A DNA stretch of 64,000 bases from Bilabrum cf. latius. Lineage: Eukaryota. This document shows, piece by piece, positions 1 to 64,000 of this stretch. Positions within the stretch are counted from its first letter, which is position 1. Each line of letters starts with the position of its first letter. The position numbers were made by a program, and so were the translations under genes. The notes under the pieces were generated by a model. It was given only the letters and a program-made list of their open reading frames with translations. It was not told the DNA's origin and made no database searches. The stretch spans positions 558,001-622,000 of the forward strand of contig OZ237752.1 in NCBI GenBank assembly GCA_965178125.1, given 5' to 3'.

Positions 1-1414
1 GCGCCTGGTCGCCGCCCACCCTCCCCGCCAGCTCCTCCTGCATGAGCTGGAGGGCCAGGGCCTGGCTCTCGTCCTGCTCCCCGCCGGCACCCGCGCCCGC
101 TCCGCCCATCTGCGCCAGCGCCATCTGGTAGGACGCGTGCTGCAGCCGCTGCACCGCCATGCGCTGCTCTTCCTCCATCAGGCGCATGGCCAGCGCCAAG
201 GAGTCCTCCTCACTTGTGTTCCCTGGAGCCTCTTGCTGCGCCCCTTCCTCGTCCTCATCCTCCTGCTGCTCCGGCGCGTCGGCCGCTGCGGCCTGCGATC
301 TCGATGCACTCGTCACACCAGTCGGAGGCACCTCACCGGGGCTAAGTAGCATGGAAGCATCCCTGCTGGTACCGTCTCCCGAAAACATGCCGCCGGCACT
401 CGACATACTGCCGCCGATCCCGCTCACATCCATGCCGCTGTCGTCTCCAACACCGCTCCCGTCTCCCCGCAGTGCAGCCAGCATCGCGCCGGAACCGCCG
501 GGTGCCCTGGACTCGGCCTCACCAGCGGTCTGGTTTTCTGATTCCGAGTCCATAGACATGGACAGGAGCGCCGCCTCGTCGCACCCGTGCTCCGGCGACT
601 TGCTCTCCTCCTCCTGCCCCTCCCAGCGGCGGTGATCCCGGGCACCCCCCCTCCTCCTGCCACTCGCCGCGGCTGACATATCGAGCGCCCGGCGAGGGGC
701 AGGTCCCGATCGTAGCCCCCCAGATCTGCGCGACGAGGACGAGGAGGACCAGCCGCGGCCGCCAGAGGCAGAGGCAGCCGCTGCACCCTAGGACACTCCC
801 GCGCTGCCCTCGTCCTGACGGCGGCGGCGCCTGCGGAACCGCTGCCTGCGCCTTGATGAAGATACTGGTGCCTGTTGCTCTGCTACCTCAGGGCTCTCAC
901 CTGCTGCCTGCGCCGAATCGGGAAGGCCGCGACCCGCCGCCCGCACAGGAGCAGATGCTCCCGCGGCCGGCGTGTCGCCGAACATCAGGCGGGCCCTTGG
1001 CCCCGATGAAGATGGCTCGGCAGAACGTTTCGATTCAATACGAATCGAAGACATATCGCTGCCAGAGCTCATGCGCCGCTGCCCATTGTCGATTGATTCG
1101 CCAGTTGCACCTCGTGCAGGCTCCCGCGGTCGAGTGGCACCCTCATCGAGTTCATCTTCCTCTGCCATCAGTAACGAGGCCATCATAAGACTTGACTAGG
1201 ATACTTTGGGAACGTGCGTGCTAGATTCATCGCTGCTTTCGTTGCGTGCCGTTCCGTCGCCTCGTGCAGCTGCTGGCAATTCCGGCATTCGATCCAGGTC
1301 TTCAATGCGCTTCACGCCGTGTTGAGCGATATCCGGTACCGGATCCTGGTACGCAACTGGATTTGGCCCCAAATCACCGAACAACTGTCTGCAAGCCATG
1401 CTTTCGTTGTTCAT
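1..1414 (-). CDS. Low-complexity protein with two ubiquitin-binding (MIU/UIM-like) helices; 3' end runs off the window
   Basis: One frame from ATG 1414 to the window edge, broken only by TAG at 1196 and 788. It contains SEEDSLALAMRLMEEE and DESQALALQLMQEE. Confidence 0.65.
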
Positions 1415-1561
1415 GGTCTGCGACTGTAGTTCTGGCGCGCGAACGGATTTGAGCGCCTTGTAGCGTGCACTTTGAAGACCAAGTGCGACATAGTGAAGTC
1501 AAGTGCAACACTGCTGCTTTGGACCCAGTAGGCTTCGATTTATTCGCTCCAGGCTGCAGCC

Positions 1562-2689
1562 ATGCATGTGCTATCTAGCGTAGTTCTGTTTGGTTTGGGT
1601 GTCTCTGCGTAGTCGCCAAATGGTTCGCCTGCACAGTTGCAGCTTTTGGATCTTACGAAATTCCCACACGCCAAGTGTATGGACGGATCGCCGGGAGGTT
1701 TTTACGTTCAGAAGGCATTGAATGCACCTGATTCAAGCAAATGGACCATCAATTTGCAAGGCGGTGGCGAGTGCACGACAGCGAGACGTTGCATTCCCCA
1801 AATCAACTCCACGCTTGGCTCCTCCAAGAACTGGGCCGAAACTGAGTATCTGGGGTGGTATGGCATCTCAGATAAGTCGCAAAACCCTGATTTGTGGGGA
1901 TGGAACCACGTCAGGGTGGCGTACTGCTCACAGGACCTGTGGACGGGCCAAGGTACCGAAGCGTCCAACGCAACCTTCGGCGCGTACTTTGCCGGCCACC
2001 TGATCCTGGAGGCTGCCCTGAGCACTTTGGAGGCAGACTACGGGCTAGACAAGGCAACAGAAGTCGTTCTGACCGGCGACTCGGCGGGTGGCATCGGCGT
2101 GTGGCCGAACCTGGACTGGGTCGCAGGCAAGTACCCTAACGCTCGCGTGGTAGGCGCACCGGTGGCAGGCTTCTACTTCTTCGCTGACCCGTACACGGGC
2201 CCGGGACACACGAGCAGCGGACTGGCTGACTTCAGGGCTCCCGCATGGCCGCAGCACTACCACCTGTGGAACAGCTTCGTGGACGAGGACTGCGCCAGGG
2301 CGCTTCACGACCGGCCGTGGGACTGCGTGCTGGCCAACAACACCAAGCAGTTCGTGTCAACGCCGGCGTTCATCTCAGAGGCACAGACGGACAAGGTGGT
2401 GCTCACGGGTCACGACTGGATCCCCGAGGACCTGAAGCCCGCGCAGTACGTGAAGCCGTACATGGAGCAGTGGAGGGACAACATGACCCAGGGGACGCAG
2501 GAGAGGGTGCAGCGGGGGGACGGCCTCTTCAACCCTGCTTGCTTCATGCATACCTCCTTTTCCCCCTCCAAGCCGCTGCTGCAGGGACTCAACTTTCTCC
2601 AGGTGTTCGGCAACTGGTACTACGGCAGATCGGGGCCTTCTGTGGTGAGGGACTCATGCGGGATCATGTGCAACCCAACCTGTCCGTGA
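1562..2689 (+). CDS. Secreted pectin acetylesterase / Notum-family carboxylesterase (375 aa)
   Basis: Motifs AKCMDGSPGGFY, LQGGGEC, WNHVRVAYCSQD, GDSAGG (nucleophile elbow) and ACFMH. The signal peptide MHVLSSVVLFGLGVSA is joined to the mature protein through TAG 1610-1612. Ends TGA. Confidence 0.9.
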
Positions 2690-2830
2690 TGGTGACTTGG
2701 GGGACGTTTGATTTGAGTCTGCAGAGTTACGAGGTCCCCAATCGCTCTGTGAAACCAAGACACTGAATTGCCCGCCCCTGCGCATTGACTCTGCGTCCAA
2801 GGCGCACTGGGCGTCAGCCCTTCCCTTCTA

Positions 2831-5405
2831 TCACGGGTTGGAGGAACCCATGGATCCGCTCGCAAGCAGCCGTACCGCCAGGTCAGACGTGGCCGACTCG
2901 GACCCCTTCATAGTACCGCCCGCACTTGATGATGACCCGCCCTGGGACCCACTCTGACTGGCCTGCTGCGTGCTTGCAGGCACGTCCACTCCTGCCGACA
3001 GCCCTGCGCTGCCCATGCCCAGGCCACTCCCAGCACCACCACCTGCAGCAGAAGTCTGAGCCGTTGGCTACGAGGAGGCAGGAATCGGCCGGCCCAGCAT
3101 GCCCGTGTCGACCGGCTGGGGCGTGGTGTCGCCGAGGGCCCCTCCGTCCTCTGAGTCTCCCGTCAGCCGGGGAGTATCTGCAACCGAGGCAGGCACGTGG
3201 CTGTGCATCGGGCCTGTGCTGCTGGCGGAAGTGGAGCCCGTGGTAACAGACCCGGGGACGCTGCTAGGCGCGCTGCTGTGGTTCCCCGACCCGACAGAAT
3301 CGGCTCCGAATCCGATGCCTGCCGCCGAAGAGGAGGAGGAGGGCGGCAGCTGGGGCACTCGCACGTTGGGGTGCTGCGGCTGCTGCTGCTGCTGCTGCTG
3401 GTGGCTGAAGGCCCCAGCATGACTGGATGCGTGATGCGTTGATTCGCCTGGCTGCAAACGTTGCTGCTGGGCCGAAAAGAAGCCGCCACCGCCTCCATGC
3501 ACCTGTGGGCCCGGCAGCGGCATCAGCGATGACCCTTGCTGCGCTAAGCTGTGCATCCCAAGGGAAGCAGACAGGGAAGGAGACGTCGATGACTAAACCA
3601 GGGAAGCAGAGGGGGCCATACCAGTGGACCCGTAGGACATGGTCAGCACCTGGCTAGCACCAAGTCCAGGCGCGCCTGCATGGGAGGATGGCCCCACCAT
3701 GGGCACTGACACAGCCGCAGACACTCCGGCGTAGCCTGGCAGCAGCTGGCCCTGGCCCTGGCCCTGACCGTGCCACTAGACCAAGTCCTGGTTGTGGCTA
3801 TGCCGCATCCCATTCGAGGGAATATCCAGCATCATGGCACCTCCCTGGTGCAGCCCGCTGTTGCTAGCAATGGCAGGCGCCAGGGACGGGTGACCATGCC
3901 CTTGATCGAGGCCATGCCGGTGCCCATGTCCGTGACCGTGCCTGTGGTGCCCATGCCCATGCCCATGCCCATGCCCCGCGCCCGCGCTGCTGGGCGCAGT
4001 CGAGGAGGCAGTCCCTCCCATGGCAGCGTCTGCCTGCACCCCTTCGGACTGCTCCACCGCCCGAGACAGCATCCGGAGGGTCTCTGCCACGTCGGACCGA
4101 TTACTCGCGGACCTGACCAGCCTCTCCGCCTTCTGCAGCGCAGTAGACTGCATCTCAACGCTCCGCAGCTGTTCCAATAGCTGCTCCCGATCTGCCTGCA
4201 GCTACTGCTGGATCTCACTCAGCCTCATCTGCATGTGCAGCTCCTGCCTCTGCCTGTCCCCCTTGCACCTGTCTCTGGCCTCCGAGCGAAGGTTCTCCAG
4301 CAGCTGCTGAGGGTCCTCTGCGACAGACGGAAGCAGCTGAGTGGAGGCGCCAGAGTGCATGTCACCCCTCCCCCCAGCCCCAGCCCCAGCCCCAGCTCCA
4401 GCCGCGGCCCCGGGCCCCCGTGCCCCGAGGGGCAGCGAGGGCGGGCTTCTCTCTGCACCGGCGGTTGCGACTGTGCTTGCACTTCCGGTTCCAAGTCCGG
4501 CGATGCTAGGGTACTGGCGCAGCCACGATGCAGGGGAGGTCGCGGGGGCGCCACCCGCCGCCTGCTGGGACATGGCGCTGATCTCTTCCAGTCGCTTAGC
4601 CGACTTGGCCTGCGCGTAGGGCACTATGGGCTTGCCCTGCTTTTTGCGGAGGGGCTGCCATAGGCGCTTGCGAGCGTTTGTGAGCCTGTGTAGGTTGGAA
4701 GGATAAGGCATGGAGCGCGCATGCTTGTGCTAGTGGCACGGGCCTGATAGATGGCTGGTGACGGCACATCGAAGTTCTCTCACCAGTTCACCAACTACTT
4801 ATTGGTTATGTTGCACTCCCTCGCTAGCTTATCTTTTTCCTGCACGAGTTAGAAGCTCAGGGGAGTAGGATATCGCTGATCAGTTGGTGATGTGCAAATG
4901 CTGTGCTGCCTGTCACATGCTAGATACCACGAGCAGCGCACTGGTCCTAACGAAACGATGCGAGAACCACAGCAGATCCCATCTAGACTATGTTGTGACA
5001 TTCCCGACCAACTTTTTGCGAAGCGTTTGCAATGTGCCAATGCCACTGGCGGCAGTTGCATGTAAACCATCAAAGCTCCGTCAGCGCACTCACAGCTGGG
5101 GAAGGGTACGGGTGATCGAAGTGTTCTGGAGACAGCAGCCATTTCCTAAGTATCTCTACCGCCCGTGCAGGTAGCTTTTGTCGGGAAGATTCCTAGACCC
5201 GTGTCCGCTTATTTGAGTAAGCCTCGTCGTCCGAGCTATCCACGCTGGATGATCTAGAATTCCTACTAGCCCTTTTTGGCAACCGCTGCGAGGCAATGAA
5301 AATATTAACTAGATTAGAATAAACAAGATTAGACTCGCTTTGCGAAAAGCGATATCGCTTGGTCGATACATTGAGAACACATCGTTGGACTCGACCATCT
5401 GGCAT
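2831..5405 (-). CDS. TALE-class homeodomain transcription factor with long Q/H/G/S-rich C-terminus
   Basis: Spliced homeodomain LPARAVEILRKWLLSPEHFDHPYPSPA|EKDKLARECNITNK[TAG]LVNW|LTNARKRLWQP, with introns 4840-5093 and 4686-4783. About 6 in-frame TAG; ends TGA 2833-2831. The start is either ATG 5405, or ATG 5398 with a 53-nt GC-AG intron at 5286-5338. Confidence 0.9.
4686..4783 (-). other. Spliceosomal intron (phase 2) splitting the homeodomain Trp48 codon
   Basis: GTGAGA donor and ACACAG acceptor. TG|G restores NWLTNARKR. Confidence 0.85.
4840..5093 (-). other. Spliceosomal intron (phase 0) in the TALE homeobox
   Basis: GTGAGT donor, CTAAC branch-like motif and TGCAG acceptor. Removal restores PYPSPAEK. 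Confidence 0.85.
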
Positions 5406-5502
5406 CGGTCAGAGCCGAGTACTCATCGCACCTTTCGCTTGGGCATTGCAAATATGAATACTTGAAAAAAACACAATAATAAAAATCTATACGAAGCAGT
5501 TG

Positions 5503-7659
5503 ATGGTGATAAAGCGGCGTCCTGATGTACTACAGGCACCTGAAGGCAACGTGAGATCAGCGATGTCAAGCGTCCATCATCCGAGCCTGAGGCGGTTGTA
5601 ACCGCTTCGGCAGTTTGGACAACCTGAGGAGGAGCGTTTCACGCACGCCTAGGAAGCACAGGAACACATTCTACTTTGCTTGAGGTGGCTAAGGCCATCG
5701 GCAGGCTGCGGCTTCCAGCCGCTTGGTGTGGCCCTTGGCCCAGAATAAATTACAGCATGGGGATCTTGCCAAGTGACTGGGTAGAGGCTGCCCTCTGGCA
5801 GTGCCACTCAACAAATGCACTGTGAGCTCGATGTCGTGCCCGTGGTTCAGAAGTTAGGAGGAATGGGGGACAGCATGCCTGGCAGTGCATCGGACAGGAC
5901 CGCGGACCGCGGCACCGGTGGACTGTGGAAACCGGAAGAACCGGAGCCAAGTTGCCGTTCAAGTTGCACTTTTTGCTGCCTGCACATGGACCCTGAGTAT
6001 GCGTTCAAGTAGGATGATATTGGTACGTATACACTGGAGCTATTGGACGATGAAAGACGAGAAGAACTGCGGGTTCCTTTCGAAATCGCAGATAGAGGCC
6101 TTCGACAGGTCATTCTTCGTCGATGCAGCAAGCTCCGGAGATTAGAAATTGGGGATAACCAGGTATTGGCTTCTGATTTGATACAGCACATTGTTCTCGA
6201 TGATGTTGCCGTCAATGAAGTTCCTGGATGGCTACTGCGTGACACAAGCTCGCTCACGAGTCTAGTAGTATGCAATTGCTGCATCTCGCGACTGCCCGGG
6301 GATATTACGTTCAATTTTGCCTCTCTTGTTTGCTTACAATTGGACAATACAGGGTTGCGTGCCCTGGCAAGTGACCTGTTCGCGTCTGCACGGAAATTGT
6401 AGGAGGTGTCGCTGCAACGCAACCTGATTCGATCTGTCCCGGACGGCCTTGGAAGGAGCCAAGACAGTCTAGTCCACCTAAATATGTCAGACAATCCGAA
6501 TTTAGAACGCCTGCCTGCTGATGTTGGGCGGCTGAAGCGGCTGCGTTCCTTGCGACTGGACCGTTGCCCGAATGTGCGCAGCCTCCCCGTCGGACTTAGC
6601 GGCTGCGTTGCCCTGCAATCGTTAACGGCGGTAGAGGCCGGGCTGTAGCACGTCCCAGTGGATGATCTCGCTCGCTTGACGAACCTGACGGACCTCGCCC
6701 TCGAGGGCTGCCCCCTCATGATGCACAGGGAGGCAGGGGGGGGGCTGGCGCACATCGTGTCCACTGCTGGCGATGACGTTTCCGCTGCTGGCGGCGCGCT
6801 CCCCGGCAGTAGTGCGGCAAGGGCCACAGCGTTGCACAGCCTAGCTGGGACGGAGACTGGGGCTGGCTCTGAAACAGCTACAGATGCTTCCGCATGGCTG
6901 GACCCCGTCAAGAGCGCAGAGCAGGCTCAGGCATTCGCGCAGACCATGGAACACGATCAGATTAGGGCAGATGGAGCAGCTCCAAGCCTGGCACGGGCGG
7001 GCCAGCTGGGCTTTGTGCTGGGGGAGGGGTCGCTCAGGGGATCCGTGGAGCCTGTGCCGTCCACTACGGGGGTAGTTGGGGGCGTGACCGAGGGGGGTGG
7101 GAAGGGAAGTGTGGTGGGGGGTGCGATCGTGAGAGGAGAGTCGCATATGCCCAGCCTACACGAAGGTGCGGTAGGCATTACAGGCGCCTCACAGTCCACT
7201 CTGGCCGGCACCGTCAGGTGGACAGATCCAAGCACAGATGCCGTGATTGGAGAGGGGCTGGCACACGGTCTGCTGCGTGCCAAGGAGCACCCCGGGGGCG
7301 CTGTGGCGGCGCTGTGGAGTGTGGACTCGGTGCGGAGGGCGGGATTCGGGCTGGATGAGGCGCAGCAGCAGGTGCTGGATGAGAAGAGAAAGAGGGCCTC
7401 TTCGGTTGGGAGCAGACCGTGGGGAGACATTGAGGGCGTTATGGTGGGTGGGACCACCCAGGATAGCCATCATCATGTGAATGGTGATTCCAGCGGTCGT
7501 GCCGTTCCGCAGCAAGGCGCAGACAGCCACTGCCAGTATCACGAGTTGCAGGCTGGGAGTGCGCTGACCGTGGGGAGCGACGTACGGTCTGCTGCAGAGG
7601 CGGTGAAGAGGCTCAGCGGCGGAGGGGAGAAGGGCAGCCTGCGTGCTGGAAGTACGTGA
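5503..7659 (+). CDS. Leucine-rich repeat protein with low-complexity C-terminus; 5' structure uncertain (alternative start 5815)
   Basis: ORFs 5815, 6043, 6406 and 6658 share one frame joined by TAG (6010, 6400, 6646). The LRR consensus runs across a TAG: L[TAG]EVSLQRNLIRSVP. Other repeats include LVHLNMSDNPNLERLP and LRSLRLDRCPNVRSLP. Ends TGA. Segment 5503-5814 holds two in-frame TAA that may be intronic. Confidence 0.8.
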
Positions 7660-7775
7660 GAGGGGCTCATGTGTTCTTGGGGTGGTGGGTGGGCCTTCAT
7701 TTGCGAATGCGTGTGGTGTTATATACTGCATCATCGAACACAAGATACAACGTACTAGATGCGCAATCCAATCAT

Positions 7776-8627
7776 TCAGAAAGGCTTGAAGTGCCTAGCG
7801 TTCTTCATGCGCTGCACCTTGGCCTTGTCCGCCTTGAAGCGGGACCGGACCTCGGAGAGCTGCCTCAGCTGCTGCTCCCTTCGCTTGAACTTGTACAGCG
7901 TGGAGTCGTCCCCGCCTGCCCCCGAGGCCGCCTTGCGTCTCTTCTTGCGAGCTCTGTCGCTCTCCACCAGCCTGCCCTCATCCGCCCGCGCCACCGTGCG
8001 GAACCCCCTGTCATCTGCGGCGCCGCTGATGGCGTCCAGACTCGCCTCCACCTCGGCCTCCCTGGCCTCGTACTTCGACACCTCCTCGTCCACTTCCAGC
8101 TGCAGGCCCGCCTCATCGCTCCGAAAATCCCGCCTGTTTATCCAAGCCTGAATCATTCCGGATGATGACGACGAGGAAGAGGACTAGGAAGAGGACAAGC
8201 CCTGCGCCGCAGCCGATGAGCTCGGCTTGCCGCTGGCCATCTTGCTTTGTGGTGACGACCACAATGCTGCCGCATCCTTTGCGGCTGCTAACTTGAAAAC
8301 TATGCACCGCATCCCTACGTACTGGCTGAGCGCCTCGCCACACTCCTGCAGTTCACCGATGGCTGCTAGAGTCTTCACCAATGCCTCCGGCGCAACGCTT
8401 TCAGGCACAAGCAGAGCAAACTGGCGCTTCGATTTCTTGGATAGCAGCCCATGAATCTCTTCTACCTCTCCGGCGCTCTTCACAGACAGGGCAACAAGTT
8501 TCCAAGGTAGCTTAACCTTAAGGGGCCGCGGTGTCCCGGAAGATTTGCTGCTTTCGGCCGGGACTGAGCTCTGTGTTGCCTAAACTCTGGCCTATTGAGA
8601 CATTTCACTTCTAGATCGTTTCGGCAT
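7776..8627 (-). CDS. RRP7: Ribosomal RNA-processing protein 7 family (283 aa)
   Basis: C-terminal LYKFKRREQQLRQLSEVRSRFKADKAKVQRMKNARHFKPF and DDRGFRTV match the RRP7 domain. ATG 8627, three in-frame TAG, ends TGA. Confidence 0.85.
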
Positions 8628-8848
8628 GGCGAGCGCAATGTGCATGTTCCTCTGGTGCAACTCAGAAAAATTAAGCAGTGTCATTTCAGGCAGAAATACC
8701 AAACTCTCTAAAGGGCAACTGCCTCAACTGCAATGCTACTAGATGTGCTCGTCGGATACTTTCAGCGAGAATGAATTTCAAAAGATCTAAACATCATTGG
8801 TGATGCTAGTCAGATCCAGATAAATCACACTTTCGAACTATTTTTTGA

Positions 8849-10480
8849 ATGTGCTCGCCCTCGGCAGGACGCCTCAAATTTAAGCTACCAGTGTTTGTCC
8901 GCGGCAAAAAGTCATTCGATGAGCAGGATGCCTCTATTGAACCTGCTCAGGTCGATCCCATTATCGATCTTGTGCTTGAAAATAAGTTCGACGAGGCTGT
9001 GTTGCACTTTCAGCAATCGGTGCGCGTTGACCGAGACAAAACAGGCGGTTTCGAAACAAGTGGTAGAATGTAGACTCAAGCCAGACCAGGCAACCATCGC
9101 GCTGCTCGACTGAAACGAGTAGATTCGGATCGGGCATCCGAGCTGCTGGCAATGGTGGACGACGAGGCCCAGCGCGGCGGCGTGGTAGACGGAGTGGCCT
9201 CAAACGCCCCGCAACATTCGAGAACGCATGAGGCCAACTTTGTTGGCTCTGTGAATTCTCTCGAAGCCCATTCCGAGTCGCACACGTCAGCAAAAGAGAC
9301 AGCCGGAGCACTGGGGCTGGCCGCTGATGTTGATGCCGACAGGGCCTCTCAGCGGAGACAAGCCCGATCGAAATCGCGCCTCAAGGCAGCGCATGCATCC
9401 AGTGCACCACATGTGCCCAGGTGTCCTGCAGCACTTCAGACTGCGCAGGGTAGTGCGCCATTGGAGCCCGGGCCTCGCGCAGTTTCGTAGCCCCCCGGCA
9501 AGCCAAAGGCACAGCCACAGACCAGGCACCTGCCCGAGGCGAGGCACATGCCCAATGGCTCTGGGTGGGGTACAGGCCGGCTTGGTCTTAGCCCCGATGC
9601 TGTTGCTGCCAGTTTCTCGCTCGCTACCAGTGCCAAGACGAGCAAGCACACGCACAAGCACAGTCGGCCTGGAGTAGGCAGCAGGTCTGGCCCCACAGCA
9701 GCCAACGGCAACAGCAGTAATGGTAAGAAGCGCCGTAGCACAGGCAAGGCAGTCCAGGGATAGCCCAAAGCGTCCGTTCAGTTTCAGCATCAGCCCCTCG
9801 ATGAGTGGCTCGAGCAGCCTGTAGGATCAAGGGGCCGCGGGAAAGCAGGACGGAAAAGGGGTGCTGAGGGCACCGGGTACAGCAGGGCAGGCATCATGGG
9901 GACATCAGGGGAGCAGTCAAACAAAAGGGGGTATCTACTGCCTAGAAAATAGTCCATGCGTGCTCAATCGCATCGTCATGAACGCAGTAACAGGCACGGG
10001 CTCGCCAGGCCAGAGCTCGGTGCGAGGGGAGACCAGCTGTCCCTGCTGCAGACTGCAGGCGATACCTTCGCACCCCTGGGCTCTGGGGGGCTCGATGGCG
10101 GCCTGGACGACTCTTTGCCTTTAGAAGAAGAGAAGTAGGATGGGGACAATGCAGTCGGTGTGCTGGACCTGTTCGAGGAGGAGCCAGTGGAGCAGGAGGG
10201 GCATGGAGACGAGGGGGCCGCTGGAGAGGGGCCTGCAGGCAGCGGGCGAGCAAGGAATCGGAAGGTTGGCGGGGCGATTGCGAGGCACGGGGAAGCTGGG
10301 GCTAGAGCTGGAGCAGGATCGGGGGCAGGGGCTAGTAGTAGAAGGGCAGGTCCTGCTGTGCTGGCTCGCCGGGAGGTGAACGTCGAGTCTCTGCCTCGGG
10401 TCGGTGGGAAGCGGCCAAGGGGGCGTGGTGGGGAGCGTCAGAGAGGTAGCGGTAAGCGGAGAGCGCTTGAGGGGACATGA
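8849..10480 (+). CDS. Hypothetical protein (543 aa), mostly low complexity
   Basis: ORFs 8849, 9152, 9548, 9956 and 10160 are in one frame separated only by TAG. Ends TGA. Divergent from RRP7. Confidence 0.65.
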
Positions 10481-10644
10481 GTGCGATGGCAGGGAAGCGG
10501 ATGGCGCGCCAGGTGCAAGGTCAGCTTGGTTGCAGGTTTTGGAACACATTTGATTTGTCGGATGATCGCGACTGCTCATCACACTGCCAATGGATCACGA
10601 AGGCAAAGTAGGATCTAGCATCTGAACACAGCTCATCGGCGCCA

Positions 10645-12258
10645 ATGCAATACTCCATACTTGTTCATAATCGTGTTGGTGGCGCCATGCCAATATCTCT
10701 CCAGGAGGACGAGAGAGGTGCGGCACCAGCGGTGGTTGCTAATGCATCGCCGGCGTACCCAGCCGTTCTAGCTGGAGATGCGCTCGTTCGATGCGATGGC
10801 ATCGCGCCATCATCATTTGTTGATGCAGGACATATGCTTCTCGAAGCACACCCATCTACTGAACGGCCAGTTTCAGTAGAGCTGCAGCGGAGACCAGTCA
10901 GGGAGTGTGGCGGGCTCGCCCCACCCGACCATCCGGCCGTAGGATCTAACTGCAGGCGGCTTGGAAAGCTAGCACAAAATGCTGTAGCAGCAAGCAAACG
11001 TAAGACGGAGGCCGGTGCCCGGGCAGAGGCAGCTGGAACTGGAAAGCGCGAGTTGTACAGCAGGCAGGAAGAGGAGGACAAACGGACAGCTCAGCTGGAC
11101 GAAGAGCATTCTCGTGGATTCAAAGAAGATGCCATGCTGTCTGAATTGGCCGCGGACTTGGCCTCCATGCAAAAAATGAAGGAGCGGCTGAAAAAGAAGG
11201 TGCGGGCTCTGGTGAAGAAGCTCAAGCAAGCGGAAGCAACGCACGACAGGTCCTACTTTGCAAGAGCCGGGGCCAGCGCCGAGTTGGAAGCAACACATGT
11301 GGCTCAGGCTGAACTTATGCTGGCGTCCCAGTCGGCGACGCAAACGAGCGCCTCGAGCCGGGAGCAGAATCGCCGAGGTTGGTCGGCCGACACACTCGCC
11401 ACGCTGCGACAGCTCCAGTCGGCGCAGTCCCGGCTGGCGTCAGTCCCGGGCAACGTGTCCCTTGCCGAGGCGGACCTGAAGAAGCACGGGGGCCTCGGCG
11501 CTCTCAAGTCCTTGCTGGGCCTCGAGAAACATGCGGCAGATGCGAGAGGCGGGGCTGGTGCATGCGCAGGTGCTGGGACCCGGGCTGAGGCTGCGCCTGG
11601 GGCTGGCAGTGGATCAGGCGGTGAAATCGCCCCGCCCTCGCTCCCATCGAGCAGCGAGCAAGCTACCGATACTGGCGAAGGTGCATCGCACGGCGGTGCG
11701 TCCACATCACCCAGTGCCATGCTGGCCGGCGAGACGCCGAGCATGAGGCGGGCTGCGAGGGCCGGTCACGCGCTTGTGCTGGCCATGGGGGGCGTGGGTA
11801 GGGCTGGGGATGCTGTACGGGGAGCTGCGAGGGAGGGAAGCAGCTACCTGTGGCCGGCAAGGGGTGCGGGAGTTGGGGGTCCGCAAGAGGAGGGGGGCGC
11901 TGGAGCGGTGCAGTTGCAGGGCATGCGCATAGACATGGGCTTGGACTCGGGTCAGCTGCACGACCACAGCCTTGGGGCGTACAGGGGAGGAGGCCCCGAA
12001 GAGGGAAGAGCGCGACCGGCAGCGAAGAAGTACCTGGATCCGGAATCGTATTCGAGTCCCGTGCGAGCGGACGGCGGTGGCGAGCCCGACCTGGACAAGA
12101 GGGCGCTGCGGGTAGTGGCACAGCTGCTGCTTCAGGGGGAGCAGCTTCAGCGGCTGGCGGCCAGGCAGTCTGTACGGGAGGCATCTGCGGTTGTCGACGA
12201 GCTGGGGAAGCTCCGGGCGGCTCGGTTGGGAGACGGGTCTGCGGGACTCGACTCGTGA
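10645..12258 (+). CDS. Hypothetical protein (537 aa) with PDZ-like N-terminus and coiled coil
   Basis: Uninterrupted ATG-TGA ORF. SPAYPAVLAGDALVRCDG...PVSVELQR resembles a PDZ fold, and LASMQKMKERLKKKVRALVKKLKQ has a heptad pattern. Confidence 0.7.
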   Translation: MQYSILVHNRVGGAMPISLQEDERGAAPAVVANASPAYPAVLAGDALVRCDGIAPSSFVDAGHMLLEAHPSTERPVSVELQRRPVRECGGLAPPDHPAVGSNCRRLGKLAQNAVAASKRKTEAGARAEAAGTGKRELYSRQEEEDKRTAQLDEEHSRGFKEDAMLSELAADLASMQKMKERLKKKVRALVKKLKQAEATHDRSYFARAGASAELEATHVAQAELMLASQSATQTSASSREQNRRGWSADTLATLRQLQSAQSRLASVPGNVSLAEADLKKHGGLGALKSLLGLEKHAADARGGAGACAGAGTRAEAAPGAGSGSGGEIAPPSLPSSSEQATDTGEGASHGGASTSPSAMLAGETPSMRRAARAGHALVLAMGGVGRAGDAVRGAAREGSSYLWPARGAGVGGPQEEGGAGAVQLQGMRIDMGLDSGQLHDHSLGAYRGGGPEEGRARPAAKKYLDPESYSSPVRADGGGEPDLDKRALRVVAQLLLQGEQLQRLAARQSVREASAVVDELGKLRAARLGDGSAGLDS

Positions 12259-12375
12259 CTTCCGGTTTGCCGTAGTGGTCAGCGCGAACGTCATTCGAAT
12301 CAGAGAGAGTTCCCCGGTTCAACTGCTGGCTCTGCAGACAACGAAACGGCACTATATCCGCGGAGGAGATATTAT

Positions 12376-13818
12376 ATGGCAGCCCCAGCACTAGTAGTTG
12401 GCGTGTGCCTTGTTGATGCCTTTGCTGTTGGAGCTACAGCTGCGCTCCAGGCTGGCGTGAACCGCACCATCGGCGACTACTTGAAACACGCAATGTTCGG
12501 CACCTTCACGAGCTTTGTGGGTGCCATGATCCTTCTATTCTTCATTAACGTGGCTGCAACCGGGTATAGAATCCAATAGCGTGCAGAGCGCCAGAAATTG
12601 TCTTCCGTAGAGTCAACGACAGAAGCGACTGAGGATTCGAGTGCCACTGCTTCCGCTGATAGCCAGAGCGAAAACAGGAAGGATGCTGATGATGATGCGC
12701 TATTTTTCCGAAGACCTCTGGCGTGGTACGAGTACACGGGCGGCTTGCTTGGCTCCTTTCAGGTAGCAGCCGCTGTGTTCATTAGTCCGATCGTGGGGTT
12801 CGCTCTATACTTTGTTGGGCTGGTGCTCGGGCAGCTATTTTCGGCGGCCCTGGTAGACCACTACGCCTTTCTGGGCCTTCCACGCCGACCGTTCTCGGTC
12901 CTTCGCGGTCTTGCCGCCGGACTGGCCGTGGTCGGCGTGGCTCTCGCGTCAAGCGAAGCCATCGGCGACGCCGACTCTGACGCGGTCGGTGGCATGGTGG
13001 GCGGGCTGCTCGTCGCTGTCCTTGCAGGGGCCGGTCTCCCGGTCCAGTCTGCGATCAACCGGTCTGCCGCGCAGGCGCTCAGGGGCCCGGAACAGGGCGC
13101 CACGCTCAGCTTCACCGTGGGGCTGATCGCCTCGGGGATCGGCTCGCTGGTCGTGGGTCTCGCGGCGCAGGAGCCAGATGTTGCGGGGGCGGTGGAGGAC
13201 GCCCCATGGTGGGCGTGGATCGGGGGCTCCGCGGGTGTGTTCTTCGTCGTGTCTGCGATCGTGCTTCCGAGCTTCATCAGCGTGAGCAGCATGTTCCTTG
13301 CGATCGTCACAGGGAATGTGACCGTGTCGGTGGTGCTTGACGCAGTGGGTGCATTTGGGAATGAGGCACAGGATCCCAGTGCTATGCGCATCGTGGGGTG
13401 CTGCCTTGTACTGGCGGGGGCGTTCTTGGGGGAATATGCTCGCATGCATGCCGGCGAGGAGGAGAAGGGGGGAGAAGAACAGGAAGAGGAAGGTATCCGG
13501 GGGGGTGAGCATGGTGGAGGTCAGAGGCACGCATAGGCCTAGGGGGGCGAGGCGCAGAAATTGGTAGGGGTCGATGGAGAGGGTGATGATGGAGGCCTAA
13601 CGGAATGCGAGGAGGTGAAAGATGGGGTGCACGATGCGCGGGCCACTGGCTCTGGCAGTGCAGGAGCACCACCAGCCCAAGACCTCCCCAGGAGCCCGCT
13701 GCTTGCAGCTGGGGGAGCAGCTGCACCGCCGGCGGTGGAGCTGGTTCCGGTGCCAGCAGAGCAGGGGCAGGGCGCTGGGACTGTAGAGTAGAGGGATGCC
13801 ACGCACGCGAGTGCCTGA
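12376..13818 (+). CDS. DMT-superfamily transporter with two YdcZ-like halves (480 aa)
   Basis: Paired motifs ALQAGVNRTIG / PVQSAINRSAA, WYEYTGGLLGS / WWAWIGGSAGV and GQLFSAALVDHY / GNVTVSVVLDAVG. About 10 hydrophobic helices, four in-frame TAG, ends TGA 13816-13818. Confidence 0.85.
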
Positions 13819-13918
13819 CATGTGCTGAGAGACAGAAAAAAATTGAGTGACCAAGCAGGAGAATTCGGAGCGACTTCCTCGAATTGGGTGCTGGGCATGA
13901 CAGCACTATCGATTCATC

Positions 13919-16435
13919 ATGCAAGTCAAGGCGCGTGCTGCTCTCGCAGCATGCATTGCTATACTTAGTAGCTAGATTCACGCAAAGGTGCAGGACTAGC
14001 CCAGATACCACACGCCCATGGCTCAAGTATCGGTCGCAAGCACAACGGGAGTTGCGGCGAGAACCGTGTATGTGCAGGCGACAGGGTCACTAGGTGTACT
14101 GCCTGGAATGTTTCCAAGATCTAGCACACAAGTGACTCTCATCGAGAGCTCTGGCCTTGCTTGCAACACGTTGGATGGTCTGCCGAAGTGGCAATCGTCG
14201 GCTGCAGCGGCCGCTCTGGTCCCACGTGGAGGATGCGCCTTCGAAAGGAAAGCTAGAGTGTCGGAGGAGCTTGGATATAGTGCCATAATCGTGATGAATG
14301 GCCTCGAAGCAATGTACAACTCAACCATGGATAGCTTGCCTCCCAACAGCACGCTGCAGGCCGGCCAGTGCAACATCGATTGCAACAAAGGAAAGGGCTG
14401 GGTCCCCCTTTCACAGGCCCAAACGATCAAACAAGCTAGCTATGGATACCCGTGCGAGGGTGGCGGCTCGTCTTCTGCGCCAGGGCGAGCAGACGAGGCC
14501 TGCGTTCTCACGGGTGAGGTGGATGAACCTCGCGGCTTGGCTCGAGTATGCCGGGTCGCAGACGACTTCATCACGATGAGTGGAGGAGCGCAGAATAGTA
14601 GCACATCCGAAGTATCTATCTAGGCGTACTTTGCCAGCCTCGCTGGCTCCGCTCAGCTCCGTGCCGCGGTGCACGAGGCTAGCACAGCCGGCCTGCTCGG
14701 TCCGATAGCCAGCGTGGGCCTGAGGCACGTGCCCGCGTTCGACGCCTCTGGGGTGGTCATTTGGGCGGTGGGCGTGGCAGTGGCCGCTTGGGCCGCGTGG
14801 ACATCCGCGGGTCGTGAGCGCGAAGCGATCTGGCAGGAGCGGCAGGCAGCCGAGAGTGAGCAAGGGGCTGTGCAGGGGGGCAAGCGGGGGCAGGGGTCGG
14901 GGCCCATGGGGGATGCAGCGGAGGAGGAGGTGCAGCTGACGTGGGCGCAGGCGGGGATGATGCTGCTAATGGTCTGCGCCATGCTGCTGGGCCTGTACGC
15001 TCTCGTCAGGCTGAATGTGCCCATCGTGTACGCGCTCATCGGGGTCTTTGCGCTGGCGGGGTGTGGGGCTGTGGCGCAGTTTTATGCCTCCCCGCTGCTG
15101 CACATGGGGGCGCCGGGCCTAACAGAGACGGTGCTGGAGATCCCATGGCTGGGTGCAGTGACCGTGAATGCACTGCTGAGCACCGGATTGGGCGTGCTCT
15201 GCGTCGGGCTGTGGGTGGGGCTCCGGCACCACGGCTGGGCCTTTGTGCTCTAGGACCTCGTGGGCGCTGCCATCGCTGCTTCGGTGCTGTACCGACTGCG
15301 GCTGCCCAACCTGCAGCTGGGGGCGGCCATTGGTGCCGTGTTCCTGCTGTACGACGTGTTCATGGTGTTCGTTACACCGCTCATATTCGGGTCCAGCGTG
15401 ATGATCGACGTAGCGACTGCGGGCGCGGGGGGGGAGGCAGCCCCCGGGGGCGTGGATAGGGAGTGCTACTGCAGGCTGCATCCTGAGGACGGGAAGGTGT
15501 GCGGGCCCACGGAGAGCATGCCCATCCTGCTTGCCATCCCCAGGTTCAATACCCTGCTCCCTGGATCCGCGCTGCTGGGGCTGGGGGACATCGTGCTGCC
15601 CGGGCTGCTACTGGCGCTTGCCGCTCGCTGGGACTACGTGCAGTGGGGCTCGTTGGGAGAGGGGAAGTATTACCTCGGGGGCGTGGTGGCGTACGCAATT
15701 GGGCTGCTGGCAGCGAATGCGGCCGTGTATGGGATGCAGCAGGGGCAGCCCGCTCTGCTGTACCTGATGCCTGCTTTGCTGATCCAGCTTTGCGCGACTG
15801 CGTGGGCGAAAGGCGAGCTGCAGTTGCTGTGGAGCAGCCCGTTTGTGTGGGAGGAGGAAGGCGGGAGGGAACAGCAGCAGCAGCGGGGTGCTGGGGGGAG
15901 TGGTGGGCCAGGGGCCAGCGGGCTTGGGCTGCTGGGGGAGGAGCATAAGGGGCAGGGCGGGAGGAGTGGGTTGGGTGGGATCAGAGGGGAGGAACAGGGG
16001 GAGGAGGGGGATCTGGGGGCGGGTGCGGGGGGATTCTATGCGGCTGCACCCGTTGGTACGGCCGCGAGGAGGAGCAGTGGAGGCATGGGCATGGGCGTGG
16101 AGAGCGAGAGCCTGCTTGGCGGGTCAAGGTCCTCTGCCGCAGCGGGTCCTGATGTGGAGCTTGGAGGCGGCAATGCATTTGGGTCGGGGGGAGGGGCCCG
16201 GAGCAGGAGGGGCAGCGGGCGACTGTAGGACAGGGGCGCGCTGGACGGGAGTGTGGTGGGGACAGCCATGAGCGGGGGCCGCCAGATGGACGTGTCTCTA
16301 GGTGACGAGGAGGGAGAGGAGGAGGACGACGATGGGGACTTGGCGGGGGGGTCCGGGGGCTTTGGGATCGGATCCGGGGGCGGCAGGACGCTGGCAGGGA
16401 GTCGGCCGTAGCCTCGTCGAACTGGCGTGCAGTGA
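13919..16435 (+). CDS. Signal peptide peptidase-like aspartyl intramembrane protease (SPPL2-type, PA domain + A22B), 838 aa
   Basis: Signal peptide, PA-domain LVPRGGCAFERKA, catalytic YD (LLYDVFMVF), GLGD (LLGLGDIVLPG) and QPALLYL. WAFVL[TAG]DLVG corresponds to the family WAWILQDILG. Six TAG, ends TGA. Confidence 0.92.
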
Positions 16436-16664
16436 GCAGGCAGGCGTGTGTGGGAGGCATGAGGACAATCCGTGGACACAGGGAGTTCGTGTGGATGTGC
16501 AGTCGCTCCAGGTCGATTTCAATGGATTTTCAAAACAAATATCGTGCAACTGACGGACAAGGGACTGCCATGCCGACTCGCCGAGAGTCGGTCCAATTCA
16601 CCCTTCGCCCTTCGACCGACCGAATGAATGAATATACGCAGAGGCCCAAGCTTCTCGAGAAAGC

Positions 16665-17615
16665 TCACCACTCGATTGGCCTCTGATCGTGCCAGAACCC
16701 CCCAGTCGGTGGGCCCCCGGCCTTGGCCAACTCCTCCTCGGGTGCTGTTGCCAGCCACACGGGCGTCTCTGCACCCTTAGCCGCAGACCTATGGCCCTTG
16801 TGGCTGCTCATCGAGGTGGAGCACCACCCGGGGCACACGGTGTGCACGGCCACTGGGGGCGCGTCGAAGCTCGAGGCAGGGGCATCGGGGCCACTGGAGG
16901 CAGCAGCCGAGGCGCTCTTGCTCTTAGATGCATCGTCCTTGGCCGACTCCCACTTTAGGTCGCGCGCGAGTGCTCGTGAGTATGCGATCTCGAGGAGCTT
17001 GCTCACTCCGTACATCGAGTTGGACCACCCAGAGGCCTCATGCTTGCCCTGCCGGATTGAATCCACGTACTGCTGGCCCAGTGCAATAGCGTGAGCCTAC
17101 GTAAAGTCGTCTGCGTTGACACGCGACTGAAGATCTGATGAGATCTGATCCAGCTTGCCGGCCTGGCTGCACACGTTCACTATTCTCGATCCCTTGGTCT
17201 TCTTGATTAGGGGGAGCAGGGCATCTGTGACACGCTTCGTGCCATGCAGATTAACGTCCAATGTAGCTGCGGCTTCACTTGCTCCAAAAGTGGAACCCTT
17301 GTACGCAAATCCCGCATTGTTCAGCAATGCATGGATCGGCTGGCCGAGATCAGACACCCATTTCGAGAACTTGGCAACCGACGCCTCGTCAGTAATGTCA
17401 AGTGTGTGAAATAATGGCTTATCCAGCCCCTCTTTCTCCAGTGCATCAATGGCACTGCTGCCTTTTTCTTCTGTTCGTGCCGTCAGAACAGGTACGTGTC
17501 CCGTGCTCATAGCTTTGCTAGCCAAGATGGCCTTCACAGCTTCAAACCCAATCCCCTAGTTGGACCCAGTAACGATAATGAGCGATTTCACTGCCCTACC
17601 TCCTGATGCTGCCAT
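16665..17615 (-). CDS. Short-chain dehydrogenase/reductase, carbonyl reductase-like (316 aa)
   Basis: Rossmann motif VTGSN[TAG]GIG, LLNNAG, catalytic YGVSK and VCPGWCSTSM. Two TAG, ends TGA. Confidence 0.92.
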
Positions 17616-17753
17616 TTCAATTTTCAAGCACAAAGAATGTCTGCTGGGTCGGCTTCGTCTTTGGAGCCAAACCGGAACAGTCTGTCCTGCCCAGAAGTGC
17701 AACTCGATTGTCGTTCACGCTGCTTGACTCTGCCTTTGATCGTTCTTGCAAAT

Positions 17754-18064
17754 ATGGAAGTCATTGTCACTCATCTGATGACAGGTGCTGAAACAACTGG
17801 ACAGACGGTCTTGATTTCGTTCGCGAAACGAAATGTAGCTTCCTCGGCGGCGGGTACGATACCAATCTCGCTGTTTCCGACGAACCCCAAGCATTCAGAA
17901 TCGTCTCCCCGTGTCAAATCAAATGAATCGGTGCAAACAATAGGCTCGAAACGGTCGCGTGCCGATACCACGGCTGCAAGCGAAGATGTGTCGCAAGGAC
18001 CTAGTTCTTCACAGCTGGGTAGCATAGCAGAAACACAGCCACAACCAGACCATAGTATCGGAAG

Positions 18065-18104
<40 letters not shown>

Positions 18105-20255
18105 GCAATGTGTAGCAGCAGATCTGCCTCTAGTGGTGCAGGGGCAGATGTGGCTGAGGACGCTGTATCTGCGGGGAGTGCAACTACTGGGAGCGCCGAT
18201 GTCGGTCAGGTTCGGGAAACACGGGCCCCACCAGCTTTGGCATCAGTCATGGATGTTGTTGATACTATCATGATAGACTGTGCGGAGGGAACGCGGCGTT
18301 TTGCGAACGAGTGCAAAATCAAGCTGAATACTATCCGCGCAGTCGGTTGCACCAGTAGCTGTCCGACGCGATGGGCTGGCGTCGCGAGCGTAGGCTACTA
18401 GCTCTCTGATCAAGGAATCCCTCGTCTTCGGATAATTGGCCCAAGCTCCATCAGTTCCGCGGGTCGGTCAATTGCGACATACTATAGGCGCCAAGCCACT
18501 GAATTGCAGTTCTGCAGTGCAGCTGAGAGTCTTTCATCTTCTCACCTCAGTGAGCCTGAATCCAAACATCCTGATTTGGCCAGTGTGTCCATGCTCACAT
18601 CTGGATCAGAATTTGGTCGCCGCTTGGGCTCTCCAGGCGCATCTTGGGCTATGCGCGGAATTGTTTGTGCGCCAGGTACCACATCAATAGAAGACACTAC
18701 ATCCACTGCATCCACTGGTGTAGCAAACGGTGGGTCTTCGCCGTTAGCACAGACAACTTGTTGCTCATACCATATTGTTGCTACCGATGGTCATGATCTA
18801 TGCCATGAATTCATGACTGTTCCTGTGTACGACAAATTTGTCAGATCTTGCGTTTGTTGTTCAGCCGACATAAAGCGTGTATTTTCTCGAGAAGCTTTTC
18901 GAACCGGTCGTGGTACCATTATTTTGCTGAGCGGAATCCAGGATGAGCGGGTACCTAAGTCCTGGATTGATGAATTCCTAAGGTATCATGCTCTGAACTC
19001 TGCGAAAGTAGCTATTTAGATATGCGGCGCAGTGAAGGAAAACCATGTGGACCGTGTCGATGTTACGAGCGACCATGTGTATTCAGTTTTTGGATCGTCT
19101 GCAAAATTGCAGAGCAAATTCTTGGCTGCAAACAGCAACTTAGCTAGAGCTTGTTTTGGATTTTCGTCGAGTGCTGCTCTACCATGCGACTATTCAGTTC
19201 AGACTTTACGAAAATCTTGCATTGGTGGAGCATCGGGGTGGATACCATAGTATATAGCTAGGAGGTTAGATTCATCTGAGTCTGTGTGTCTATGTCGCAA
19301 ACTAAGCGTTATATAGTCGACTAAACGCAGGAAGATTTCAAACAAAAGTGCAGCATAGTTGCTTCTTGCAAAACTTGGCCGTCAGAAAACTAGTAAATGT
19401 GAAGATGAGAAATCAAGAATGATAGTAACGTTTCTTGGTACAGGGGCAGCAGCACCCAGCAAGCAACGCAATTGCACTGGCATATTGTTGCAAAATGGCC
19501 ACGCAGCAAGCGCAATGCTTCTCGATTGCGGTGAAGGAACTGTTGGAACTCTGCAAAGATTGTTTGGATCAGAAGCCCAGGCTGTCATTGACAGCCTCGA
19601 TTGCATCTGGATATCGCATTTGCACGCCGATCATCACTGTGGTTTGTTGCCACTCCTTCAGTTCAGAAAGAAGAATTCTCCTTTGATAATTGCTAGCTCT
19701 TTTGTCAAAGAGTCTCTTCTTGCAGCTGAATGCTAGGCAACAATCATCCCGAACACGTCCCTCAATTCGGTTGCAGGACTGGGCAGGGTCGTGTCAACAG
19801 TCAAGTGGCTTAAATCTATCCAGCATGTCCCTTGCGTCCATTGTCATGATTCAGCGGCTGTTCGACTTTAGTCGCATGGAGTCTCGATAATGTTTAGTGG
19901 TGATACAAGACCTTGTGAATCTGTCAAAAACGCTGCATCAGGTGTAGATTTACTCATTCATGAAGCGACCTTCAGTTCAGATCGAGCGGATGAAGCTAAG
20001 CGCAAGCGCCACTCTACTGTTGAAGAGGCTATCGCAGTTTCAGTGTCCTCGCAATGTTAGCAGGTGGTCTTGACGCATTTTAGCCAGCGATACGCGGGAA
20101 AAGATGACTGTTTGGGATTGCTTGATTCCGTAAGAAAATTATCGGATCATGCGTTGATTGCATTTGACGGTTTCAAGATCGAAGTGGGAAGAGCTGAAGA
20201 ATCACGCATTGAGATGATGGACTCAATATACAGACTGGTTGGTTCGGAAACATGA
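17754..20255 (+). CDS. tRNase Z long form (ELAC2/Trz1-like), 833 aa
   Basis: N-half pseudo-motif IMIDCAEGTRRFANECKIKL...IIGP. C-half FLGTGAAAPSKQRN, LLDCGEGT, ISHLHADHHCG, FSGDTRP, IHEAT, HST and LTHFSQRY. Eight in-frame TAG, no TAA, ends TGA. Confidence 0.9.
18066..18104 (+). repeat. (AGC)n microsatellite encoding poly-Ser inside RNase Z
   Basis: About 12 perfect AGC units, in frame. Confidence 0.85.
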
Positions 20256-20267
20256 AATGCGCTTATA

Positions 20268-21719
20268 TCATCCCTTTACTTGACTTGACCTTTTAAATCT
20301 ACAAGCCTTTACTGAAACTTTCCTCGGTGTCCGTTCAGCTTCTCTTATTCCATTCTCGATATCTGTACCCATAGATTGCATACTTGCTCGTTTGCCCTAG
20401 ACCGGTATATCTTCTGAACTAGGGGCAACCACAGCAGAAGCTCTTCTATTCTCTTCCATTTTCCTAACTCGCTTCCTCGCCTTGCGTTTGCGTTGTCTTC
20501 GAAGCTCCTCCTTCTTCGGGTCGGGATAAAGGCGATCCCATGGCGCAGTAACGCAGACCCAGAAGCAAATGACACACATCAAGCAACCGAAAACAATAAG
20601 TGCAATCATCCACCATTTAAGCAACGGCTCGTTCTCGCTGAGTTGGCAGTAGCCTGCGTCACTAAGATGGCGCTGGATGATCTCAGGTGGATCTCCAACG
20701 CGAATCGCACAAAGAATCAGCCCAGCTATTTGAGCCTCAATAAGGATCCCGTCTTCCGTCCCTGCAGGGGCTCCTGCTGCATCTGAGCACAGCCGGCCAC
20801 CAACAAGCATCCGCTATGATGTCAGAATACCATCTGACAATGGCTCAAACCCCACCCCGATGCCGCCTGCATCTTCAGCTGGAACTGCAAGCTGCTGAAG
20901 GGTGGCGCACCGTTCGCCCTCCTGTGGCTGTCCAAAGCCCCATGGTACGTGCTGTCGGATACAGGGCCGGTTTTGGATCCAGGATGCGGGGTCCTGCCCC
21001 GCCAACAGATCAGCCGTGTTAGTGCCGTCTGGGACCGAGAGGGGTCGTAGATCCTGCTCCTGTCTAGCGCCCCCTGACCCGTCGTCCCACACCAGCACGG
21101 AGTCGTTGGCCCCTGCTTCCCGCACGTCCTCCATGCCGAGCCATGCCTGCCAGATTGAGGAGCCCTCCGTAGCGGCTGACAGGGCCAAATGCAGAGCGTG
21201 CCATTCGGGAGGGGAGTGCACCGAGGGAAGGGTAGCCCGAAGTGCAACTCCATCTACGCCGGGCGCGCCAGTTATTCTGGCACATACACTCTCTGCACCA
21301 TCTTTCCTGGTTGCAAAGCCTGCTTGCTGCAGGCACATGCGACCAAGGGCGCCTTCGTAGTACGTCCAGCTGCCCGAAAAAGGACTGGAAGCCTACTCGG
21401 CACAAAAATCATTCGAATTGAGCGCTATGCATTCCCGTCCGTTCTCAGATCGTGCGGTATTTGGCGGGCAGGTGCACCAAGACATCTGCGCCTGCTCCTG
21501 CCCGTCCAGCAAGATTGACTGTTGCAAACAGAGGGCCCCATCGGTGTCGTCGAAGTCACGGGAGCATATGCTTTCCTTATCTTCCGCGGGGCATACCCTA
21601 ACAATGCCTCGGGCTGCCTCGCTGCCGCCGGACGTCGGCGGAAACCCTGTCGCATCGGAACTACAGCACAGACACAGCAGCACCAGTGCCAACCAACATA
21701 GGTTCTGGTGCACAGCCAT
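20268..21719 (-). CDS. Type I membrane protein with Cys-rich/EGF-like and C-type lectin-like domains (483 aa)
   Basis: Signal peptide, CTCPPNTARSENGREC, and a CTLD-like pattern GSWTYY..MCL..AESVC..LPSVHS..AWLG..WDDGS..WGFGQPQEGERC. TM WWMIALIVFGCLMCVICFWVCV and a basic tail. Three TAG, ends TGA 20270-20268. Confidence 0.7.
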
Positions 21720-21908
21720 ATTGGCAGAGAATTAAAACTCCAGAAAGATTTAGTCAATTGCAATCAGAAGTTGGAGATTAATCTTGGCTTTCCAACGGAA
21801 AATCCAACAGTGGTTTTCGGAAGCATATGTGTGATGAGTGTTCCCATTCGGAATCATTAGTTTGGTTGCAGATCGACGATCCGCGCCTTCTTGCACTACA
21901 TAGAGCTC

Positions 21909-24900
21909 ATGAACAGCGACAAGCGTGACAATGATTCTCGATTACCCCTTTTACCGGATCTGCCTGCGCCTTATCCAGGTTCACGGGCACCGTTAAAGTA
22001 GAATGGTCGACCCAGACCGAGGGGCACCCAATCGCTTGAGGTGCAAAAGCTTGTAAAGCAAGCGGCTCTTGATACGTCTGCGAGGCCTCTGTACGATTCA
22101 AATGTGTGCAGTATTCTCGTGGAGCCCTGTGGTCTCGGAGCTTTCTCTGCAGGTATGATCTCGATTGGAGTGAGTAATGAGCAACCTTTTTCCAAGCCTT
22201 GGCGGCCAACTGGTTGATTATACCGTGATATCGGGAAGATGGGTTGACATGTTACTGTTTTCCCCGCAGGTTCTCATGATGGTGGGCATAATCCCCACGT
22301 CGACCTTAGAGCGCAACTCGCTGTGGACGGTGCACAGCTTGGGTATGATTGCCAGCATCCTGCTTGTGGTTGTTGGCGTGCTGTCGCCGTGGGTATGCCT
22401 CCAGTGCTGTCTTTGCTATCGCAAGCCTGCGGACTCTGTGTTCGAGCACAGCCGCTTCTACGGCTAGGCCGCCCTCCACCAGAACATGCAAGGGGCCACC
22501 ATCAGGCAGCACTACTCGGTGGCCGGCAAGGACAACGCCAGCCGCGGTACGGTCGTGCTGCTGCCGGGTGCAGGGGCGCCGCGCGGGACTATGCTCCCAC
22601 TCGCGCGGCGCCTGGCCCGCAACTTCCGCGTGATTGCACTGGACCTGCCCGGGCACGGCACCCTCTCTACAGTGCCCTACACCCTGCAGCACTGCAGCAC
22701 AGTGATCGCCAGGGTGCTCGCCAGAGAGGGTGTGTCCATGGGGCGAGGCCCGGGCTCGGTGCGGTCTCGGGTGGGCAGACCCAGGGACAGAAAAAGAGAC
22801 AGGGATAATGGTAGGACCAGGGGAGGTTCCGCTGCCTTGAGCCCCAGCAGAGATCGGAGCAGAGATCGGAGCAGAAGCAGGGGCTTCGGCCACGGTGCCG
22901 GCAGCACGCGGGGCTCCATGGCCGCATCTGAGAGGTCTGGGAAGAGAGACGGGTTTGTGAGCACCGGCGGCGGCAGACCGACCGCAGGGAGCGGGAGCGG
23001 GGCTGCTTCCCTCCGCAGCGGCGTGTCAGCGCTGTACTCTGACGGGAGGCAGAGAGGGGCCAGCAGCAGCCGACAGGGTGCAGGGACGAGGGGCGGTGCC
23101 TCTGCCTCGCACTCCCGACGGCTGGACCCAGGGCGCCGCACCGACGGCGACGAGGAGGAGGAGGACGAGGATCCGCCAGTGGTTCTCGTATCCCAGGGCG
23201 CGGCTCTTTTCGCTGCCGCTGTGTTCGCCCTGCGGCACCAGGACACTGTGGGCGGGGTTGTGTCCATGGGCCCCGTACCCGACTACACTGGCGGGCGGTG
23301 GTGCTCGTGCGGGCACTGGGAGCAGTATTTCCTACTGCGGTGGGTGGCATGGTGCGCGAACAGGGACATCCTGAGCGCGGTGGAGTCCTCGGATCTGCCC
23401 GCCGAGGAGAGGCAGCAGGCGGCTTCGAGGGACTTCCAGCTGCACACGGTCCCGGCCATGATCGACGAGCTGCAGGGGAGGCCGGTTTTGCAGGACCTGC
23501 GCGATTTCCGGGGCCCGCTGCTGTTCCTTGGGCCCAAGGACTGGGTCGCTCAAGTCCCCGATATGCTGCCCTACGGCGTGGTGCAGACCCGCAGGCTGAA
23601 AGGGGCCCGGCGGCAGAAGATCCCGCCACTCGAGGCTCGCAGACTGGAGGAGGCGGCGGTGGAGGTGAGCGCCTTTGCCGAGGACGTGTTTGCCCACGGT
23701 GCGCTGCTGGGTGCGCTGGCTGGCGGGAGGGGGGCACTACTTGGCCGGGACAGGAGACGGTCATCGGGGTACGGCGACACTGCCTCGCTGCGGAGCTACA
23801 GAAGGAGGCGACCAGCAGACGGCGATGGGGGTGGGGATGGTATGGCAGAGGGCAAGAACAGCAGTAGCCAGGCGGGGAGCGTTGCGGGCAATGGCGCGGG
23901 GTAGGGCCAGGGGCGGGGCTCGGGCACAGAGAGCGACATCGAGCTGGGGCGGCGGCGGGGGACTGGCACCAGCTAGTCTGCCAGCGCGGGTGCTGGTGCC
24001 GGGGCTCCTGTTGCTGCTGCTGCCGTGAGGGTGCCAGCGGACCGCAGGCGGCTTCCCCACGGAGCTGCCACCTCGAGCGATTTCGGCAGCGCCAGCGACC
24101 GCGGCTCCTTTGCAGCCGGTGCATCGCTCCCCATGGGCACCCCGCTCTTGGATGGGCTCCTGAGTCTGGCCTCCCCGCAGCACCAGAGCAGGGGTCCAGC
24201 AGGCGAAGGGGCCAGGGAGGGCAGGCCGGGCTCTCGTACGTATCGGGGGAACAGCGGGTCCGATCCACCGGTGGATTCAGCGCTGCAGGGGGGGTACAGG
24301 CGCGGGCGCGGCGAGGGCGCGAGCAGGGGCCGAGATAGGGGGATGGGCAGAGACGGGACCAGGCGGGGATCTGCGGGCGGACCTTCAAGCCAGTCGAGCC
24401 GTGGTGGGGCTAGGGCTGCAGCCACCGGCCGTGGGGATGCGGGTAGTGGTGGCAGGCTGGGTCGGGTCAGCCGACAGGACTCGGCCACTTTGGCGGTAGA
24501 CTCACTCTTCGGGTCAGCAGGTCTGTCCGAGCTCCAGCGAGAGGCAAGCGACGGTGATGGTGGGGGCGAAGGTGAGGGTGGGTCTGGTGGGGGTGGGGCT
24601 AGAGTAGGTGGACATCTGTCTGCGGGTGCTTCGATGGTGCCAGGGGGCAGCATGGCATCCTCTGCCGTTGAAGGCAGCAGCACCCACCCAAGGGCCCAAG
24701 CCCCATCGCAGGGCATTCCATCCCCCAGCGCTGCATCCAGTGGCAGGAGGGCTCGGGCGGGGATGGCAGCCAGGGCACACCAGGCCTCCATTAGAACCAA
24801 CTACAGGTACAGGCTGGTGAGTGGGGCCTCTGGGGAACTCGGGGTGAATGGTGGCGAGGATGACCGGAGTAGGACTCTGCAGAACGGCGGTGGGTCACCT

Positions 24901-25077
24901 GGGGGTGCGGGGGGGGGATAGCAAGGCGGTGCAACCGAGGAGGCCAGTGGAGGCACGGGGTCTCGCGTGGCGGTGCAGCCGCAGTGGTCCGTGCTTCGGG
25001 ACGGGAGGGGCCCTTCGTACGGGTCTTTTGACGGGGAGCAAGAGAGGGGCCGGGACTGGAGCTATGACCTGGAGTGA
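21909..25077 (+). CDS. Membrane-anchored alpha/beta-hydrolase-fold protein, probably catalytically degenerate; join(21909..22169,22270..25077)
   Basis: GTVVLLPGAG and FRVIALDLPGHG, N-terminal hydrophobic helices, and intron 22170-22269 (GTGAGT...CCCCGCAG). About 5 TAG, ends TGA. Confidence 0.75.
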
Positions 25078-25261
25078 GCAGTTTGTTTATGCATGAATAC
25101 TGAGCAGCGCTATGGCCCGCTATGGCCATCGAGCTGATGGCCGCTCCATGGAAGGGACAGTTGCGGGCGTGCAGGGATCGATATCTAGCAGCGGCGAAGC
25201 AAGCGTCAGCCAGGGCGGATGGGGCCTTAAAAGGAGCCTCTGCACTGACTAACCCTAACCG

Positions 25262-25728
25262 GGCACATATTTGAACGCATCCATAGATAACGAGGTCCGC
25301 AACGGGCAGGCGGCGAATGCGTCACCGAGGAGAGACCTTAGCAAGGAGGAGAGGCGCGCCCTTATCATCGACACCAAGGTGCCCCACGGTAAACAGTCCG
25401 TGTTAACGCTCGGGGTGCTGCTCCATGAGCTGGCCAGTGGGGTATCCACCCCCTGGGAAGGTACGAGAGCCCAGTGGGGAGCACGATGGCCACGCCAGTG
25501 CCTCGGGATGATGACAGCAGCATCGCGCTGGCCTGGGACGGAGTAGCCGCTGGTGGGGCCGCCCCAGGGGCCGGCAGCTCTGCAGCTGCCTCAGAGGGTG
25601 GGGATAGTGGCTACCCGGCCTGGTTCCAGGGGCTAGTGCGGAGCATGCTGCGGTGGGATCCTGCCTCTCGACCTAGCCTGTACGAGGCCAGGAGGTGCCT
25701 TTGGAGAGAGGAGTGCTTCCTTGGCTGA
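25262..25728 (+). pseudogene. Ser/Thr protein kinase C-lobe remnant with frameshift
   Basis: KQSVLTLGVLLHELASG (subdomain IX-like), then after a frame change near 25440, HPLGRY...YPAWFQGLVRSMLRWDPASRPSLYEA (subdomain XI). No N-lobe, HRD or DFG upstream. Confidence 0.65.
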
Positions 25729-26011
25729 GATTTGAGTTGGTGAAATGTTTGCGCAGTTGTCACCTGGAAAAATTAAAGAGCGCAACGACGCTTGCGCTGT
25801 CGTCATGGCTGTCGACGACAGCCTGTCGTGCTGATTTTCAAAATCTGAATTTAGTTTCTACACGCAACAACATTATTTGTGCTCGGTTCAGCGAATTTAA
25901 CAGCTTCAGCTGTGCGCTGGCTTCATCTAAACGTGTTGAGGACCCCGTTTGAACCACACGCGCATTCTAGTAAGTAATAGAATTTATTGATTCATGGTTT
26001 GCAGGCTTACC

Positions 26012-29000
26012 ATGAAGATGCACCCGTTGTGCAATAGCTTGGCCCGGCTTGCTTTGCTGTGGGTGTGGGTTTCAACAGCGATGGTTGCGGCGCAATCTGT
26101 ACCAGAACCTCCAGGTACAATATTCAACCAAGTTTTAGACATTAAAGACGCTTCTTCGTCGTCTTCTAGCCCCGACGAATTGCCTGGGGCAGCAGTTGTA
26201 CGGCTTGGAAATCTCGATTCCGTCGGATTCCACGACATTGCGTCTGGGATCCCCAATGGAATGGGATAGCTTGGCGTTAGGTCAGGATATGTGCACATAC
26301 ACAAGGTGTCGTCGTCCGATGTGCAGACTGTGGTGCTTTTCCCGCCGTCAGCGCTGTCCGAGGACGGCATGCAGTTCGGGGCCAGTTTAGCAAGTCTGGG
26401 TGATCCGGACATGGATGGAAGCCTTAACCTGGTCGTTGGCGCACCTGGATCTGCATACAACTTGCCATCTGGAAGTACCGGTGCCGGAATCGTTGTGTTC
26501 TGCGAAGTTGATGCCACCGGTTCAGTACTCTCCTCTGCTAGGATTAGCATCGGCGATGTTGCAACGGATCTCGCTGCAGCCGGCAAGGACAATTTCGGGG
26601 CTACAGTTGATACAATACCATGGTCGAGCAATGGGCCCGAGGAACGCACCATCGCGATCGGAGCGCCGGGGCAGAATGCTGGGACAGGAGCCATCTTCGT
26701 GGCACAGCTGGATGCATCCGGCACAGTACTCACTTCCACTACTTTAAGGGCTGCTTCTGCTTCTAACATCGATCTAGATGCCGCTACTGGCGTCGCATCA
26801 TTTTCTACCTCAAACTTTGGCTCAGCCGTGGCCGGCATGGGAGAGATCACTCGAGCCAGAGGCCGCACCTCCATCGCGGTCGGCATACCTGAGGCTCAGA
26901 ATGGAGTAGGCGCAGTGGCAATCATCCACCTGAGCAACAGCCTAGCGGCGGTATCAACCGATGTGATATACGATGGAGCCTCCGGCCTGGCTGCGGACAC
27001 GCTTCCAGATGCGGCTGCATTCGGCACTTCCCTTGCATCGGTGGGTGACGTGAGTGGGGACGGCTCGGAGGACCTCGCCGTGGGAGCTTCCGGTGCGTAT
27101 GAAGGATCCGGGGCCATCTGGATCGTGTTCCTTACAGGCGATTGGGATACTGCGGGCGATGATCGAGTCGTTGGCTGGCAGGAGCTGAGCCAGGTCAAGG
27201 GTGGAGGGGCAGGCCTCACGAACCTGCTGACGGCCGGTGCAGGGTTCGGCACCGCGCTGGCTGGCACAGGAGACTATGAGAACAACGGAAGGATGGGACT
27301 CCTGGTGGGTATGCCCGAGTACGAAGACAGCCATCTCACTAGGCTGTCGCTATGGACTGGCGCGCTCGATGCTCTTGGCTACGACAGCGTCGCATCCGAG
27401 TCGAGGGGTGACTAGTACGTGGCAGGGTAGCCGTATGCCCTTGGCCTCACGGGAGGCTACGGACATGCCATCGAGCTTATCGGTGACGTTGATGGAGACG
27501 GTAACACGGATGTTGCGGTGGGTGCCCCCGAGTACAAGGTTTTCGGCGTCGAGCGGGGCAGCGTGATCATCCTGCTCATGGACGGGCTGTCTGCGACCAG
27601 GGTCGCGGTGCACTCCCCCGCTAATTCTAACGGGGATCTTGCCTCAATGACAAATGCGTATCGCTTTGGATGTGGAATAGCCTCACTTGGTGATGTCAGT
27701 GCGCCTTCCGACGGCATTCCGGACATTGCAGTGAGTGCGTCACTGGAAGACGTGCAAGGCCTGCAAGACGCCGGGGCAGTGTACGTATTGGAGCTGGGCT
27801 CCGATGCAGACGTGCTTGAGTGGCACCCTATCCACGCCATTACAACCGGCTTTGCACAAGGATTCTTTGCAGCCAACGACCAGTTTGGGTACAGCCTGAC
27901 TTCCTGCGATGTGGACGGCGACGGCACCATGGAGCTCGTAGCCGGGGCTCCGAGAATCGCCGATGGCTCCAAGGGCAGCCTGATTGTAGTGTTCCTCTCT
28001 GGAGCAGATCAGGTCTAGTCGGCTTTGCGCATAGAAGATGGTAAGGCGGGCATGAGTGAAGATCTGGCTGCCGACGGTCGCTTCGGATGGGCAGTGGCCA
28101 CAGTCACGGAGTCTCCCGCCACCATCGCTGTGTCGGAACCATACAAGATCGTAAATGGAATACAGACAGGAAGCGTGCGACTGCTCGACTTGGATCAAGA
28201 TGGCAAAGTGACATCCTAGGTGGTGCTCGAACCGGGCACCTCCGGCATTCCGTCTTTCCTCCTTCACGAGATGGCTCTATTCGGGGACCAAGTTGCTGGC
28301 ATCGGCGACGTGTCCGGTGATGGGATCAGAGATCTGCTCGTGGGAGCCTCTGGACTGGATCAAGGTAGAGGCAAGTCCACTGGAGGGATCTTCCTGTTGG
28401 AGCTGACCTCGAGTAACACGGTAGGCTTCGTCAGGGTGCTGCATGCCATGAGCCCGAGCAACTTCCAGTCGTACAGCCCAACAGGTTCGGAGATCGGTAA
28501 AGGCATAGCAGGGCTTGGCGACTTGGATGGCGATGGCAACACTGACATGGCACTGGGTAGGATCAACAGCATCAATGGTGCTGGCAGCGCCGTGTTTCTG
28601 TCTGGTATCGAGTCTTACGCTGGAAGGCTGGCCAGCTCAACAGCAACAGTGAACGGCAAGTAGGGCATGTCTTCGTCCTTTTTGGGAGAGGGGAGTCAAC
28701 TCGGTAGCTGCGTGGCCACCTTAGGCGACCTAGATGGTGACGGTGACGAAGAATTGATGATAGGAGCGGCAGGCTACGCATCCTCCGCCAAGAGATACGG
28801 TGCGGTGGTAGTAATGCGCATGCCTGGGAACAGCCCTGGGACCCCCTAGTACACGTTGATCACGAATGCCAAAGGCGGGCTACAGACAACTCTGAGGGAG
28901 GACTCTCAGTTTGGCGCCGGTTGCGATGGAATAGGTGACCTGAACAACGACGGTGTTCCTGATGCAGTTGTGACTGCGACCAATATGTTGTCCCTGCGCG

Positions 29001-32000
29001 GGTCCATCTTCACGCTGTTCTTGAACAATGATGGTACCGTCAAAAATGAACTTGAGATACACGAAGGCAGTCACCCGGCCTTGAATGACTTGGGGGTATC
29101 CCAAGGCGAGCTTTTTGGGGCTTTCATTTCCTCCGGGCCATCGTGGAGCCACATTGGAGCAGTCGAGTACCTGGTCGGGGCTCCAGCGAAAAGCTAGCAG
29201 GACGGGGCGGTCATTTTGATTGATATTTCAAGCCAGGCCGGCCCCATTACCTCATTCACTTGGGAAGCATCGGATTTGAGCCTCACGTCGTTGATTGGCT
29301 CGGGGGCACGGCTGGGCTAGGGCGGGATGCTCGTTAAGGACTTGAACGGCAAGGGTGGGGACGATGCTGTGCTTGGGGCACCAAAGGCCACCCACTCTTC
29401 CGACGGCGAAATAGGAGCTATCATCGTTCTGTTTCGTAGCCAATCCGGCGGAGTTGATAGCTTGCAGCTCATTTGGCCTACATAGATCAATCCTCCATCC
29501 ACGACCACGTGGTCCAACTCCCTGTTTGGCTAGTACATGGCCCTACTATCTGATCTGGACCAGCTTGGCCAGGCTGAGATTGCCGTTGCTGCTCCTGGAC
29601 TTGAATCCATCTACATACTGTTCATGCAGCAGGATACTATGGGTATCAAGGTGGACAAGAGCACTTTGATCGAATCCAGCGACCAGGCCATAGATCTTGC
29701 GTCGGACAGCATCAGCTATTTCGGTGAGATGGCGTACATGAAGGACAGCAATAGTGATAGTCAACCCCAGCTTGCAGTTGGAGCGCCTAATGCGGATGAT
29801 GAGAGTGGCGTTACGACAGGCGCGCTGTTCGTACTCGACTTGGAGCCACGCGCTGCTCAGGCATCACCTCTCCCGAGCCCATCCCCTTCACCGTCGCCAG
29901 TCGCTGCTGGTGGCGTGGTCCGGTCAGCTGCGATCCTGGACGGTCAAAATGGGCTTCCCTCTGGAGTGAATGCGGGCTGGGCTAGCTTTGGAGTGGGTGT
30001 GGCGAGCCTTGGAGACCTCGATAATGACGGGATCTCTGATATAGCTGTTGGTGCGCCTGGTACAAAAATGGGTCTTATTAACAATTTGGGTACTGTGTTT
30101 GTACTGTATCTGCGACGGGATGGGACTGTGAAGAGTCACGTCGAGATCGGGGCGGGTCAGAACTCCGACGGGTTTGACTTCGGGCCTAGCGAACTGGGGG
30201 ACGGCTATTTTGGTTTGAATCTTGTGGCCATGAGGCAGCCAGCTGGAAATGAGGGGTAGTTGCTTCGGTTGATAGTCGGACAGCCATTCTTTGATAGTGT
30301 CTCGATCAATGCTGGCAGTATCTGGGTGCTGCGACTGTTGCCCAACGCGACGGTGGCGCATCACCAGCAGATCGGCGAGGGAAAGGGCGGCTTGCCATCC
30401 TCGCTGTTTGAGCCCGCGACTGCTTTTGGCGAGGGGCTAGCTGTATTGGGAGATGTGGATGGGGATACACTGAATGATCTTGCTGTTGGGATGCATCTCG
30501 ACGATATAGGTGACGGTGTGGCTGGACTTAACTCTGGCAGCGTGCATGTTTTGCTGATGGCTGCAAACGATACCGTAAAGACTCACACGCGAATCAGCCG
30601 CGCTGCCGGCGAGGGATTGTCGGGTCTTTCTACATCACATACGTTTTTGGGACAGGCTATTGCCGCCCTGTGGCCTGCTGAAACCAGTTCAGGCCCGGTA
30701 GATCTGGCCATCGCTCTGCCGAAGTCAGACATGATAGTACTGCTGCCGCTGAACAGCGCTGGGAAAGCTGGCGGCAACTGGACTGTCATAGCAGATGGAC
30801 GTGGAGGCGTGCCAGCAGGCACAATTGAGGTCGAATCCAGGTTTGGGTTCCGCATGGCTAGCATTGGGGACATCGATGGCGACGGGTAGGAGGACTTGGC
30901 TGTGGGCGCCAACTACGACAGCTCTGATGGATACCAGCGCGGGTCCTTGTTTCTACTCTTGTTGGACCGCCGGACTGCCACGCTCGAGCCAGTTGTCCGA
31001 ATCAGTCGACTCGGAAGCACCACTACCGGCTTAGGGACGGGAGTCGTGACGTCTAACATGAGGTTCGGGTCTGGTATCGCTAGCGTGGGTGACTTGGATG
31101 GAGACGGCACAACGGACCTGGTGGTCGGCGGTATGTCTGGGGGGGTGCAGTTCGCCGGTGCAGTGGTGGTCATGTTTATGGGGGGCGTGCCGCCGTCTGC
31201 CAGCCCAACCCCGAGCATCACACCATCCAGTTCTCCTAGCTAGACACCAAGCCCGAGCGCAACCCCAAGCCCCACTCCCTCTTCCGGTTGGGAGTACACC
31301 ATCCGGGGCCAGTATGGCCTGTACATGTCAAATGTGGTCGAGACTTCAGAAGACTCCGACGTCTTGTCCACTGTGCCAGGGGTGGCTTCAAGCACGATAA
31401 ACAACGACTTTGGAGACAGCATCACTGTGATCGGTGACATAGACTCGAATGGAGTGCCAGACTTGGCGGTCGGTGCCCCTACCCACGAAAACTCCGGCTA
31501 GATACACGTCCTGCTCATAGACACGGACGGGCTATGCAGCAAGGTTCATACAATAAGCAAGACTTCCGGCGATATGTAGGCAGACGATATAAAGAAACCT
31601 GGATTTGGCCGCTATCTTGCAGCGCCAGGCGACGTGGACCAAGATGGCATTCCTGATCTGTTCACCGGCACTGCGGGGACGTCCACCGGTAGTAACGGAC
31701 ACAAGGGGCACGGTTTTGTGATGCTTCTCGAAAGCGATGGCAGCGTCAAGGATTATCTTGTGGTAGATGCCGCTGCGCTTGGCATCTCTCGCTTCCTCGC
31801 ATATCTCGGCAATGGAGTTGCCACTCTGCGACAAGCGGGTCAAACCTCGCGCCGTCTGCAGCTCGCCAACACCGACCCCAGTCAAGGGGGGGGATGGAGT
31901 ACTCGTCTTGTTATTCGAGACTACCAGAATTCATTCACTGCTTTCACGGTGGACGAGCAGCTGGCTATCAGCGACGTCGTCGAGATTGGATACGACTCTG

Positions 32001-35000
32001 TTGGGCAGAGCACAGGCTCTGATAACCGTGATGGCTTTGGTGCGGAGATGGCAGGAGCAGATGATATCAATGGCGATGGTCACAACGATCTGTTTGTGCT
32101 ATCCCCATTTTTTGATTCCAACCGTGGGGCAATTTTCGTGCTGTTCTTCGGGTCGGACGGAACAGTAGGCGCCTTCAGTGAGATATCAACCGCTTCTGGG
32201 GCCTTGCAATATTTGTCTGGCTTGGAAGAAAACGACTTGGCGTATACTTCATTAGCGGCATCTGATGTTGATGGTGATGGCAGGCATGATATTGTACTGG
32301 GCGTGCGTCGACAGTCGGCAATCGGGCTGCTCTTCCTGGGCGCGGACGGCATGCCAGAACAGGGCAGGTTGATTGTAGCTCCAGACAGAGGATTCATCCA
32401 GCAGCAAACACTATTCGGCAGCGCAGTGGCTCCACTAGGCGACTTCAACGGGGACTCAATCCCAGACTTCGCGGTCACAGATGTCGATGAGAAGCAGCTA
32501 TGGATCGTGCTGAGCGAGCCATACGCTTTGCCGTCAGCTTCGCCTTCGCCCTCTTCGGCACCATACCCTGAACCTTCGCTTTTTCGGCCAAAGCTGGCCC
32601 TTGATCCAGTGACTGGGCGTATTGACTACTGCTTTCAAGAAATCACCCTTAAGATGGTGCCAGCCTCTACATTCGCCAGTAGGCTGCAACTTGGGACTGC
32701 AACTATGCGTCTGACAGCTAGTGTTCGATTGGACGGTTCACCGATAACGTTGCTAGAGAGGCGTAACCATCTCGAGATGGATCGTGCTTCAGCTACGTTC
32801 AGTAGCATGCTGTCAATGGGCTGGAATGGCACGAGAGACACAATGATGCAGTAGGTTTCGCTTGGCTCTGCGTGGCAGACTGACATCGTGCTCAAGCCTG
32901 CCCCAGCTTCACTTGTGGCTGATGGGACCAGTTAGGCCACATTGCGACAAGGCACCCAGGGCACGGTTGCGGCCGACTACTCTGATTTCCCATTGCCGAT
33001 GCCAAGGCCGGGTCAGATGGCCACGCTGACCATTGAAGCGCGGATGTACCTGCAACCGAGAGAGAACGACTCTTTGGTGGAGTCAGAGGCATCAATCCTG
33101 TCCATCAAGCTGGTGGGAGGACAGATACCGCGACTCGTGGAGAGTGGGGTGTCAAGAGGTGTTTTCGTTGATCAAGCTGTCAGAAATGTTGACTACGAGC
33201 TGGTTGGGGCACGAGGCTCTCGAGGCGTGGCGTGTAGCCAGCCTCTGGCAGAGGCGATTGAGTTCGATGGTGAAGACACCCGAGTGGTGCATCGGCCTGC
33301 CACTGCCCTGCAGTGGATCTTCTTGGGATCAAGTCCGGCTGCTGGCATATCCAGGCATGGTGCCACTTCGGGCCCCACTCCGGGGCATCCATGGTATCGG
33401 CAAACGCAGCATGCGGGAAGTGACTTCCTCATCGGGCTGAGAAAAGCTATGTCCACGTATTCTGCCTCCTTCAAACCATCGAATGTTGAAGATGTTCCTA
33501 AGTCACTCGAACAAGGCTCCTTTAGAGAGCAGGATACTGCCGACTATAGTGCATTTGACTTCAGTGCTATTGACGCAAGCCAGCTATCTATGGAAAACGT
33601 CCTGCATGACATCGACGGTGAGAAATGGTTCCGAGACCAGTCCGTACCCATGGATCCCAGCCAGGGCTGCAGCAGCAGCGACCCCCTCAACTCTCTAGCA
33701 TCACGTCTGTCGGCGAGCTTGCCGGCCGACACTCGGCAGGCTGGGATATTCGGCTGCGTGATCAGCCAGCCGGAGACTACTTCGGCTCTGACTAGCGCTG
33801 GCAACTGGAGCTTGCTGCTGCCTGCCAACTCACTCAGGGCAGGCGTGGCATACAACTTCCTCCTTCGTGCAGTTCCAGTTGTGCGACATGTGCGGCAAGT
33901 CAAAGTCGGCGGCACATACGAAGACCAGACAGAGCAAATCATGCCGGTGGCTCAAGCCGTGCAGGATGCATTGACAGCATGGGAGGCGAGGACCGTTGTA
34001 ATCAATGTGAATGTGCCAACCCTCAGCATGCCGATTCAGGGTGCTCTAGCCTCTGGGGGGCCAACGCCAGTGCCACATGACCAGCCCTTGCGGGTCGCAA
34101 TCAAGTACCCAGGCTCCGTGGATCCTGACTACACTCCGGCAGGTTTGGAATCGAGCATGCAAGCTGGTAAACGAGCAAATGATCTGGGCTTTGGGGAGGA
34201 CTTGAAGCTTTCACAAACGTTCCAGTGGACATGTCAAGTACGAACTGCATTAGGTGGGCCTCCGGAGCCGCCTGTAGAATCTGACTGCAGCCGACTCATG
34301 CCGGGAGCTGGTAGCCTTGGACCATACCGCAGCACTATAATTTCAGGGTAGGCAATCCAAGAGCTCACCGGATATGTCCTCACAGTGCAAGTGGCAGGGA
34401 CTAGTAGGGTCACCTCATCCGATGAGCAGGTGCACTCGGAACGGTCGGGAACTAGGGCTATCCAGTACCTCGTGAGGCCGCCTGACCTGCCTGTTGTCGA
34501 GGCCAACGTGACGCAGTCGTCACTCAATCGACAACGGCCGGATGGTTCTATCGCAGTGAGTCCGCAGCGCAGGCTGGTGCTTGAGCTCGTCTTGGACGGG
34601 GTGCGAGCGTCGCTCATGTACCAGAGTGAGCTAGCCACTACTATGGGTGGGCTCGGGTTAGAATGGGCCCAGGTGTCAGGACAAGCCATCACTGGCCTTC
34701 GTTCTATCAATGACGTGGAGGCAAACCCAGGCATTGGCTTCTCAACGCCCTCTGGTGATGTTCTGGTCTCCCCGGTTGGTAGCAGGCAGCTGGCCATTCG
34801 ACAAGGTGCTCTCGCTGCAGGGCAATCATACCAGTTCGCAGCAGTCGTGTTCTTGCGCGATACGCCTAGAGTGCAGCAAAAAGGCACCGTTCGTGTCTTC
34901 GGCAACATGCCACCCGTCAATGGATCGGTTGCAGCCCGGACTATATCGGGGCAAGGAAATATCAAGGCGGTGCTAAGCCTGACGAATATCTCCACCAGCG

Positions 35001-38000
35001 GATGGGAGGAATCAGCTCCTGACAACCCCTACCAGTACGCCTTCTACGTTGACATCAATGGTCAACTGCCAGTAGGGCCGCTCAGCCAAATTGCTGCGAA
35101 CCCTGACGACGTGATCGCCAACTACTCATGCTCACCGCTGCGTGGTTACGCGCCCAGCCCATTTGCATCTGTGTACCTTCCTGAGGGAAGTTCCCCAACT
35201 GAAGTCACCCCCATGTCGTTAGCAGTTCTTGTGCGGGATAGTGCTGGATCCATCGGTGGAGTGGCAAGTTTAATATAGGTACACCCGGCCCTTGACTCCG
35301 GTACGACGGATGAATAGGCCAGCCAACTGCTCAATGAGCAGCTGCAGCGCCTTGAGTCGTCAACGGCCAGCCCGGAGGAAATCTTGGGAGGACTGGCAGG
35401 CCTGGGACAGATAACAGGTCGTGTCAAAGCAAATAATACCACAAGAGTCTCGCTTGGAGACGAAATTCTAGGCCAAGTGGAGCGGGTTTCCACACTTGCT
35501 GCACCAAGCGATACAGTACTCGGATTCGTGGCTGCTTCAGCCAGCGGAGTGCTTGGTGGTAACGGCACAGCGACCGATGCTCAGATTGGTAGCACTCTAA
35601 GTACTGTTGGAAGCTTGCTGGCCAGGCGATCAATGCAGGATTTAAATGAGACGGAGCCGGTGAGTTCGCAGACAACTACTAACGTGCTGGAGGTGCTGGG
35701 CACGGCGGGCTTGTAGCAGCAGAGAATGGGCAACTCTTCCAAAATGGCCCCTGTCTCTTCATCAATCTCGGAAAGCGCAGGTCTACTCGGACGGGCCATG
35801 CTGCTTGGTGCAGTGCCGGGCGAACGGCCGATTCGGGCGCGAAGCAATGCCGGTGGCCTCGATCTGACGGCCGCTCGCATGCCAGATGTGTCGCAGAAAG
35901 CCGGGGCATGCCAATCTGGTGGGGCAGTATTCCTTGGTGCAGTGTCGGGTGAGCTTGCCTCTGAAAATGATACTGCCGCCGCCATGGCGTTGGAAGCAGC
36001 ACGGGCACAGATCGAAGGCGATGGTACTCACATCTAGACAATGAACAGATCAACTGACGAGCCAGTGTCGAGTGGTGGTCTGGTCCTCGCCACCACAGAC
36101 TGCGGGGCTGTAGCTGCGATGGGAGCGATTGACGCCAGCTTCATGAGCTTTGGCAACCTGGTTCCATACCCGAACAATAACGACAGCATTCCGATCTCTT
36201 CATCCATCGGCGGCGGTAACCGTTCAGTTGTTTCCGCTTCACTTGGAACCCCGGTCGCGGTGCGCGTCGCCTCTGCTGCTGGAGATGAGGCGGGAGGAAG
36301 CGGGGCTTTGATGCTGAATGTGGAGCTTCCAGTCGTGCTTAGTGCAGACAGCGCAATGGGTACCGGCTCCATCGCTTTGGAGGCAGACGGATAGCAAGTG
36401 GGGTCTGCCGATACCGACAGCAGCCTGCTGGTTGGCAGCTGCTTGACGTGGGATCCCATTGACCTGAAGTGGACTGAGGACGGTTGCCGTGCAGCTGGGA
36501 TCAGCGCTGCAGGTGGGCTTATATGCGAATGTGAAGGGTCCAATGACTTTGCCTCCCGGCTTGAGCTGCTTGCCAAGCGCAATCTCCAGATACTCACCCA
36601 GGGGCTTTCGGGGCTGACCTTGGACGACGTGCTTGAGAACCCGCTTCTCTTCGTTGTGGTTGGGGCCATGCTTCTGTTCAGCATTGTGTGCCTACCGTAT
36701 GTGCATTGCCTCGATCTCAAAGACGAGACCGTGTTCGCTGGTCGGCTTGCCCGGGACCCGGACGTGCAGCTGGCCATCGGTCTGGAGGCGATCGAGTTGG
36801 TCGGAGTACGACTTGGCAAAGTGATGGACCAGCTTGAAAACGAACCCAGGACGGGTGGAACAGTGGGTTGCACTTTGACTGCCGAGGAGGTTGACCGCGC
36901 CACTGATGCTGCCGCTGAATCGCTGCACGTGCTGCGGCAGGGAATTCTCGACTGCACCAGTTTCAGTAGGAAGGATTTCGATCGGAGCGCAGAAAGCACG
37001 ATGGGCTTCAAGAACGATGCTTTTGCTAGGCTAGGTCTCATGCTCAAGCAATAGAGACAGGAAGACTCGAGCTTCTCTGGTGCTGGATCCGCTAACAGTA
37101 CTGACTGGACAGCAACACGACTCGGTGACTTGCCAGGCCGAACTCGCTCAGAGCTTGGTGTGGAAGGCCGGTCGTGGCTAGCCACGTTCGGGTAGCACCT
37201 TGTCAGTGAACGCGGTAGTCCTGCAAGTGAAAATCCGCACATTGGCAAAATACGGAACAGAGCAGTCGAGTCGAAGCCACTCCGGCAGGGCCGGCAAGAT
37301 GCCGCAAGTCATATGTCGCGATGTCCGTGTTGTTCACTGGGTCCGTCTACAGCCTTCAAAGCCGTTGCTAGGGCATTCAACAAATCATTTTAGTCAATAT
37401 CGAGGGATCGACCGGCCAGTACGAAGCGGGATCGAGGCAAGATTGGCAAAACAGGCACAAAGAGATCAACAAGCGATGCCTCAAGGGCGCGTTAGATTGC
37501 TAGAGATGAGGCACTTGAACAACAGCTGGATACTGAACTCCGCGAATTGTCCAGCGATAGCAGCTGCGCAAGACTGTGGCACATGCGTCGAGAGATATGC
37601 CAGCTGTGGTGGGTCCGGACAGTGTATGAGCATTTGTGGTGTAGCGTCTGGTCGCGGTTCAAGTACGATTTGGCTCGATTTGTCAGGTTGGGGCAGCTGA
37701 CAGGCTCCATGGCAATAAGCATGCTAGTGACAGCTGTGTTCTTCTCTCTCACAGGCGTGAACAATGGGCCAACCTAGCCGCCCGACATGCCAAGTGGAGC
37801 TGCACCCCTAGATGGTACCGACACCGGCGGGGCTTTTCCACAGCCTGCCAATGCTACGTTCGTGGACACTACCGAGCCGATGACGCAGGTTCAATCCATC
37901 GGTATATCAGTGTTGGCATCGGTGCTTTAGATCCCATTCACGGTTTTGCTGACAATGCTCATGAGCTGTGCTAGCGAAGCGAGGTACAAGAGCAAGTTCT

Positions 38001-41000
38001 TCACCATGTGGAGAGAGCAGGAGATCAGAACGGTTGCAGAGGAGCATCTCGATAAGCACGTCTCCATCCAACTCCGCAGAATCAAGGAGCAGGTGGCATC
38101 CCGCGCGCAGTGGATCGAGACCTCAGACCCCTCCAAGGTGCAAGGTGCGCACCTGGACGACATCAGGCAGGTTGCTGACCTCGCAGGAGATGAACTCTCC
38201 ACGCAACTGGCGCTCGATGTGGCTAGCAATGCCCGCGGTACTGCCGGCTGGTAGAGAGAGAGAACAAGTCCGGTGCGAACAGGCCATGTGGCAATGTACG
38301 ACGGTCGTGTGGGACAAGAGCAGGTGGCTGCTAGCCCCAGCAATGAGTCGTGCGCGCCAGACTTGCAATCCTTGCAGCTAACGAGAAGCCAGCAGTACCT
38401 TGCGTTCACGCAGGCCGTTCGAGAACTTGGTGATACCATGTCAGCAGGTGCGCGGTGCGAGTTCACGACCTGCGGCACGCGTTGCAGTTGCTGCTGCTGC
38501 TGGCCCTGCTGCCCCCGGTGGGGCCCGGAGCAACTGATTCTCGACGAGGCGTCAGACAGGGCTCTCGACAAGACTAAGCCGGGCACAGCTCCAAGTGAGA
38601 AAGAGACTATCGCTAAGCGACTTCACAAGCTGCGGGTCACCGCACTTAGACGAGGGGCGATGCTGGGGTGGCCCAGGCTGCTTCCAATTCTCCGAAGAAC
38701 GCTGGGAAAGGTTCTCTTACCAGAGACTCACACACGTCAGGACACTGGAGGCGCGGGTGGCTCCAGTTAGGGCTCACAACGACGCAGAGCAGAAGCTGGA
38801 GGAGCCACCGGTGCGTCCACGGGTAGAACTCAAATCAAGTTGACAGATGGCGAGATACAGCAGATGCTCATGTGGGATCTGGGCAATATCAACTCATCTG
38901 ACCCCTACTTTAGGACAAGAGCCCTGAAAGCCGCGCTGCTTGTGGTTGATTCCATCCCGAAGGTGATACCGGCGGCCGAGCTGGGCTGGTTTGACCCTCC
39001 GAAGTGGCTGCATCGGTGCTGTTGCGGCTGTTTGCCAGCGCTGTTGGGACGTTCCAGGGTAGAGAAATCGCTCTTCCTGCTTCATGCATTCGCGCTGGAG
39101 GGCCGCCCAGTCGGGTGCTGCGTGTCTCGGCCTGCCGAAAGCGATCAAGCCATCCAAGGCGTGTCGCCCGAAATTGCTGCCGAGGTGCTCAAGCATGAAT
39201 CCGTGCTGGAGCAATCCATTGATCAGGAGATTGATAGGCTCATACAGAAGATCAAAGCTATTCCCAAGGTAAGCAGCGGCCTTGCTACGGACGAGGCATC
39301 GGGAATCTAGTAGCGTAGTCACAACGATAAATCGGTATGTTGCCATTGCGCCAATATGTGTTGCTTAGGCAGCAGTGCCACGAAGCCAAACGCAAAGCCG
39401 CGATCAGGTCGAGGGACAGAGAGACGGCCACAGCCCGTGCGCGAGTCCTGTCACATCATGGAACACACGCACTGCGGGGCCCTCGACCCATTGCTCTGCA
39501 GGTGCCGCGTGGTAAGGAGCCACGTGGTGGGCAACACGGACCTCATGGCAGTGAGCGCCGCAATAGAAATGGATCGATGGGCTGGCAGTCGCGGCTCTAG
39601 TGCAGGAGCTGCAGCAGTGGGCGATGCTGCGGTGCCAGTCTCCGTGGGGTCCAAGCCTAGATCATTCGATAGCAGCGAAGAAGTATCAAGCGCCGGGACC
39701 CACTCTACGCAAGCTCTGCCGGCATCTGCTCCGCCAACAGACATGTCCGATCACACCAGTACTGACGGTGACTCTGCCACAGCCATATCGCTGATTCCAT
39801 CAGAGATGGGTGGGGAGAAGTCCAGCAGCGAGTAGGCTAGCAGCAGCATCAGCAGAAGCCTCGAGCTTGACTTCTACAAGGCAGTGCAGGCCAGTCAGAT
39901 CGGCACAGCGATGAAGGCAGCACATGGCTCCAAGGAGATCAACAGCGATGATTTCTTTCGCATGGCACTACAAGCTGTAGATGGTGTGAACACATCGCGA
40001 TTTTCTGCTCAGCACGGAGTCGAGCCCTCACATAAGACGCACGTGAACGACCTCGGTGTGGCATACTGGCTGGCAGAGCACCGCGTGCTGGAAGCCCCCG
40101 AGCTGGAAGCAAAGGTCAGGCTCACCATCGCAGAGATGCAAGGCAAGGACCGGTGGTCGTGCCTGTATGGAGTCGCGTCCTTGGCATTTCTCACCGTCCT
40201 CATCTCGTTTGTGCTGTACTTTGTCTTGTCTTTCGGACTCTTCTACACGCCCGATGTCACCAACACGTTCATGGTGGTGTTCTGGCAGGCACAGTTTACG
40301 ACGATTTTCCTGACACAGCCTGTCATGGTGATGATCGTACTACTGTGGACCGTCGGGTTCAGCCCCGAGGCCAGAGAAACGTGCAGCTGGGTCCCGGGAC
40401 TGCTGGCTGCGGGGGCTGGCGTATCCGTAGCTGGCGTTGGCACACTGACAGGCCGCCTCCAGAACATGGTCTTGCTATAGGCTACCGGTGCCACTGCGGG
40501 GCTGGACAGTGCCAGCAGCTTGATGCTCTTCGGGCAGTCCGCGGTCCTCTCCGAGATGCTCGTGGCGAGGTCCAACAGAAGGGGCCAAGGCAGCTCGGCA
40601 GGCCTGTCTTTCGGCTCGGGTTCCCCTCAGGACTCGATCGCAAAGGTGTACGCACGCGTGCGGCACTCGTACGCATCCCGCATAGCTCGTGGTGCCATCC
40701 GGCGCATGCTCGAGGCTAGCGGGTACAGCTGCGAATGGACGAGACGACAGCGTGAAGCCGAGGCATGGCGGACGCGCCTGGCTGTCCTTGCCCGCCTGCA
40801 GGCCGAGCCTTGGCAGCTGGAGAGGCTCGAGCGCAAGGTCAAGCTGCAGGCCAAGGTGATCCTTGGCGATGGAGTGCAGCCCCCAGCGGAACTGTAGCCA
40901 GAGCAGCTTGAGCTTGAAGGCCCAGGGGTTTCGTCTGTTTCGGCACCCAGATCGAAGCGGGATAGCCTCGCCAAGTCCGTGGAGTTGGGCGGCAGTTTCG

Positions 41001-41248
41001 AGAGCTCAGGAGCTGATGTCGCGGCCGGGGAGGACAAGGGGGGTCACTTGCAAGCTGAGTGCGTCAGCACGGCTGCTGCCGCCGATGTTGACGACGCGAA
41101 GGCCTCCTTGGCCACTCCCGACCAGCTGGACACGCTCTAGATGCTACTGCGAAAGAACGCCGTGGCGTTGCACGTTGCGCTACTGGTCACTAGGGGTCTT
41201 GTGCGTCCTGGCGCACGGCTTCCTATGGCCAAGCTCCACTGGAAATGA
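26012..41248 (+). CDS. Giant intronless cell-surface receptor (~5,078 aa): signal peptide, many FG-GAP repeats, REJ-like region, GPS motif, polycystin-1-like TM region
   Basis: About 24 listed ORFs fall in one frame joined by ~38 TAG, with no TAA or TGA until 41246-41248. Has >20 DxDxDG-type FG-GAP loops, S/P/T linkers, NMPPVNGSV, CLTWDPIDLKWTEDGC...CECEGSNDFAS, and HLWCSVWSRFKYDLARFVRL followed by TM helices. Confidence 0.88.
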
Positions 41249-41364
41249 TTCATGGATCGGAGTAAATCAGATTGAATGTTGTAGGTTTTGCTGACTTTAT
41301 CACTGTAGTAGGGCTACGTAATTGATTTAACTGATAATCTTTCGTCGATCATGTTTCGGAATTC

Positions 41365-43504
41365 TCACTGCCCTAACCCTCGCACGACGGCATGGGACGC
41401 ACCTGACCCTTCCAGCACCTCGAGCCGCTGCAGCCGCACGAGAAGCTCACGAAGCCTCCCCGCTTTAGCTGAATCACCTGCACTGATGGCATTCGCCCCT
41501 CTCGTCCCGCTGCCAGTCGACCTAACAACGCGGCCCCTGGCATGCGCACCCGCCCCATGCACGCCGCCCCAGGCAGCGTCCTTGCTCACTCCCTCGACTG
41601 CCTAAGCCAGCAACACAGAAGCACAGCGACCGCTTTCATCCCGAGCGCCCACGCACAAGTCCGCCACAAACTCCTCCTCCTCTTCATCCCCCTCGCCTCC
41701 CTCCCCTGCCTCGATCAGCGCCTCGATGGCCTCCTCGTGGCCACCACTGCACGCCCACATGAGCGCTGTCCAGCCTGTCGTGGGAAATGACGCGCTGGAT
41801 GCAGATGAAGCAGCACTTCTGGCATCGGCGCCGCTGTCCTACCCTTTTGCAAGTTCAGACTATACACCAGCTCCCAGTGCTTTTTCTTCGCTGCCCTTCT
41901 TCGGTGCAGCGGGTCCACCCGAGGCGGCAGCCACGTCCCACCCAGCAGGGTACTGCCTGGCAGAGGGATCTGCTCCGTACAGGAGGAGGTCTCGGACCAC
42001 GTCGCCGTGCCCGCGGGCAGCCGCGTACATGAGCGGGGTAAACCCCGACGAACGTTCGGCGAGGTACATGTCGGCCCTCAGCTTTGTGACGAGCAGCCTA
42101 ACAATGGCCCTCTGTCCCTCGATGCAGGCGGTCATGATGGGCGTTGTGCCCCGGATGTTGGGCGTGTCCACAGGGAGCATGCAGCCGGGGGTGGTGCACA
42201 GCAGTTGAATGCAGCCCGCCCTGCCAGCCTGGCACGCAAACGTGAGGGCAGACCTGAGGCCGTCGGGCTGCGAGGGACGGAGAGAGAGGGTGCATGGGAT
42301 ATGAGCGGCAGCATAGGGGGTGTGCCGGGACGGAGGAGAGCGCACATCGAGTAACGAATAGAGAGAACTGGACTGCTGCAAATGCCAAGCATAGTGCCAC
42401 CTAACGCCAGCTAGAGCTTGACAATAAAGCAATTGCGTACCCTCTCGCGAACGGCAACAGACCAGCGGCAGCAACAGAACCAAAGGGACTCAGAGTCAGA
42501 AATCTCACCGTGAGCGCGGCTGGGTCCGCGCCTGCCTCCAGAAGCACGGATACGACTGAATCCGATCCAAAAGTGCACGCTACCATTAGAGGGGTGCGGC
42601 CGTCGGGCAGCCGAGCGTGCGGGTCCTCCCCTGCCGCGATGAGCTCGGCTGCTGCCCGGCCTGCATCGTGCCTGGCTGCCTCGAAGATAACGGGGCCTGC
42701 GCGGATGCCTGATTTGACCTTGCGCTAGCGCTTGCTGCGGCCTTGATTCTAGGTTGGATCCTCAAAGGTGGGCGTTGTGCCGGGTATGCTGCCGGAAGCT
42801 CCTCCTGGTGCAGCTCCTTTCCCACTGCGATCAGGTGCAGGCCCTGCCCGCGGCAGCTCACCCGCCAACGCGCCGGCTCGGATGAGCTCGCCAACAACAG
42901 CAGGGAAATCATTCCGGATCGCTAGTCGCAGTGCGGACAACCCGTCGTTCCTTTTTGTGAGTACATCTGCGCCCTTGGCGACCAATACCCGAAGGCAATC
43001 CAAGTGCCCACTTTCCGCAGCAAACATTGCTGGAGTGTTGCCGTCGCTTGTCTGGCAGTTTGGTGAGCATCCCGCATCAATTAGCAACAGAGACGAGCCG
43101 GCATGGCCAGAGCCTGCCGCAAGATGCAAGGCGGTCTCTCGTGTTTGAGCAAGTTGCATCCGTGCGCTGGCACCACTCTCCAGCAACAAACGCACCACAG
43201 CATCGTGGCCACCTTGGGCTGCCTAGTGCAAAGCAGAGGTTTGAGAATGTAGGGTTTTCTCGTTTGCAAAAACCTCATCCGTGTGGCTCTACAACCTAGC
43301 TAGAACTTGCTTTACCTTCTCCACGTTGCCAATGGACGCCCATTTACACAACTCAACAAGGCGTTTAGACTATTCTGTAGCAGATGACTATTGCGCTGAC
43401 CTTTCGTGTGAACTGGTGCCCCACACAACCCGATATGCTACAAAAAGCGCTCCGGTTGCACCAAGAGCGGCAGCCAGCGGCCACACGAACTACGATCTAC
43501 TCAT
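41365..43504 (-). CDS. Ankyrin-repeat protein with N-terminal signal anchor; join(42509..43504,41365..42267), 632 aa
   Basis: Repeats SALH[TAG]AAQGGHDAVVRLLL, TALHLAAGSGH, TPAMFAAESGHLDCL, TPLMYAAARGHGDVV and TALMWACSGGH. Intron 42268-42508 (GTGAGA...TCGCAG). About 10 TAG, ends TGA. Confidence 0.9.
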
Positions 43505-43689
43505 TCAAGATTGAGCTACTCGCAGTAAGTGGTCAAAGACTAGTTGATACTACAGTGATTTAGCGACAGTTCGTGCGTGAGTTGATGCAGAATTGCTAAT
43601 ATCGCCCCGGCGGTCATGTTCCAGGGCGCCGCGCAGATATGCCAGTAGCGGAACCATAACCAAAAGACCCCCCGCTAAAAGTGCCGGCC

Positions 43690-44500
43690 ACACAAACGCG
43701 AGAGAGGAGACAGCGACACCAACATCGGGCTTCCTCGTCGGGCCTGCTAGTCGCGGCGCATATACCTGTCCAGCACATACGCGCTCGCTCGGTCAGCAGG
43801 AGTCGCTGCCAATCCTCCACGACGAGCGGTCCCACCGCTCAGTGAAATGAACCACCTTGGCATCGATGAGACCATGCCGCCCCGCAAACCGAGCCCCCTG
43901 GCCCTCTGGTTCTCGCGTTGAGTGCCTGCCCGTGGTCTAGTAGATCACTCGGAAGTGTCTGCGACCTGGTAGGCCTCGATAAACACGCTCGCTCTAGCAC
44001 GTGGCACCGTGGCGAACTGGCATCTTCAGGCTGGACTCGGCTCTGGACAGAGAGCTACGCATGCAGCCAAGACTCGACTTCTTGGGACCTGGCGGCGCGG
44101 ATTGTGGCTCGCGCCACTCCTGCGTACTCTCTGGTGACTGCATCGACTGGAGCGGGTCTGTCGTGCGCAAGCGGAGATGAGGCATCCCAGAGGAGCCTCT
44201 CCACCTGCACTCGCTCAGCCAGTGCCGTCACATGGCTCTGGTTGTGCCCTCCTTCGGTGCCTTCGAGCAAACGAATGACCGCCAGGGATGCGGGACGTGT
44301 CGGCTGCTCCCCAGCCAGCTGCCTCGTCACCCATGCCCGGAGGTCCTTTACCTCCAGGCGCCAGGTTTCAGTGGCCCCACCGCACAGCTCCATACGGGCT
44401 GCCTTCTCGGCTGGGCTGCCCAGGAGTTCTGAAGTGCGGGCTGTGTCCCACACCATGCCATAGCGTGGGGTGACATCAGTTTCCGGAACGGGTGGACGGG
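43690..44500 (-). mobile_element. Degraded internal fragment of an RLE-type non-LTR retrotransposon
   Basis: Frameshifted pieces ATIRAARSQEVESWLHA, GRH...GRHGLIDAKVV and RKPDV appear in the order expected for post-RT region, RH motif and PD nuclease motif. Contains an in-frame TGA. The boundary near 43690 is approximate. Confidence 0.5.
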
Positions 44501-44512
44501 AGGGGATTTTTT

Positions 44513-45199
44513 GGGGATCTGATATTTTGTGGACTCAACTCAAAAGCGCACGCTATCACGAAGAAACATCTGGAACGAGGGCCCGGGACCTACCAGACTT
44601 CACGCTTCAGCTGCAATGGCCTAAACCACCTAAGCTCCACCCTGGGGACCCATTTCCCCATGGGGAGCGTCAGCATTCACGTTCCCTCCGGCGCCCGTTG
44701 CCGGCACCCCGTCCTGCTGCCCGTTCTGAGCCAACCCTGCCTTGACGTTGGCGATCGCCACGGCGAGGTTGTTGTTTTCGGCTGCCCCTACAGCCAGGCT
44801 GGCAAAGTCCTCTCGGATCGCCCTTGCGAGCGCCCGTTTGGCCTTCGCTGCAGCCCTCCTCGATCCCTTCGAGACAAAATCGAGGATCCTTGAGTGGTCC
44901 TGCATGACCCGTGAGTACATAGTGTGGTACACACGCTGTTCCCCGCGCACGTGCTGGTGCTAGGCGGCAACGGAGAGGCGAGCCTTTGCCACGGAAGACC
45001 ACGAGAGGCGCGCGTTGGCCGGACGAGTCGGAACCCGCCGCCCTTTGTCCTCCTGCCTCTTCTTCCGCAGCTTATCGAGCACCTACAGGAACTCGACCGA
45101 CTTCTCCCCGATCCCCCCCAACACGTCCACCACAAAGGGTACGACCCGCACGCCACTGCGTACCGCCCCTTTCTGCGTCCTCACGGTCCCAGGACACCA
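44513..45199 (-). mobile_element. 5'-truncated RLE (CRE-like) non-LTR retrotransposon copy with 12-bp target-site duplication
   Basis: Open frame 45199-44600 with no start codon at its 5' end: GVRVVPFVVDVLGGIGEKSVEFL[TAG]VL...KARLSVAA[TAG]H, resembling the RLE C-terminal PxxxExxGG...RLSxAxQ pattern. Ends TGA plus a short 3' UTR. Flanked by the direct repeat AGGGGATTTTTT at 44501-44512 and 45200-45211. Confidence 0.72.
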
Positions 45200-45270
45200 A
45201 GGGGATTTTTTCAAAACCGTTGTTACGTGTGATTTCAAGAAGTGTAAATAATATTTAATGTCGGGAACGG

Positions 45271-48200
45271 ATGCTGTCCAAAGGCAGTATAGTCCTGGGT
45301 TTGTGGAAAAGACATACTGTCCGCGAAAATAGAATGCAGGTCTCCGCTCCGTAGGAATCGCGGACCAAGTGCTCAGCCCAGATCAATGGTACCAGGCTGC
45401 TTGTGAAGACCATTCCAGCTCTCAAATTATCATCAGAGTGTATCCGCGTCAAGCACAACAAAACCTCGGCGTGGTTTCCGCTTGAGAGAGATTGTATTAC
45501 TTACAACAGGCCAAGTAGAACAGGTACGTACGTCATGCATCATGTTTAATTGGCCGGAGCAAGTTGAACCTGCCGTATAGTTTCACTATTAAACCGCAAC
45601 CCTAGCTCCAATTGCAGGTTCAAAAGGCACCATGATATACGATCTGACGTTATTCATCGAAAACCTTCGAAGTCGCGGTCGACGTCTTGATGATGCTGCT
45701 GGGATCGCTGTGCAGGCGTGGTCAACTGTGACAAGCCGAGCCATTTGGAAACTTGACAAAGCCAAATTTACGACAACAACGCGTGACTGGCCGACTGCTG
45801 GGCAAACCCCCACGGGGAGGGATGCAAAATTGAGCCCGGCGCCCTCGCTGGAGTCCAGTGTAGGCGCAACTACTCGCGGATCTTGGGGCAGCACAAGCGA
45901 GGAGGCCTCATCAGCACCAAGCGGACCGATGGGGCACCGTCGAGGCGGCGGCTCCTCGTGCGTCTCTATTCGAGCACGGGAAGACTATTCCAGAGCCGAC
46001 ACAGGTGCGGGGCGGGAAAGACTCGACTCTCCTGCCCGACAGGCTGCAAAGTTGCACCACCTTGAGGCAGAGAATGCGGAACTGAAGCGACAGCTGCACG
46101 AGGCAAAGAGCGATTTCGCTAGGCGGGATCGTGGGGTGAGGCAGTCCATCGAGCAATTAACCGAATAGCGGGATGAAGCTCGGACACAGCTTGTTGCAAG
46201 CCAGAAGCGGATAGACCAGGTCCATCTCTCCTTCGAGGCGAATGTCAAGCTCGCTAATGACCTCACGAGGCAGCTTAGAGAAGAGAGACGCCAGCATCAT
46301 GAAGCCAAGCAGGAGATAGAGGCTCGTACAGCACAGCAAGGTGAGGAGCGAGCACAAGCCTAGCGCAAGATTGAAGACCTGTAGAAGGCGCTCAGGGAGG
46401 CACGAGAGGATGCACGAGCTGCTCGCACAGCAGGCAGCAGGAGCGGAGCACTTGACCGACTGATGCAACAGGCCCGACTCGACGAGGCTGCCTCCGACAA
46501 GAAGATTACAGAGTACGCAGCCAGCATCCAGAAGCTGCGACAGGAGAGAGATGCAGCCCACGGAGATGCCCAGGACGCCAGGCGGGAGCTCAGCGCACTC
46601 GAGCAGGAGAGGCAGACCCTGCTGGCAGCTCGGTGGCATGCAGATGCTTTGGACGCCGGGGTCCAGCAGCTCAGGACTGAGCTCAAGGCCGCGAAGGAGG
46701 CGGCCGACCAGGCGTTACGAGCCAAGATGGAGGCAGAGTCCGACGCCGACATGCTCAGAGCCGACGCGACAGCCGCGAGACAGGAGGCCCAGCAGGCAGA
46801 GCGAGCTAGGCAGGAGGCGAAGTAGGCCAAGGAGGCTGTGGAAGCCCGGATGCAAACGCTCCGAGACGACCTGCAGGATGTCAGGCAGAAGCTGGACGAG
46901 GAGAGGGAGCGGCCTGGCAGAGGCATGATGTCCCGAGGGGCAGTGCGGGCAGCCCCTCGCCAAGCCGAGCACGGTGGTGGGGCCAGTGGTGCGTCAGCGG
47001 GAGGCATGCAGGACGAGGAGGAAAACGGCTTGGCTGACGAAGGCCTGCGAGCACAGTTGGCCGTGATGAAGGTCGAGCTATTCAAGTCGAAGGAGAGGAT
47101 CGCTGAGCTGGAGGCAGGCAGCAGTGCCGCTGCCGGCTCGCAGGAAGGAGCTGCGAAGGGGACCGCTGGCCGCGACTTCGATGGTTTCGCCTAGAGTGCC
47201 ATCGAGCAAGCAGTTCAAGGTGGAACCGACACAGCTGCAGAGTTGACCACCCTGCAATCCGAGGTCGATGCCCTTAAGCAAACGAACGCCAAGCTCCGGG
47301 CTGACCTCGGGGAGGCCACTGCCCGATGCACTGCGCTAGAGCAGGGCAAGGGGCAGGCAGAGTAGTAGGTAGAGTAGCAGCTCCTGACGCTTCAGGGGAA
47401 ACTGGACGAGACCACTGCCCGATGCACTACACTCAAGTAGGACAAGCATGAGGCTGAAGACGAGTTGAGCTCTCTCAAGCTGGTCCTTTCTACGCAACAA
47501 CAGGACGTCAGTCGTCTGGAAGAAGATATGGCGAAATTGCAAGAAGAGAATGCAGAGCTCAAGAAGCAAGCTGGAAGAGCCGAGAAAGACAATGCCGAGC
47601 TCCAGACCAACATGAAGAGGGCCATGCGAGACGTGGAAGACTTGGAGGATGACCTCGACAATGAGCGGCGGAAGCATGAGGCTGCACTGGGCAACCTGCA
47701 AAGGGCCAACGCCAGGGCCGATCGCGCGGAAGAAGAGACTCGGCAGCTTCGCTAGGCAGTGGGCAAGATGCGGCAGGACAGGCAGGAGGAAGAAGATAGT
47801 GCCCGTCAGCTGCATGACGCCACAGACTAGGCCCTCATTGACAAGGAAGAGGCTGAGCGCAGAGCCGCAGTCGCCCAGCAGCAGGCCGAGGCATCCCGGC
47901 AGGAAGCAGCGCAGGCCCTGGAGAAGGCCCACTACGAGAAGGCAACAGCGCGCGAGGTGCAGGTAGCATGCGAAGATAAGCTCAAGAGGGTCAAGGCAGA
48001 AACCGGCGCAGCCGAAAAGATGCGGGATGCCTTCGCGACCGTGGTCAGGCAGCGGCAAGAAGCCAGGCTGGTGGCGAAGCAGCTGGAGGAGATCGCGGAG
48101 CAGTGGGCCGACAGGGCGGCTTGCATCCCTCACAGCCCAGCGGTGGGGACGCTGGCCGGGGAGGTCGGCTCCAAGATCGTGCTGGAGCCCTGGGTGGAGG

Positions 48201-48406
48201 ACTTTGAGACTGAGAGCGTGGTGGAGGAGGACATGCTTGAGGCAGGCGCGGGAGTGGGGGAGGGAGCAGAGGCAGGCGAACGTGGAGGAGCAGGTCGCGG
48301 GGATGGTCGAGCCGCGGCAGCTCCCCGGCCGCAGTACACCGCTGCCGACCTCGCGATGGGGTTCCTGTCTCATGACGAAATAAATCGGCTCGAGCGTATG
48401 CATTGA
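45271..48406 (+). CDS. Long coiled-coil protein; join(45271..45523,45618..48406), ~1,013 aa
   Basis: E/Q/A/R/L-rich heptads in one frame joined by TAG, including tandem TAG TAG at 47363-47368. Intron 45524-45617 (GTACGT...TTGCAG, phase 1). Ends TGA. Confidence 0.75.
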
Positions 48407-48767
48407 TGGGGCTTGATGGGCGCGTGGGAACGGGCCACGATACCTGACCTTAGCGCACCCCTCATTGCTTGTGCCGGTGCCGTCGGCCGTGCTTGGTGCT
48501 TGAGGAGGCGGCCGTGCTTACCATGTGAGGGCCTCAAGGAGGAGGATCGTTTGGCGGCACGCCGGTGTGACAATGTTTTACTCTTTTTCATTGATGCTCG
48601 CTTTGGATTTCTTTTGACACTTGGTTTTTCGGTTCAAACATTTCCCGGATCTAGCTAGCATAGTCTCAATGACGAGTGCAGAGCAAGCACAGCATGCAGC
48701 AAAGCCCCAAGGCCACGAATCACCACGTAGCTGGAACATCTTCGGATCAAATCCAAATCTTGCATGT

Positions 48768-51206
48768 TCAAATCATTGGGGCGGGCAGCACCACGAGGTA
48801 CCCCACGGTGGGCGCCCCTGGCTTGGAGCTGTCCGGTGCCCCGGTCCCCTCGATCTCGTCGGCCTGCACCATGGGCCCGTCGCTCGCCGCGAGGAGCGCC
48901 ACCCGGCCACCCCGGGTGCTCACGTCGATCGCGAACTGGGAGCCTTTGCCCCCCGCGGGCGTGAAGTGGGTCCAGTGCAGCCTGTCTCGGAAGTTGGGGT
49001 GCAGTGCCATGAAGCTTGTCGCGTCCGACGAGCCCTCGAGCGGCTTCCCGTTGATGGTCTTGTTGGCCATGTCGGGCATGCAGCAGGCTGCGTCGTGCAG
49101 GATGTACGTCACACCACTGGCGTCCATGGCCGCCTGCTTCGGCCTCAGGGTGTTCCCTCCCGAGCTGCTGAGCCTCACGAGCTGAAGCTCGCCCTTGTCC
49201 ACCTGCAGGGTTTCGGGGTCCATGGCAGCCGCATAGGTGATGGCCTGGGCCTGCATGTTGTAGGCAGAGGTGTACGCGTCGAAGGAGAGCCTCGCAGTGG
49301 TCCTGAGCACGTCTCTCGACTGGCAGTAGAACATGTCGTCGCCGCCGTCTGACCGGCCCAGGAAGGCCAGACCCTTGCCGTCCTCGGACCGCCGCAGTGA
49401 CACGGCGCGCCCGTCCGCCACCCGCCCATCGCACGGCCCCTCCTCCCTGTAGACGTGCGCGTCATAGTCATAGGCCTTGATGACCTCGTCCCCACCCTAG
49501 TAGGAGAACCCCCGGATGGAGGCCATGACCATGGGCTCGTGGCCCGTGTCGGAGTCGTGAAAAGAGCTCACTAGCAGGCGCTTGTGCTGGGGCTGCAGCT
49601 GCACGTCCGTGAGACTAGACTGGCGCATAGAGCCACCGGCGGTGCGGTGTCCCGAACCCGCGGCGTACACGGTCCACAGATAGTCGTCGCCCAGCCCGCC
49701 CAGGCTCGCACCCACCACCCCGTCATCGTCGATGTCCACGCGGCAGTTGGGCGGGCTGTCGTGGCCCAGGCCCTCGGTGGTGGTGCAGCACACACCGCAC
49801 TCGCTGGGCCGCACGTCCTGCAGCGTATCCTGCCAAAGAACCTTCGGCGACGCTCGCAGCGAACCCTCGCTGCCCTCGCCCTCGCCCATCAGGGCCAGCA
49901 CCGCCACTCCAAAGGAGCCCGCGACAGCGCACTCGCCCTTGTTGTTGCACCTCAGGTGATCCACGCGCCCCCCCAGAGCGTACCGACCCACAACCGTAGG
50001 CGCACTTGATCCGATCATCCCAGAGCCTGATCCGATCCTAAGCCTCGCCGCTGCGCGGGCCTTGGCGTTGTGCGGAACGTCCAGCACGGCGATGGTTCCG
50101 TTGGAGCTGGCGTTGGACCCCGGCAGCAGGGGCGCCGCGTCCTTGTTCCCCAGCTTGAACTGACCGTTGGTTGCAACCACCACGTGTCCCGAAGGAAGGA
50201 TGTCCACAGCCACCCCGACGGCCCGGTTCCGGCCCTCCGACCCCGCGGCCCCGTCGCCCAGGAAGGTGGCCGTATCGACCTCGAGGTCCCAGCGGCGAGG
50301 CGCGGGGGGCCCGTCCCTGGTCCAGCTGGCCGGGGGCTTGCTGGGGTCCGGGCGCACGGAGGTGAGCACGAGGGGCCCGCAGTTGACCGTGTCGTTGACC
50401 ACGGCCTGGAACTCGGAGCCGTTAAACGTCCGCACGGTCATCTTGTTGGAGGTCGAGCTCAGAGTCCCCGTTCCGTTGGTGGAGGACAGCAGCCCCAGGC
50501 ACTCGCCTTTGTGGCTCGTGCATACCCAGGAGAACGTGGCGTCCCCAGAGAGAACAGACGGAAACGATGGCGACCGTGGCTTGTCCATGGTGATGTTCAC
50601 AAACGCCTGAGACGAGTGCTGCCACCGAAGCGGCGGCGGCTGGATCTGCGAGCCGCTCTGCTTGTACCACCCCGAGATGTTGCACTGGCTCGCCGTTGGA
50701 ATCGGTACAGGAGCTGGGGTCGGCTGCGGCTTCGGCGGTGGTGGCGGCTTCGGCGTCGGATCTTTGCACGTGTGCGGCTGCTTCTGCGTCTCGCACGTTC
50801 CGGCCGCACCAGGGCAGTCTGCGTCGCTGTCACACAGCATGCTTCCGTTTCTTGGATACGGAATCGATATTTCGCCCACTGGAAACGCAAACGAGGCATT
50901 CGCCGGAGATGCCAGAGGGTGGTACGAGAAGCTTTGCGTGGAGTGGTACGAGGCCAGGACCGCGCTGGCGTTTGCCGAGATATTCACCTTCAGGTCGGTG
51001 ACGTTGGCAGGAAGGAGCGAACTGCACGGCCAAGTTACGTTCTGTACAACTGGGTACAGTCGGACAGGATTCAGCCCGGTATTGTAAACGTAGACGAGCT
51101 GCGTGCCAGCCTGCTGTGGAGCCTGTGAGTTGCACTGGAATGCCTCGTGAGACATAGCATGCGCAAAAAGACCTAGAACTAGCGCAATCGATGCACGCAG
51201 TTTCAT
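48768..51206 (-). CDS. Secreted multidomain protein of unknown function (812 aa)
   Basis: Signal peptide MKLRASIALVLGLFAHAMS, Cys-rich module CDSDADCPGAAGTC, Pro-rich linker and beta-rich C-terminal region. A single TAG at 49497 joins the two ORFs. Ends TGA. Confidence 0.8.
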
Positions 51207-51651
51207 TCCACAAGGTCAATTCAGCTGTCAATGCTCGGTCGATCTGCATGGGTCCCGGGCCGGTTCCGCAACGCCCGGAGACGGCGGCGCCGAACGTCGC
51301 CGGTGGCGGGTCTAATCCGGTGAGTCACCGGCGGTGACGGCGGCTCCGACCTCGACCGATAGAGCGAAACGAGACTGATGGAGAGGCCGCCGTCCTCAAC
51401 CGAGAGGGCAAAGCGAGACTGAGACCGGCGTGACGGTTGTCTCAAGTCGATTGCGTAAGCACGCTGCATGGAGAGTTGACATGAGTGGTCGTGGAGTTGG
51501 TTGCCCACAGTCGGCTCAGGTATCTCGACCAGGGTGGGCCTGGAGGCAAGCGCAAGGTGGACCAGAACGAAAGTTGGCAATTCGGTATTGTGTTGTTGTT
51601 TTGGTTGCTCACTCTGATTGTTTTGGCGTGGTCCAGATCACCATCCAGGCA

Positions 51652-54600
51652 TCACGCCAGTCCTCCAAACGCGCCGTCGTACACCTGCCCTGCCCTCCAC
51701 CCCCGCAGCTCTCGCATCCCGCTCTCAACCGCACGCCTGGCTGCATTGCGGATCGCCCGCTCCCGCTCCTCCTCGGCCGCAGTGGGCAGCGGCTGCGCCA
51801 ACTGGCCCGCATTCTCATGGACTCCACCCTGTTCCACAGCAGAAGCGTGGACCAGGCTCGCTGTAGACGCCCTGACCCCCTTCGGGTGGCCGTACCACGC
51901 CTGGGCCAGCGCCTCCTGCGCCGCTCTCTTGTCAGGCACCGGCTCCCCGCTCCGCAGTGCGATGGACTCGAGGGGCGTGGACTTCCGCACTGCCGCCATT
52001 CTGACGTACCCTCGCATCTTGGCGATACTGCTGCGCCTCCTGACCGCGCTGTGCCGCTTGTGCACGGCGAGCGAGAGGATCTCGTCTCTGGCCGTGTCCC
52101 GCATCTTGGCGATCCGCTGGTCGGCCGAGGTAGGGGCCACCACGTGGAGCTCGCGGGCGTGTGACGACTGCTAACCTTGGGACTGCCACGGCCATCGGGA
52201 GCTCCGCGTGGATGCTCCTGCCAGCGTGCTGGACTCGGCATGTCGCCTGCTGCTGCTGCTGCTGTTGGAATGCCCGAAATCAAAGCGTCGCTGCTGCTGC
52301 TGCTGCTGCTGCGGTATTGGAGCACTTGCACCCCCAGCACCGGCATAACTTCCCATCCCGCTGGGAGGTGTGTCCCGTGGGCTGCCAGCAGCACTGTTGC
52401 TGCTACGATCCGTGATCGGGGCGTCGGGAATGCCGACAAAGTCTCCGAGCCCGCTCTGCTCACTTCGGCTCTCTGCCGACTGGGGGCTTGCCCTGCCATC
52501 ATTTGCTGTGCCAGGCTCGGCGATGGCACTTGTTACACGCATGGACTCCGCCCCCCGTGTCCTGGCAACTCGCACCATGCGAGCCACCCGCCGCTTCATG
52601 GCAGACAATGGGACTCTGCCGCTGGCCACAGTCGGCGGGCGCGGCGACAGCGAGCTTGCAGCTGGTGACACGCTGCCGCCGCGTCCGAAAGATCCACGGC
52701 TGGCCAGCCCCTGCCGCTGGCCGCTGCCAGACCGCCCAACTCTGACACCACCACGTACCGTCACACCGGCTTGTTCCCCGTCGCCGTTCCCGTCCTGATC
52801 CTGGAAGCCCTCTCCGACCAGCGGTCTGTGCTCCGAATATACAACGATTGGCGTGCGCAGCTAAATCCGAAACACGCCCACGTGCTTGGCCGCCCCACCG
52901 TCCAGCCTAGCCTCCGCGTCTTTCTTCTGCCTCTCCCTCCGCGCCAAAGCCGCGCGCTGCTCGATGGAGTCTCGCCTGCCACCTGCGGTCCTGCTCGACT
53001 TGGACCAGCTGCCCTTGGACCGCGTGTCCGCAGTGCCCTGCTGCCCGCCTACCGCGCTGCCGCCATCCCCACCCACGTCCTCTTCGTCCTCCTCCTCGCT
53101 GCCCGACTCGCCCTCCTCCAGCCCACGAGCAGCCCTCAGCGAGGAAGCCATGAGATCCACGGGGGCCCTTCGACGCTCGGCACGGCGACGCTCTTCCTGC
53201 TCTTTCCGCAGCTGCCTCGTGCGCGCATCCACCTACCGCCGGCGCTTCTCCACTTCAATAGGGTCCATGATCTTGTGGGCTGCTTGGATTGCCCTCACAT
53301 TGTCAGTGGGCACCGACAGCACCACCCCAGCAGCCTGAGTTTTCTTCTGCGATTGCCCATTTCGTTGCCTCTGCATCGCCACGCTTCTGGCGAGCAGCCT
53401 CGACTGCTCCATCTCTCTCTGTCGACGGGCTGCCACCGCCACAGCCGTCGCCACGTGCCTGGATCTTGCCTGCGAGTCAGCCACTGAGAAGAGCTTGCCT
53501 CCAGTTCCTGCGGCAAATCCCCACGTCGCTGGATGCTCCGCGACCCACTCCGCCGGAGCCTACGACCCGTCGCCCCCGACATTGCCACCCCTTGGTGATG
53601 CTGCTGCCCGGTGGATGCTCCTGCGGCGGGACTCTCGCCCGATGCCATGGGTGGTACCAGCGGTGGCTGGGACGGTGCCTGGCCTGGGCGGGCCGTGCGA
53701 CTCGCTGGCTGCCGCTAGGGCGGCCAATGCCTGGGATGGACTAACCTTGGTCGCGCGAGATGCCACCCCATCAAGCCCCGAATACACACCCCCAGTCCCG
53801 CTCACTTGCGTTTCGTCTCGCTGGCCATGCTCCTGGCTACCGTCCTCACCGTCTGGCAGTCCAGCCACCCTCTTGGCTGCCCGCATGCCCACCTCATCGA
53901 TCCTGTTCAGCTGGTCGGTGGACTGGTACATGGACAGGTGCTGCCGGATGGCCAATGCCTCAGCAGCAGCCCGCCTGCGCGCTGCCTCCGCTGCCTGCCA
54001 AGTGGCCGCATCCATCTTGGACACGTCGTCAGCTCCATCATTGTCCTCGCCTTGGTCCTTCTTTGGTGCACCTGACTCTCTGTGGCTGTGCCTGGGTGGT
54101 GACCTGCGGCCGAATCTGCCTCCACCGTCCGGGGAGGATCGGGAGGTGCTGCTCCGTTCCCGTCGCGCCCCGCTGCCTTTGCCGTGCCCGTGGGCCTTGC
54201 TTCTCCTCCTCATTGCGGAAGTGTTCAGTCCCATCAGCCCCGCTGCCTGCACCTCCCACCGCGCCCTGTCCATGAACGCCTCCTCCTCGTCGGCGATCAC
54301 GCGGGTTTGCTGCCACTCTGGAGCATCATCGCCCGGGCCGGACTACCCCGCGCGACCCACGGGCGCCTGCGATGGGGAGCTGGATCCGCCCTGGCTCGCC
54401 TCCGATCCAACCGCGACACTGTTCCCCACGGGTGCCTCTCTCAGGGGAGGTGCCGGTGCCACAAGCTCAGCATCTTCAGCGGCGCTGGCCGCTGCCCCTG
54501 GAGTTGTGCCCACCCAAGCGGTGGACTCCCCGCGCCCCGACTCGCTGTCCAGTAGCCTGCCCACGAGGGGCCCGGTAGATGGCTCCGCTATGGGCCCTGC

Positions 54601-56049
54601 TGCGTGTCCGTGGATCCTGGCGGGCTCAAACTGACCATCGAAAGCAGCCTACATGGGCTCATTGGAAGCCGTCAGATTGGCATTGGCATGCCTAGACTCC
54701 GTAGTAGGCACAGAGCAGCCCGTGTCCGATCTAGGCGTATTCAGACCCAGCATGCCTTGGCCAAGCACGGCTTGCTGACTGTCTCTTTCTCTACTCGGCA
54801 GCTGCCACTGACGGAGACTTCCAGACGATCGTGGACCACCGGCTTTAGCAGTTGCACGCGCGGGCGGTGCCTCGTCTTTCTGGCTGGTATTGCCGCGGTG
54901 ACTTCCCCGACTTGAAACGGCTGAACGGTCTTGCTCGACACGGCCAGGCCCCGGCATGATCGCCCCGGACCTCAAATCATCGCCACTTCGTGCATCTCTC
55001 CCGCCTGGCAGCTCGAGGCCAGCGGCAGCGGGCACTTCCGTACCGACACCCTGACCACCCCGCCCTATTGCCGATGGGCCTGTCTGCTGCTGCCGCCCCT
55101 GGCCTGCCCACAGCCCCAGCCTCACGATGTCCTTCGATGTCACCGCCTTCACGGGTGCACGGAACCGCCGCGCCCTCCTCCGTCCGGAACCCCCGCGAGC
55201 ACCCACACCCACACCCACACCCACACCAACACCCACACCAACACTCGCCCTCCCACCAGCTGCATGGGACCCGCCTGTCGGAGGCCTCGGGTTCCTCCCT
55301 GATGATGCTGCACCGGCGCTGCCGGCGGTCGAGGTGGTGCCCATGGTGGACCTCCTCGATCCCCTGGGTCCAGCCCTGCCGTCATTGCCCCTCCTGCTTG
55401 GCCCCGCCCTTCTACCCCGCATCGGCAAGCCGCCTTGGCTGCCCCGGCCGGAGGACGAAGCTTTGCTTTCCTCCGCGGGTGCATCGCCATCGGACGGTGT
55501 TGTGCCTTGCAATTCGACTCCGAGTTGCCGCTTGAGCGCCTCGATGCCCCCCGCCGGCGGGGGCGGGCTGAGGCCGAGCTTGGTGGCCCTGGCCTGCTCC
55601 CTCGCGACTCGGAGGGCGCGCGCCACAAGGGGATACCTCGCGGCTTTTTCGTCCCAGCGTTTCGATTCATCGGCGGCGGAAAGGACGATTTTGACGCTGT
55701 CCTGCAGGTCGCCGTAGGTCGCCCCGGCATCCCCGCCGATGTGCTGCACGAGCGGGAGGTCAGGCGAGGCGTTCACGACAAAGAACTTGAAGCGCTCTTC
55801 ACCTCCAGGGCCACGCCGCCCTCCATGGCGCGACAAGTTTCGCCCTCCAATCTTTGCGGCTCTCTGCTCGACGCCCCGATCCACCGTTGAGCGAGCACGG
55901 ATGGGCACGTGAACCGCCTTCGCTGCGCTTCGAAGCTTCTCTCGAGGGGACATGGAGGCATCCAGGCCTCGAAGGGATCGGTTCGCTGCTAAGTACAGCT
56001 CTTGCTTATCAGCAGTGGAGGAGCCTGCGTATTTACGACGGTGCTTCAT
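51652..56049 (-). CDS. Hypothetical low-complexity (G/A/R/S-rich) protein, ~1,465 aa
   Basis: Seven listed minus-strand ORFs share one frame joined by TAG (54649, 54343, 53560, 53233, 52861, 52171). ATG 56049, ends TGA 51654-51652. Confidence 0.7.
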
Positions 56050-56342
56050 GATTGGGCAGACCACCGGTGGATTGCTGCCCAAAACGGACGATCAGGAATT
56101 AGACCAGGCACTGCGCTCTTATTGAGACTTAGTCACGCGCCAAGCGGCAGACATGCTATACGATTAATATTTACTGCAGCACTTTGCAGCAGTTTTGAGG
56201 TCCGTTCGGCCATTTTTCGCTCCGGACCACATATTGGCGCCGCGCACGAGATTGAGTGCGTGTTCCGCACGAACTGCATTGTACGAAATTGTGCCAAGCA
56301 CAAGCTGTAGACACGGCTGCCGAAGGGTTTCATTCGCTGATC

Positions 56343-58664
56343 ATGATTGGTTCGCGTAAGCGGGGCAGAGAGGAAGCATTCGGTACGAAATCTAGTCATC
56401 CAAGTGAAGATGCTGGCGACGATGAGTTTGCGCACCTGTTCGACGAGGGTGACAGCCAAGATAAGGCAGGGATTGGACATGTTGCATCGACCGTGGGTGA
56501 TACATAGTTTTCAGATACGCAGGAAAGGACTGCTGGTGCCGATTCAGCGTCGTCTCGGGGTGGTATTTCCGAGGTGAGGGCAAGGAGATAGTCTAGAGCT
56601 AGCGATCAGGGCGCCATGTCGACGGATGATGCCACGAAACTGGTTTTGAACTTGATAGAGGCGCAACAAACCAACGAAAAGATGCGCGTGAAGCATGCCG
56701 GCGAGCCTCGCGAGTTTATGGAAAGCGAAGCGGAGCTCCAAGCTGCTGTTGGCACCGCCTCGGATCTGGCGGCGCAACCGGAGCACTTTGCCACCGCCGT
56801 TCGTGCCGGCCTTTGCGATGTTTTGCGATCGCTCTTGCGCCACGAGAACGAAGACATCGTTGCCGACACGCTCGAAATGCTCGAGGAGATGACCGAGACG
56901 GACGCGCTTGCGGAGCAGGTCGAGGGCGGCTCTGCACTCGTGGGCGGGCTGGAATCATCAGGGGCCTTGGCCGCAGTCGTGGAGGCTGGCATTTCTCTCG
57001 ATCTCGCCGCTCGCGCCCGGCCGCCTGCCCCCGCCCCCCGGAGCGATGCAGGCATCGCGGGCAAGGCCAGCAAGGTGAAGGTGCAGGAGCTCTCGGACCA
57101 GGCTGAGGCAAGGGTGGCGGCTTAGGAGGCTGCGGGGAGGGCGAGGGAGGGCCTAGGATCGGCGCTGTCTGTGCTTGGGCACGTGCTGGAGTTCAGGCCG
57201 GAGGCGGGTGACCTGCTCGCCACCAGCACGCCGCTCCTCGCGTGGCTGCTTGCTAGGCTCAGGGGTGCCACTGCCGGCCCTTCCGCGGCGGAGGATGACG
57301 AGTGCGACCACGACTCGGCAGAGCTGCTGGCAGTGCTGCTGGGATAGAGGGGCAGGGCGAGGCAGGTGCTGGGCACCAGGGCGGGAGCGTGGGGTCCCGC
57401 GGCGGCGGAACCGGGCGCCGCCGCGCAATCCGCGGAACGTGTCGTTGTGGCAGCTCCCGCGCTGCCGCACTCTGGCGTTGCCTCCGTCTTGCAGGCACCT
57501 ACAATGCCTAGTTCCGCAGGCGCTAGCGGCACCACGCAGCCGAAGGACGAGGCCGGCGGCATCGCCCTGGCAGGCAGCGACGGGGTGGAGGCCCTGTTGC
57601 TGGCAGCCAGCGGTGCCCTGCGGAGGGAGCCGGAGACCATGCCGCAGCAGGAGGCGATCGAGTGCGTCTTCGCGGCGGTGCGCGGCGCCCTTGCGGAACC
57701 GGCGTGCCGCGTGTTGTTCCGCAGGTACGAGGGCACGGAACTGCTGGTCCGCGTGGCCCAGCGGCAGGGCTATGCATCGCACTGCGCTGTTGCCGCGCTG
57801 GAGACCGCGCTGACCCAGGACTCTGAAGCCTGCATCGCGTGCGTGGAGGCGGGCGGGCTCAAGGTGCTTCCAGCGGTCGCGAGGGGCGCCGCGCGCGCTG
57901 TGACTCGGAGGCACACGGACGGGGAGACGGCGGACGAGGAGGAGAAGCAGGCGGCGGCGTGCCTGTCTTGGCTGCTGTAGCTGCTTCCCGGCGGCGCCAG
58001 GGACGCCCCGATGGCCAGACGGGCAGCCGCGCGGGCCGCAACTGCTGGGGCCATGGGTGCATCTGAGGGGGATGGGCCGGTTGCGTTCGGGCTGGAGCAG
58101 TCTCTGCGGCTGCGGGTGCTTGGCAAGATGCTGGAGGGGGACGGGCTGGTGCTCGCCAGGATGGTGGAGATGTACAGAGACTTGGGGGCGGCGGTGGCGC
58201 AGGCCGACAACAGGGTATTGTCTGGGCTGCAGGACGCCGGGGTGGGGGGTCCTGGGGGGTAGATTCTGGCTGTGGGCAGCGTGACAGTGGGTGCAGGTGC
58301 TGGTGCGGGAGCGGGTGCCGGAGCTGCATCGGGCTCGGTGGTGGTCTTGGAGGATCCCTCTCTTGAGGAGCATCGGTTTAGGCGTGATGCGGCGCTCAGG
58401 GATGCGGGTGTGACGTGGCTGATGCGGCTCGCGGAGGCGCTCGCTCGTTGTTCCCTGGGCGACAGGAGGTGCCGGAAGGTGGTGCTGGGCAGGATGCGGG
58501 AGCTTGGCGTGCCCTGCGGTGGGGTCAGCGCCTGCCTCGCGAGGGAGGCCGGAGAGGTGGCCAAACAGGAGGGTGGTGATAGTGGATCGTCGTAGGAGGT
58601 TAACGCGAAGAGGGCAGGAGAGCTTGTAGCGCTCGCGGAGGGATGGGCGGCAGTGTGCAGCTGA
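56343..58664 (+). CDS. CTNNBL1: Beta-catenin-like protein 1 (spliceosomal Prp19-complex associated), 773 aa
   Basis: NEKMRVKHAGEPREFMESEAEL and SLLRHENEDIVADTLEMLEEMTETD match the CTNNBL1 N-terminal domain; FRRYEGTELL further on. Seven TAG, ends TGA. Confidence 0.88.
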
Positions 58665-58795
58665 TGGTCTGACAGGTGTGGCTGCGATTGCATCGTTCTG
58701 GCAACACAAAAGCCACAAAGAAGGCGCAATCGAGAACAAGCAATTGCTACATTTTCGTTAAATGATAAATATTGGGTCGGAATCCCAGCAAATCG

Positions 58796-59595
58796 TCAGC
58801 TGCTGCCCTTTTCATCCCCGGCACCGCCAGCACTCCCTTCCTCTTCCTCGCCCGCAGCTGCTCCAGCCATGAGATCCACGTAGGCTTTCGCTCGTTCTAG
58901 CTCAGACAACAATTCATAAAACTGAGGCAGCGTGAGCTCGCAGAAGACAGGCTCTGCTTCGCCGGAGCCCTTGTCCAAGACCAGCTTGAGCTGCAAATAC
59001 GTAGCTCCCAGCCTCTTCACTTCGTCTGTGCTCACGGTGACACCAAAGTTCCAGCTTAGATCAATAAGGCTATTCACACTCAAACTCTAACTTCCCGCGG
59101 CGTGCGCAACATCGGAGGCTCTCGCGGCAAACACTTCGCCAACCTTTGCAGCGCCCGCGCTCGGCATGCCCAACGCTGCCAAGTCTTTTTGCACCGAATC
59201 CGCCGAGCAGCTGTGCTGGATGGCACCCTAAATAACGACAAGCAAAGAGCGTACAACATTCTTCATTGTGGACTCTTTGGCGCCTATCTTCCCAGACAAG
59301 TCCGAAGTTGCGGCAACGATATCTTGGCCCTGAGCACGACAGTCAAGGGAAGATTGGAACGCTTGAGGCGCTGTTATACATACATATGGTCTAAGTGAAT
59401 TGTTCTATGTTCTGAACTCACGCTGGGATCGTGCAAGAAGTCAAACACTAAATCAGCAATTTCTGCAGCCTGCTCAGTGGACAATTTCCCAAACAAATCA
59501 AGATCGTTTCCGAGTCGAGACTGCTCATCCGATGGGAGTGGATCACCACCTGTGAATGAGAAAGTTTCTGTCGCCAACCCTTCCGCTGCTGCCAT
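58796..59595 (-). CDS. COMMD7: COMM domain-containing protein 7; join(59422..59595,58796..59329), 235 aa
   Basis: S[TAG]SLSVNSLIDLSWNFGVTVSTDEVKRLGATYLQLKLVLDKG...ELTLPQFYELLSELE. Intron 59330-59421 (GTGAGT...GCTCAG). Ends TGA. Confidence 0.9.
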
Positions 59596-59750
59596 TTCTA
59601 GTGCAGCTGAAGATTTTTTCGTGCGTGATCCAGGTTTCTGGGACTCTTCTTCATAAATTGTCGATGAAACGCCAAAGTTTCCTTTCTCCTTATTCAGGCG
59701 AAATATGGAATGATCCAAATAATTTCTGCCGCAGAACTGGTAACGTATCA

Positions 59751-62700
59751 ATGAAGATGGAGTGGCCAGCATTTGGTGCTGATGAAAAACCAGACATCGT
59801 TTGCACGCTTCGACCGCAGCGAAACGCGGCATTATTGCCGCAGCCGAGACAGATTTCGGGCCAGGTTGCAATTCACATCATTGATATGAAAATGAATAGC
59901 AGTGAATTTGAAAGGAATGGCTCATCTGCAGAATACGTCACGATCGAGAGGTGCTAGCCTGACCCACAAAGCGACGGTGGCAGCTTGAGTTGGCTTGACA
60001 GCTTGCCAAGGCTCCGAAGCTTGTGCTTGCAGTCGTGCGAGCCGGGTCATTTACCAGGAACATTTCTTGCAGCATCCAGCGGTCGCATATAGAAGCTTGC
60101 GCTTCGAGACTGCGTCCTCAAGGCAAGGCGATCGACTGACTTGCCAGCAGCAGCCACCCGCCGCCGTGGTGAATCTGGTGCTCAGGGAGAGGGAGAAGGG
60201 CCGGGCCATGAGGCTGGAATAGAGAGCGGTCTTAGTCGTCTTTCGTCGTTCGCGAGCCTGCTGCATCTTGATCTGTCCGGCAGTCCGGGCGCCTTTGGGC
60301 CGGGCGGCGCTGGCTTGCCGACCATGCCTCGACTAAGGACCCTCGTCGTGAAGCGGTGTGGCCTGCGGCAGGTGCCCGCCAGCATCCAAGCATGTGTTGA
60401 TCTGACCGACCTGTGCCTGGAGGACAACGAAATCCGGTCGCTGCCCGCATTCATGGGATCGATGCCAGCACTGCATCGGCTGGGGCTGGCTGGCAACTAT
60501 CTGGTCGTGAACGTGAGCGTGCATGATGAATACGAGGACGAGGACGATGGTGCACCAAATTTCAAGTCGTCATCTTCATCGTCATCGTCATCGTCATCGT
60601 CGTCATCATCGTCTTCAGCTTCGTCGTCGGCTGGGAGGGCCCGCGATGCGCGCGAACACGCCATCGACGAGTCTCCGCTGGACCTGCTGGCCCGCCTGCC
60701 GACACTGAGAGAGGTCTCTCTGCGCGGCAATGCGATGCGCGTGCACATCGACTCCGGAGCTGGAGAGCTGGACGTCGCGTGTGAGGGCCCCGCAGCGGAA
60801 GCCCTCGTCCAGTCTAGACTACCGATGGTGCAGCGACTGGACGGGGTGCAGCTGGGGGATCCCGCACAAGCACAGGACGCAGCTACTGCTACTGGGGGAT
60901 AGGGCGGGCAGCAGGATGGCGATAAAGTCCATCATGAGCACGATGGCGATGAAAAGACTCTCAGCAGCAATAGCCACAGCAGCAGCCTGGGTGTGAGCAG
61001 GGATAGCAGCGGTGGGTCTGCTCCTCCTGCCGATGGCAGGCAGCCACCGAGTGGCCGAATGCCTCCTCGGGCCTCTGCGCACGAAAAGACTCGTGAAATA
61101 CTGGATACTTTACACTCAAGCCATCAAGCCATGGAGACAAGTGGTTCCGAAAATGCTGAAGAACGGAACACCGGCATACATGCATAGCAGCAGGCCGGCT
61201 CCGCTCCGCAGGCAGGACGGGCTGGCGATGATACATCTGGATCGGCAGTTGGAGAGGGTGAGGTAATTTACACACTTATGATCTCAAGAGCTTGCACCAT
61301 ACGTATAGTGACCATATTGCGTATCGAGGCGCTGGGCACAGTCCATTGTCCTTCCTTTGTTCCCTGTCTCCCGCCGCAGCAGCAGCATCCACCACCGTCA
61401 AACGCACCAAGAGGCACTGGGGTGAGAGCGAGGATGCTCTGCTGACCGCAATCATAATGGGGCTAGCTGGGCACCCCGATGGATCAGGCGGGTACAGGCT
61501 TGATGGAGCCTCGGACCTCAAGCTGGCCCGGCTGGAGTGGCGCGAGGTGGCTGCTCGAGTGCCTGGTAGGTCGAGCAAGCAATGCAGGGAGCGGTGAGTG
61601 CAGCGCTCACTAGAGCGAGGTATCTTGCCTGGTACTATTCCACACTAATTCAAAGACGCTTTCTTCTCTCAGTGCACAAAAACCCACAAATGGTTGGGGA
61701 TCTTGCCCATTGCCTTGGCTGGCCATTCCTCGCAGCTGGATGAACCACCTGGACCCTCGCATTTCCAGGAGGCCATGGAGCCAGGAGGAGGACGAGATGA
61801 TCGAGTCACTGAGAGCCTAGCTGGGCAACAGATGGAAAGACATCGCGGCGCAGATGCCGGGGCGATCAGAAAACGCGGTGAAGAACAGGCACTACAGCAC
61901 GCTCAGGCGGAAAAGCAGGAGCTAGAACCGCAAGAAAGCCGCAGTGTCTTCAGACGACAGCGGGGCAGCCAGAGCGGCACTAAAACACCTGCCTGCGTCT
62001 AGTTCTGCTGGCACTGCGTCCGAGCTGCATGCAGTTGCGCTGTCGACCGCGAGCGCGTCCAACGGCGCGTCTGCCTTGGCAGCTGCATCCCGAGCTGTTG
62101 CCAATGGATTGCCAAGGCTGTAGGCACTGCCGCCTGACCAACAGTTCGCCAAGGTGGTCCGGTGCATTCCCGCGTCACATCCTTCCGGTGTGTCCACTTT
62201 GCATCTGGAGCTACCCGCGTGTGTTGAGACGTCCAGCATCGAGTGCATCCTCAGCCGGCTGAGTGTGGTGATCGACAGCGTCAGGCAGGACGCCGCCGCG
62301 GAGGGCATGCACCGTGGCGATGAGGTCGAGAATGGTGTGGCTGAGCCAGACACCAACATGACGGTCCTCTCTCTGGTGCCGAGAGACGAGCTCGCTAGCC
62401 ATCGCGGCCCACCCCATGCGGCGCACGATGGGCTCGCGGGGGTGACTGGACAAGACTCTGGGGGTGATTCTGGGCCTTCTGACGGCCATATGGGGCCGGG
62501 CGCTCACAGATCAAAGTAGAGTGGGCTGCAAGCCTGGAGGGGTATCGATCGAGCTGATGAGGATGTGGACGTGAGTCTGAGGCAGATGGGACGCAAGTCG
62601 GCCCGTAGGACCATGAGATCAAGCGCCGCCGACGGCGAAAGTGCCCAGTGGTCCCGGAAGCCGCACGCTGCAAGTTCTAGTACGAACGGCCCGGGGATAG

Positions 62701-63533
62701 GCTCTGACGCACACCCCAGTGATGGTGGCCCATCATCTCGGGCTGCGAAGAGGCCACGCCTGTAGGATGCTATGCTGCAGGGCAATGGCACTGGGTCTGT
62801 CAATGAACAGCAGCAGTAGTTTGGTGGCATGGCACTCCTCTCTCAGGTGGCTTAGTCGCGACTAGGGGCGCGCAGTGAAGCTGTCCGAATGCCTGCAGCC
62901 CGCAGTGCGGCGGCCTCGGCTGGGTCTTGGAATGAACGGACTGGGAATGGAGCGAGCACCGGAATGGACGGTGAGGGCGGCAGACAAGGCAGCACGGGTA
63001 CGTCTATGGCAGCCGGTGAGTCATTCGTCCAGGGGCTCAGTGGTCTTTCTTCGATGGGATCGCCCGTTGGGCCAGTACCTGGGTCCATGCCACTATAGCA
63101 GTATGCAATCGAGGGGAGCTCCATGTCGTCGCTGCCTTCTGCACCCAGTGCTGGCTCCAATGGGGGCGGTGGGTCTGTTGGCATGAGAAGGCATGTCGCA
63201 CGTTATGACGGTGCTAGTGCCAGTGCAAGTGCTTCTGGTGTGGATGGATCGGCTTCTTCGAATGCGGAGATCGCCAACGGACGCCGCACGGTGCGCTGGA
63301 AGCATGCACATGACACGGAGCAAGCTAGTGCTAGTGCTAGTGGCGGCACTTCTGATGCAGCTGGAGCGGGCCAAATATCGCAAGCAGGTATTGAACAGGA
63401 TGACGTTTTGCTCACCCTGGACACTTCGCACCCGGATGGACCGCGGTGGGTCCGCCTTGACGCGCTGGAAGGGGCTTCAGCCAAGGTTGTTGAGCAGGCA
63501 TCATTGCCCCAGGGGGATGCTCGGAATCAGTGA
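59751..63533 (+). CDS. LRR + two-repeat Myb (R2R3-like) fusion protein; join(59751..61257,61380..61593,61736..63533), ~1,172 aa
   Basis: LRRs (LTDLCLEDNEIRSLP, LHRLGLAGNYL), then HWGESEDALL..WREVAARVPGRSSKQCRER|WMNHLDPRISRRPWSQEEDEMIESLRA[TAG]LGNRWKDIAAQMPGRSENAVKNRHYS. Introns 61258-61379 and 61594-61735, about 12 TAG, ends TGA. Confidence 0.78.
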
Positions 63534-63766
63534 GGAGCTGGTAGCTATAGACTGAGGTGATTGGGAGCATTAAAACTGCTAGTTGTCCAATGCACTACAA
63601 CATGATGACTACTGCACCATTGCTCATCACTTCCAGATGGGTGGAGGTGGGAAACCACCGCCACTCCGTGAAGTAAACATCAGACGACTAGAATGGCCAT
63701 CATGATGGGACACTCGTCACTGTAGCTCGCTAGTCTACCGTTTGGAATTTCGACATTTCAGCCATA

Positions 63767-64000
63767 ATGGCCCAAGAAACTGTCGAGGGCGACCCAGATA
63801 TTCTGATTGGCGCGGCAGCAAAAAGCGCGCCGTCATTGCGAGGGGCTTTTGAAGGCTTCTTAAAGCGTCGAAGAGATGCTGCCGAGTCCGACGCATCCGC
63901 TGCTCGTGGCAAAGCTGGGGCTAAAGTAAAACCATGGCAAAGAAAGCCAAAAGCAGGCGAATCTAAAGAAACAAAACCAAACAATGCTGTGAAAGGCCCA
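63767..64000 (+). CDS. 5' end of a hypothetical protein running off the window
   Basis: ATG 63767 opens MAQETVEGDPDILIGAAAKSAPSLRGAFEGFLKRRRDAAE..., open to the window edge. Confidence 0.55.
   Translation, partial: MAQETVEGDPDILIGAAAKSAPSLRGAFEGFLKRRRDAAESDASAARGKAGAKVKPWQRKPKAGESKETKPNNAVKGP

What the first reader, a model, noticed from the sequence alone, without database searches (positions are those of the whole stretch)
1..64000. Non-standard nuclear genetic code: TAG encodes glutamine throughout the window
Seen in the sequence: nearly every gene is broken only by in-frame TAG (well over 100 by eye), with the frame and protein motifs continuing across it. This includes normally essential genes (RNase Z, RRP7, CTNNBL1), so pseudogenisation cannot explain it. 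Gln is supported at conserved sites: homeodomain K[TAG]LVNW at 4795-4797 (family xQVxNWF), SPPL WAFVL[TAG]DLVG at 15251-15253 (WAWILQDILG), COMMD7 S[TAG]SLSVN at 59087-59089 (GQTLMIN) and Myb A[TAG]LGNRW at 61818. There is also CAG CAG CAG TAG in a poly-Q run near 62817, and tandem TAG TAG at 39308-39313 and 47363-47368, which leaky readthrough would hardly tolerate. Established knowledge: UAR=Gln is known from ciliates, diplomonads and some green algae. Inference: this GC-rich, intron-poor genome looks like none of those and may be an independent, possibly unreported origin.
Basis: partly seen in the sequence, partly recalled or inferred. Interest (0 to 1): 0.95.

Follow-up and report, generated by a model that had tools for sequence, protein, structure and literature searches.

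The report
TAG codes for glutamine here
This stretch of a GC-rich protist nuclear genome reads the stop codon TAG as the amino acid glutamine and ends its genes with TGA, a rare genetic-code variant that environmental relatives share.

Summary
In 21 long reading frames (18,795 codons) there are 136 in-frame TAG and no in-frame TGA or TAA. Every frame has at least one TAG, and all 20 complete frames end in TGA. One frame runs 5,085 codons with 38 TAG.

Independent assemblies from three studies match the laid 20 kb (7700-27699) exactly. Spliced, so RNA-derived, contigs keep the TAGs.

Evidence for Gln:
- 102 of 112 SPPL homologues have Q at the TAG of 15251, and so does a 97%-identical relative.
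- TALE homeodomain, COMMD7 and a relative's CobW gene each place TAG opposite a conserved Q.
- Two metagenome contigs (L001, L002) carry the orthologue of the giant gene with 26 and 21 in-frame TAG and no TAA or TGA. Across 2,834 aligned columns, Gln beats the next amino acid by 11 log-likelihood units.

TAA is not a sense codon here, but it was also never seen as a terminator (0 of 22 gene ends), so its status is open.

UAG-only-to-Gln is a known code type. The lineage could not be placed; its nearest named homologues are stramenopiles. No tRNA or eRF1 could be examined.

The parts
1..64000 (.). Nuclear DNA of a gene-dense, 59.8% GC eukaryote. About 22 genes are readable only if TAG is a sense codon.
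   Evidence: 136 in-frame TAG in 21 frames (18,795 codons). 20 of 20 complete frames end in TGA. Longest frame is 580 aa under the standard code and 5,085 aa with TAG as sense.
25991..41248 (+). Giant gene of 5,085 codons: FG-GAP/integrin-alpha-type repeats followed by a long membrane-spanning C-terminal part. It has 38 in-frame TAG, including the tandem TAG TAG at 39308-39313, and ends in TGA.
   Evidence: FG-GAP families among hits. Orthologue in L001/L002 at about 40% identity, ending at the same C-terminus.
13901..16435 (+). Signal-peptide-peptidase-like gene (PA domain plus Peptidase_A22B) with 6 TAG. The key TAG is at 15251-15253.
   Evidence: Pfam E 2.7e-60. Column of the TAG: Q in 102 of 112 homologues. 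The 97%-identical relative P0122 has Q there.
4783..4842 (-). Middle exon of a TALE-class homeobox gene, with a TAG at 4795-4797. It is flanked by a CAG acceptor and a GTGAGA donor. The upstream exon ends near 5093.
   Evidence: Exon and splice sites read. All 7 PDB hits are Exd/PBX1 (E 0.37-1.2, weak because the query is 20 aa). In the 5 alignments printed, the TAG faces Q of ITVSQVSNW.
58799..59266 (-). COMMD7-like gene (COMM domain) with 2 TAG. The TAG at 59087-59089 faces Q of human COMMD7. Ends in TGA.
   Evidence: Pfam COMM_domain E 9.6e-16. Human COMMD7 is the best PDB hit, E 2.8e-26; the two TAG face N and Q. COMMD4 has C at the second site.
17607..20255 (+). RNase Z (ELAC2-type) gene with 8 in-frame TAG, at 18399, 19017, 19248, 19314, 19356, 19734, 19869 and 20058.
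   Evidence: Pfam. PDB ELAC2 E 1.5e-35. All 8 TAG lie inside an X5 contig with 0 differences. The TAG columns are variable among 120 homologues.
7776..8723 (-). RRP7 gene with 3 TAG. The Pfam domain runs to the last residue before the TGA.
   Evidence: PF12923, profile positions 5-120 of 120 matched to residues 202-315 of 315.
56256..58664 (+). CTNNBL1 (beta-catenin-like 1) gene with 7 TAG.
   Evidence: Pfam E 4.9e-50. PDB CTNNBL1 E 6.7e-20; two aligned TAG face D and R.
61458..63533 (+). Myb-domain gene with 10 TAG, including 61818-61820 in the Myb repeat and CAG CAG CAG TAG at 62808-62819.
   Evidence: Pfam. At the Myb-repeat TAG, c-Myb has R and B-Myb has V, so the site is not informative. 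Coordinates checked.
16665..17714 (-). Short-chain dehydrogenase (carbonyl-reductase-like) gene with 2 TAG.
   Evidence: Pfam. In 5 printed PDB alignments the TAG face K, K, R, K, K at the first site and E five times at the second.
22170..22269 (+). 100-nt GT..AG intron. The spliced contigs that remove it also carry the in-frame TAG at 22465-22467.
   Evidence: table 5 (joint 22169 to 22270 in X5 and X7) and table 8 (X5 record 13, X7 record 29, 0 other letters). TAG position.
45593..48406 (+). Coiled-coil-like gene with 11 TAG, including the tandem TAG TAG at 47363-47368.
   Evidence: No Pfam family found.
1196..2689 (+). Pectinacetylesterase-family gene. Its 3 TAG lie upstream of the domain, possibly before the true start.
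   Evidence: Pfam E 9.1e-59.
12259..13818 (+). DMT_YdcZ membrane-protein gene with 4 TAG.
   Evidence: Pfam E 6.1e-47.
41855..43504 (-). Ankyrin-repeat gene with 9 TAG. The C-terminal half of the frame may not all be coding.
   Evidence: Pfam Ank families.

Best explanation
The window is nuclear DNA of a GC-rich, gene-dense protist whose translation system reads UAG as glutamine. UGA is the working terminator. UAA is not used as a sense codon and was not seen as a terminator.

Shown here: TAG is a frequent in-frame codon (0.72% of codons, 14.5% of inferred Gln codons) in all genes examined. It is kept in transcripts. It behaves like Gln in alignments. The trait is shared by environmental relatives, so it belongs to a clade and not to one strain.

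Inferred from how other UAG-to-Gln codes work, and not shown here: a tRNA-Gln with anticodon CUA, one base change away from tRNA-Gln(CUG). Cytidine at position 34 pairs only with G, which would explain why UAA is not co-reassigned. Also inferred is an eRF1 that no longer recognises UAG, as with the GTS-motif change reported for Iotanema spirale.
For: (1) Frames. 136 in-frame TAG in 21 frames, 21 of 21 with at least one, and 20 of 20 complete frames end in TGA. A 5,085-codon frame has 38 TAG. TAG is spread evenly along frames (deciles 8-21), and its following base resembles that of CAG.

(2) Not an assembly or editing artefact. Contigs from runs of three studies match the laid stretch with no differing letter. 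X5 and X7 contigs that splice out 22170-22269 carry the TAG at 22465. One X5 contig carries all 8 RNase Z TAG.

(3) Gln at conserved sites. SPPL: Q in 102 of 112 homologues, and Q in the 97%-identical relative P0122. TALE homeodomain: Q in 5 of 5 printed alignments. COMMD7: Q in human COMMD7. The CobW-type gene in L001: Q in E. coli YjiA in 2 of 2 alignments.

(4) Relatives. L002 is open over its whole 7,614 nt (2,537 codons: 21 TAG, 0 TAA, 0 TGA). L001 has a 2,455-codon frame with 26 TAG and 0 TAA, ending in TGA. Both are orthologues of the giant gene.

(5) Reciprocal test over 2,834 aligned columns. The relative's TAG face window residues Q9, R4, E3, S2, T2, TAG2 and five singletons. Window TAG face S3, R3, E2, A2, D2, Q2, TAG2 and five singletons. 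Window Q faces a relative's TAG in 7.1% of cases, against 2.2% or less for every other residue. With substitution frequencies taken from the same alignment, the 44 pooled observations give Q as best, then K -11.2, E -14.6, R -14.9 and S -23.3 log units. The classifier recovers the true residue in at least 196 of 200 resamplings for every amino acid, and the TAG sample is a typical draw from the Q distribution (quantile 0.66).

(6) Fragment ends. Five fragments of relatives have alignments that reach their own C-terminal end. The next window codon is TAG, CAG, CAG, CAG and ACC.
Against: Distant-homologue columns alone do not settle the amino acid. Over the 9 usable TAG columns of RNase Z and SPPL, Q scores -1.99 and R -2.47, and one SPPL column is P in 69 and V in 25 of 112.

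Several single PDB comparisons put TAG opposite H, E, D, R, K, N or V. These are normal partners of Q at variable sites, but they do not identify it.

Window TAG face Q in the relative only 2 of 23 times; the signal comes mostly from the reverse direction.

Neighbour-residue enrichment is weak: Q 1.46-fold, I 1.86-fold.

No tRNA gene is present in the window, L001 or L002. No genome is held, so neither the tRNA nor eRF1 was seen.

The runs' RNA labels are guesses, and X5 is marked 'probably DNA'. Their RNA origin rests on the spliced joints alone. There is no peptide evidence.
Confidence: 0.9

Rival explanations
1. Both UAA and UAG mean glutamine (a table-6 type code as in ciliates, Hexamita and some ulvophytes). 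Under this reading TAA is simply too rare in this GC-rich genome to appear in the sample.
For: TAA was never seen as a terminator: 0 of 20 gene ends in the window and 0 of 2 in L001. In non-genic frames, by contrast, 49 of 251 ORFs of 120 aa or more end in TAA. In nearly all known nuclear codes UAA and UAG share a meaning (passages of PMC5304391 and PMC11687900).
Against: There is no in-frame TAA in the gene bodies. When only TGA is taken as stop, TAA appears only within the first 100 or so codons of the extended frames, upstream of the likely starts. With CAA:CAG at 202:601, 136 TAG would predict about 46 TAA; none is seen. The 5,085-codon frame has 66 CAA, 38 TAG and 0 TAA. The relatives' frames have 0 TAA in 2,455 and 2,537 codons.
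Confidence: 0.06
2. TAG is a sense codon for a different amino acid, for example Lys, Glu, Arg, Ser or Leu, as in Scotinosphaera (Ser) or the rhizarian exLh (Leu).
For: Some TAG columns favour other residues: K/R and E in the SDR, P/V in one SPPL column, S/R/A in one RNase Z column. R is nearly tied with Q on distant-homologue columns. One TAG lies inside a poly-Ser run and one inside a Pro/Ser/Thr-rich linker.
Against: The orthologue-based likelihood puts K, E, R, S and L at 11.2, 14.6, 14.9, 23.3 and 68.0 log units below Q. The method recovers the true residue in at least 196 of 200 resamplings. The strongly conserved sites are all Q. Four of five fragment ends of relatives fall on window CAG or TAG.
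Confidence: 0.03
3. The code is ambiguous. TAG is Gln inside genes but also terminates some genes depending on context, as stop codons do in Condylostoma or karyorelict ciliates.
For: Two frames have a TAG only 8-9 codons before the TGA. With this sample a true stop at those TAG cannot be excluded. No ribosome-profiling or peptide data are available.
Against: No terminal TAG is needed to explain any of the 22 gene ends. RRP7's domain runs to the last residue before TGA. The giant gene and its orthologue end at the same residues before TGA. TAG shows no depletion towards 3' ends.
Confidence: 0.04
4. There is no code change. The TAGs would then be pseudogene lesions, consensus errors, or sites edited or spliced out of the mRNA.
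For: None found. It remains formally open because no stranded raw RNA reads or peptides were examined and the run types are guesses.
Against: Only TAG interrupts genes, never TGA or TAA. Assemblies from three studies are identical over the laid 20 kb. Spliced contigs retain TAG. Relatives at about 40% protein identity show the same TAG-only pattern at mostly different positions; only 2 aligned TAG are shared.
Confidence: 0.01

Closest known systems
Nuclear code of the fornicate Iotanema spirale (UAG = Gln; UAA and UGA stop). Panek et al. 2017, PMC5304391, and PMC9161772; passages read.
   Same: Only UAG is reassigned and it means glutamine. UAA is not a sense codon. UAG is not needed as a terminator.
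   Different: In Iotanema UAA is the predominant terminator (passage). Here 22 of 22 gene ends use TGA and none uses TAA. The named homologues nearest to this window's SPPL are stramenopiles, not metamonads. Iotanema's eRF1 change (GTS to GGS) could not be checked here.
UAG-only-to-Gln codes in ciliates (Protocruzia tuzeti and two phyllopharyngean lineages). PMC11687900; passages read.
   Same: Same codon and same amino acid, with UAA not co-reassigned. The code type has arisen independently several times.
   Different: This is a 64-kb gene-dense contig at 59.8% GC. No homologue named as a ciliate appeared among the listed hits. From recall, ciliate macronuclear genomes are mostly AT-rich.
UAR = Gln codes (NCBI table 6: many ciliates, Hexamita, some Ulvophyceae, Streblomastix, Amoeboaphelidium). 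As listed in PMC11687900.
   Same: Stop-to-Gln reassignment, with UGA as the terminator.
   Different: TAA is absent from gene bodies here, where about 46 would be expected if it were synonymous with TAG. The defining UAA = Gln feature is not met.
Other UAG-only reassignments: rhizarian exLh (Leu) and Scotinosphaera (Ser). Passages.
   Same: UAG is decoupled from UAA in a non-ciliate nuclear genome.
   Different: The amino acid differs. Leu and Ser are rejected here by 68.0 and 23.3 log units.
Genetic code 15 in bacteriophages (TAG = Gln in crAss-like phages). PMC9523058; abstract seen in the listing.
   Same: Same codon-to-amino-acid change.
   Different: Those are phage genomes translated in bacteria. 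The window holds spliceosomal introns and eukaryotic genes such as a homeobox gene, CTNNBL1, COMMD7 and RRP7.

Membership tests
UAG-only-to-Gln nuclear code (Iotanema / Protocruzia type) | In-frame UAG in conserved, otherwise intact protein-coding genes | tested here: met
   136 TAG in 21 of 21 frames, 11 of them with Pfam families, plus a COMM-domain gene.
UAG-only-to-Gln nuclear code (Iotanema / Protocruzia type) | UAG positions correspond to glutamine in homologues | tested here: met
   SPPL: Q in 102 of 112 homologues and Q in a 97%-identical relative. Homeodomain, COMMD7 and CobW sites also face Q. Orthologue likelihood puts Q best by 11.2 log units. Distant-homologue columns alone are inconclusive: Q -1.99 against R -2.47.
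UAG-only-to-Gln nuclear code (Iotanema / Protocruzia type) | UAA is not a sense codon | tested here: met
   No TAA in gene bodies of the window, nor in 2,455 and 2,537 codons of the relatives. About 46 would be expected from the CAA:CAG ratio.
UAG-only-to-Gln nuclear code (Iotanema / Protocruzia type) | UAA still serves as a terminator | tested here: inconclusive
   0 of 22 gene ends use TAA; all use TGA. If TAA were used at the 19.5% seen in non-genic frames (49 of 251), 0 of 22 has a probability of about 0.01. The sample is too small to call TAA unused.
UAG-only-to-Gln nuclear code (Iotanema / Protocruzia type) | UAG no longer terminates genes | tested here: met
   22 of 22 gene ends are TGA. 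TAG shows no 3' depletion. A minority of TAG terminators cannot be excluded.
UAG-only-to-Gln nuclear code (Iotanema / Protocruzia type) | UAG is present in the mature mRNA (not edited or spliced out) | tested here: met
   Spliced contigs of X5 and X7 carry the TAG at 22465. X5 and X6 contigs carry the RNase Z TAG with 0 differences. Caveat: these are assembled contigs and the RNA labels are guesses.
UAG-only-to-Gln nuclear code (Iotanema / Protocruzia type) | A tRNA able to read UAG as Gln (anticodon CUA) | not testable with these tools
   No tRNA genes in the window, L001 or L002. No Rfam hit. No whole genome is held.
UAG-only-to-Gln nuclear code (Iotanema / Protocruzia type) | eRF1 N-domain altered so that UAG is not recognised | not testable with these tools
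   eRF1 is not in the window and no genome is held.
UAR = Gln code (NCBI table 6) | UAA also encodes Gln | tested here: not met
   0 in-frame TAA against about 46 expected.
Ambiguous stop/sense codes (Condylostoma, karyorelicts, Blastocrithidia) | The reassigned codon also ends genes, and sense copies are depleted near 3' ends | tested here: not met
   No TAG terminator is required at 22 gene ends. TAG deciles along frames are 13, 16, 17, 12, 8, 11, 21, 14, 13, 11.
Stramenopiles (taxonomic placement of the organism) | Conserved proteins branch within or beside named stramenopiles | tested here: inconclusive
   All SPPL hits that carry an organism name are oomycetes or diatoms (one more MMETSP hit resolved to a diatom). 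In the tree, however, the window protein sits in a 17-row clade of unnamed sequences outside the oomycete and diatom part, and the tree has no outgroup. The RNase Z tree is unresolved.

The most novel reading that the evidence does not exclude
An independent and so far unreported origin of the UAG-to-Gln code, in a clade of GC-rich heterotrophic protists outside ciliates and fornicates. The clade may be a stramenopile lineage known only from environmental sequence. In it UGA would be the sole terminator and UAA would be effectively unassigned, used neither as sense nor as stop. That would be a code state not described for any nuclear genome.
Probability: 0.25. Interest if true: 0.85.

Novelty: new member of a known kind. 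Interest (0 to 1): 0.68.

Why it matters
Nuclear codes that separate UAG from UAA are very rare; a handful of lineages are listed in PMC11687900. Each independent origin is a natural experiment on how eRF1 and tRNA-Gln co-evolve to tell two stop codons apart.

Here the variant comes with long genomic contigs, transcript contigs and environmental relatives at two distances: 97% identity, and about 40% in a fast-evolving gene. The age of the change and the turnover of TAG codons could therefore be measured.

There is also a practical side. Any annotation of this genome or of its relatives in metagenomes under the standard code will shatter nearly every gene. The database fragments found show that this has already happened.

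The complete absence of TAA terminators, if it holds genome-wide, would bear on whether a stop codon can fall out of use.

Tried and rejected
- Whole genome: none is held, so no tRNA, eRF1 or 18S search was possible.
- tRNA and Rfam scans of the window, L001 and L002 found nothing.
- Sequencing runs: no RNA holder is listed on record, and the RNA labels of X5-X7 are guesses.
- Searching the giant protein for shorter relatives was swamped by bacterial FG-GAP repeat proteins and gave no close relative. The representative search with its non-repeat part gave the relatives instead.
- RNase Z homologue columns and the nine-column distant-homologue score were too variable to name the amino acid.
- Residues next to TAG gave only weak enrichment: Q 1.46-fold, I 1.86-fold.
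- L001 against L002: 99.7% identical with 13 codon differences, none involving TAG, so there is no polymorphism evidence.
- Taxonomy: the RNase Z IQ-TREE run did not finish and the FastTree version left the query unresolved on a long branch. Cluster look-ups gave no organism names for the relatives or the nearest SPPL and giant-gene homologues.
I dropped that step.
- Considered and rejected: pseudogenes, consensus error, editing, pyrrolysine or selenocysteine-like recoding (TAG makes up 0.72% of codons and aligns with Gln), and TAG meaning Ser, Leu, Glu or Lys.
- Literature: searches found no report of a nuclear UAG reassignment in a stramenopile or in another GC-rich lineage that is neither a ciliate nor a fornicate.

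Full report
THE OBSERVATION

The window is 64,000 bases at 59.8% GC. Under the standard code the longest stop-to-stop frame is 580 aa. With TAG read through it is 5,085 aa, and total frame length in ORFs of at least 150 aa rises from 30,432 to 56,036 aa. Reading TAA through changes almost nothing: the longest frame stays at 580. Reading TGA through opens more total length (72,276 aa), because TGA is the commonest stop triplet in this composition, but the longest frame reaches only 950 aa.

I took 21 long frames delimited by TAA and TGA. They total 18,795 codons and hold 136 in-frame TAG. Every one of the 21 has at least one TAG. All 20 that are complete within the window end in TGA.

Pfam finds real families in 11 of these frames and in a smaller COMM-domain gene: PAE, LRR (two genes), RRP7, DMT_YdcZ, signal peptide peptidase with PA domain, SDR, RNase Z, ankyrin, CTNNBL, Myb and COMM. 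PDB searches confirm ELAC2, CTNNBL1, carbonyl reductase, COMMD7 and Myb as the nearest solved relatives.

NOT AN ARTEFACT, NOT EDITED

Eight public runs were listed for the RNase Z stretch, and seven of them, from three studies, hold it. I laid four of them on 20 kb (7700-27699). No differing letter and no indel was listed.

One run (X1) gives contigs of 12-14 kb and behaves like DNA. It may be the source of the assembly. X5, X6 and X7 give gene-sized contigs.

X5 and X7 each have a contig that joins 22169 to 22270 and skips 100 nt with GT..AG ends. That is a spliced intron, so these data are at least partly RNA-derived. Both spliced contigs also cover the in-frame TAG at 22465-22467.

An X5 contig (18111-21773) covers all eight RNase Z TAG and the three TAG of the neighbouring minus-strand gene. 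X6 contigs, from another study, cover seven of the RNase Z TAG (all but the one at 19734) and those three.

Caveats: these are assembled contigs, the RNA labels are the tool's guesses, and X5 is marked 'probably DNA'.

WHICH AMINO ACID: CONSERVED SITES

The TAG at 15251 lies in the conserved membrane core of the signal-peptide-peptidase-like protein. Of 112 homologues aligned (113 were found; the near-identical one was left out), 102 have Q in that column. The rest are L 4, N 2, M 1, H 1 and 2 gaps. The excluded protein, P0122, is 97% identical over 394 residues and reads Q exactly there.

The homeobox gene on the minus strand has introns. Its middle exon (4783-4842) reads QEKDKLARECNITNK-TAG-LVNW, bounded by a CAG acceptor and a GTGAGA donor. 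The only PDB hits are seven Exd/PBX1 TALE homeodomains. Their E-values are weak (0.37-1.2) because the query is 20 residues. In the five alignments printed, TAG faces the Q of ITVSQVSNW.

In the COMMD7-like protein the two TAG face N and Q of human COMMD7. COMMD4 has C at the second site.

Other sites do not identify the residue:
- The Myb TAG faces R in c-Myb and V in B-Myb.
- The SDR TAG face K, K, R, K, K and E five times.
- RNase Z TAG face H and E of human ELAC2.
- CTNNBL1 TAG face D and R.

Over the nine usable TAG columns of the RNase Z and SPPL alignments, a log-odds score puts Q first (-1.99) but R almost level (-2.47). One SPPL column is mostly P or V. Distant homologues alone would therefore not settle it.

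WHICH AMINO ACID: RELATIVES WITH THE SAME CODE

I searched the representative library with a 1,200-residue non-repeat part of the giant gene (window 34988-38587, 12 TAG). It returned 34 hits, several of them short fragments at 39-94% identity.

For five fragments the alignment reaches the fragment's own C-terminus. The window codon that follows is TAG, CAG, CAG, CAG and ACC. Q plus TAG make up about 5% of codons, so four of five is far above chance. It means the relatives have a standard-code stop where the window has Gln or TAG.

Cluster look-up showed that four of the fragments lie on the same metagenome contigs. The search for related loci fetched two of these contigs as L001 (10,824 nt, 55.5% GC) and L002 (7,614 nt, 57% GC).

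L002 is one open frame from end to end: 2,537 codons with 21 TAG, 0 TAA and 0 TGA. L001 has a 2,455-codon frame with 26 TAG and 0 TAA that ends in TGA. The two are 99.7% identical to each other. They align with the window's giant protein at about 37-42% identity, down to the same C-terminus.

Over 2,834 aligned columns, the relative's TAG face window residues Q9, R4, E3, S2, T2, TAG2 and P, G, L, M, A once each. Window TAG face S3, R3, E2, A2, D2, Q2, TAG2 and K, N, L, G, T once each. Window Q faces a relative's TAG in 7.1% of cases, against at most 2.2% for any other residue.

I scored the 44 pooled TAG-to-residue pairs against substitution frequencies taken from the same alignment. Q is best, followed by K (-11.2), E (-14.6), R (-14.9), N (-22.9), H and S (-23.3), and L (-68.0) natural-log units.

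As a control, samples of up to 44 partners of each true amino acid are classified correctly in at least 196 of 200 resamplings. These are in-sample, so slightly optimistic. The TAG sample's likelihood under the Q distribution lies at the 0.66 quantile of simulated Q samples.

L001 also carries a second gene, a CobW/COG0523-type GTPase (Pfam E 4e-51), with four TAG and a TGA stop. One of its TAG faces the Q of E. coli YjiA in the conserved stretch after the ESTG motif.

TAA AND THE TERMINATORS

No TAA lies inside a gene body. If only TGA is taken as stop, the extended frames of real genes pick up TAA only within their first 100 or so codons, upstream of the likely starts.

If TAA were synonymous with TAG, the CAA:CAG ratio of 202:601 would predict about 46 TAA for 136 TAG. 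The giant frame alone has 66 CAA, 38 TAG and no TAA. The code is therefore UAG-only and not UAR.

TAA was also never seen ending a gene: 20 of 20 ends in the window and 2 of 2 in L001 are TGA. In spurious frames, by contrast, 49 of 251 ORFs of 120 aa or more end in TAA. At that rate 0 of 22 has a probability of about 0.01.

In Iotanema spirale, the best-described non-ciliate with UAG = Gln, UAA is the predominant terminator (passage of PMC5304391). Whether TAA is a rarely used stop here or has fallen out of use cannot be decided from 22 gene ends.

TAG itself shows no sign of doubling as a terminator. It is spread evenly along frames and the base that follows it resembles that after CAG.

MECHANISM

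What is shown: TAG is decoded as a sense codon equivalent to Gln, and the trait is shared by relatives.

What is inferred from established knowledge of such codes (passages of PMC5304391, PMC9161772 and PMC11687900):
- A tRNA-Gln with anticodon CUA. Because C34 pairs only with G, it reads UAG but not UAA.
- An eRF1 whose N-domain no longer binds UAG.

Neither could be examined. There are no tRNA genes in the window or the two loci, and no genome is held.

WHO IS IT

Every SPPL hit that carries an organism name is an oomycete or a diatom. One more MMETSP hit resolved to a diatom. The best named RNase Z hits are oomycetes, followed by Plasmodiophora, green algae and plants.

In a FastTree of the SPPL hits, the window protein and P0122 sit in a well-supported 17-row clade made only of unnamed sequences. 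That clade lies outside the part holding the oomycetes and diatoms. The tree has no outgroup. The RNase Z tree does not resolve the query.

My reading, as an inference: a heterotrophic protist lineage without named genomes among these hits, possibly a stramenopile. It is not shown.

COMPARISON AND NOVELTY

UAG-only-to-Gln is a known code type: Iotanema, Protocruzia and two phyllopharyngean ciliate lineages (passages). The window meets its tested defining features. The exception is that TAA termination was not observed.

It fails the defining feature of the UAR = Gln codes, and it shows none of the marks of ambiguous codes.

Seven literature searches found no report of a nuclear UAG reassignment in a stramenopile or in another GC-rich lineage outside ciliates and fornicates. 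A 2024 stramenopile review mentions only mitochondrial codon reassignment, in its reference list. The library omits most subscription journals and supplements were closed, so this is absence of evidence only.

VERDICT

The finding is real.

I file it as a new member of a known kind. There is a real chance that it is an unreported independent origin with an unusual UGA-only termination pattern.

Noticed in passing
window 25991-41248 (+); L001 3-7370; L002 1-7614: A single 5,085-codon gene: many FG-GAP/integrin-alpha repeats, then a long cysteine-rich, membrane-spanning C-terminal part with no Pfam family. It is conserved at about 40% identity in metagenomic relatives down to the last residues. 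Public protein databases hold it only as short fragments cut at TAG.
   Followed up: partly
window gene ends; L001 7368-7370 and 8103-8105: All 22 gene ends examined use TGA. TAA is used neither as a sense codon nor as a terminator, unlike Iotanema, where UAA is the main stop.
   Followed up: partly
window 4700-5190 (-): TALE-class homeobox gene split by two short introns (GTGAGT...CAG and GTGAGA...CAG). The long frame 2831-4798 downstream probably holds its low-complexity C-terminal part, which includes (GH)n runs.
   Followed up: partly
window 20255-20268: RNase Z (+) and the next gene (-) are convergent, with their TGA stops only 12 nt apart. A single X5 contig spans both, so their 3' ends probably overlap.
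   Followed up: no
P0122 against window 14669-15850: A 511-aa database protein is 97% identical (383 of 394) to the window's SPPL. It starts just after one window TAG and reads through another as Q. It could be an allele, a paralogue or a sister strain or species. Its DNA could not be fetched.
   Followed up: partly
SPPL tree: The window's SPPL belongs to a 17-member clade made only of unnamed environmental or assembly-derived sequences, separate from oomycetes and diatoms. This suggests a lineage with no annotated genome among the hits.
   Followed up: partly
L001 8103-10019 (-): The relative's contig carries a CobW/COG0523-type GTPase gene with a long acidic insert and four in-frame TAG, including a tandem TAG TAG.
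   Followed up: partly
window 41855-43504 (-) and 43870-44745 (+): The C-terminal half of the ankyrin frame and the 291-aa frame beside it look non-coding or wrongly phased: hydrophobic, Pro/Arg-rich and without a family. Gene models here probably need introns.
   Followed up: no
window 51652-56091 (-): A 1,479-codon frame (6 TAG) of very low complexity, rich in Arg, Gly, Ser and Ala, with no Pfam family. GC rises to 64-66% across 48-56 kb.
   Followed up: no

Follow-up and report, generated by a model that had tools for sequence, protein, structure and literature searches.

In nuclear genetic codes, UAA and UAG almost always shift meaning as a pair. In the ciliate, hexamitin and dasycladalean code (table 6), both are read as glutamine, UGA is the only stop codon and UAA is a common glutamine codon. 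The exceptions come from Iotanema, from a rhizarian and from some phyllopharyngean ciliates; to our knowledge they are the sole natural tests of how a release factor or a tRNA tells UAA from UAG. The nuclear code of Iotanema spirale (Fornicata) reads UAG as glutamine, with UAA and UGA as stops, and 104 termini are UAA versus 15 UGA (PMC5304391). UAG also means glutamine in the phyllopharyngean ciliates Hartmannula sinica and Trochilia petrani (NCBI table 15), where it makes up 18.5-31.8% of glutamine codons and is present in about 80% of genes (PMC11687900). Across five reassigned ciliate genomes UAA is the preferred stop, at shares of 86.9-98.3% of all genes, and its role as a stop is, in the authors' argument, fixed (PMC11687900). 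UAG is leucine (table 16) in the rhizarian exLh and in TARA phyllopharyngean genomes, organisms for which a tRNA with a CUA anticodon has been proposed or found and which terminate mainly at UAA, with 56 UAA versus 15 UGA in exLh (PMC5304391, PMC11687900).

The window analysed here is a stretch of 64,000 nucleotides that is about 86% coding, intron-poor and 56-66% GC. Its features, including 21 long open frames with a total of 18,413 codons, are collected in Table 1. Among named proteins, those of stramenopiles, mostly oomycetes, match best. Oomycetes also lead among the best 120 of 2,234 matches to ELAC2, with Plasmodiophora, plants, animals and fungi trailing by a few orders of E-value; on these matches the lineage would be described no more finely than stramenopile-leaning. 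ARAGORN found no tRNA genes in the 64,000-nt window, and Rfam, at gathering thresholds, no RNAs. The window is very probably eukaryotic nuclear DNA in which UAG is a regular sense codon, most likely for glutamine, UGA is the working terminator and UAA has taken on no new meaning.

As in Iotanema, UAG alone would be reassigned, to glutamine, with UAA staying non-sense, and UAG is a minority glutamine codon in both (about 8% in Iotanema, 14% in the window). Unlike Iotanema, which terminates mainly at UAA, the window has no TAA and 20 TGA termini; it is also GC-rich, and its lineage appears to be a different one, the named matches being stramenopiles. With UAA as the main terminator of Iotanema, the window is more than a mere repeat of that case. 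The UAG-only reassignment to glutamine and its wide internal use are shared with Hartmannula and Trochilia, from which the window differs in that no UAA stops are seen, in its GC-rich and very long genes, and in introns of 100-250 nt. With table 6 it has in common UAG as glutamine and UGA as the sole terminator observed (20 of 20), but UAA is absent from its codons. Like exLh and the TARA genomes, the window has UAG and UAA uncoupled; unlike them, it has a TAG in a conserved column that is Gln in 118 and Leu in none of 120 homologues, and the summed log-odds are -11.6 for Leu versus -0.6 for Gln.

Table 1. Positions of the open frames, introns and individual TAG codons in the window.
Feature	Position	Strand	In-frame TAG	End and remarks
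Frame, 3' end off the window	2..1414	-	2	Terminator beyond the window
Pectinacetylesterase-family gene	1562..2689	+	1	TGA
Last homeobox exon	2831..4711	-	4	TGA; from first in-frame ATG
Three GT..AG introns	about 4685-4782, 4839-5092, 5286-5431 (each +/-1)	-		Within 4685..5431
Homeobox TAG codon	4795..4797	-		In 56-57-nt exon of spliced TALE-type homeobox gene
LRR protein frame	5773..7659	+	4	TGA
RRP7 homologue	7776..8684	-	3	TGA; last residue at Pfam profile position 120/120
Frame without known family	8849..10480	+	5	TGA, overlapping ATG of next frame
Frame without known family	10477..12258	+	1	TGA
YdcZ-type DMT membrane protein	12376..13818	+	4	TGA
Signal-peptide-peptidase-like protein, PA domain	13919..16435	+	6	TGA
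Peptidase TAG codon, residue 445	15251..15253	+		Gln column in 118/120 homologues
Carbonyl-reductase-like SDR	16665..17615	-	2	TGA; C-terminal Trp
ELAC2-type RNase Z	17637..20255	+	8	TGA; 0 TAA; GC3 0.43, lowest-GC gene
Secreted or membrane protein frame	20268..21719	-	3	TGA, 12 nt from RNase Z stop
Hydrolase-like N-terminus with low-complexity tail	22177..25077	+	4	TGA
Big open frame	25994..41248	+	38	TGA; 5,084 sense codons; 0 TAA
Ankyrin-repeat gene, two frames	41365..43504	-	9 in 5' frame	Candidate ends 41855 and 41365, both TGA
Coiled-coil protein frame	45632..48406	+	11	TGA
Frame without known family	48768..51206	-	1	TGA
Frame without known family	51652..56049	-	6	TGA
CTNNBL1 homologue	56343..58664	+	7	TGA
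LRR protein frame	59556..61445	+	4	TGA
Myb-domain protein frame	61479..63533	+	9	TGA

The 21 long frames contain 132 in-frame TAG codons and not a single TAA or TGA; the counts come from open frames rather than curated exon models, so that a handful of these TAG could be non-coding. Off frame, the counts are 148 and 168 for TAG, 51 and 83 for TAA and 306 and 406 for TGA. The in-frame TAG density of 0.72% is near the off-frame one, and every one of the 21 frames has at least one TAG, genes with Pfam support included. The first-pass annotation had claimed that TAG is sense and that TAA is nearly absent, which agrees with 132 TAG versus no TAA in 18,413 codons. It had also drawn attention to a gene of about 5,000 codons with some 38 TAG, no TAA and common CAA. 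The codon content stands, with 66 CAA and 123 CAG in frame and TAA occurring 19 and 32 times off frame within the same span; the start is corrected, from 26012 to 25994. The predicted protein has a signal peptide and at least 12 FG-GAP repeats in its N-terminal half, while no Pfam family was found in its C-terminal half. A search for near relatives of this 5,084-residue protein among shorter proteins gave 63 matches, all of them distant FG-GAP proteins with 24-37% identity.

Alignment columns make glutamine the most likely meaning of TAG, the same amino acid that had been proposed from the sequence at the outset. In the signal-peptide-peptidase-like protein, residue 445 falls in the one strongly conserved Gln column tested; the homologues have no Glu, Lys, Leu or Tyr there, and a relative (P0002) that is 97% identical to the peptidase (383 of 394 residues) has Gln at this site. 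When log-odds are summed for the nine TAG columns whose occupancy is 70% or more (in the peptidase, ELAC2 and Myb proteins), Gln comes first, 5.6 nats ahead of the next residues, Val and Glu, both at -6.2. In pairwise alignments with PDB entries, the TAG codons of the SDR lie opposite K, K, R and E, E, E, and those of CTNNBL1 opposite D and R, which are polar residues other than Gln. A metagenome scan with the peptidase gave one locus, L001, at 26% identity. In a library search with the Myb protein, the 150 best of 18,637 matches at E<=0.001 were Myb-domain proteins, and none of these 150 was a fragment from the 97% relative; their use was confined to one TAG column, in which K, E, R and Q occur.

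Another meaning for UAG as a sense codon, namely Glu, Lys, Leu or Tyr in the manner of other reassignments, is unlikely. It would find some room in the Myb column, which is rich in Lys, Glu and Arg (K 97, E 79, R 61, Q 58 of 443), in the hydrophobic ELAC2 columns 255 and 538, and in one TAG at an ankyrin position that we take to be usually Leu. However, none of the four residues occurs at the peptidase column, P0002 has Gln there, and Gln leads the summed log-odds. Three further alignable TAG columns belong to regions that are divergent or align poorly: peptidase 235, where Pro is found in 100 of 120 homologues, ELAC2 255 (I/V/L) and ELAC2 538 (F/Y/L). They fit no polar residue and give Gln no support.

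The absence of TAA from the frames can be set against the use of other A-ending codons. Over the 21 frames there are 592 CAG, 192 CAA and 132 TAG, and the A-ending shares are 0.245 for CAR, 0.30 for GAR, 0.29 for AAR and 0.14 for TTR. For A-ending shares between 0.14 and 0.30, the probability that 132 TAR codons include no TAA ranges from 2e-9 down to 4e-21, so TAA as a normally used synonym of TAG is ruled out. The argument of the first-pass annotation, that a ciliate-type code would lead one to expect many TAA, is borne out by the same probability. RNase Z, for which it had noted lower GC with eight TAG and no TAA, gave the same counts; its A-ending codons are well used, with CAA 10 versus CAG 15, GAA 28 versus GAG 12 and AAA 22 versus AAG 13.

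A table 6 code, in which UAA would also be Gln but very rare in a GC-rich genome, has two points in its favour: the genome is GC-rich, and UGA is the sole terminator seen, as in table 6 organisms. We consider it decidedly unlikely, because TAA is missing altogether even though CAA, GAA and AAA account for 24-30% of their pairs, even TTA, the least used of the sense codons, is found 39 times, and the AT-leaning RNase Z gene is as empty of TAA as the others. A tRNA with a UUA anticodon would, moreover, read both codons, and total avoidance of one of them would have no reason. Reading TAA as sense extends just three frames, all at the 5' end, by 90, 46 and 30 codons (starts at 5503 versus 5773, 21857 versus 21719 and 45542 versus 45632), and the additions, which contain two, two and one TAA, are promoter or leader sequence. 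A table 6 frame at 44670-45536 on the minus strand, with three in-frame TAA, was rejected as a gene, its translation looking like off-frame noise rich in Arg and Gly.

Termination was assessed on a frame listing that accepted both TAA and TGA as terminators. All 20 complete frames end in TGA, as had been stated before, and the 21st runs off the window. The share of TAA among TAA plus TGA is 0.31-0.33 in the non-coding DNA of the window and 0.16 off frame; with these neutral shares, no TAA in 20 termini has a probability of 3e-4 to 0.03, and the sample is small enough that, were 10% of all genes to end in TAA, 0 of 20 would still be seen with P=0.12. In the RRP7 homologue the protein ends exactly where the Pfam profile does, and the final Trp of the SDR lines up with the point at which carbonyl reductases of solved structure end; TGA is therefore the true terminator of both. 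Coding support was found in none of the small TAA-ended ORFs in the gaps between genes (4849-5142, 25087-25368, 41276-41605, 44904-45251 and 45271-45549). In no frame does termination have to be assigned to TAG or TAA.

Along the frames, the TAG counts per decile are 16, 14, 14, 10, 9, 11, 20, 14, 13 and 11, a uniform distribution (KS p=0.90), and TAG positions are like those of CAR codons (p=0.61). This uniformity disfavours a second role of TAG as terminator near gene ends. A context-dependent code of the kind known from Condylostoma and Blastocrithidia, in which UAG (or UAA) is sense or stop according to its distance from the mRNA end, is accordingly very improbable: TAG is not depleted toward frame ends, TGA is never in frame, and every frame does without a TAG or TAA terminator. 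Such codes rely on short 3' ends, and in their favour contigs from two studies end 8-13 nt past one TGA, which hints weakly that 3' ends here are very short.

Spliced genes provide a view of TAG in transcripts. The helix-3 tryptophan follows the homeobox TAG by four residues, which places this TAG at homeodomain position 44, presumably Gln in the consensus. All eight PDB matches to the preceding homeobox exon are TALE homeodomains, although weak (E 0.03-1), and Pfam gave no match at E<=0.01 to the homeobox exon alone. The three introns of this gene are present in the genomic contig of run X1 and missing from contigs of runs X5, X6 and X7; since these skip the introns, they are transcript-derived. 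Transcript-type contigs cover at least 29 of the 41 in-frame TAG between 1400 and 21399 with no differences, among the 32 pieces listed of 221. Over these 20 kb two differences are listed, both away from TAG. Agreement of spliced contigs with the DNA at the covered TAG disfavours editing or intron removal. The ankyrin-repeat gene is split over two frames, which implies an intron. Some frames have parts that look non-coding and may be intron or leader, for instance the tail of 41855-43504, some 85 codons at the start of 61479-63533 and some 60 codons at the end of 59556-61445.

An artefact is almost certainly not the explanation, whether through pseudogenes, misassembly, editing of UAG in the RNA or a code 15 contig of bacterial or phage origin; the bare presence of in-frame TAG and nothing further would speak for it. 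A 15-kb frame that is open save for its 38 TAG cannot be a product of chance, independent runs from three studies have identical sequence, and a prokaryotic or phage origin is excluded by spliceosomal GT..AG introns and by the eukaryote-only genes RRP7, CTNNBL1, ELAC2 and Myb.

Reading UAG alone as glutamine would involve a tRNA-Gln whose CUA anticodon, a single-base change from that of the CUG isoacceptor, pairs with UAG and not with UAA, together with an eRF1 that has lost recognition of UAG. UAA may then be a seldom-used stop, or a codon without an efficient reader. The earlier reading, in which UAA is a stop of rare use or else a codon hardly used at all, was hedged in the same way and matches the evidence; with no TAA in 20 termini, the window is compatible with either. 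The second is possible though less likely than not: UAA would be an unassigned codon, served by neither a tRNA nor a release factor and purged from frames and gene ends, with a release factor specific for UGA, as in table 6 organisms, and tRNA-Gln(CUA) alone. Codon-capture models predict a state with an unassigned codon, and an unassigned UAA is unreported in the nuclear-code papers compared here.

The window would represent a further case of UAG-only reassignment, in a seemingly different, GC-rich lineage. The main texts of openly accessible articles that were searched contain no report of UAG alone being reassigned in stramenopiles or in any other GC-rich protist, and a published description may exist. 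The terminator habit is opposite to that of the described UAG-only cases, with UGA at 20 of 20 termini versus UAA at 87-98% elsewhere. As TAG is present in all 21 frames, gene prediction with the standard code would fragment most proteins. Should UAA turn out to have no use, not even as an occasional stop, the organism would stand as a living intermediate on the way from the standard code to one in which both UAR codons are Gln, and the loss by eRF1 of recognition of UAG but not of UAA would become a directly testable question.

With standard stop codons the window is split into short pieces, while reading through TAG gives 21 long frames. Comparison of in-frame with off-frame counts (table) shows that TAG is tolerated in these frames without counter-selection, and that TAA is kept out no less strictly than TGA. 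Even TTA, the rarest sense codon, occurs 39 times in the 21 frames, and the A-ending codon makes up 0.245 of CAR, 0.30 of GAR, 0.29 of AAR and 0.14 of TTR codons (R being A or G); at those shares, the probability of finding no TAA among 132 TAR codons is 2e-9 to 4e-21. The frame at 25994-41248 (+), encoding a giant FG-GAP protein, has 5,084 codons, including 38 TAG, no TAA, 123 CAG and 66 CAA, and is terminated by TGA. The sharpest single-gene case is the ELAC2-type RNase Z (17637-20255, plus strand), where GC3 is 0.43, GAA outnumbers GAG (28 vs 12) and AAA outnumbers AAG (22 vs 13), and which contains eight TAG and no TAA. The first-pass annotation had read TAG as sense and TAA as nearly absent, pointing to about 38 and zero in some 5,000 codons of the former gene and to 8 and zero in the lower-GC RNase Z gene, and the counts agree on each point. 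TAG codons are evenly spread over the length of the frames (KS p=0.90) and placed like CAR codons (p=0.61), and the position test on the 21 frames gave no sign of TAG doubling as a terminator.

Codon counts in and out of frame, and stretches skipped by contigs of three sequencing runs (minus strand)
Feature	Position	In frame	Off frame (two frames)	Basis
TAG		132	148 / 168	21 frames, 18,413 codons
TAA		0	51 / 83	21 frames, 18,413 codons
TGA		0	306 / 406	21 frames, 18,413 codons
Skipped stretch	about 4685-4782			GT..AG ends, X5/X6/X7 contigs
Skipped stretch	about 4839-5092			GT..AG ends, X5/X6/X7 contigs
Skipped stretch	about 5286-5431			GT..AG ends, X5/X6/X7 contigs

The frames were listed with TAA permitted as terminator, so that any sense TAA would split a gene in two. 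When TAA is read as sense (table 6, with UAA and UAG as Gln and UGA as stop), just three frames grow, through 5' extensions of 90, 46 and 30 codons that contain 2, 2 and 1 TAA. They fall in divergent-promoter or leader DNA, one of them ahead of a signal peptide beginning at the annotated ATG. A table-6 frame at 44670-45536 (-), with three TAA, was rejected, its translation being Arg/Gly noise of off-frame appearance. With extensions this small and that frame being noise, treating TAA as non-sense hides no gene.

Four public sequencing runs were compared with the window over 1400-21399, with 32 of 221 pieces listed. The contig of run X1 is colinear genomic DNA. Those of X5, X6 and X7, from two further studies, are identical to the window except that the three stretches with GT..AG ends are omitted, and are therefore transcript-derived. 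Their listed pieces, without a single difference, span 29 of the region's 41 in-frame TAG codons; among all pieces listed there are two differences in 20 kb, at 13315 and 13317, neither at a TAG codon. Retention of the TAG codons without differences in transcript-type pieces argues against loss of UAG by editing or splicing. In both studies, transcript-type contigs have nearly the same ends (1528/1525 and 2702/2697) flanking the gene at 1562-2689, the latter pair 8-13 nt past its TGA. One contig, ending at 7767, stops 9 nt past the TGA of RRP7 (7776-8684, minus strand), and contigs of both studies end at 20322, within the frame 20268-21719; a gap of 12 nt separates the stops at 20255 and 20268. 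These contig ends hint at very short UTRs and at convergent transcripts that overlap, though only weakly because contigs cannot show RNA ends.

TGA terminates all 20 complete frames, as the first-pass annotation had stated, and the 21st continues past the window edge. Two of the 20 ends match those of homologues: the last residue of RRP7 is profile position 120 of 120, and the last Trp of the carbonyl-reductase-like SDR (16665-17615, minus strand) is aligned to the Trp region at the C-terminus of carbonyl reductases with solved structures. Judged from local base composition, TAA would under neutrality make up 0.31-0.33 (non-coding DNA) or 0.16 (off-frame positions) of TAA plus TGA, at which 0/20 TAA termini has a probability of 3e-4 to 0.03. 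Given this range, and since 0/20 would still have P=0.12 if 10% of termini were truly TAA, the deficit is suggestive, short of proof. No small TAA-terminated ORF with coding support was found in the gaps.

The amino acid encoded by UAG is very probably Gln, as proposed earlier. The most informative site is residue 445 (TAG 15251-15253) of a signal-peptide-peptidase-like PA-domain protein (13919-16435, plus strand), where 118 of 120 homologues have Q, as does P0002, a near relative 97% identical to it (383/394 residues). P0002 has a standard Gln codon there, and its DNA could date the TAG/CAG turnover. One ELAC2 TAG lies opposite a Q of human ELAC2 in a pairwise alignment. Joining the exons of a spliced gene gives a TALE-type homeodomain, in which TAG 4795-4797 lies four residues ahead of the helix-3 tryptophan, at what we take to be homeodomain position 44, a conserved Gln; the preceding exon has eight PDB matches, each a PKNOX, MEIS or TGIF homeodomain and each with a weak score (E 0.03-1). 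Nine TAG columns, each with at least 70% occupancy, were scored, and the summed log-odds place Q first (-0.6), ahead of V and E (-6.2), K (-10.8) and L (-11.6). Counter to Gln, no polar residue fits three of the columns (Pro in 100/120; I/V/L; F/Y/L), and the column of the TAG in the Myb gene (61479-63533, plus strand) is mixed (K 97, E 79, R 61 and Q 58 of 443), so the assignment leans mainly on the residue-445 column and P0002.

UAG-only reassignment is described, in excerpts of PMC5304391, for Iotanema spirale (UAG=Gln) and the rhizarian exLh (UAG=Leu), with UAA and UGA termini numbering 104 vs 15 and 56 vs 15, respectively. Excerpts of PMC11687900 describe it for five phyllopharyngean ciliate genomes, three with UAG=Leu and two with UAG=Gln (NCBI table 15), UAA terminating 86.9-98.3% of genes. 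In these excerpts UAA is thus the main terminator, whereas in the window TGA ends 20/20 genes. In its sense change the window agrees with table 15 and in its terminator habit with table 6; its full pattern matches neither. Searches of the full-text literature, with subscription journals outside coverage, found no such code reported for stramenopiles or other GC-rich protists, and a prior published account is possible.

GC content is 56-66% across the 64-kb window, falling to 48-53% at about 18-22 kb, and long open frames on both strands take up about 86% of it. The lower-GC island (18000-22000; 0.48-0.53 vs about 0.6 elsewhere) holds the RNase Z gene and its convergent neighbour. The eukaryotic products include RRP7, CTNNBL1, the RNase Z and the PA-domain peptidase, alongside Myb, ankyrin and LRR proteins, a pectinacetylesterase-family enzyme and the SDR. 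The best named matches are oomycetes and diatoms without exception for the peptidase, and oomycetes for ELAC2, followed closely by Plasmodiophora, plants, animals and fungi; by these matches the lineage appears stramenopile-leaning. The product of 12376-13818 (+), a YdcZ-type DMT membrane protein whose long tail is acidic/Gly-rich, belongs to a family that is presumably mostly bacterial, and the gene may for that reason be an old transfer. Identical sequence from X1 and X5-X7 is filed under three coded organism labels in three studies, and X1 has a depth of about 12 on the window's contigs and 109 on another contig; mixed samples may have contained the organism as a minor component, an associate or contaminant.

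Three GT..AG introns, about 98, 254 and 146 nt long and visible as joints in the contigs of three runs, interrupt the homeobox gene (2831-5539, minus strand). The homeodomain it encodes is divided among three exons, and its upstream exons contain two more in-frame TAG, outside the 132. An ankyrin-repeat gene at 41365-43504 (-) spans two open frames that overlap, and Pfam Ank repeats in both imply a putative intron around 42200-42500; the 5' frame has a tail of non-coding appearance. The 2.1-kb gap at 43504-45632 has several protein-like minus-strand ORF pieces (43839-44456, 44600-44920), all ending in TGA and with no Pfam match found, and is probably a multi-exon gene. At 10477-10480 the four bases ATGA hold both the TGA that ends frame 8849-10480 and the ATG that starts frame 10477-12258, representing either two tightly packed genes or a single gene whose intron or frame change is unseen. 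The giant FG-GAP protein has a signal peptide and at least 12 FG-GAP repeats in its N-terminal half; its C-terminal 2,584 residues (33494-41245, plus strand) match no Pfam family and contain hydrophobic stretches and Cys-rich patches. A putative role as a receptor is plausible.

In the simplest machinery, UAG would be read by a tRNA-Gln(CUA) unable to pair with UAA, and ignored by eRF1. That UAA is unassigned, eRF1 having become UGA-only, seems rather unlikely; it would account for the lack of UAA within reading frames as well as at gene ends. The split between UAG and UAA is real, and to the extent that the window can show it, the uncoupled reading stands. The window is an additional case of the rare class of UAG-only nuclear codes, with an unusual terminator preference.

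Follow-up and report, generated by a model that had tools for sequence, protein, structure and literature searches.

A probably intronless 15-kb stramenopile gene read with TAG as glutamine encodes a putative adhesion or touch receptor with FG-GAP propellers and a polycystin-1-like membrane module

What is encoded by a 15-kb stretch of DNA whose longest piece in the standard code is only 471 residues? The stretch lies in a window of 64,000 nucleotides (the whole piece of DNA analysed here) from Bilabrum cf. latius, contig OZ237752.1; the host genome is that of a stramenopile, HSP90 giving no finer placement. The original prediction held that a single gene is hidden here from the standard code and would emerge on translation with TAG as Gln. 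This is what we find, at exactly the predicted coordinates. Positions 26012–41248 (+ strand), from an ATG at 26012 to a TGA ending at 41248, form one frame of 5,078 residues which contains 38 TAG codons, no TAA and a single, terminal TGA. Each of the other five frames across this interval carries 57–171 TAA and TGA codons. A second in-frame ATG lies upstream, at 25994.

Comparisons across the genome indicate that TAG is read as Gln in its nuclear genes generally. In paralog alignments containing 821 (non-independent) TAG pairs, TAG stands opposite Gln in 195, TAG in 191 and Glu in 70; a Glu reading was rejected on these counts, and Leu and Tyr were rejected because neither is among the eight commonest alignment partners. 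The genome has a nuclear tRNA with a CUA anticodon, whose sequence is ambiguous as to identity (50 of 73 positions match tRNA-Tyr and 47 of 73 match tRNA-Gln). Database fragments point the same way as the alignments: among those at least 45% identical to the genome's genes, 21 of 33 end directly before a codon that is TAG (11 fragments) or Gln (10 fragments) in those genes, against a baseline of about 4% of all codons for TAG and Gln codons. In a dynein check, two of the three TAG positions visible in the alignment were opposite Gln and one was opposite Val. In the literature searched, no stramenopile nucleus is described as reading TAG, and no other stop codon, as Gln. The family is hidden from databases, since TAG codons cut the genes of relatives into pieces and leave the public fragments short and unnamed. 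A mitochondrial locus compared with phages gave no match and is irrelevant to the receptor gene.

The frame might instead be an artefact, in which two genes, or a pseudogene, were fused by misassembly or by forced read-through of TAG. The assembly graph does break at a 31-mer within propeller unit 4 that is common to three paralogs, so that repeats could mislead the assembler, and two paralogs are split in the assembly. Sequencing contigs speak to this directly. Two contigs of run X5 (25916–30413 and 30385–41325) match the gene with no gaps and no differing letters; the second, of 10,941 nt, runs from propeller 4 to beyond the stop, and the single break between them is spanned by a contig of run X6 (29595–31037). 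The unit 4 edges and the propeller-to-stalk junction each fall inside single contigs of both DNA and spliced runs. X5 holds spliced RNA, since in one of its contigs the next gene lacks its 241-nt GT-AG intron; the read tool classified X5 as 'probably DNA', a single study produced both X5 and X6, and none of the runs is recorded as RNA. No separate FG-GAP and REJ/TM transcripts appeared, the 10,941-nt contig joining propeller 4 to the stop, with the proviso that contigs covering a gene do not prove a single transcript; contig ends and uncovered flanks in X5 and X6 were excluded as evidence on transcript ends. With 5,078 codons free of TAA and internal TGA, and the same domain order in eight paralogs and an unbroken database protein (below), the artefact is largely refuted and we consider it very improbable. 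The gene can be divided as follows.

26012..41248, + strand, whole coding frame, TAG=Gln, TGA stop, no intron seen (codon count; X5 contigs)
26012..26092, + strand, probable signal peptide, aa 1–27 (read from the sequence by eye)
26138..29866, + strand, FG-GAP units 1–3 (aa 43–464, 467–875, 877–1285), without Ser/Pro linkers between them (Pfam PF01839)
29867..29911, + strand, Ser/Pro linker 1
29912..31201, + strand, propeller unit 4 (aa 1301–1730), six-bladed model (structure model)
31202..31300, + strand, Ser/Pro/Thr linker 2
31358..32521, + strand, propeller unit 5 (aa 1783–2170) (unit profile, 258 bits)
32522..33778, + strand, linker 3 and a 400-aa stretch in which the REJ stalk probably has its first Ig-like part (D-Y/F-C motif of paralogs)
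33779..35296, + strand, REJ module (Pfam PF02010)
35297..36553, + strand, GAIN domain, with a helical part followed by a beta part that has the GPS at its end (paralog alignment; family profile)
36437..36553, + strand, GPS motif, G-S-N (36536–36544) replacing H-L-T, probably uncleaved (paralog alignment)
36641..36700, + strand, TM1 (hydropathy 2.55)
37688..37966, + strand, TM2 (37688–37750) and TM3 (37895–37966) (hydropathy 1.74 and 2.05)
37967..40159, + strand, large loop, cytosolic by predicted topology, Cys clusters (25 Cys in 726 aa)
40160..40360, + strand, TM4 (40160–40234) and TM5 (40286–40360) (hydropathy 2.56 and 2.04)
40379..40561, + strand, conserved post-TM5 element, W-x-P ... L-[ST]-G-R ... 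A-x-G-A-x-A-G (invariant alignment columns)

The N-terminal half consists of FG-GAP repeats with calcium-binding loops, arranged as several propellers with Ser/Pro linkers, as had been predicted. Pfam detects FG-GAP in 14 stretches (244.8 bits, E 2e-74), the Ca-loop consensus matches 14 times, and a unit profile identifies five propeller units in series (286–351 bits for units 1–3), with Ser/Pro linkers located at 29876, 31244 and 32540. The model of unit 4 (pTM 0.90, pLDDT 86.8) has 24 strands forming six blades, on which grounds a seven-bladed propeller was rejected; units 1–3 also appear to be six-bladed from a reading of their repeats. Foldseek places integrin alpha heads at the top of the matches to this model (TM about 0.55), and in a structure comparison six-bladed phytase and NHL propellers tie with the integrin heads at Z 27, with lower rmsd. 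The proposed likeness to integrin alpha therefore stands for the FG-GAP blades and their DxD/NxDG Ca loops but not for the geometry, integrin alpha having one seven-bladed propeller and this gene five units, with six blades in the modelled one. Membership of the integrin alpha family was rejected (no leg-domain Pfam match, no GFFxR motif, five membrane helices rather than one). FG-GAP proteins of Cafeteria and other algae are noted, and set aside as non-integrins, in the available text of an earlier survey (10.1101/2020.04.29.069435).

Beyond the head, the region at 32522–33778 gives only a borderline DUF1651 match in Pfam. The REJ-like region of the original prediction is confirmed by PF02010, which scores 32.3 bits against a cut-off of 25 on a 971-aa piece (longer, 1,400-aa pieces returned neither REJ nor GPS) and whose profile matches 10 of 10 aligned family members; the motifs quoted for it are all present (LLPANSLRAGVAYNF at 33815, TFQWTC at 34217, NMPPVNGSV at 34904). 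In the GAIN domain that follows, a pattern of Cys and Trp is invariant in the alignment with paralogs, and the family profile matches the GPS regions of adhesion GPCRs. The structural match was made on a model of the homologue P0101, about 19% identical to the gene's protein in a wide alignment, where the beta part alone superposes on GAIN folds at Z 15.0 (rmsd 3.3, 174 aligned), the best matches being ADGRG1, G6, F1, CELSR1 and L3. A GPS had been placed at 36440–36560: a motif is indeed located there, at 36437–36553, at the end of this domain, but it is without the catalytic residues and scores 13.8 bits, under the Pfam cut-off of 22.5. As GSN replaces HLT, and does so in an orthologous fragment as well, the protein is probably not cleaved. 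Mutants of H, L and T block autoproteolysis and keep surface transport, according to the available part of PMC3321182.

The membrane part contains five hydrophobic helices in total, with no further peak in the 293 residues after TM5; the motifs HLWCSVW (37631) and MLVTAVFF (37721) lie just before and in the second of these, respectively. TM4–TM5 are conserved in all eight members aligned. Pfam finds no family in the large loop and the post-TM5 element has no Pfam or PDB match. In support of the predicted PKD1-like helices, P0101 residues 257–668 match polycystin-1 residues 3063–3610 (8z6b_A) at Z 12.3 (rmsd 5.0, 199 aligned), a value close to where the tool advises caution with helical bundles, the next helical match being at Z 6.3. 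The wider family profile reaches polycystin-1 at TM2–TM3 with E 0.027; profiles of TM2–3 and TM4–5 built from paralogs alone found no polycystin in the PDB, and among the matches that Foldseek listed for the P0101 model all were GAIN domains and none a polycystin. We left out a profile comparison (A1 against A6) as circular, because both contain the window protein. The predicted absence of a PLAT or pore domain also holds: Pfam detects no family in aa 3401–5078, be it PLAT/LH2, PF08016, 7tm or any other (Pfam had missed REJ on a long piece), the loop where PLAT would sit is all-helical in the homologue model, and none of the 16 long database relatives scanned has a PLAT or channel domain.

These features place the protein close to the polycystin-1/PKD1-like group (PKD1, PKD1L1-3, PKDREJ, SpREJ1-10). 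It shares with them a large ectodomain, REJ and GAIN/GPS before TM1 and, on the homologue P0101 and with moderate strength, the five-helix bundle of polycystin-1. However, polycystin-1 has 11 helices, the last six forming the PKD cation channel, and PLAT/LH2 after TM1, and neither channel nor PLAT was found here; PKD1-like ectodomains carry PKD, lectin or LRR repeats where this gene has FG-GAP propellers, and it differs from polycystin-1 further in its two Cys-clustered loops (330 and 730 aa) and in that no intron was seen. Because PLAT and channel domain were not found, we call the protein polycystin-1-like, canonical PKD1 membership being rejected on these, on the helix number and on the missing HL(T/S). 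PKD1L1 and PKDREJ also have no HL(T/S) tripeptide in the account of PMC9672506. SpREJ proteins with one, two or six helices are described in PMC1934368, the available text of which has no five-helix form. Adhesion GPCRs have the same order of adhesion modules, GAIN/GPS and multi-pass membrane part, but are 7TM proteins, whereas this gene has the polycystin five-helix bundle and REJ before GAIN; membership was rejected on the five helices and the lack of a 7tm Pfam match. A REJ-GPS-TM chassis has already been reported in a brown alga: Ectocarpus Esi0130_0068, also from a stramenopile, combines REJ and GPS with several membrane helices but has 1,427 aa, 6–7 predicted helices and no reported adhesion head, as compared by description (PMC4700764). 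Together with GAIN in Tetrahymena and Dictyostelium (PMC3321182) and the FG-GAP proteins of Cafeteria, this means that the modules are not specific to animals, contrary to the original prediction.

Nor is the gene a one-off. The genome has at least 13 GPS genes (this one and 12 other loci, at all 12 of which the GPS is above the cut-off), with HLT in 11 of the 12 and HHT in one. FG-GAP and REJ are joined in 8 of the 12 paralogs and in two database proteins. P0019 (4,643 aa) is unbroken, combines FG-GAP, REJ, GPS and the TM2–TM3 module and keeps HLT, and P0026 has FG-GAP repeats and REJ; both are about 24% identical to the gene's protein. A word-indexed search with aa 2700–3620 against proteins of 2,792–8,887 aa found none among 1,174 candidates at E 0.001, a blank of little weight, as P0019, which is of that size, came up afterwards in a profile search.

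We favour, at a probability of roughly 0.6, a real gene, probably without introns, that encodes a plasma-membrane receptor for adhesion or touch, in which the receptor half of polycystin-1, without PLAT or channel, carries five Ca2+-binding six-bladed FG-GAP propellers as a ligand-binding head. The propellers would bind surfaces, prey or other cells, possibly in attachment or prey capture. Binding or pull would run down the stalk to the GAIN domain and the five helices, and the Cys-rich cytosolic loops might relay a signal, possibly to separate TRPP/PKD2-like channels of the genome (16 PKD_channel matches, five near full length, none at GPS loci). HLT paralogs would self-cleave like adhesion GPCRs and polycystin-1. 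The GSN copy should remain one chain, and for this reason we propose that it acts as a non-shedding, load-bearing tether or an allosteric sensor.

The same architecture could belong to an adhesin or surface-coat protein with a mechanical role only, whose uncleavable GAIN domain and five helices only anchor the propellers and do not signal. The cleavage triad is lost, with the loss common to the orthologous fragment, Pfam finds the 1,515 C-terminal residues free of channel, kinase and other signalling domains, and the same propeller cassette also tops simpler stalks, of which one has just one helix, at the C terminus. Yet one helix suffices for an anchor, while all five helices are kept, together with the motifs of the loops and the post-TM5 element, across paralogs only 21–38% alike; PKD1L1 and PKDREJ, which share the missing tripeptide, nevertheless have reported G-protein links (PMC9672506, available text). 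We regard this alternative as unlikely.

Returning to the receptor reading, its specificity might be varied by copying whole propeller cassettes at the Ser/Pro linkers. Cassettes are 79–96% identical between genes whose stalks are only 28–45% identical, which suggests module shuffling, and propeller modules appear to have been copied between genes as whole cassettes. Units 1, 2 and 3 of paralog C19b1 are 96, 94 and 95% identical to units of C19a2 (dS 0.16–0.25), against about 45% and dS 1.5 for the C19a and C19b stalks. Three paralogs on contig C19 share unit 4 of the present gene, which is 79–80% identical to theirs as protein and 74% as DNA over a stretch bounded by the linkers; dS for this unit is 1.26, so that an ancient duplication kept under strong constraint could look like its transfer. 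We found neither propeller heads nor cassette exchange on such a receptor in the literature searched.

Near-identical stalks bear heads differing in unit number (2–8) and order, which would also suit a recognition receptor that varies and serves mating, self/non-self discrimination or virus encounter rather than feeding or attachment, with shuffling driven by diversifying selection. Sea urchin REJ proteins act in gamete recognition (PMC1934368) and the REJ-GPS protein of Ectocarpus is specific to male gametes and under positive selection (PMC4700764), in the available text of each. Against this, the dN/dS of the cassettes, about 0.11–0.17, denotes purifying selection, and coverage of the gene in both P2 runs gives no hint of stage restriction; such a role seems improbable to us.

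The role of the first five helices and GAIN domain of polycystin-1 apart from its channel half is, to our knowledge, poorly understood. It becomes testable with a natural family which consists of that half alone, some members cleavable and others not, and which bears on the origin of polycystin-1. More tentatively, and at less than even odds, REJ-GAIN-5TM proteins may be a widespread, free-standing 'half-polycystin' class which regulates separate TRPP channels in trans, and in this TAG=Gln stramenopile a combinatorial recognition repertoire. If so, the class would preserve the state before fusion of receptor and TRPP channel made animal polycystin-1, and the repertoire would have been built by copying six-bladed cassettes between genes, with self-cleaving members on one side and conserved non-cleaving ones on the other; cassette exchange suggests a route by which a single-celled organism could diversify surface recognition. 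The membrane modules are matched by 61 of 157 database proteins.

The window (558001-622000 of contig C18 in the 48.6-Mb, 111-contig assembly) contains one frame at 26012-41248 (+) that was said to be hidden from the standard code. Read with TAG as a sense codon, it runs for 5,078 residues with 38 TAG, no TAA and a single, terminal TGA, against 57-171 TAA plus TGA codons in each of the other five frames; under the standard code it breaks up, the longest piece being 471 aa. The motifs and linkers quoted in the original prediction all lie where it placed them; its reading of the gene is confirmed as an observation and supported as an interpretation. An artefactual gene is very improbable.

Six sequencing runs contain this stretch, none of them recorded as RNA, and the contigs of four were compared. 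In one run (X5), labelled 'probably DNA', a contig skips the intron of the adjoining gene, and the run therefore contains spliced RNA:

Window 41382-43504 (-): gene for an ankyrin-repeat protein, interrupted by a GT-AG intron of 241 nt (42268-42508), the segment omitted from the X5 contig; spliced product of 632 aa.

Two X5 contigs (25916-30413 and 30385-41325) span the receptor gene with no gaps and no differing letters, the second running from propeller 4 via REJ, GPS and every helix to beyond the stop. The sole break between them is a 31-mer common to three paralogs, which a contig from another run (X6; 29595-31037) crosses. These contigs support the predicted single, intronless transcript but, coming from one study and possibly including DNA, fall short of proving it.

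The proposed reading of TAG as glutamine was borne out by paralog alignments, a nuclear tRNA and database fragments. With TAG masked in alignments of 14 family frames, its partners were Gln 195, TAG 191, Glu 70, Gly 65 and Ser 59 times among 821 pairs, which are not independent, and TAG differs from CAG by a single step; in dynein heavy chain, Gln lies opposite TAG at two of three visible positions. Family frames stop at TGA or TAA in all 12 cases counted. The genome has one tRNA with the matching anticodon:

C23:907607 (L045:1501-1573) (-): nuclear tRNA, CUA anticodon.

Its sequence, which alone does not settle the amino acid, matches tRNA-Tyr at 50 and tRNA-Gln at 47 of 73 positions; the acceptor stem resembles the genome's own tRNA-Tyr, and the discriminator base is G, like that of its tRNA-Gln(TTG). 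Thirty-three database fragments are at least 45% identical to family genes; their ends fall immediately ahead of a TAG of those genes in 11 cases and of a CAA/CAG Gln codon in 10, which places 21 of 33 ends at codons that account for ~4% of all (2,395 of about 57,900). The code is therefore shared by the relatives, whose genes are truncated at these sites by standard gene callers. Two nuclear tRNA-Ile genes (L051, L084) carry a GAT anticodon, which is uncommon in eukaryotes, and on the small contig C111 (L044, L046, L047) tRNAs are clustered, one of them having the anticodon TCA, which would suit a mitochondrial genome in which TGA encodes Trp. All species-named HSP90 matches are stramenopiles (65-68%), supporting a stramenopile; a bicosoecid is a weaker guess, the sole species-named match of the neighbouring signal-peptide peptidase being Cafeteria roenbergensis (42%). 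The nuclear code is TAG=Gln, with TAA and TGA kept as stops, in a stramenopile. Such a code was not found for stramenopiles in the literature searched, which lacks most subscription journals: the relevant passages of PMC11687900 record UAG=Gln in ciliates and Iotanema and do not list stramenopiles, and PMC6723347 deals with a mitochondrial code (bicosoecid mitochondria, TGA as Trp).

The protein comprises, in order, propellers, a REJ module and a GAIN region, followed by five hydrophobic helices (aa 3544, 3893, 3962, 4717 and 4759). Behind a probable signal peptide lie five FG-GAP units, each some 410-430 aa long (Pfam E 2e-74), with 14 matches to the Ca-loop consensus. Unit 4, modelled with 27 family units (pTM 0.90), is predicted to form 24 strands in six blades with 3+1 closure. 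Foldseek ranks integrin alpha heads first for this model, yet at a TM of about 0.55 and rmsd of about 7, and in a wide structure search integrin alpha-M (Z 27.3, rmsd 4.2) ties with phytase and NHL propellers (Z 27.1 and 26.9, rmsd 3.1-3.2). Phytase and NHL propellers are six-bladed, integrin heads seven-bladed. The modelled unit thus differs in blade number from integrin alpha, for which one paper likewise gives seven (10.1101/2020.04.29.069435).

The predicted REJ and GPS/GAIN modules stood up to analysis. The REJ module scores 32.3 bits against a Pfam cut-off of 25 and is matched in all 10 aligned family members, and among structures of adhesion GPCRs the family profile picks up the GPS regions (16 sequences, E up to 1). 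Because the loops of the window protein are too long for one model, the compact homologue P0101 was folded in its place (48 sequences including the window's; pLDDT 83, pTM 0.74). In this model GAIN domains are matched by residues 1-248 (best Z 15.0, rmsd 3.3 over 174 aligned positions) and polycystin-1 3063-3610 by residues 257-668 (Z 12.3, rmsd 5.0 over 199 positions; the next helical match has Z 6.3), in agreement with the PKD1-like helices proposed; Foldseek on the same model returned GAIN matches and no polycystin. A wider family profile matches polycystin-1 weakly at TM2-TM3 (E 0.027), and TM profiles from paralogs only gave no such match. The absence of a PLAT or channel pore domain also held: Pfam finds no PLAT, 7TM or channel family downstream of the GPS, and there is no hydrophobic peak after TM5. 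The protein is akin to the receptor half of polycystin-1 and departs from it in PLAT, helix number and channel; according to PMC5318412 and PMC1934368, PKD1-like proteins have 11 helices, PLAT and a channel, with shorter forms in sea urchin. Other papers describe GAIN domains in Tetrahymena and Dictyostelium (PMC3321182) and an Ectocarpus REJ+GPS protein with 6-7 helices (PMC4700764). At least 16 PKD_channel matches occur in the genome, five near full length and none at a GPS locus.

The GPS itself reads C-E-C-E-G-S-N-D-F-A, against C-x-C-x-H-L-T-D-F-A in paralogs; the cleavage tripeptide at the 12 other GPS loci of the genome is HLT in 11 and HHT in one. Among 102 pattern-matched sequences of the best 150 of 1,869 database matches, HLT occurs 81 times and GSN once, in a 77-aa fragment (P0066) 79% identical to the window gene. 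The loss of HLT is therefore common to both orthologues, and recent decay is unlikely. Latrophilin mutants H836S, L837A and T838G are each impaired in autoproteolysis, with surface transport not blocked (PMC3321182). Probably, then, this GAIN is a conserved non-cleaving form beside cleaving paralogs, resembling in this prediction PKD1L1 and PKDREJ, given as naturally uncleaved in PMC9672506.

We favour, at a probability of roughly 0.6, a surface receptor in which Ca2+-stabilised propellers would bind an external surface or cell, the REJ stalk and GAIN would pass on binding or tension, and the five-helix bundle with its Cys-rich cytosolic loops would relay the signal into the cell, where a separate TRPP channel may receive it. 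The architecture is observed; ligand, location and output are drawn from polycystin-1 and adhesion GPCRs. With the same modules, a non-signalling adhesin is rather unlikely, and a mating or self/non-self receptor is likewise improbable.

Paralog frames span 2,352-7,116 aa, and eight of 12 carry 2-8 propeller units; none were found in the C1, C3 and C35 paralogs, whose 5' ends were traced in part. One has another head altogether:

C20:1024473-1044863 (L032-L034): paralog with a stalk 76% identical to that of C19a1 and a head of ~15 near-identical 137-aa repeats, no propellers.

These repeats of about 137 aa have no convincing Pfam name and look cadherin- or Ig-like. Six-bladed FG-GAP cassettes appear to move between genes. 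Among 38 units compared, unit 4 (window 29912-31201) has a single counterpart of 79-80% identity in each of three C19 genes, the stalks of which share 28% with the stalk of the receptor gene; its other four units reach at best 33-38%. The DNA match to C19 (74%, 29874-31229) has both edges at Ser/Pro linkers. Unit 4 has a dS of 1.26 vs 2.25 for the stalk, and a transfer would therefore be old; strong constraint, giving the likeness without transfer, is a possible alternative. The clearest case of cassette exchange lies outside the window, where units 1, 2 and 3 of C19b1 match units 1, 6 and 8 of C19a2 at 96, 94 and 95% (dS 0.16-0.25) and C19a and C19b stalks are about 45% identical (dS 1.5 for this pair). 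FG-GAP expansion extends far beyond this family (820 genome candidates, 150 scored): nine further regions examined contain eight long frames with propeller units on other stalks. A second subfamily (C19:215637-238034, L110-L112; C19:588001-602437, L108, L109) has a 7,465-aa frame with ten propeller-unit profile matches, REJ, PKD1-like helices and two extra hydrophobic helices; its GPS-like motif is deviant (C-A-T-T-H-L-S-D-F), and the GPS family search of the genome missed it. The C37b paralog is interrupted at C37:218280-225282 (L018, L019), relative to a 96%-identical twin, by a 7.0-kb insert that consists largely of ~110-bp tandem repeats and gives no match in Pfam. In the C16 paralog, two frames overlap between TM2 and TM3 (C16:746972-747237; L035) with no GT[AG]AG donor found nearby, the alternatives being a frameshift, a sequencing error or an unusual intron.

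Searched with a profile, 1.84 billion representatives yielded 1,869 matches at E 0.001, the best 150 being listed, and 61 of 157 proteins gathered match a TM2-3 or TM4-5 profile. Pfam scans of 16 homologues, chosen from 68 of at least 1,500 aa, found PLAT and PKD_channel in none; two (P0019 and P0026) combine FG-GAP with REJ, and cadherin, EGF, TSP1 or growth-factor-receptor domains occur in others. FG-GAP joined to REJ/GPS turned up in no paper of the literature searched, with most subscription journals outside its coverage: FG-GAP proteins of Cafeteria are noted and then set aside in 10.1101/2020.04.29.069435, and the relevant passages of PMC13197933 and PMC12716839 hold nothing on this architecture. 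Three features stand out: cassettes of six-bladed propellers that apparently move between genes, a GAIN that is probably non-cleaving and conserved as such next to paralogs that cleave, and a gene hidden by the TAG=Gln code.

Among Pfam-annotated neighbours in the window, none forms a functional cluster with the receptor gene. One further protein has no Pfam family over cut-off:

Window 48768-51206 (-): protein of 812 aa, apparently with a signal peptide; it has a Pro-rich linker and a region that may be propeller-like.

Ordinary neighbour genes, all dependent on TAG read-through, occupy 12376-25077 and 56343-63533 and encode a YdcZ-type exporter, a PA-domain signal peptide peptidase, an RNase Z-like metallo-hydrolase, an alpha/beta hydrolase, CTNNBL1, and LRR and Myb proteins.
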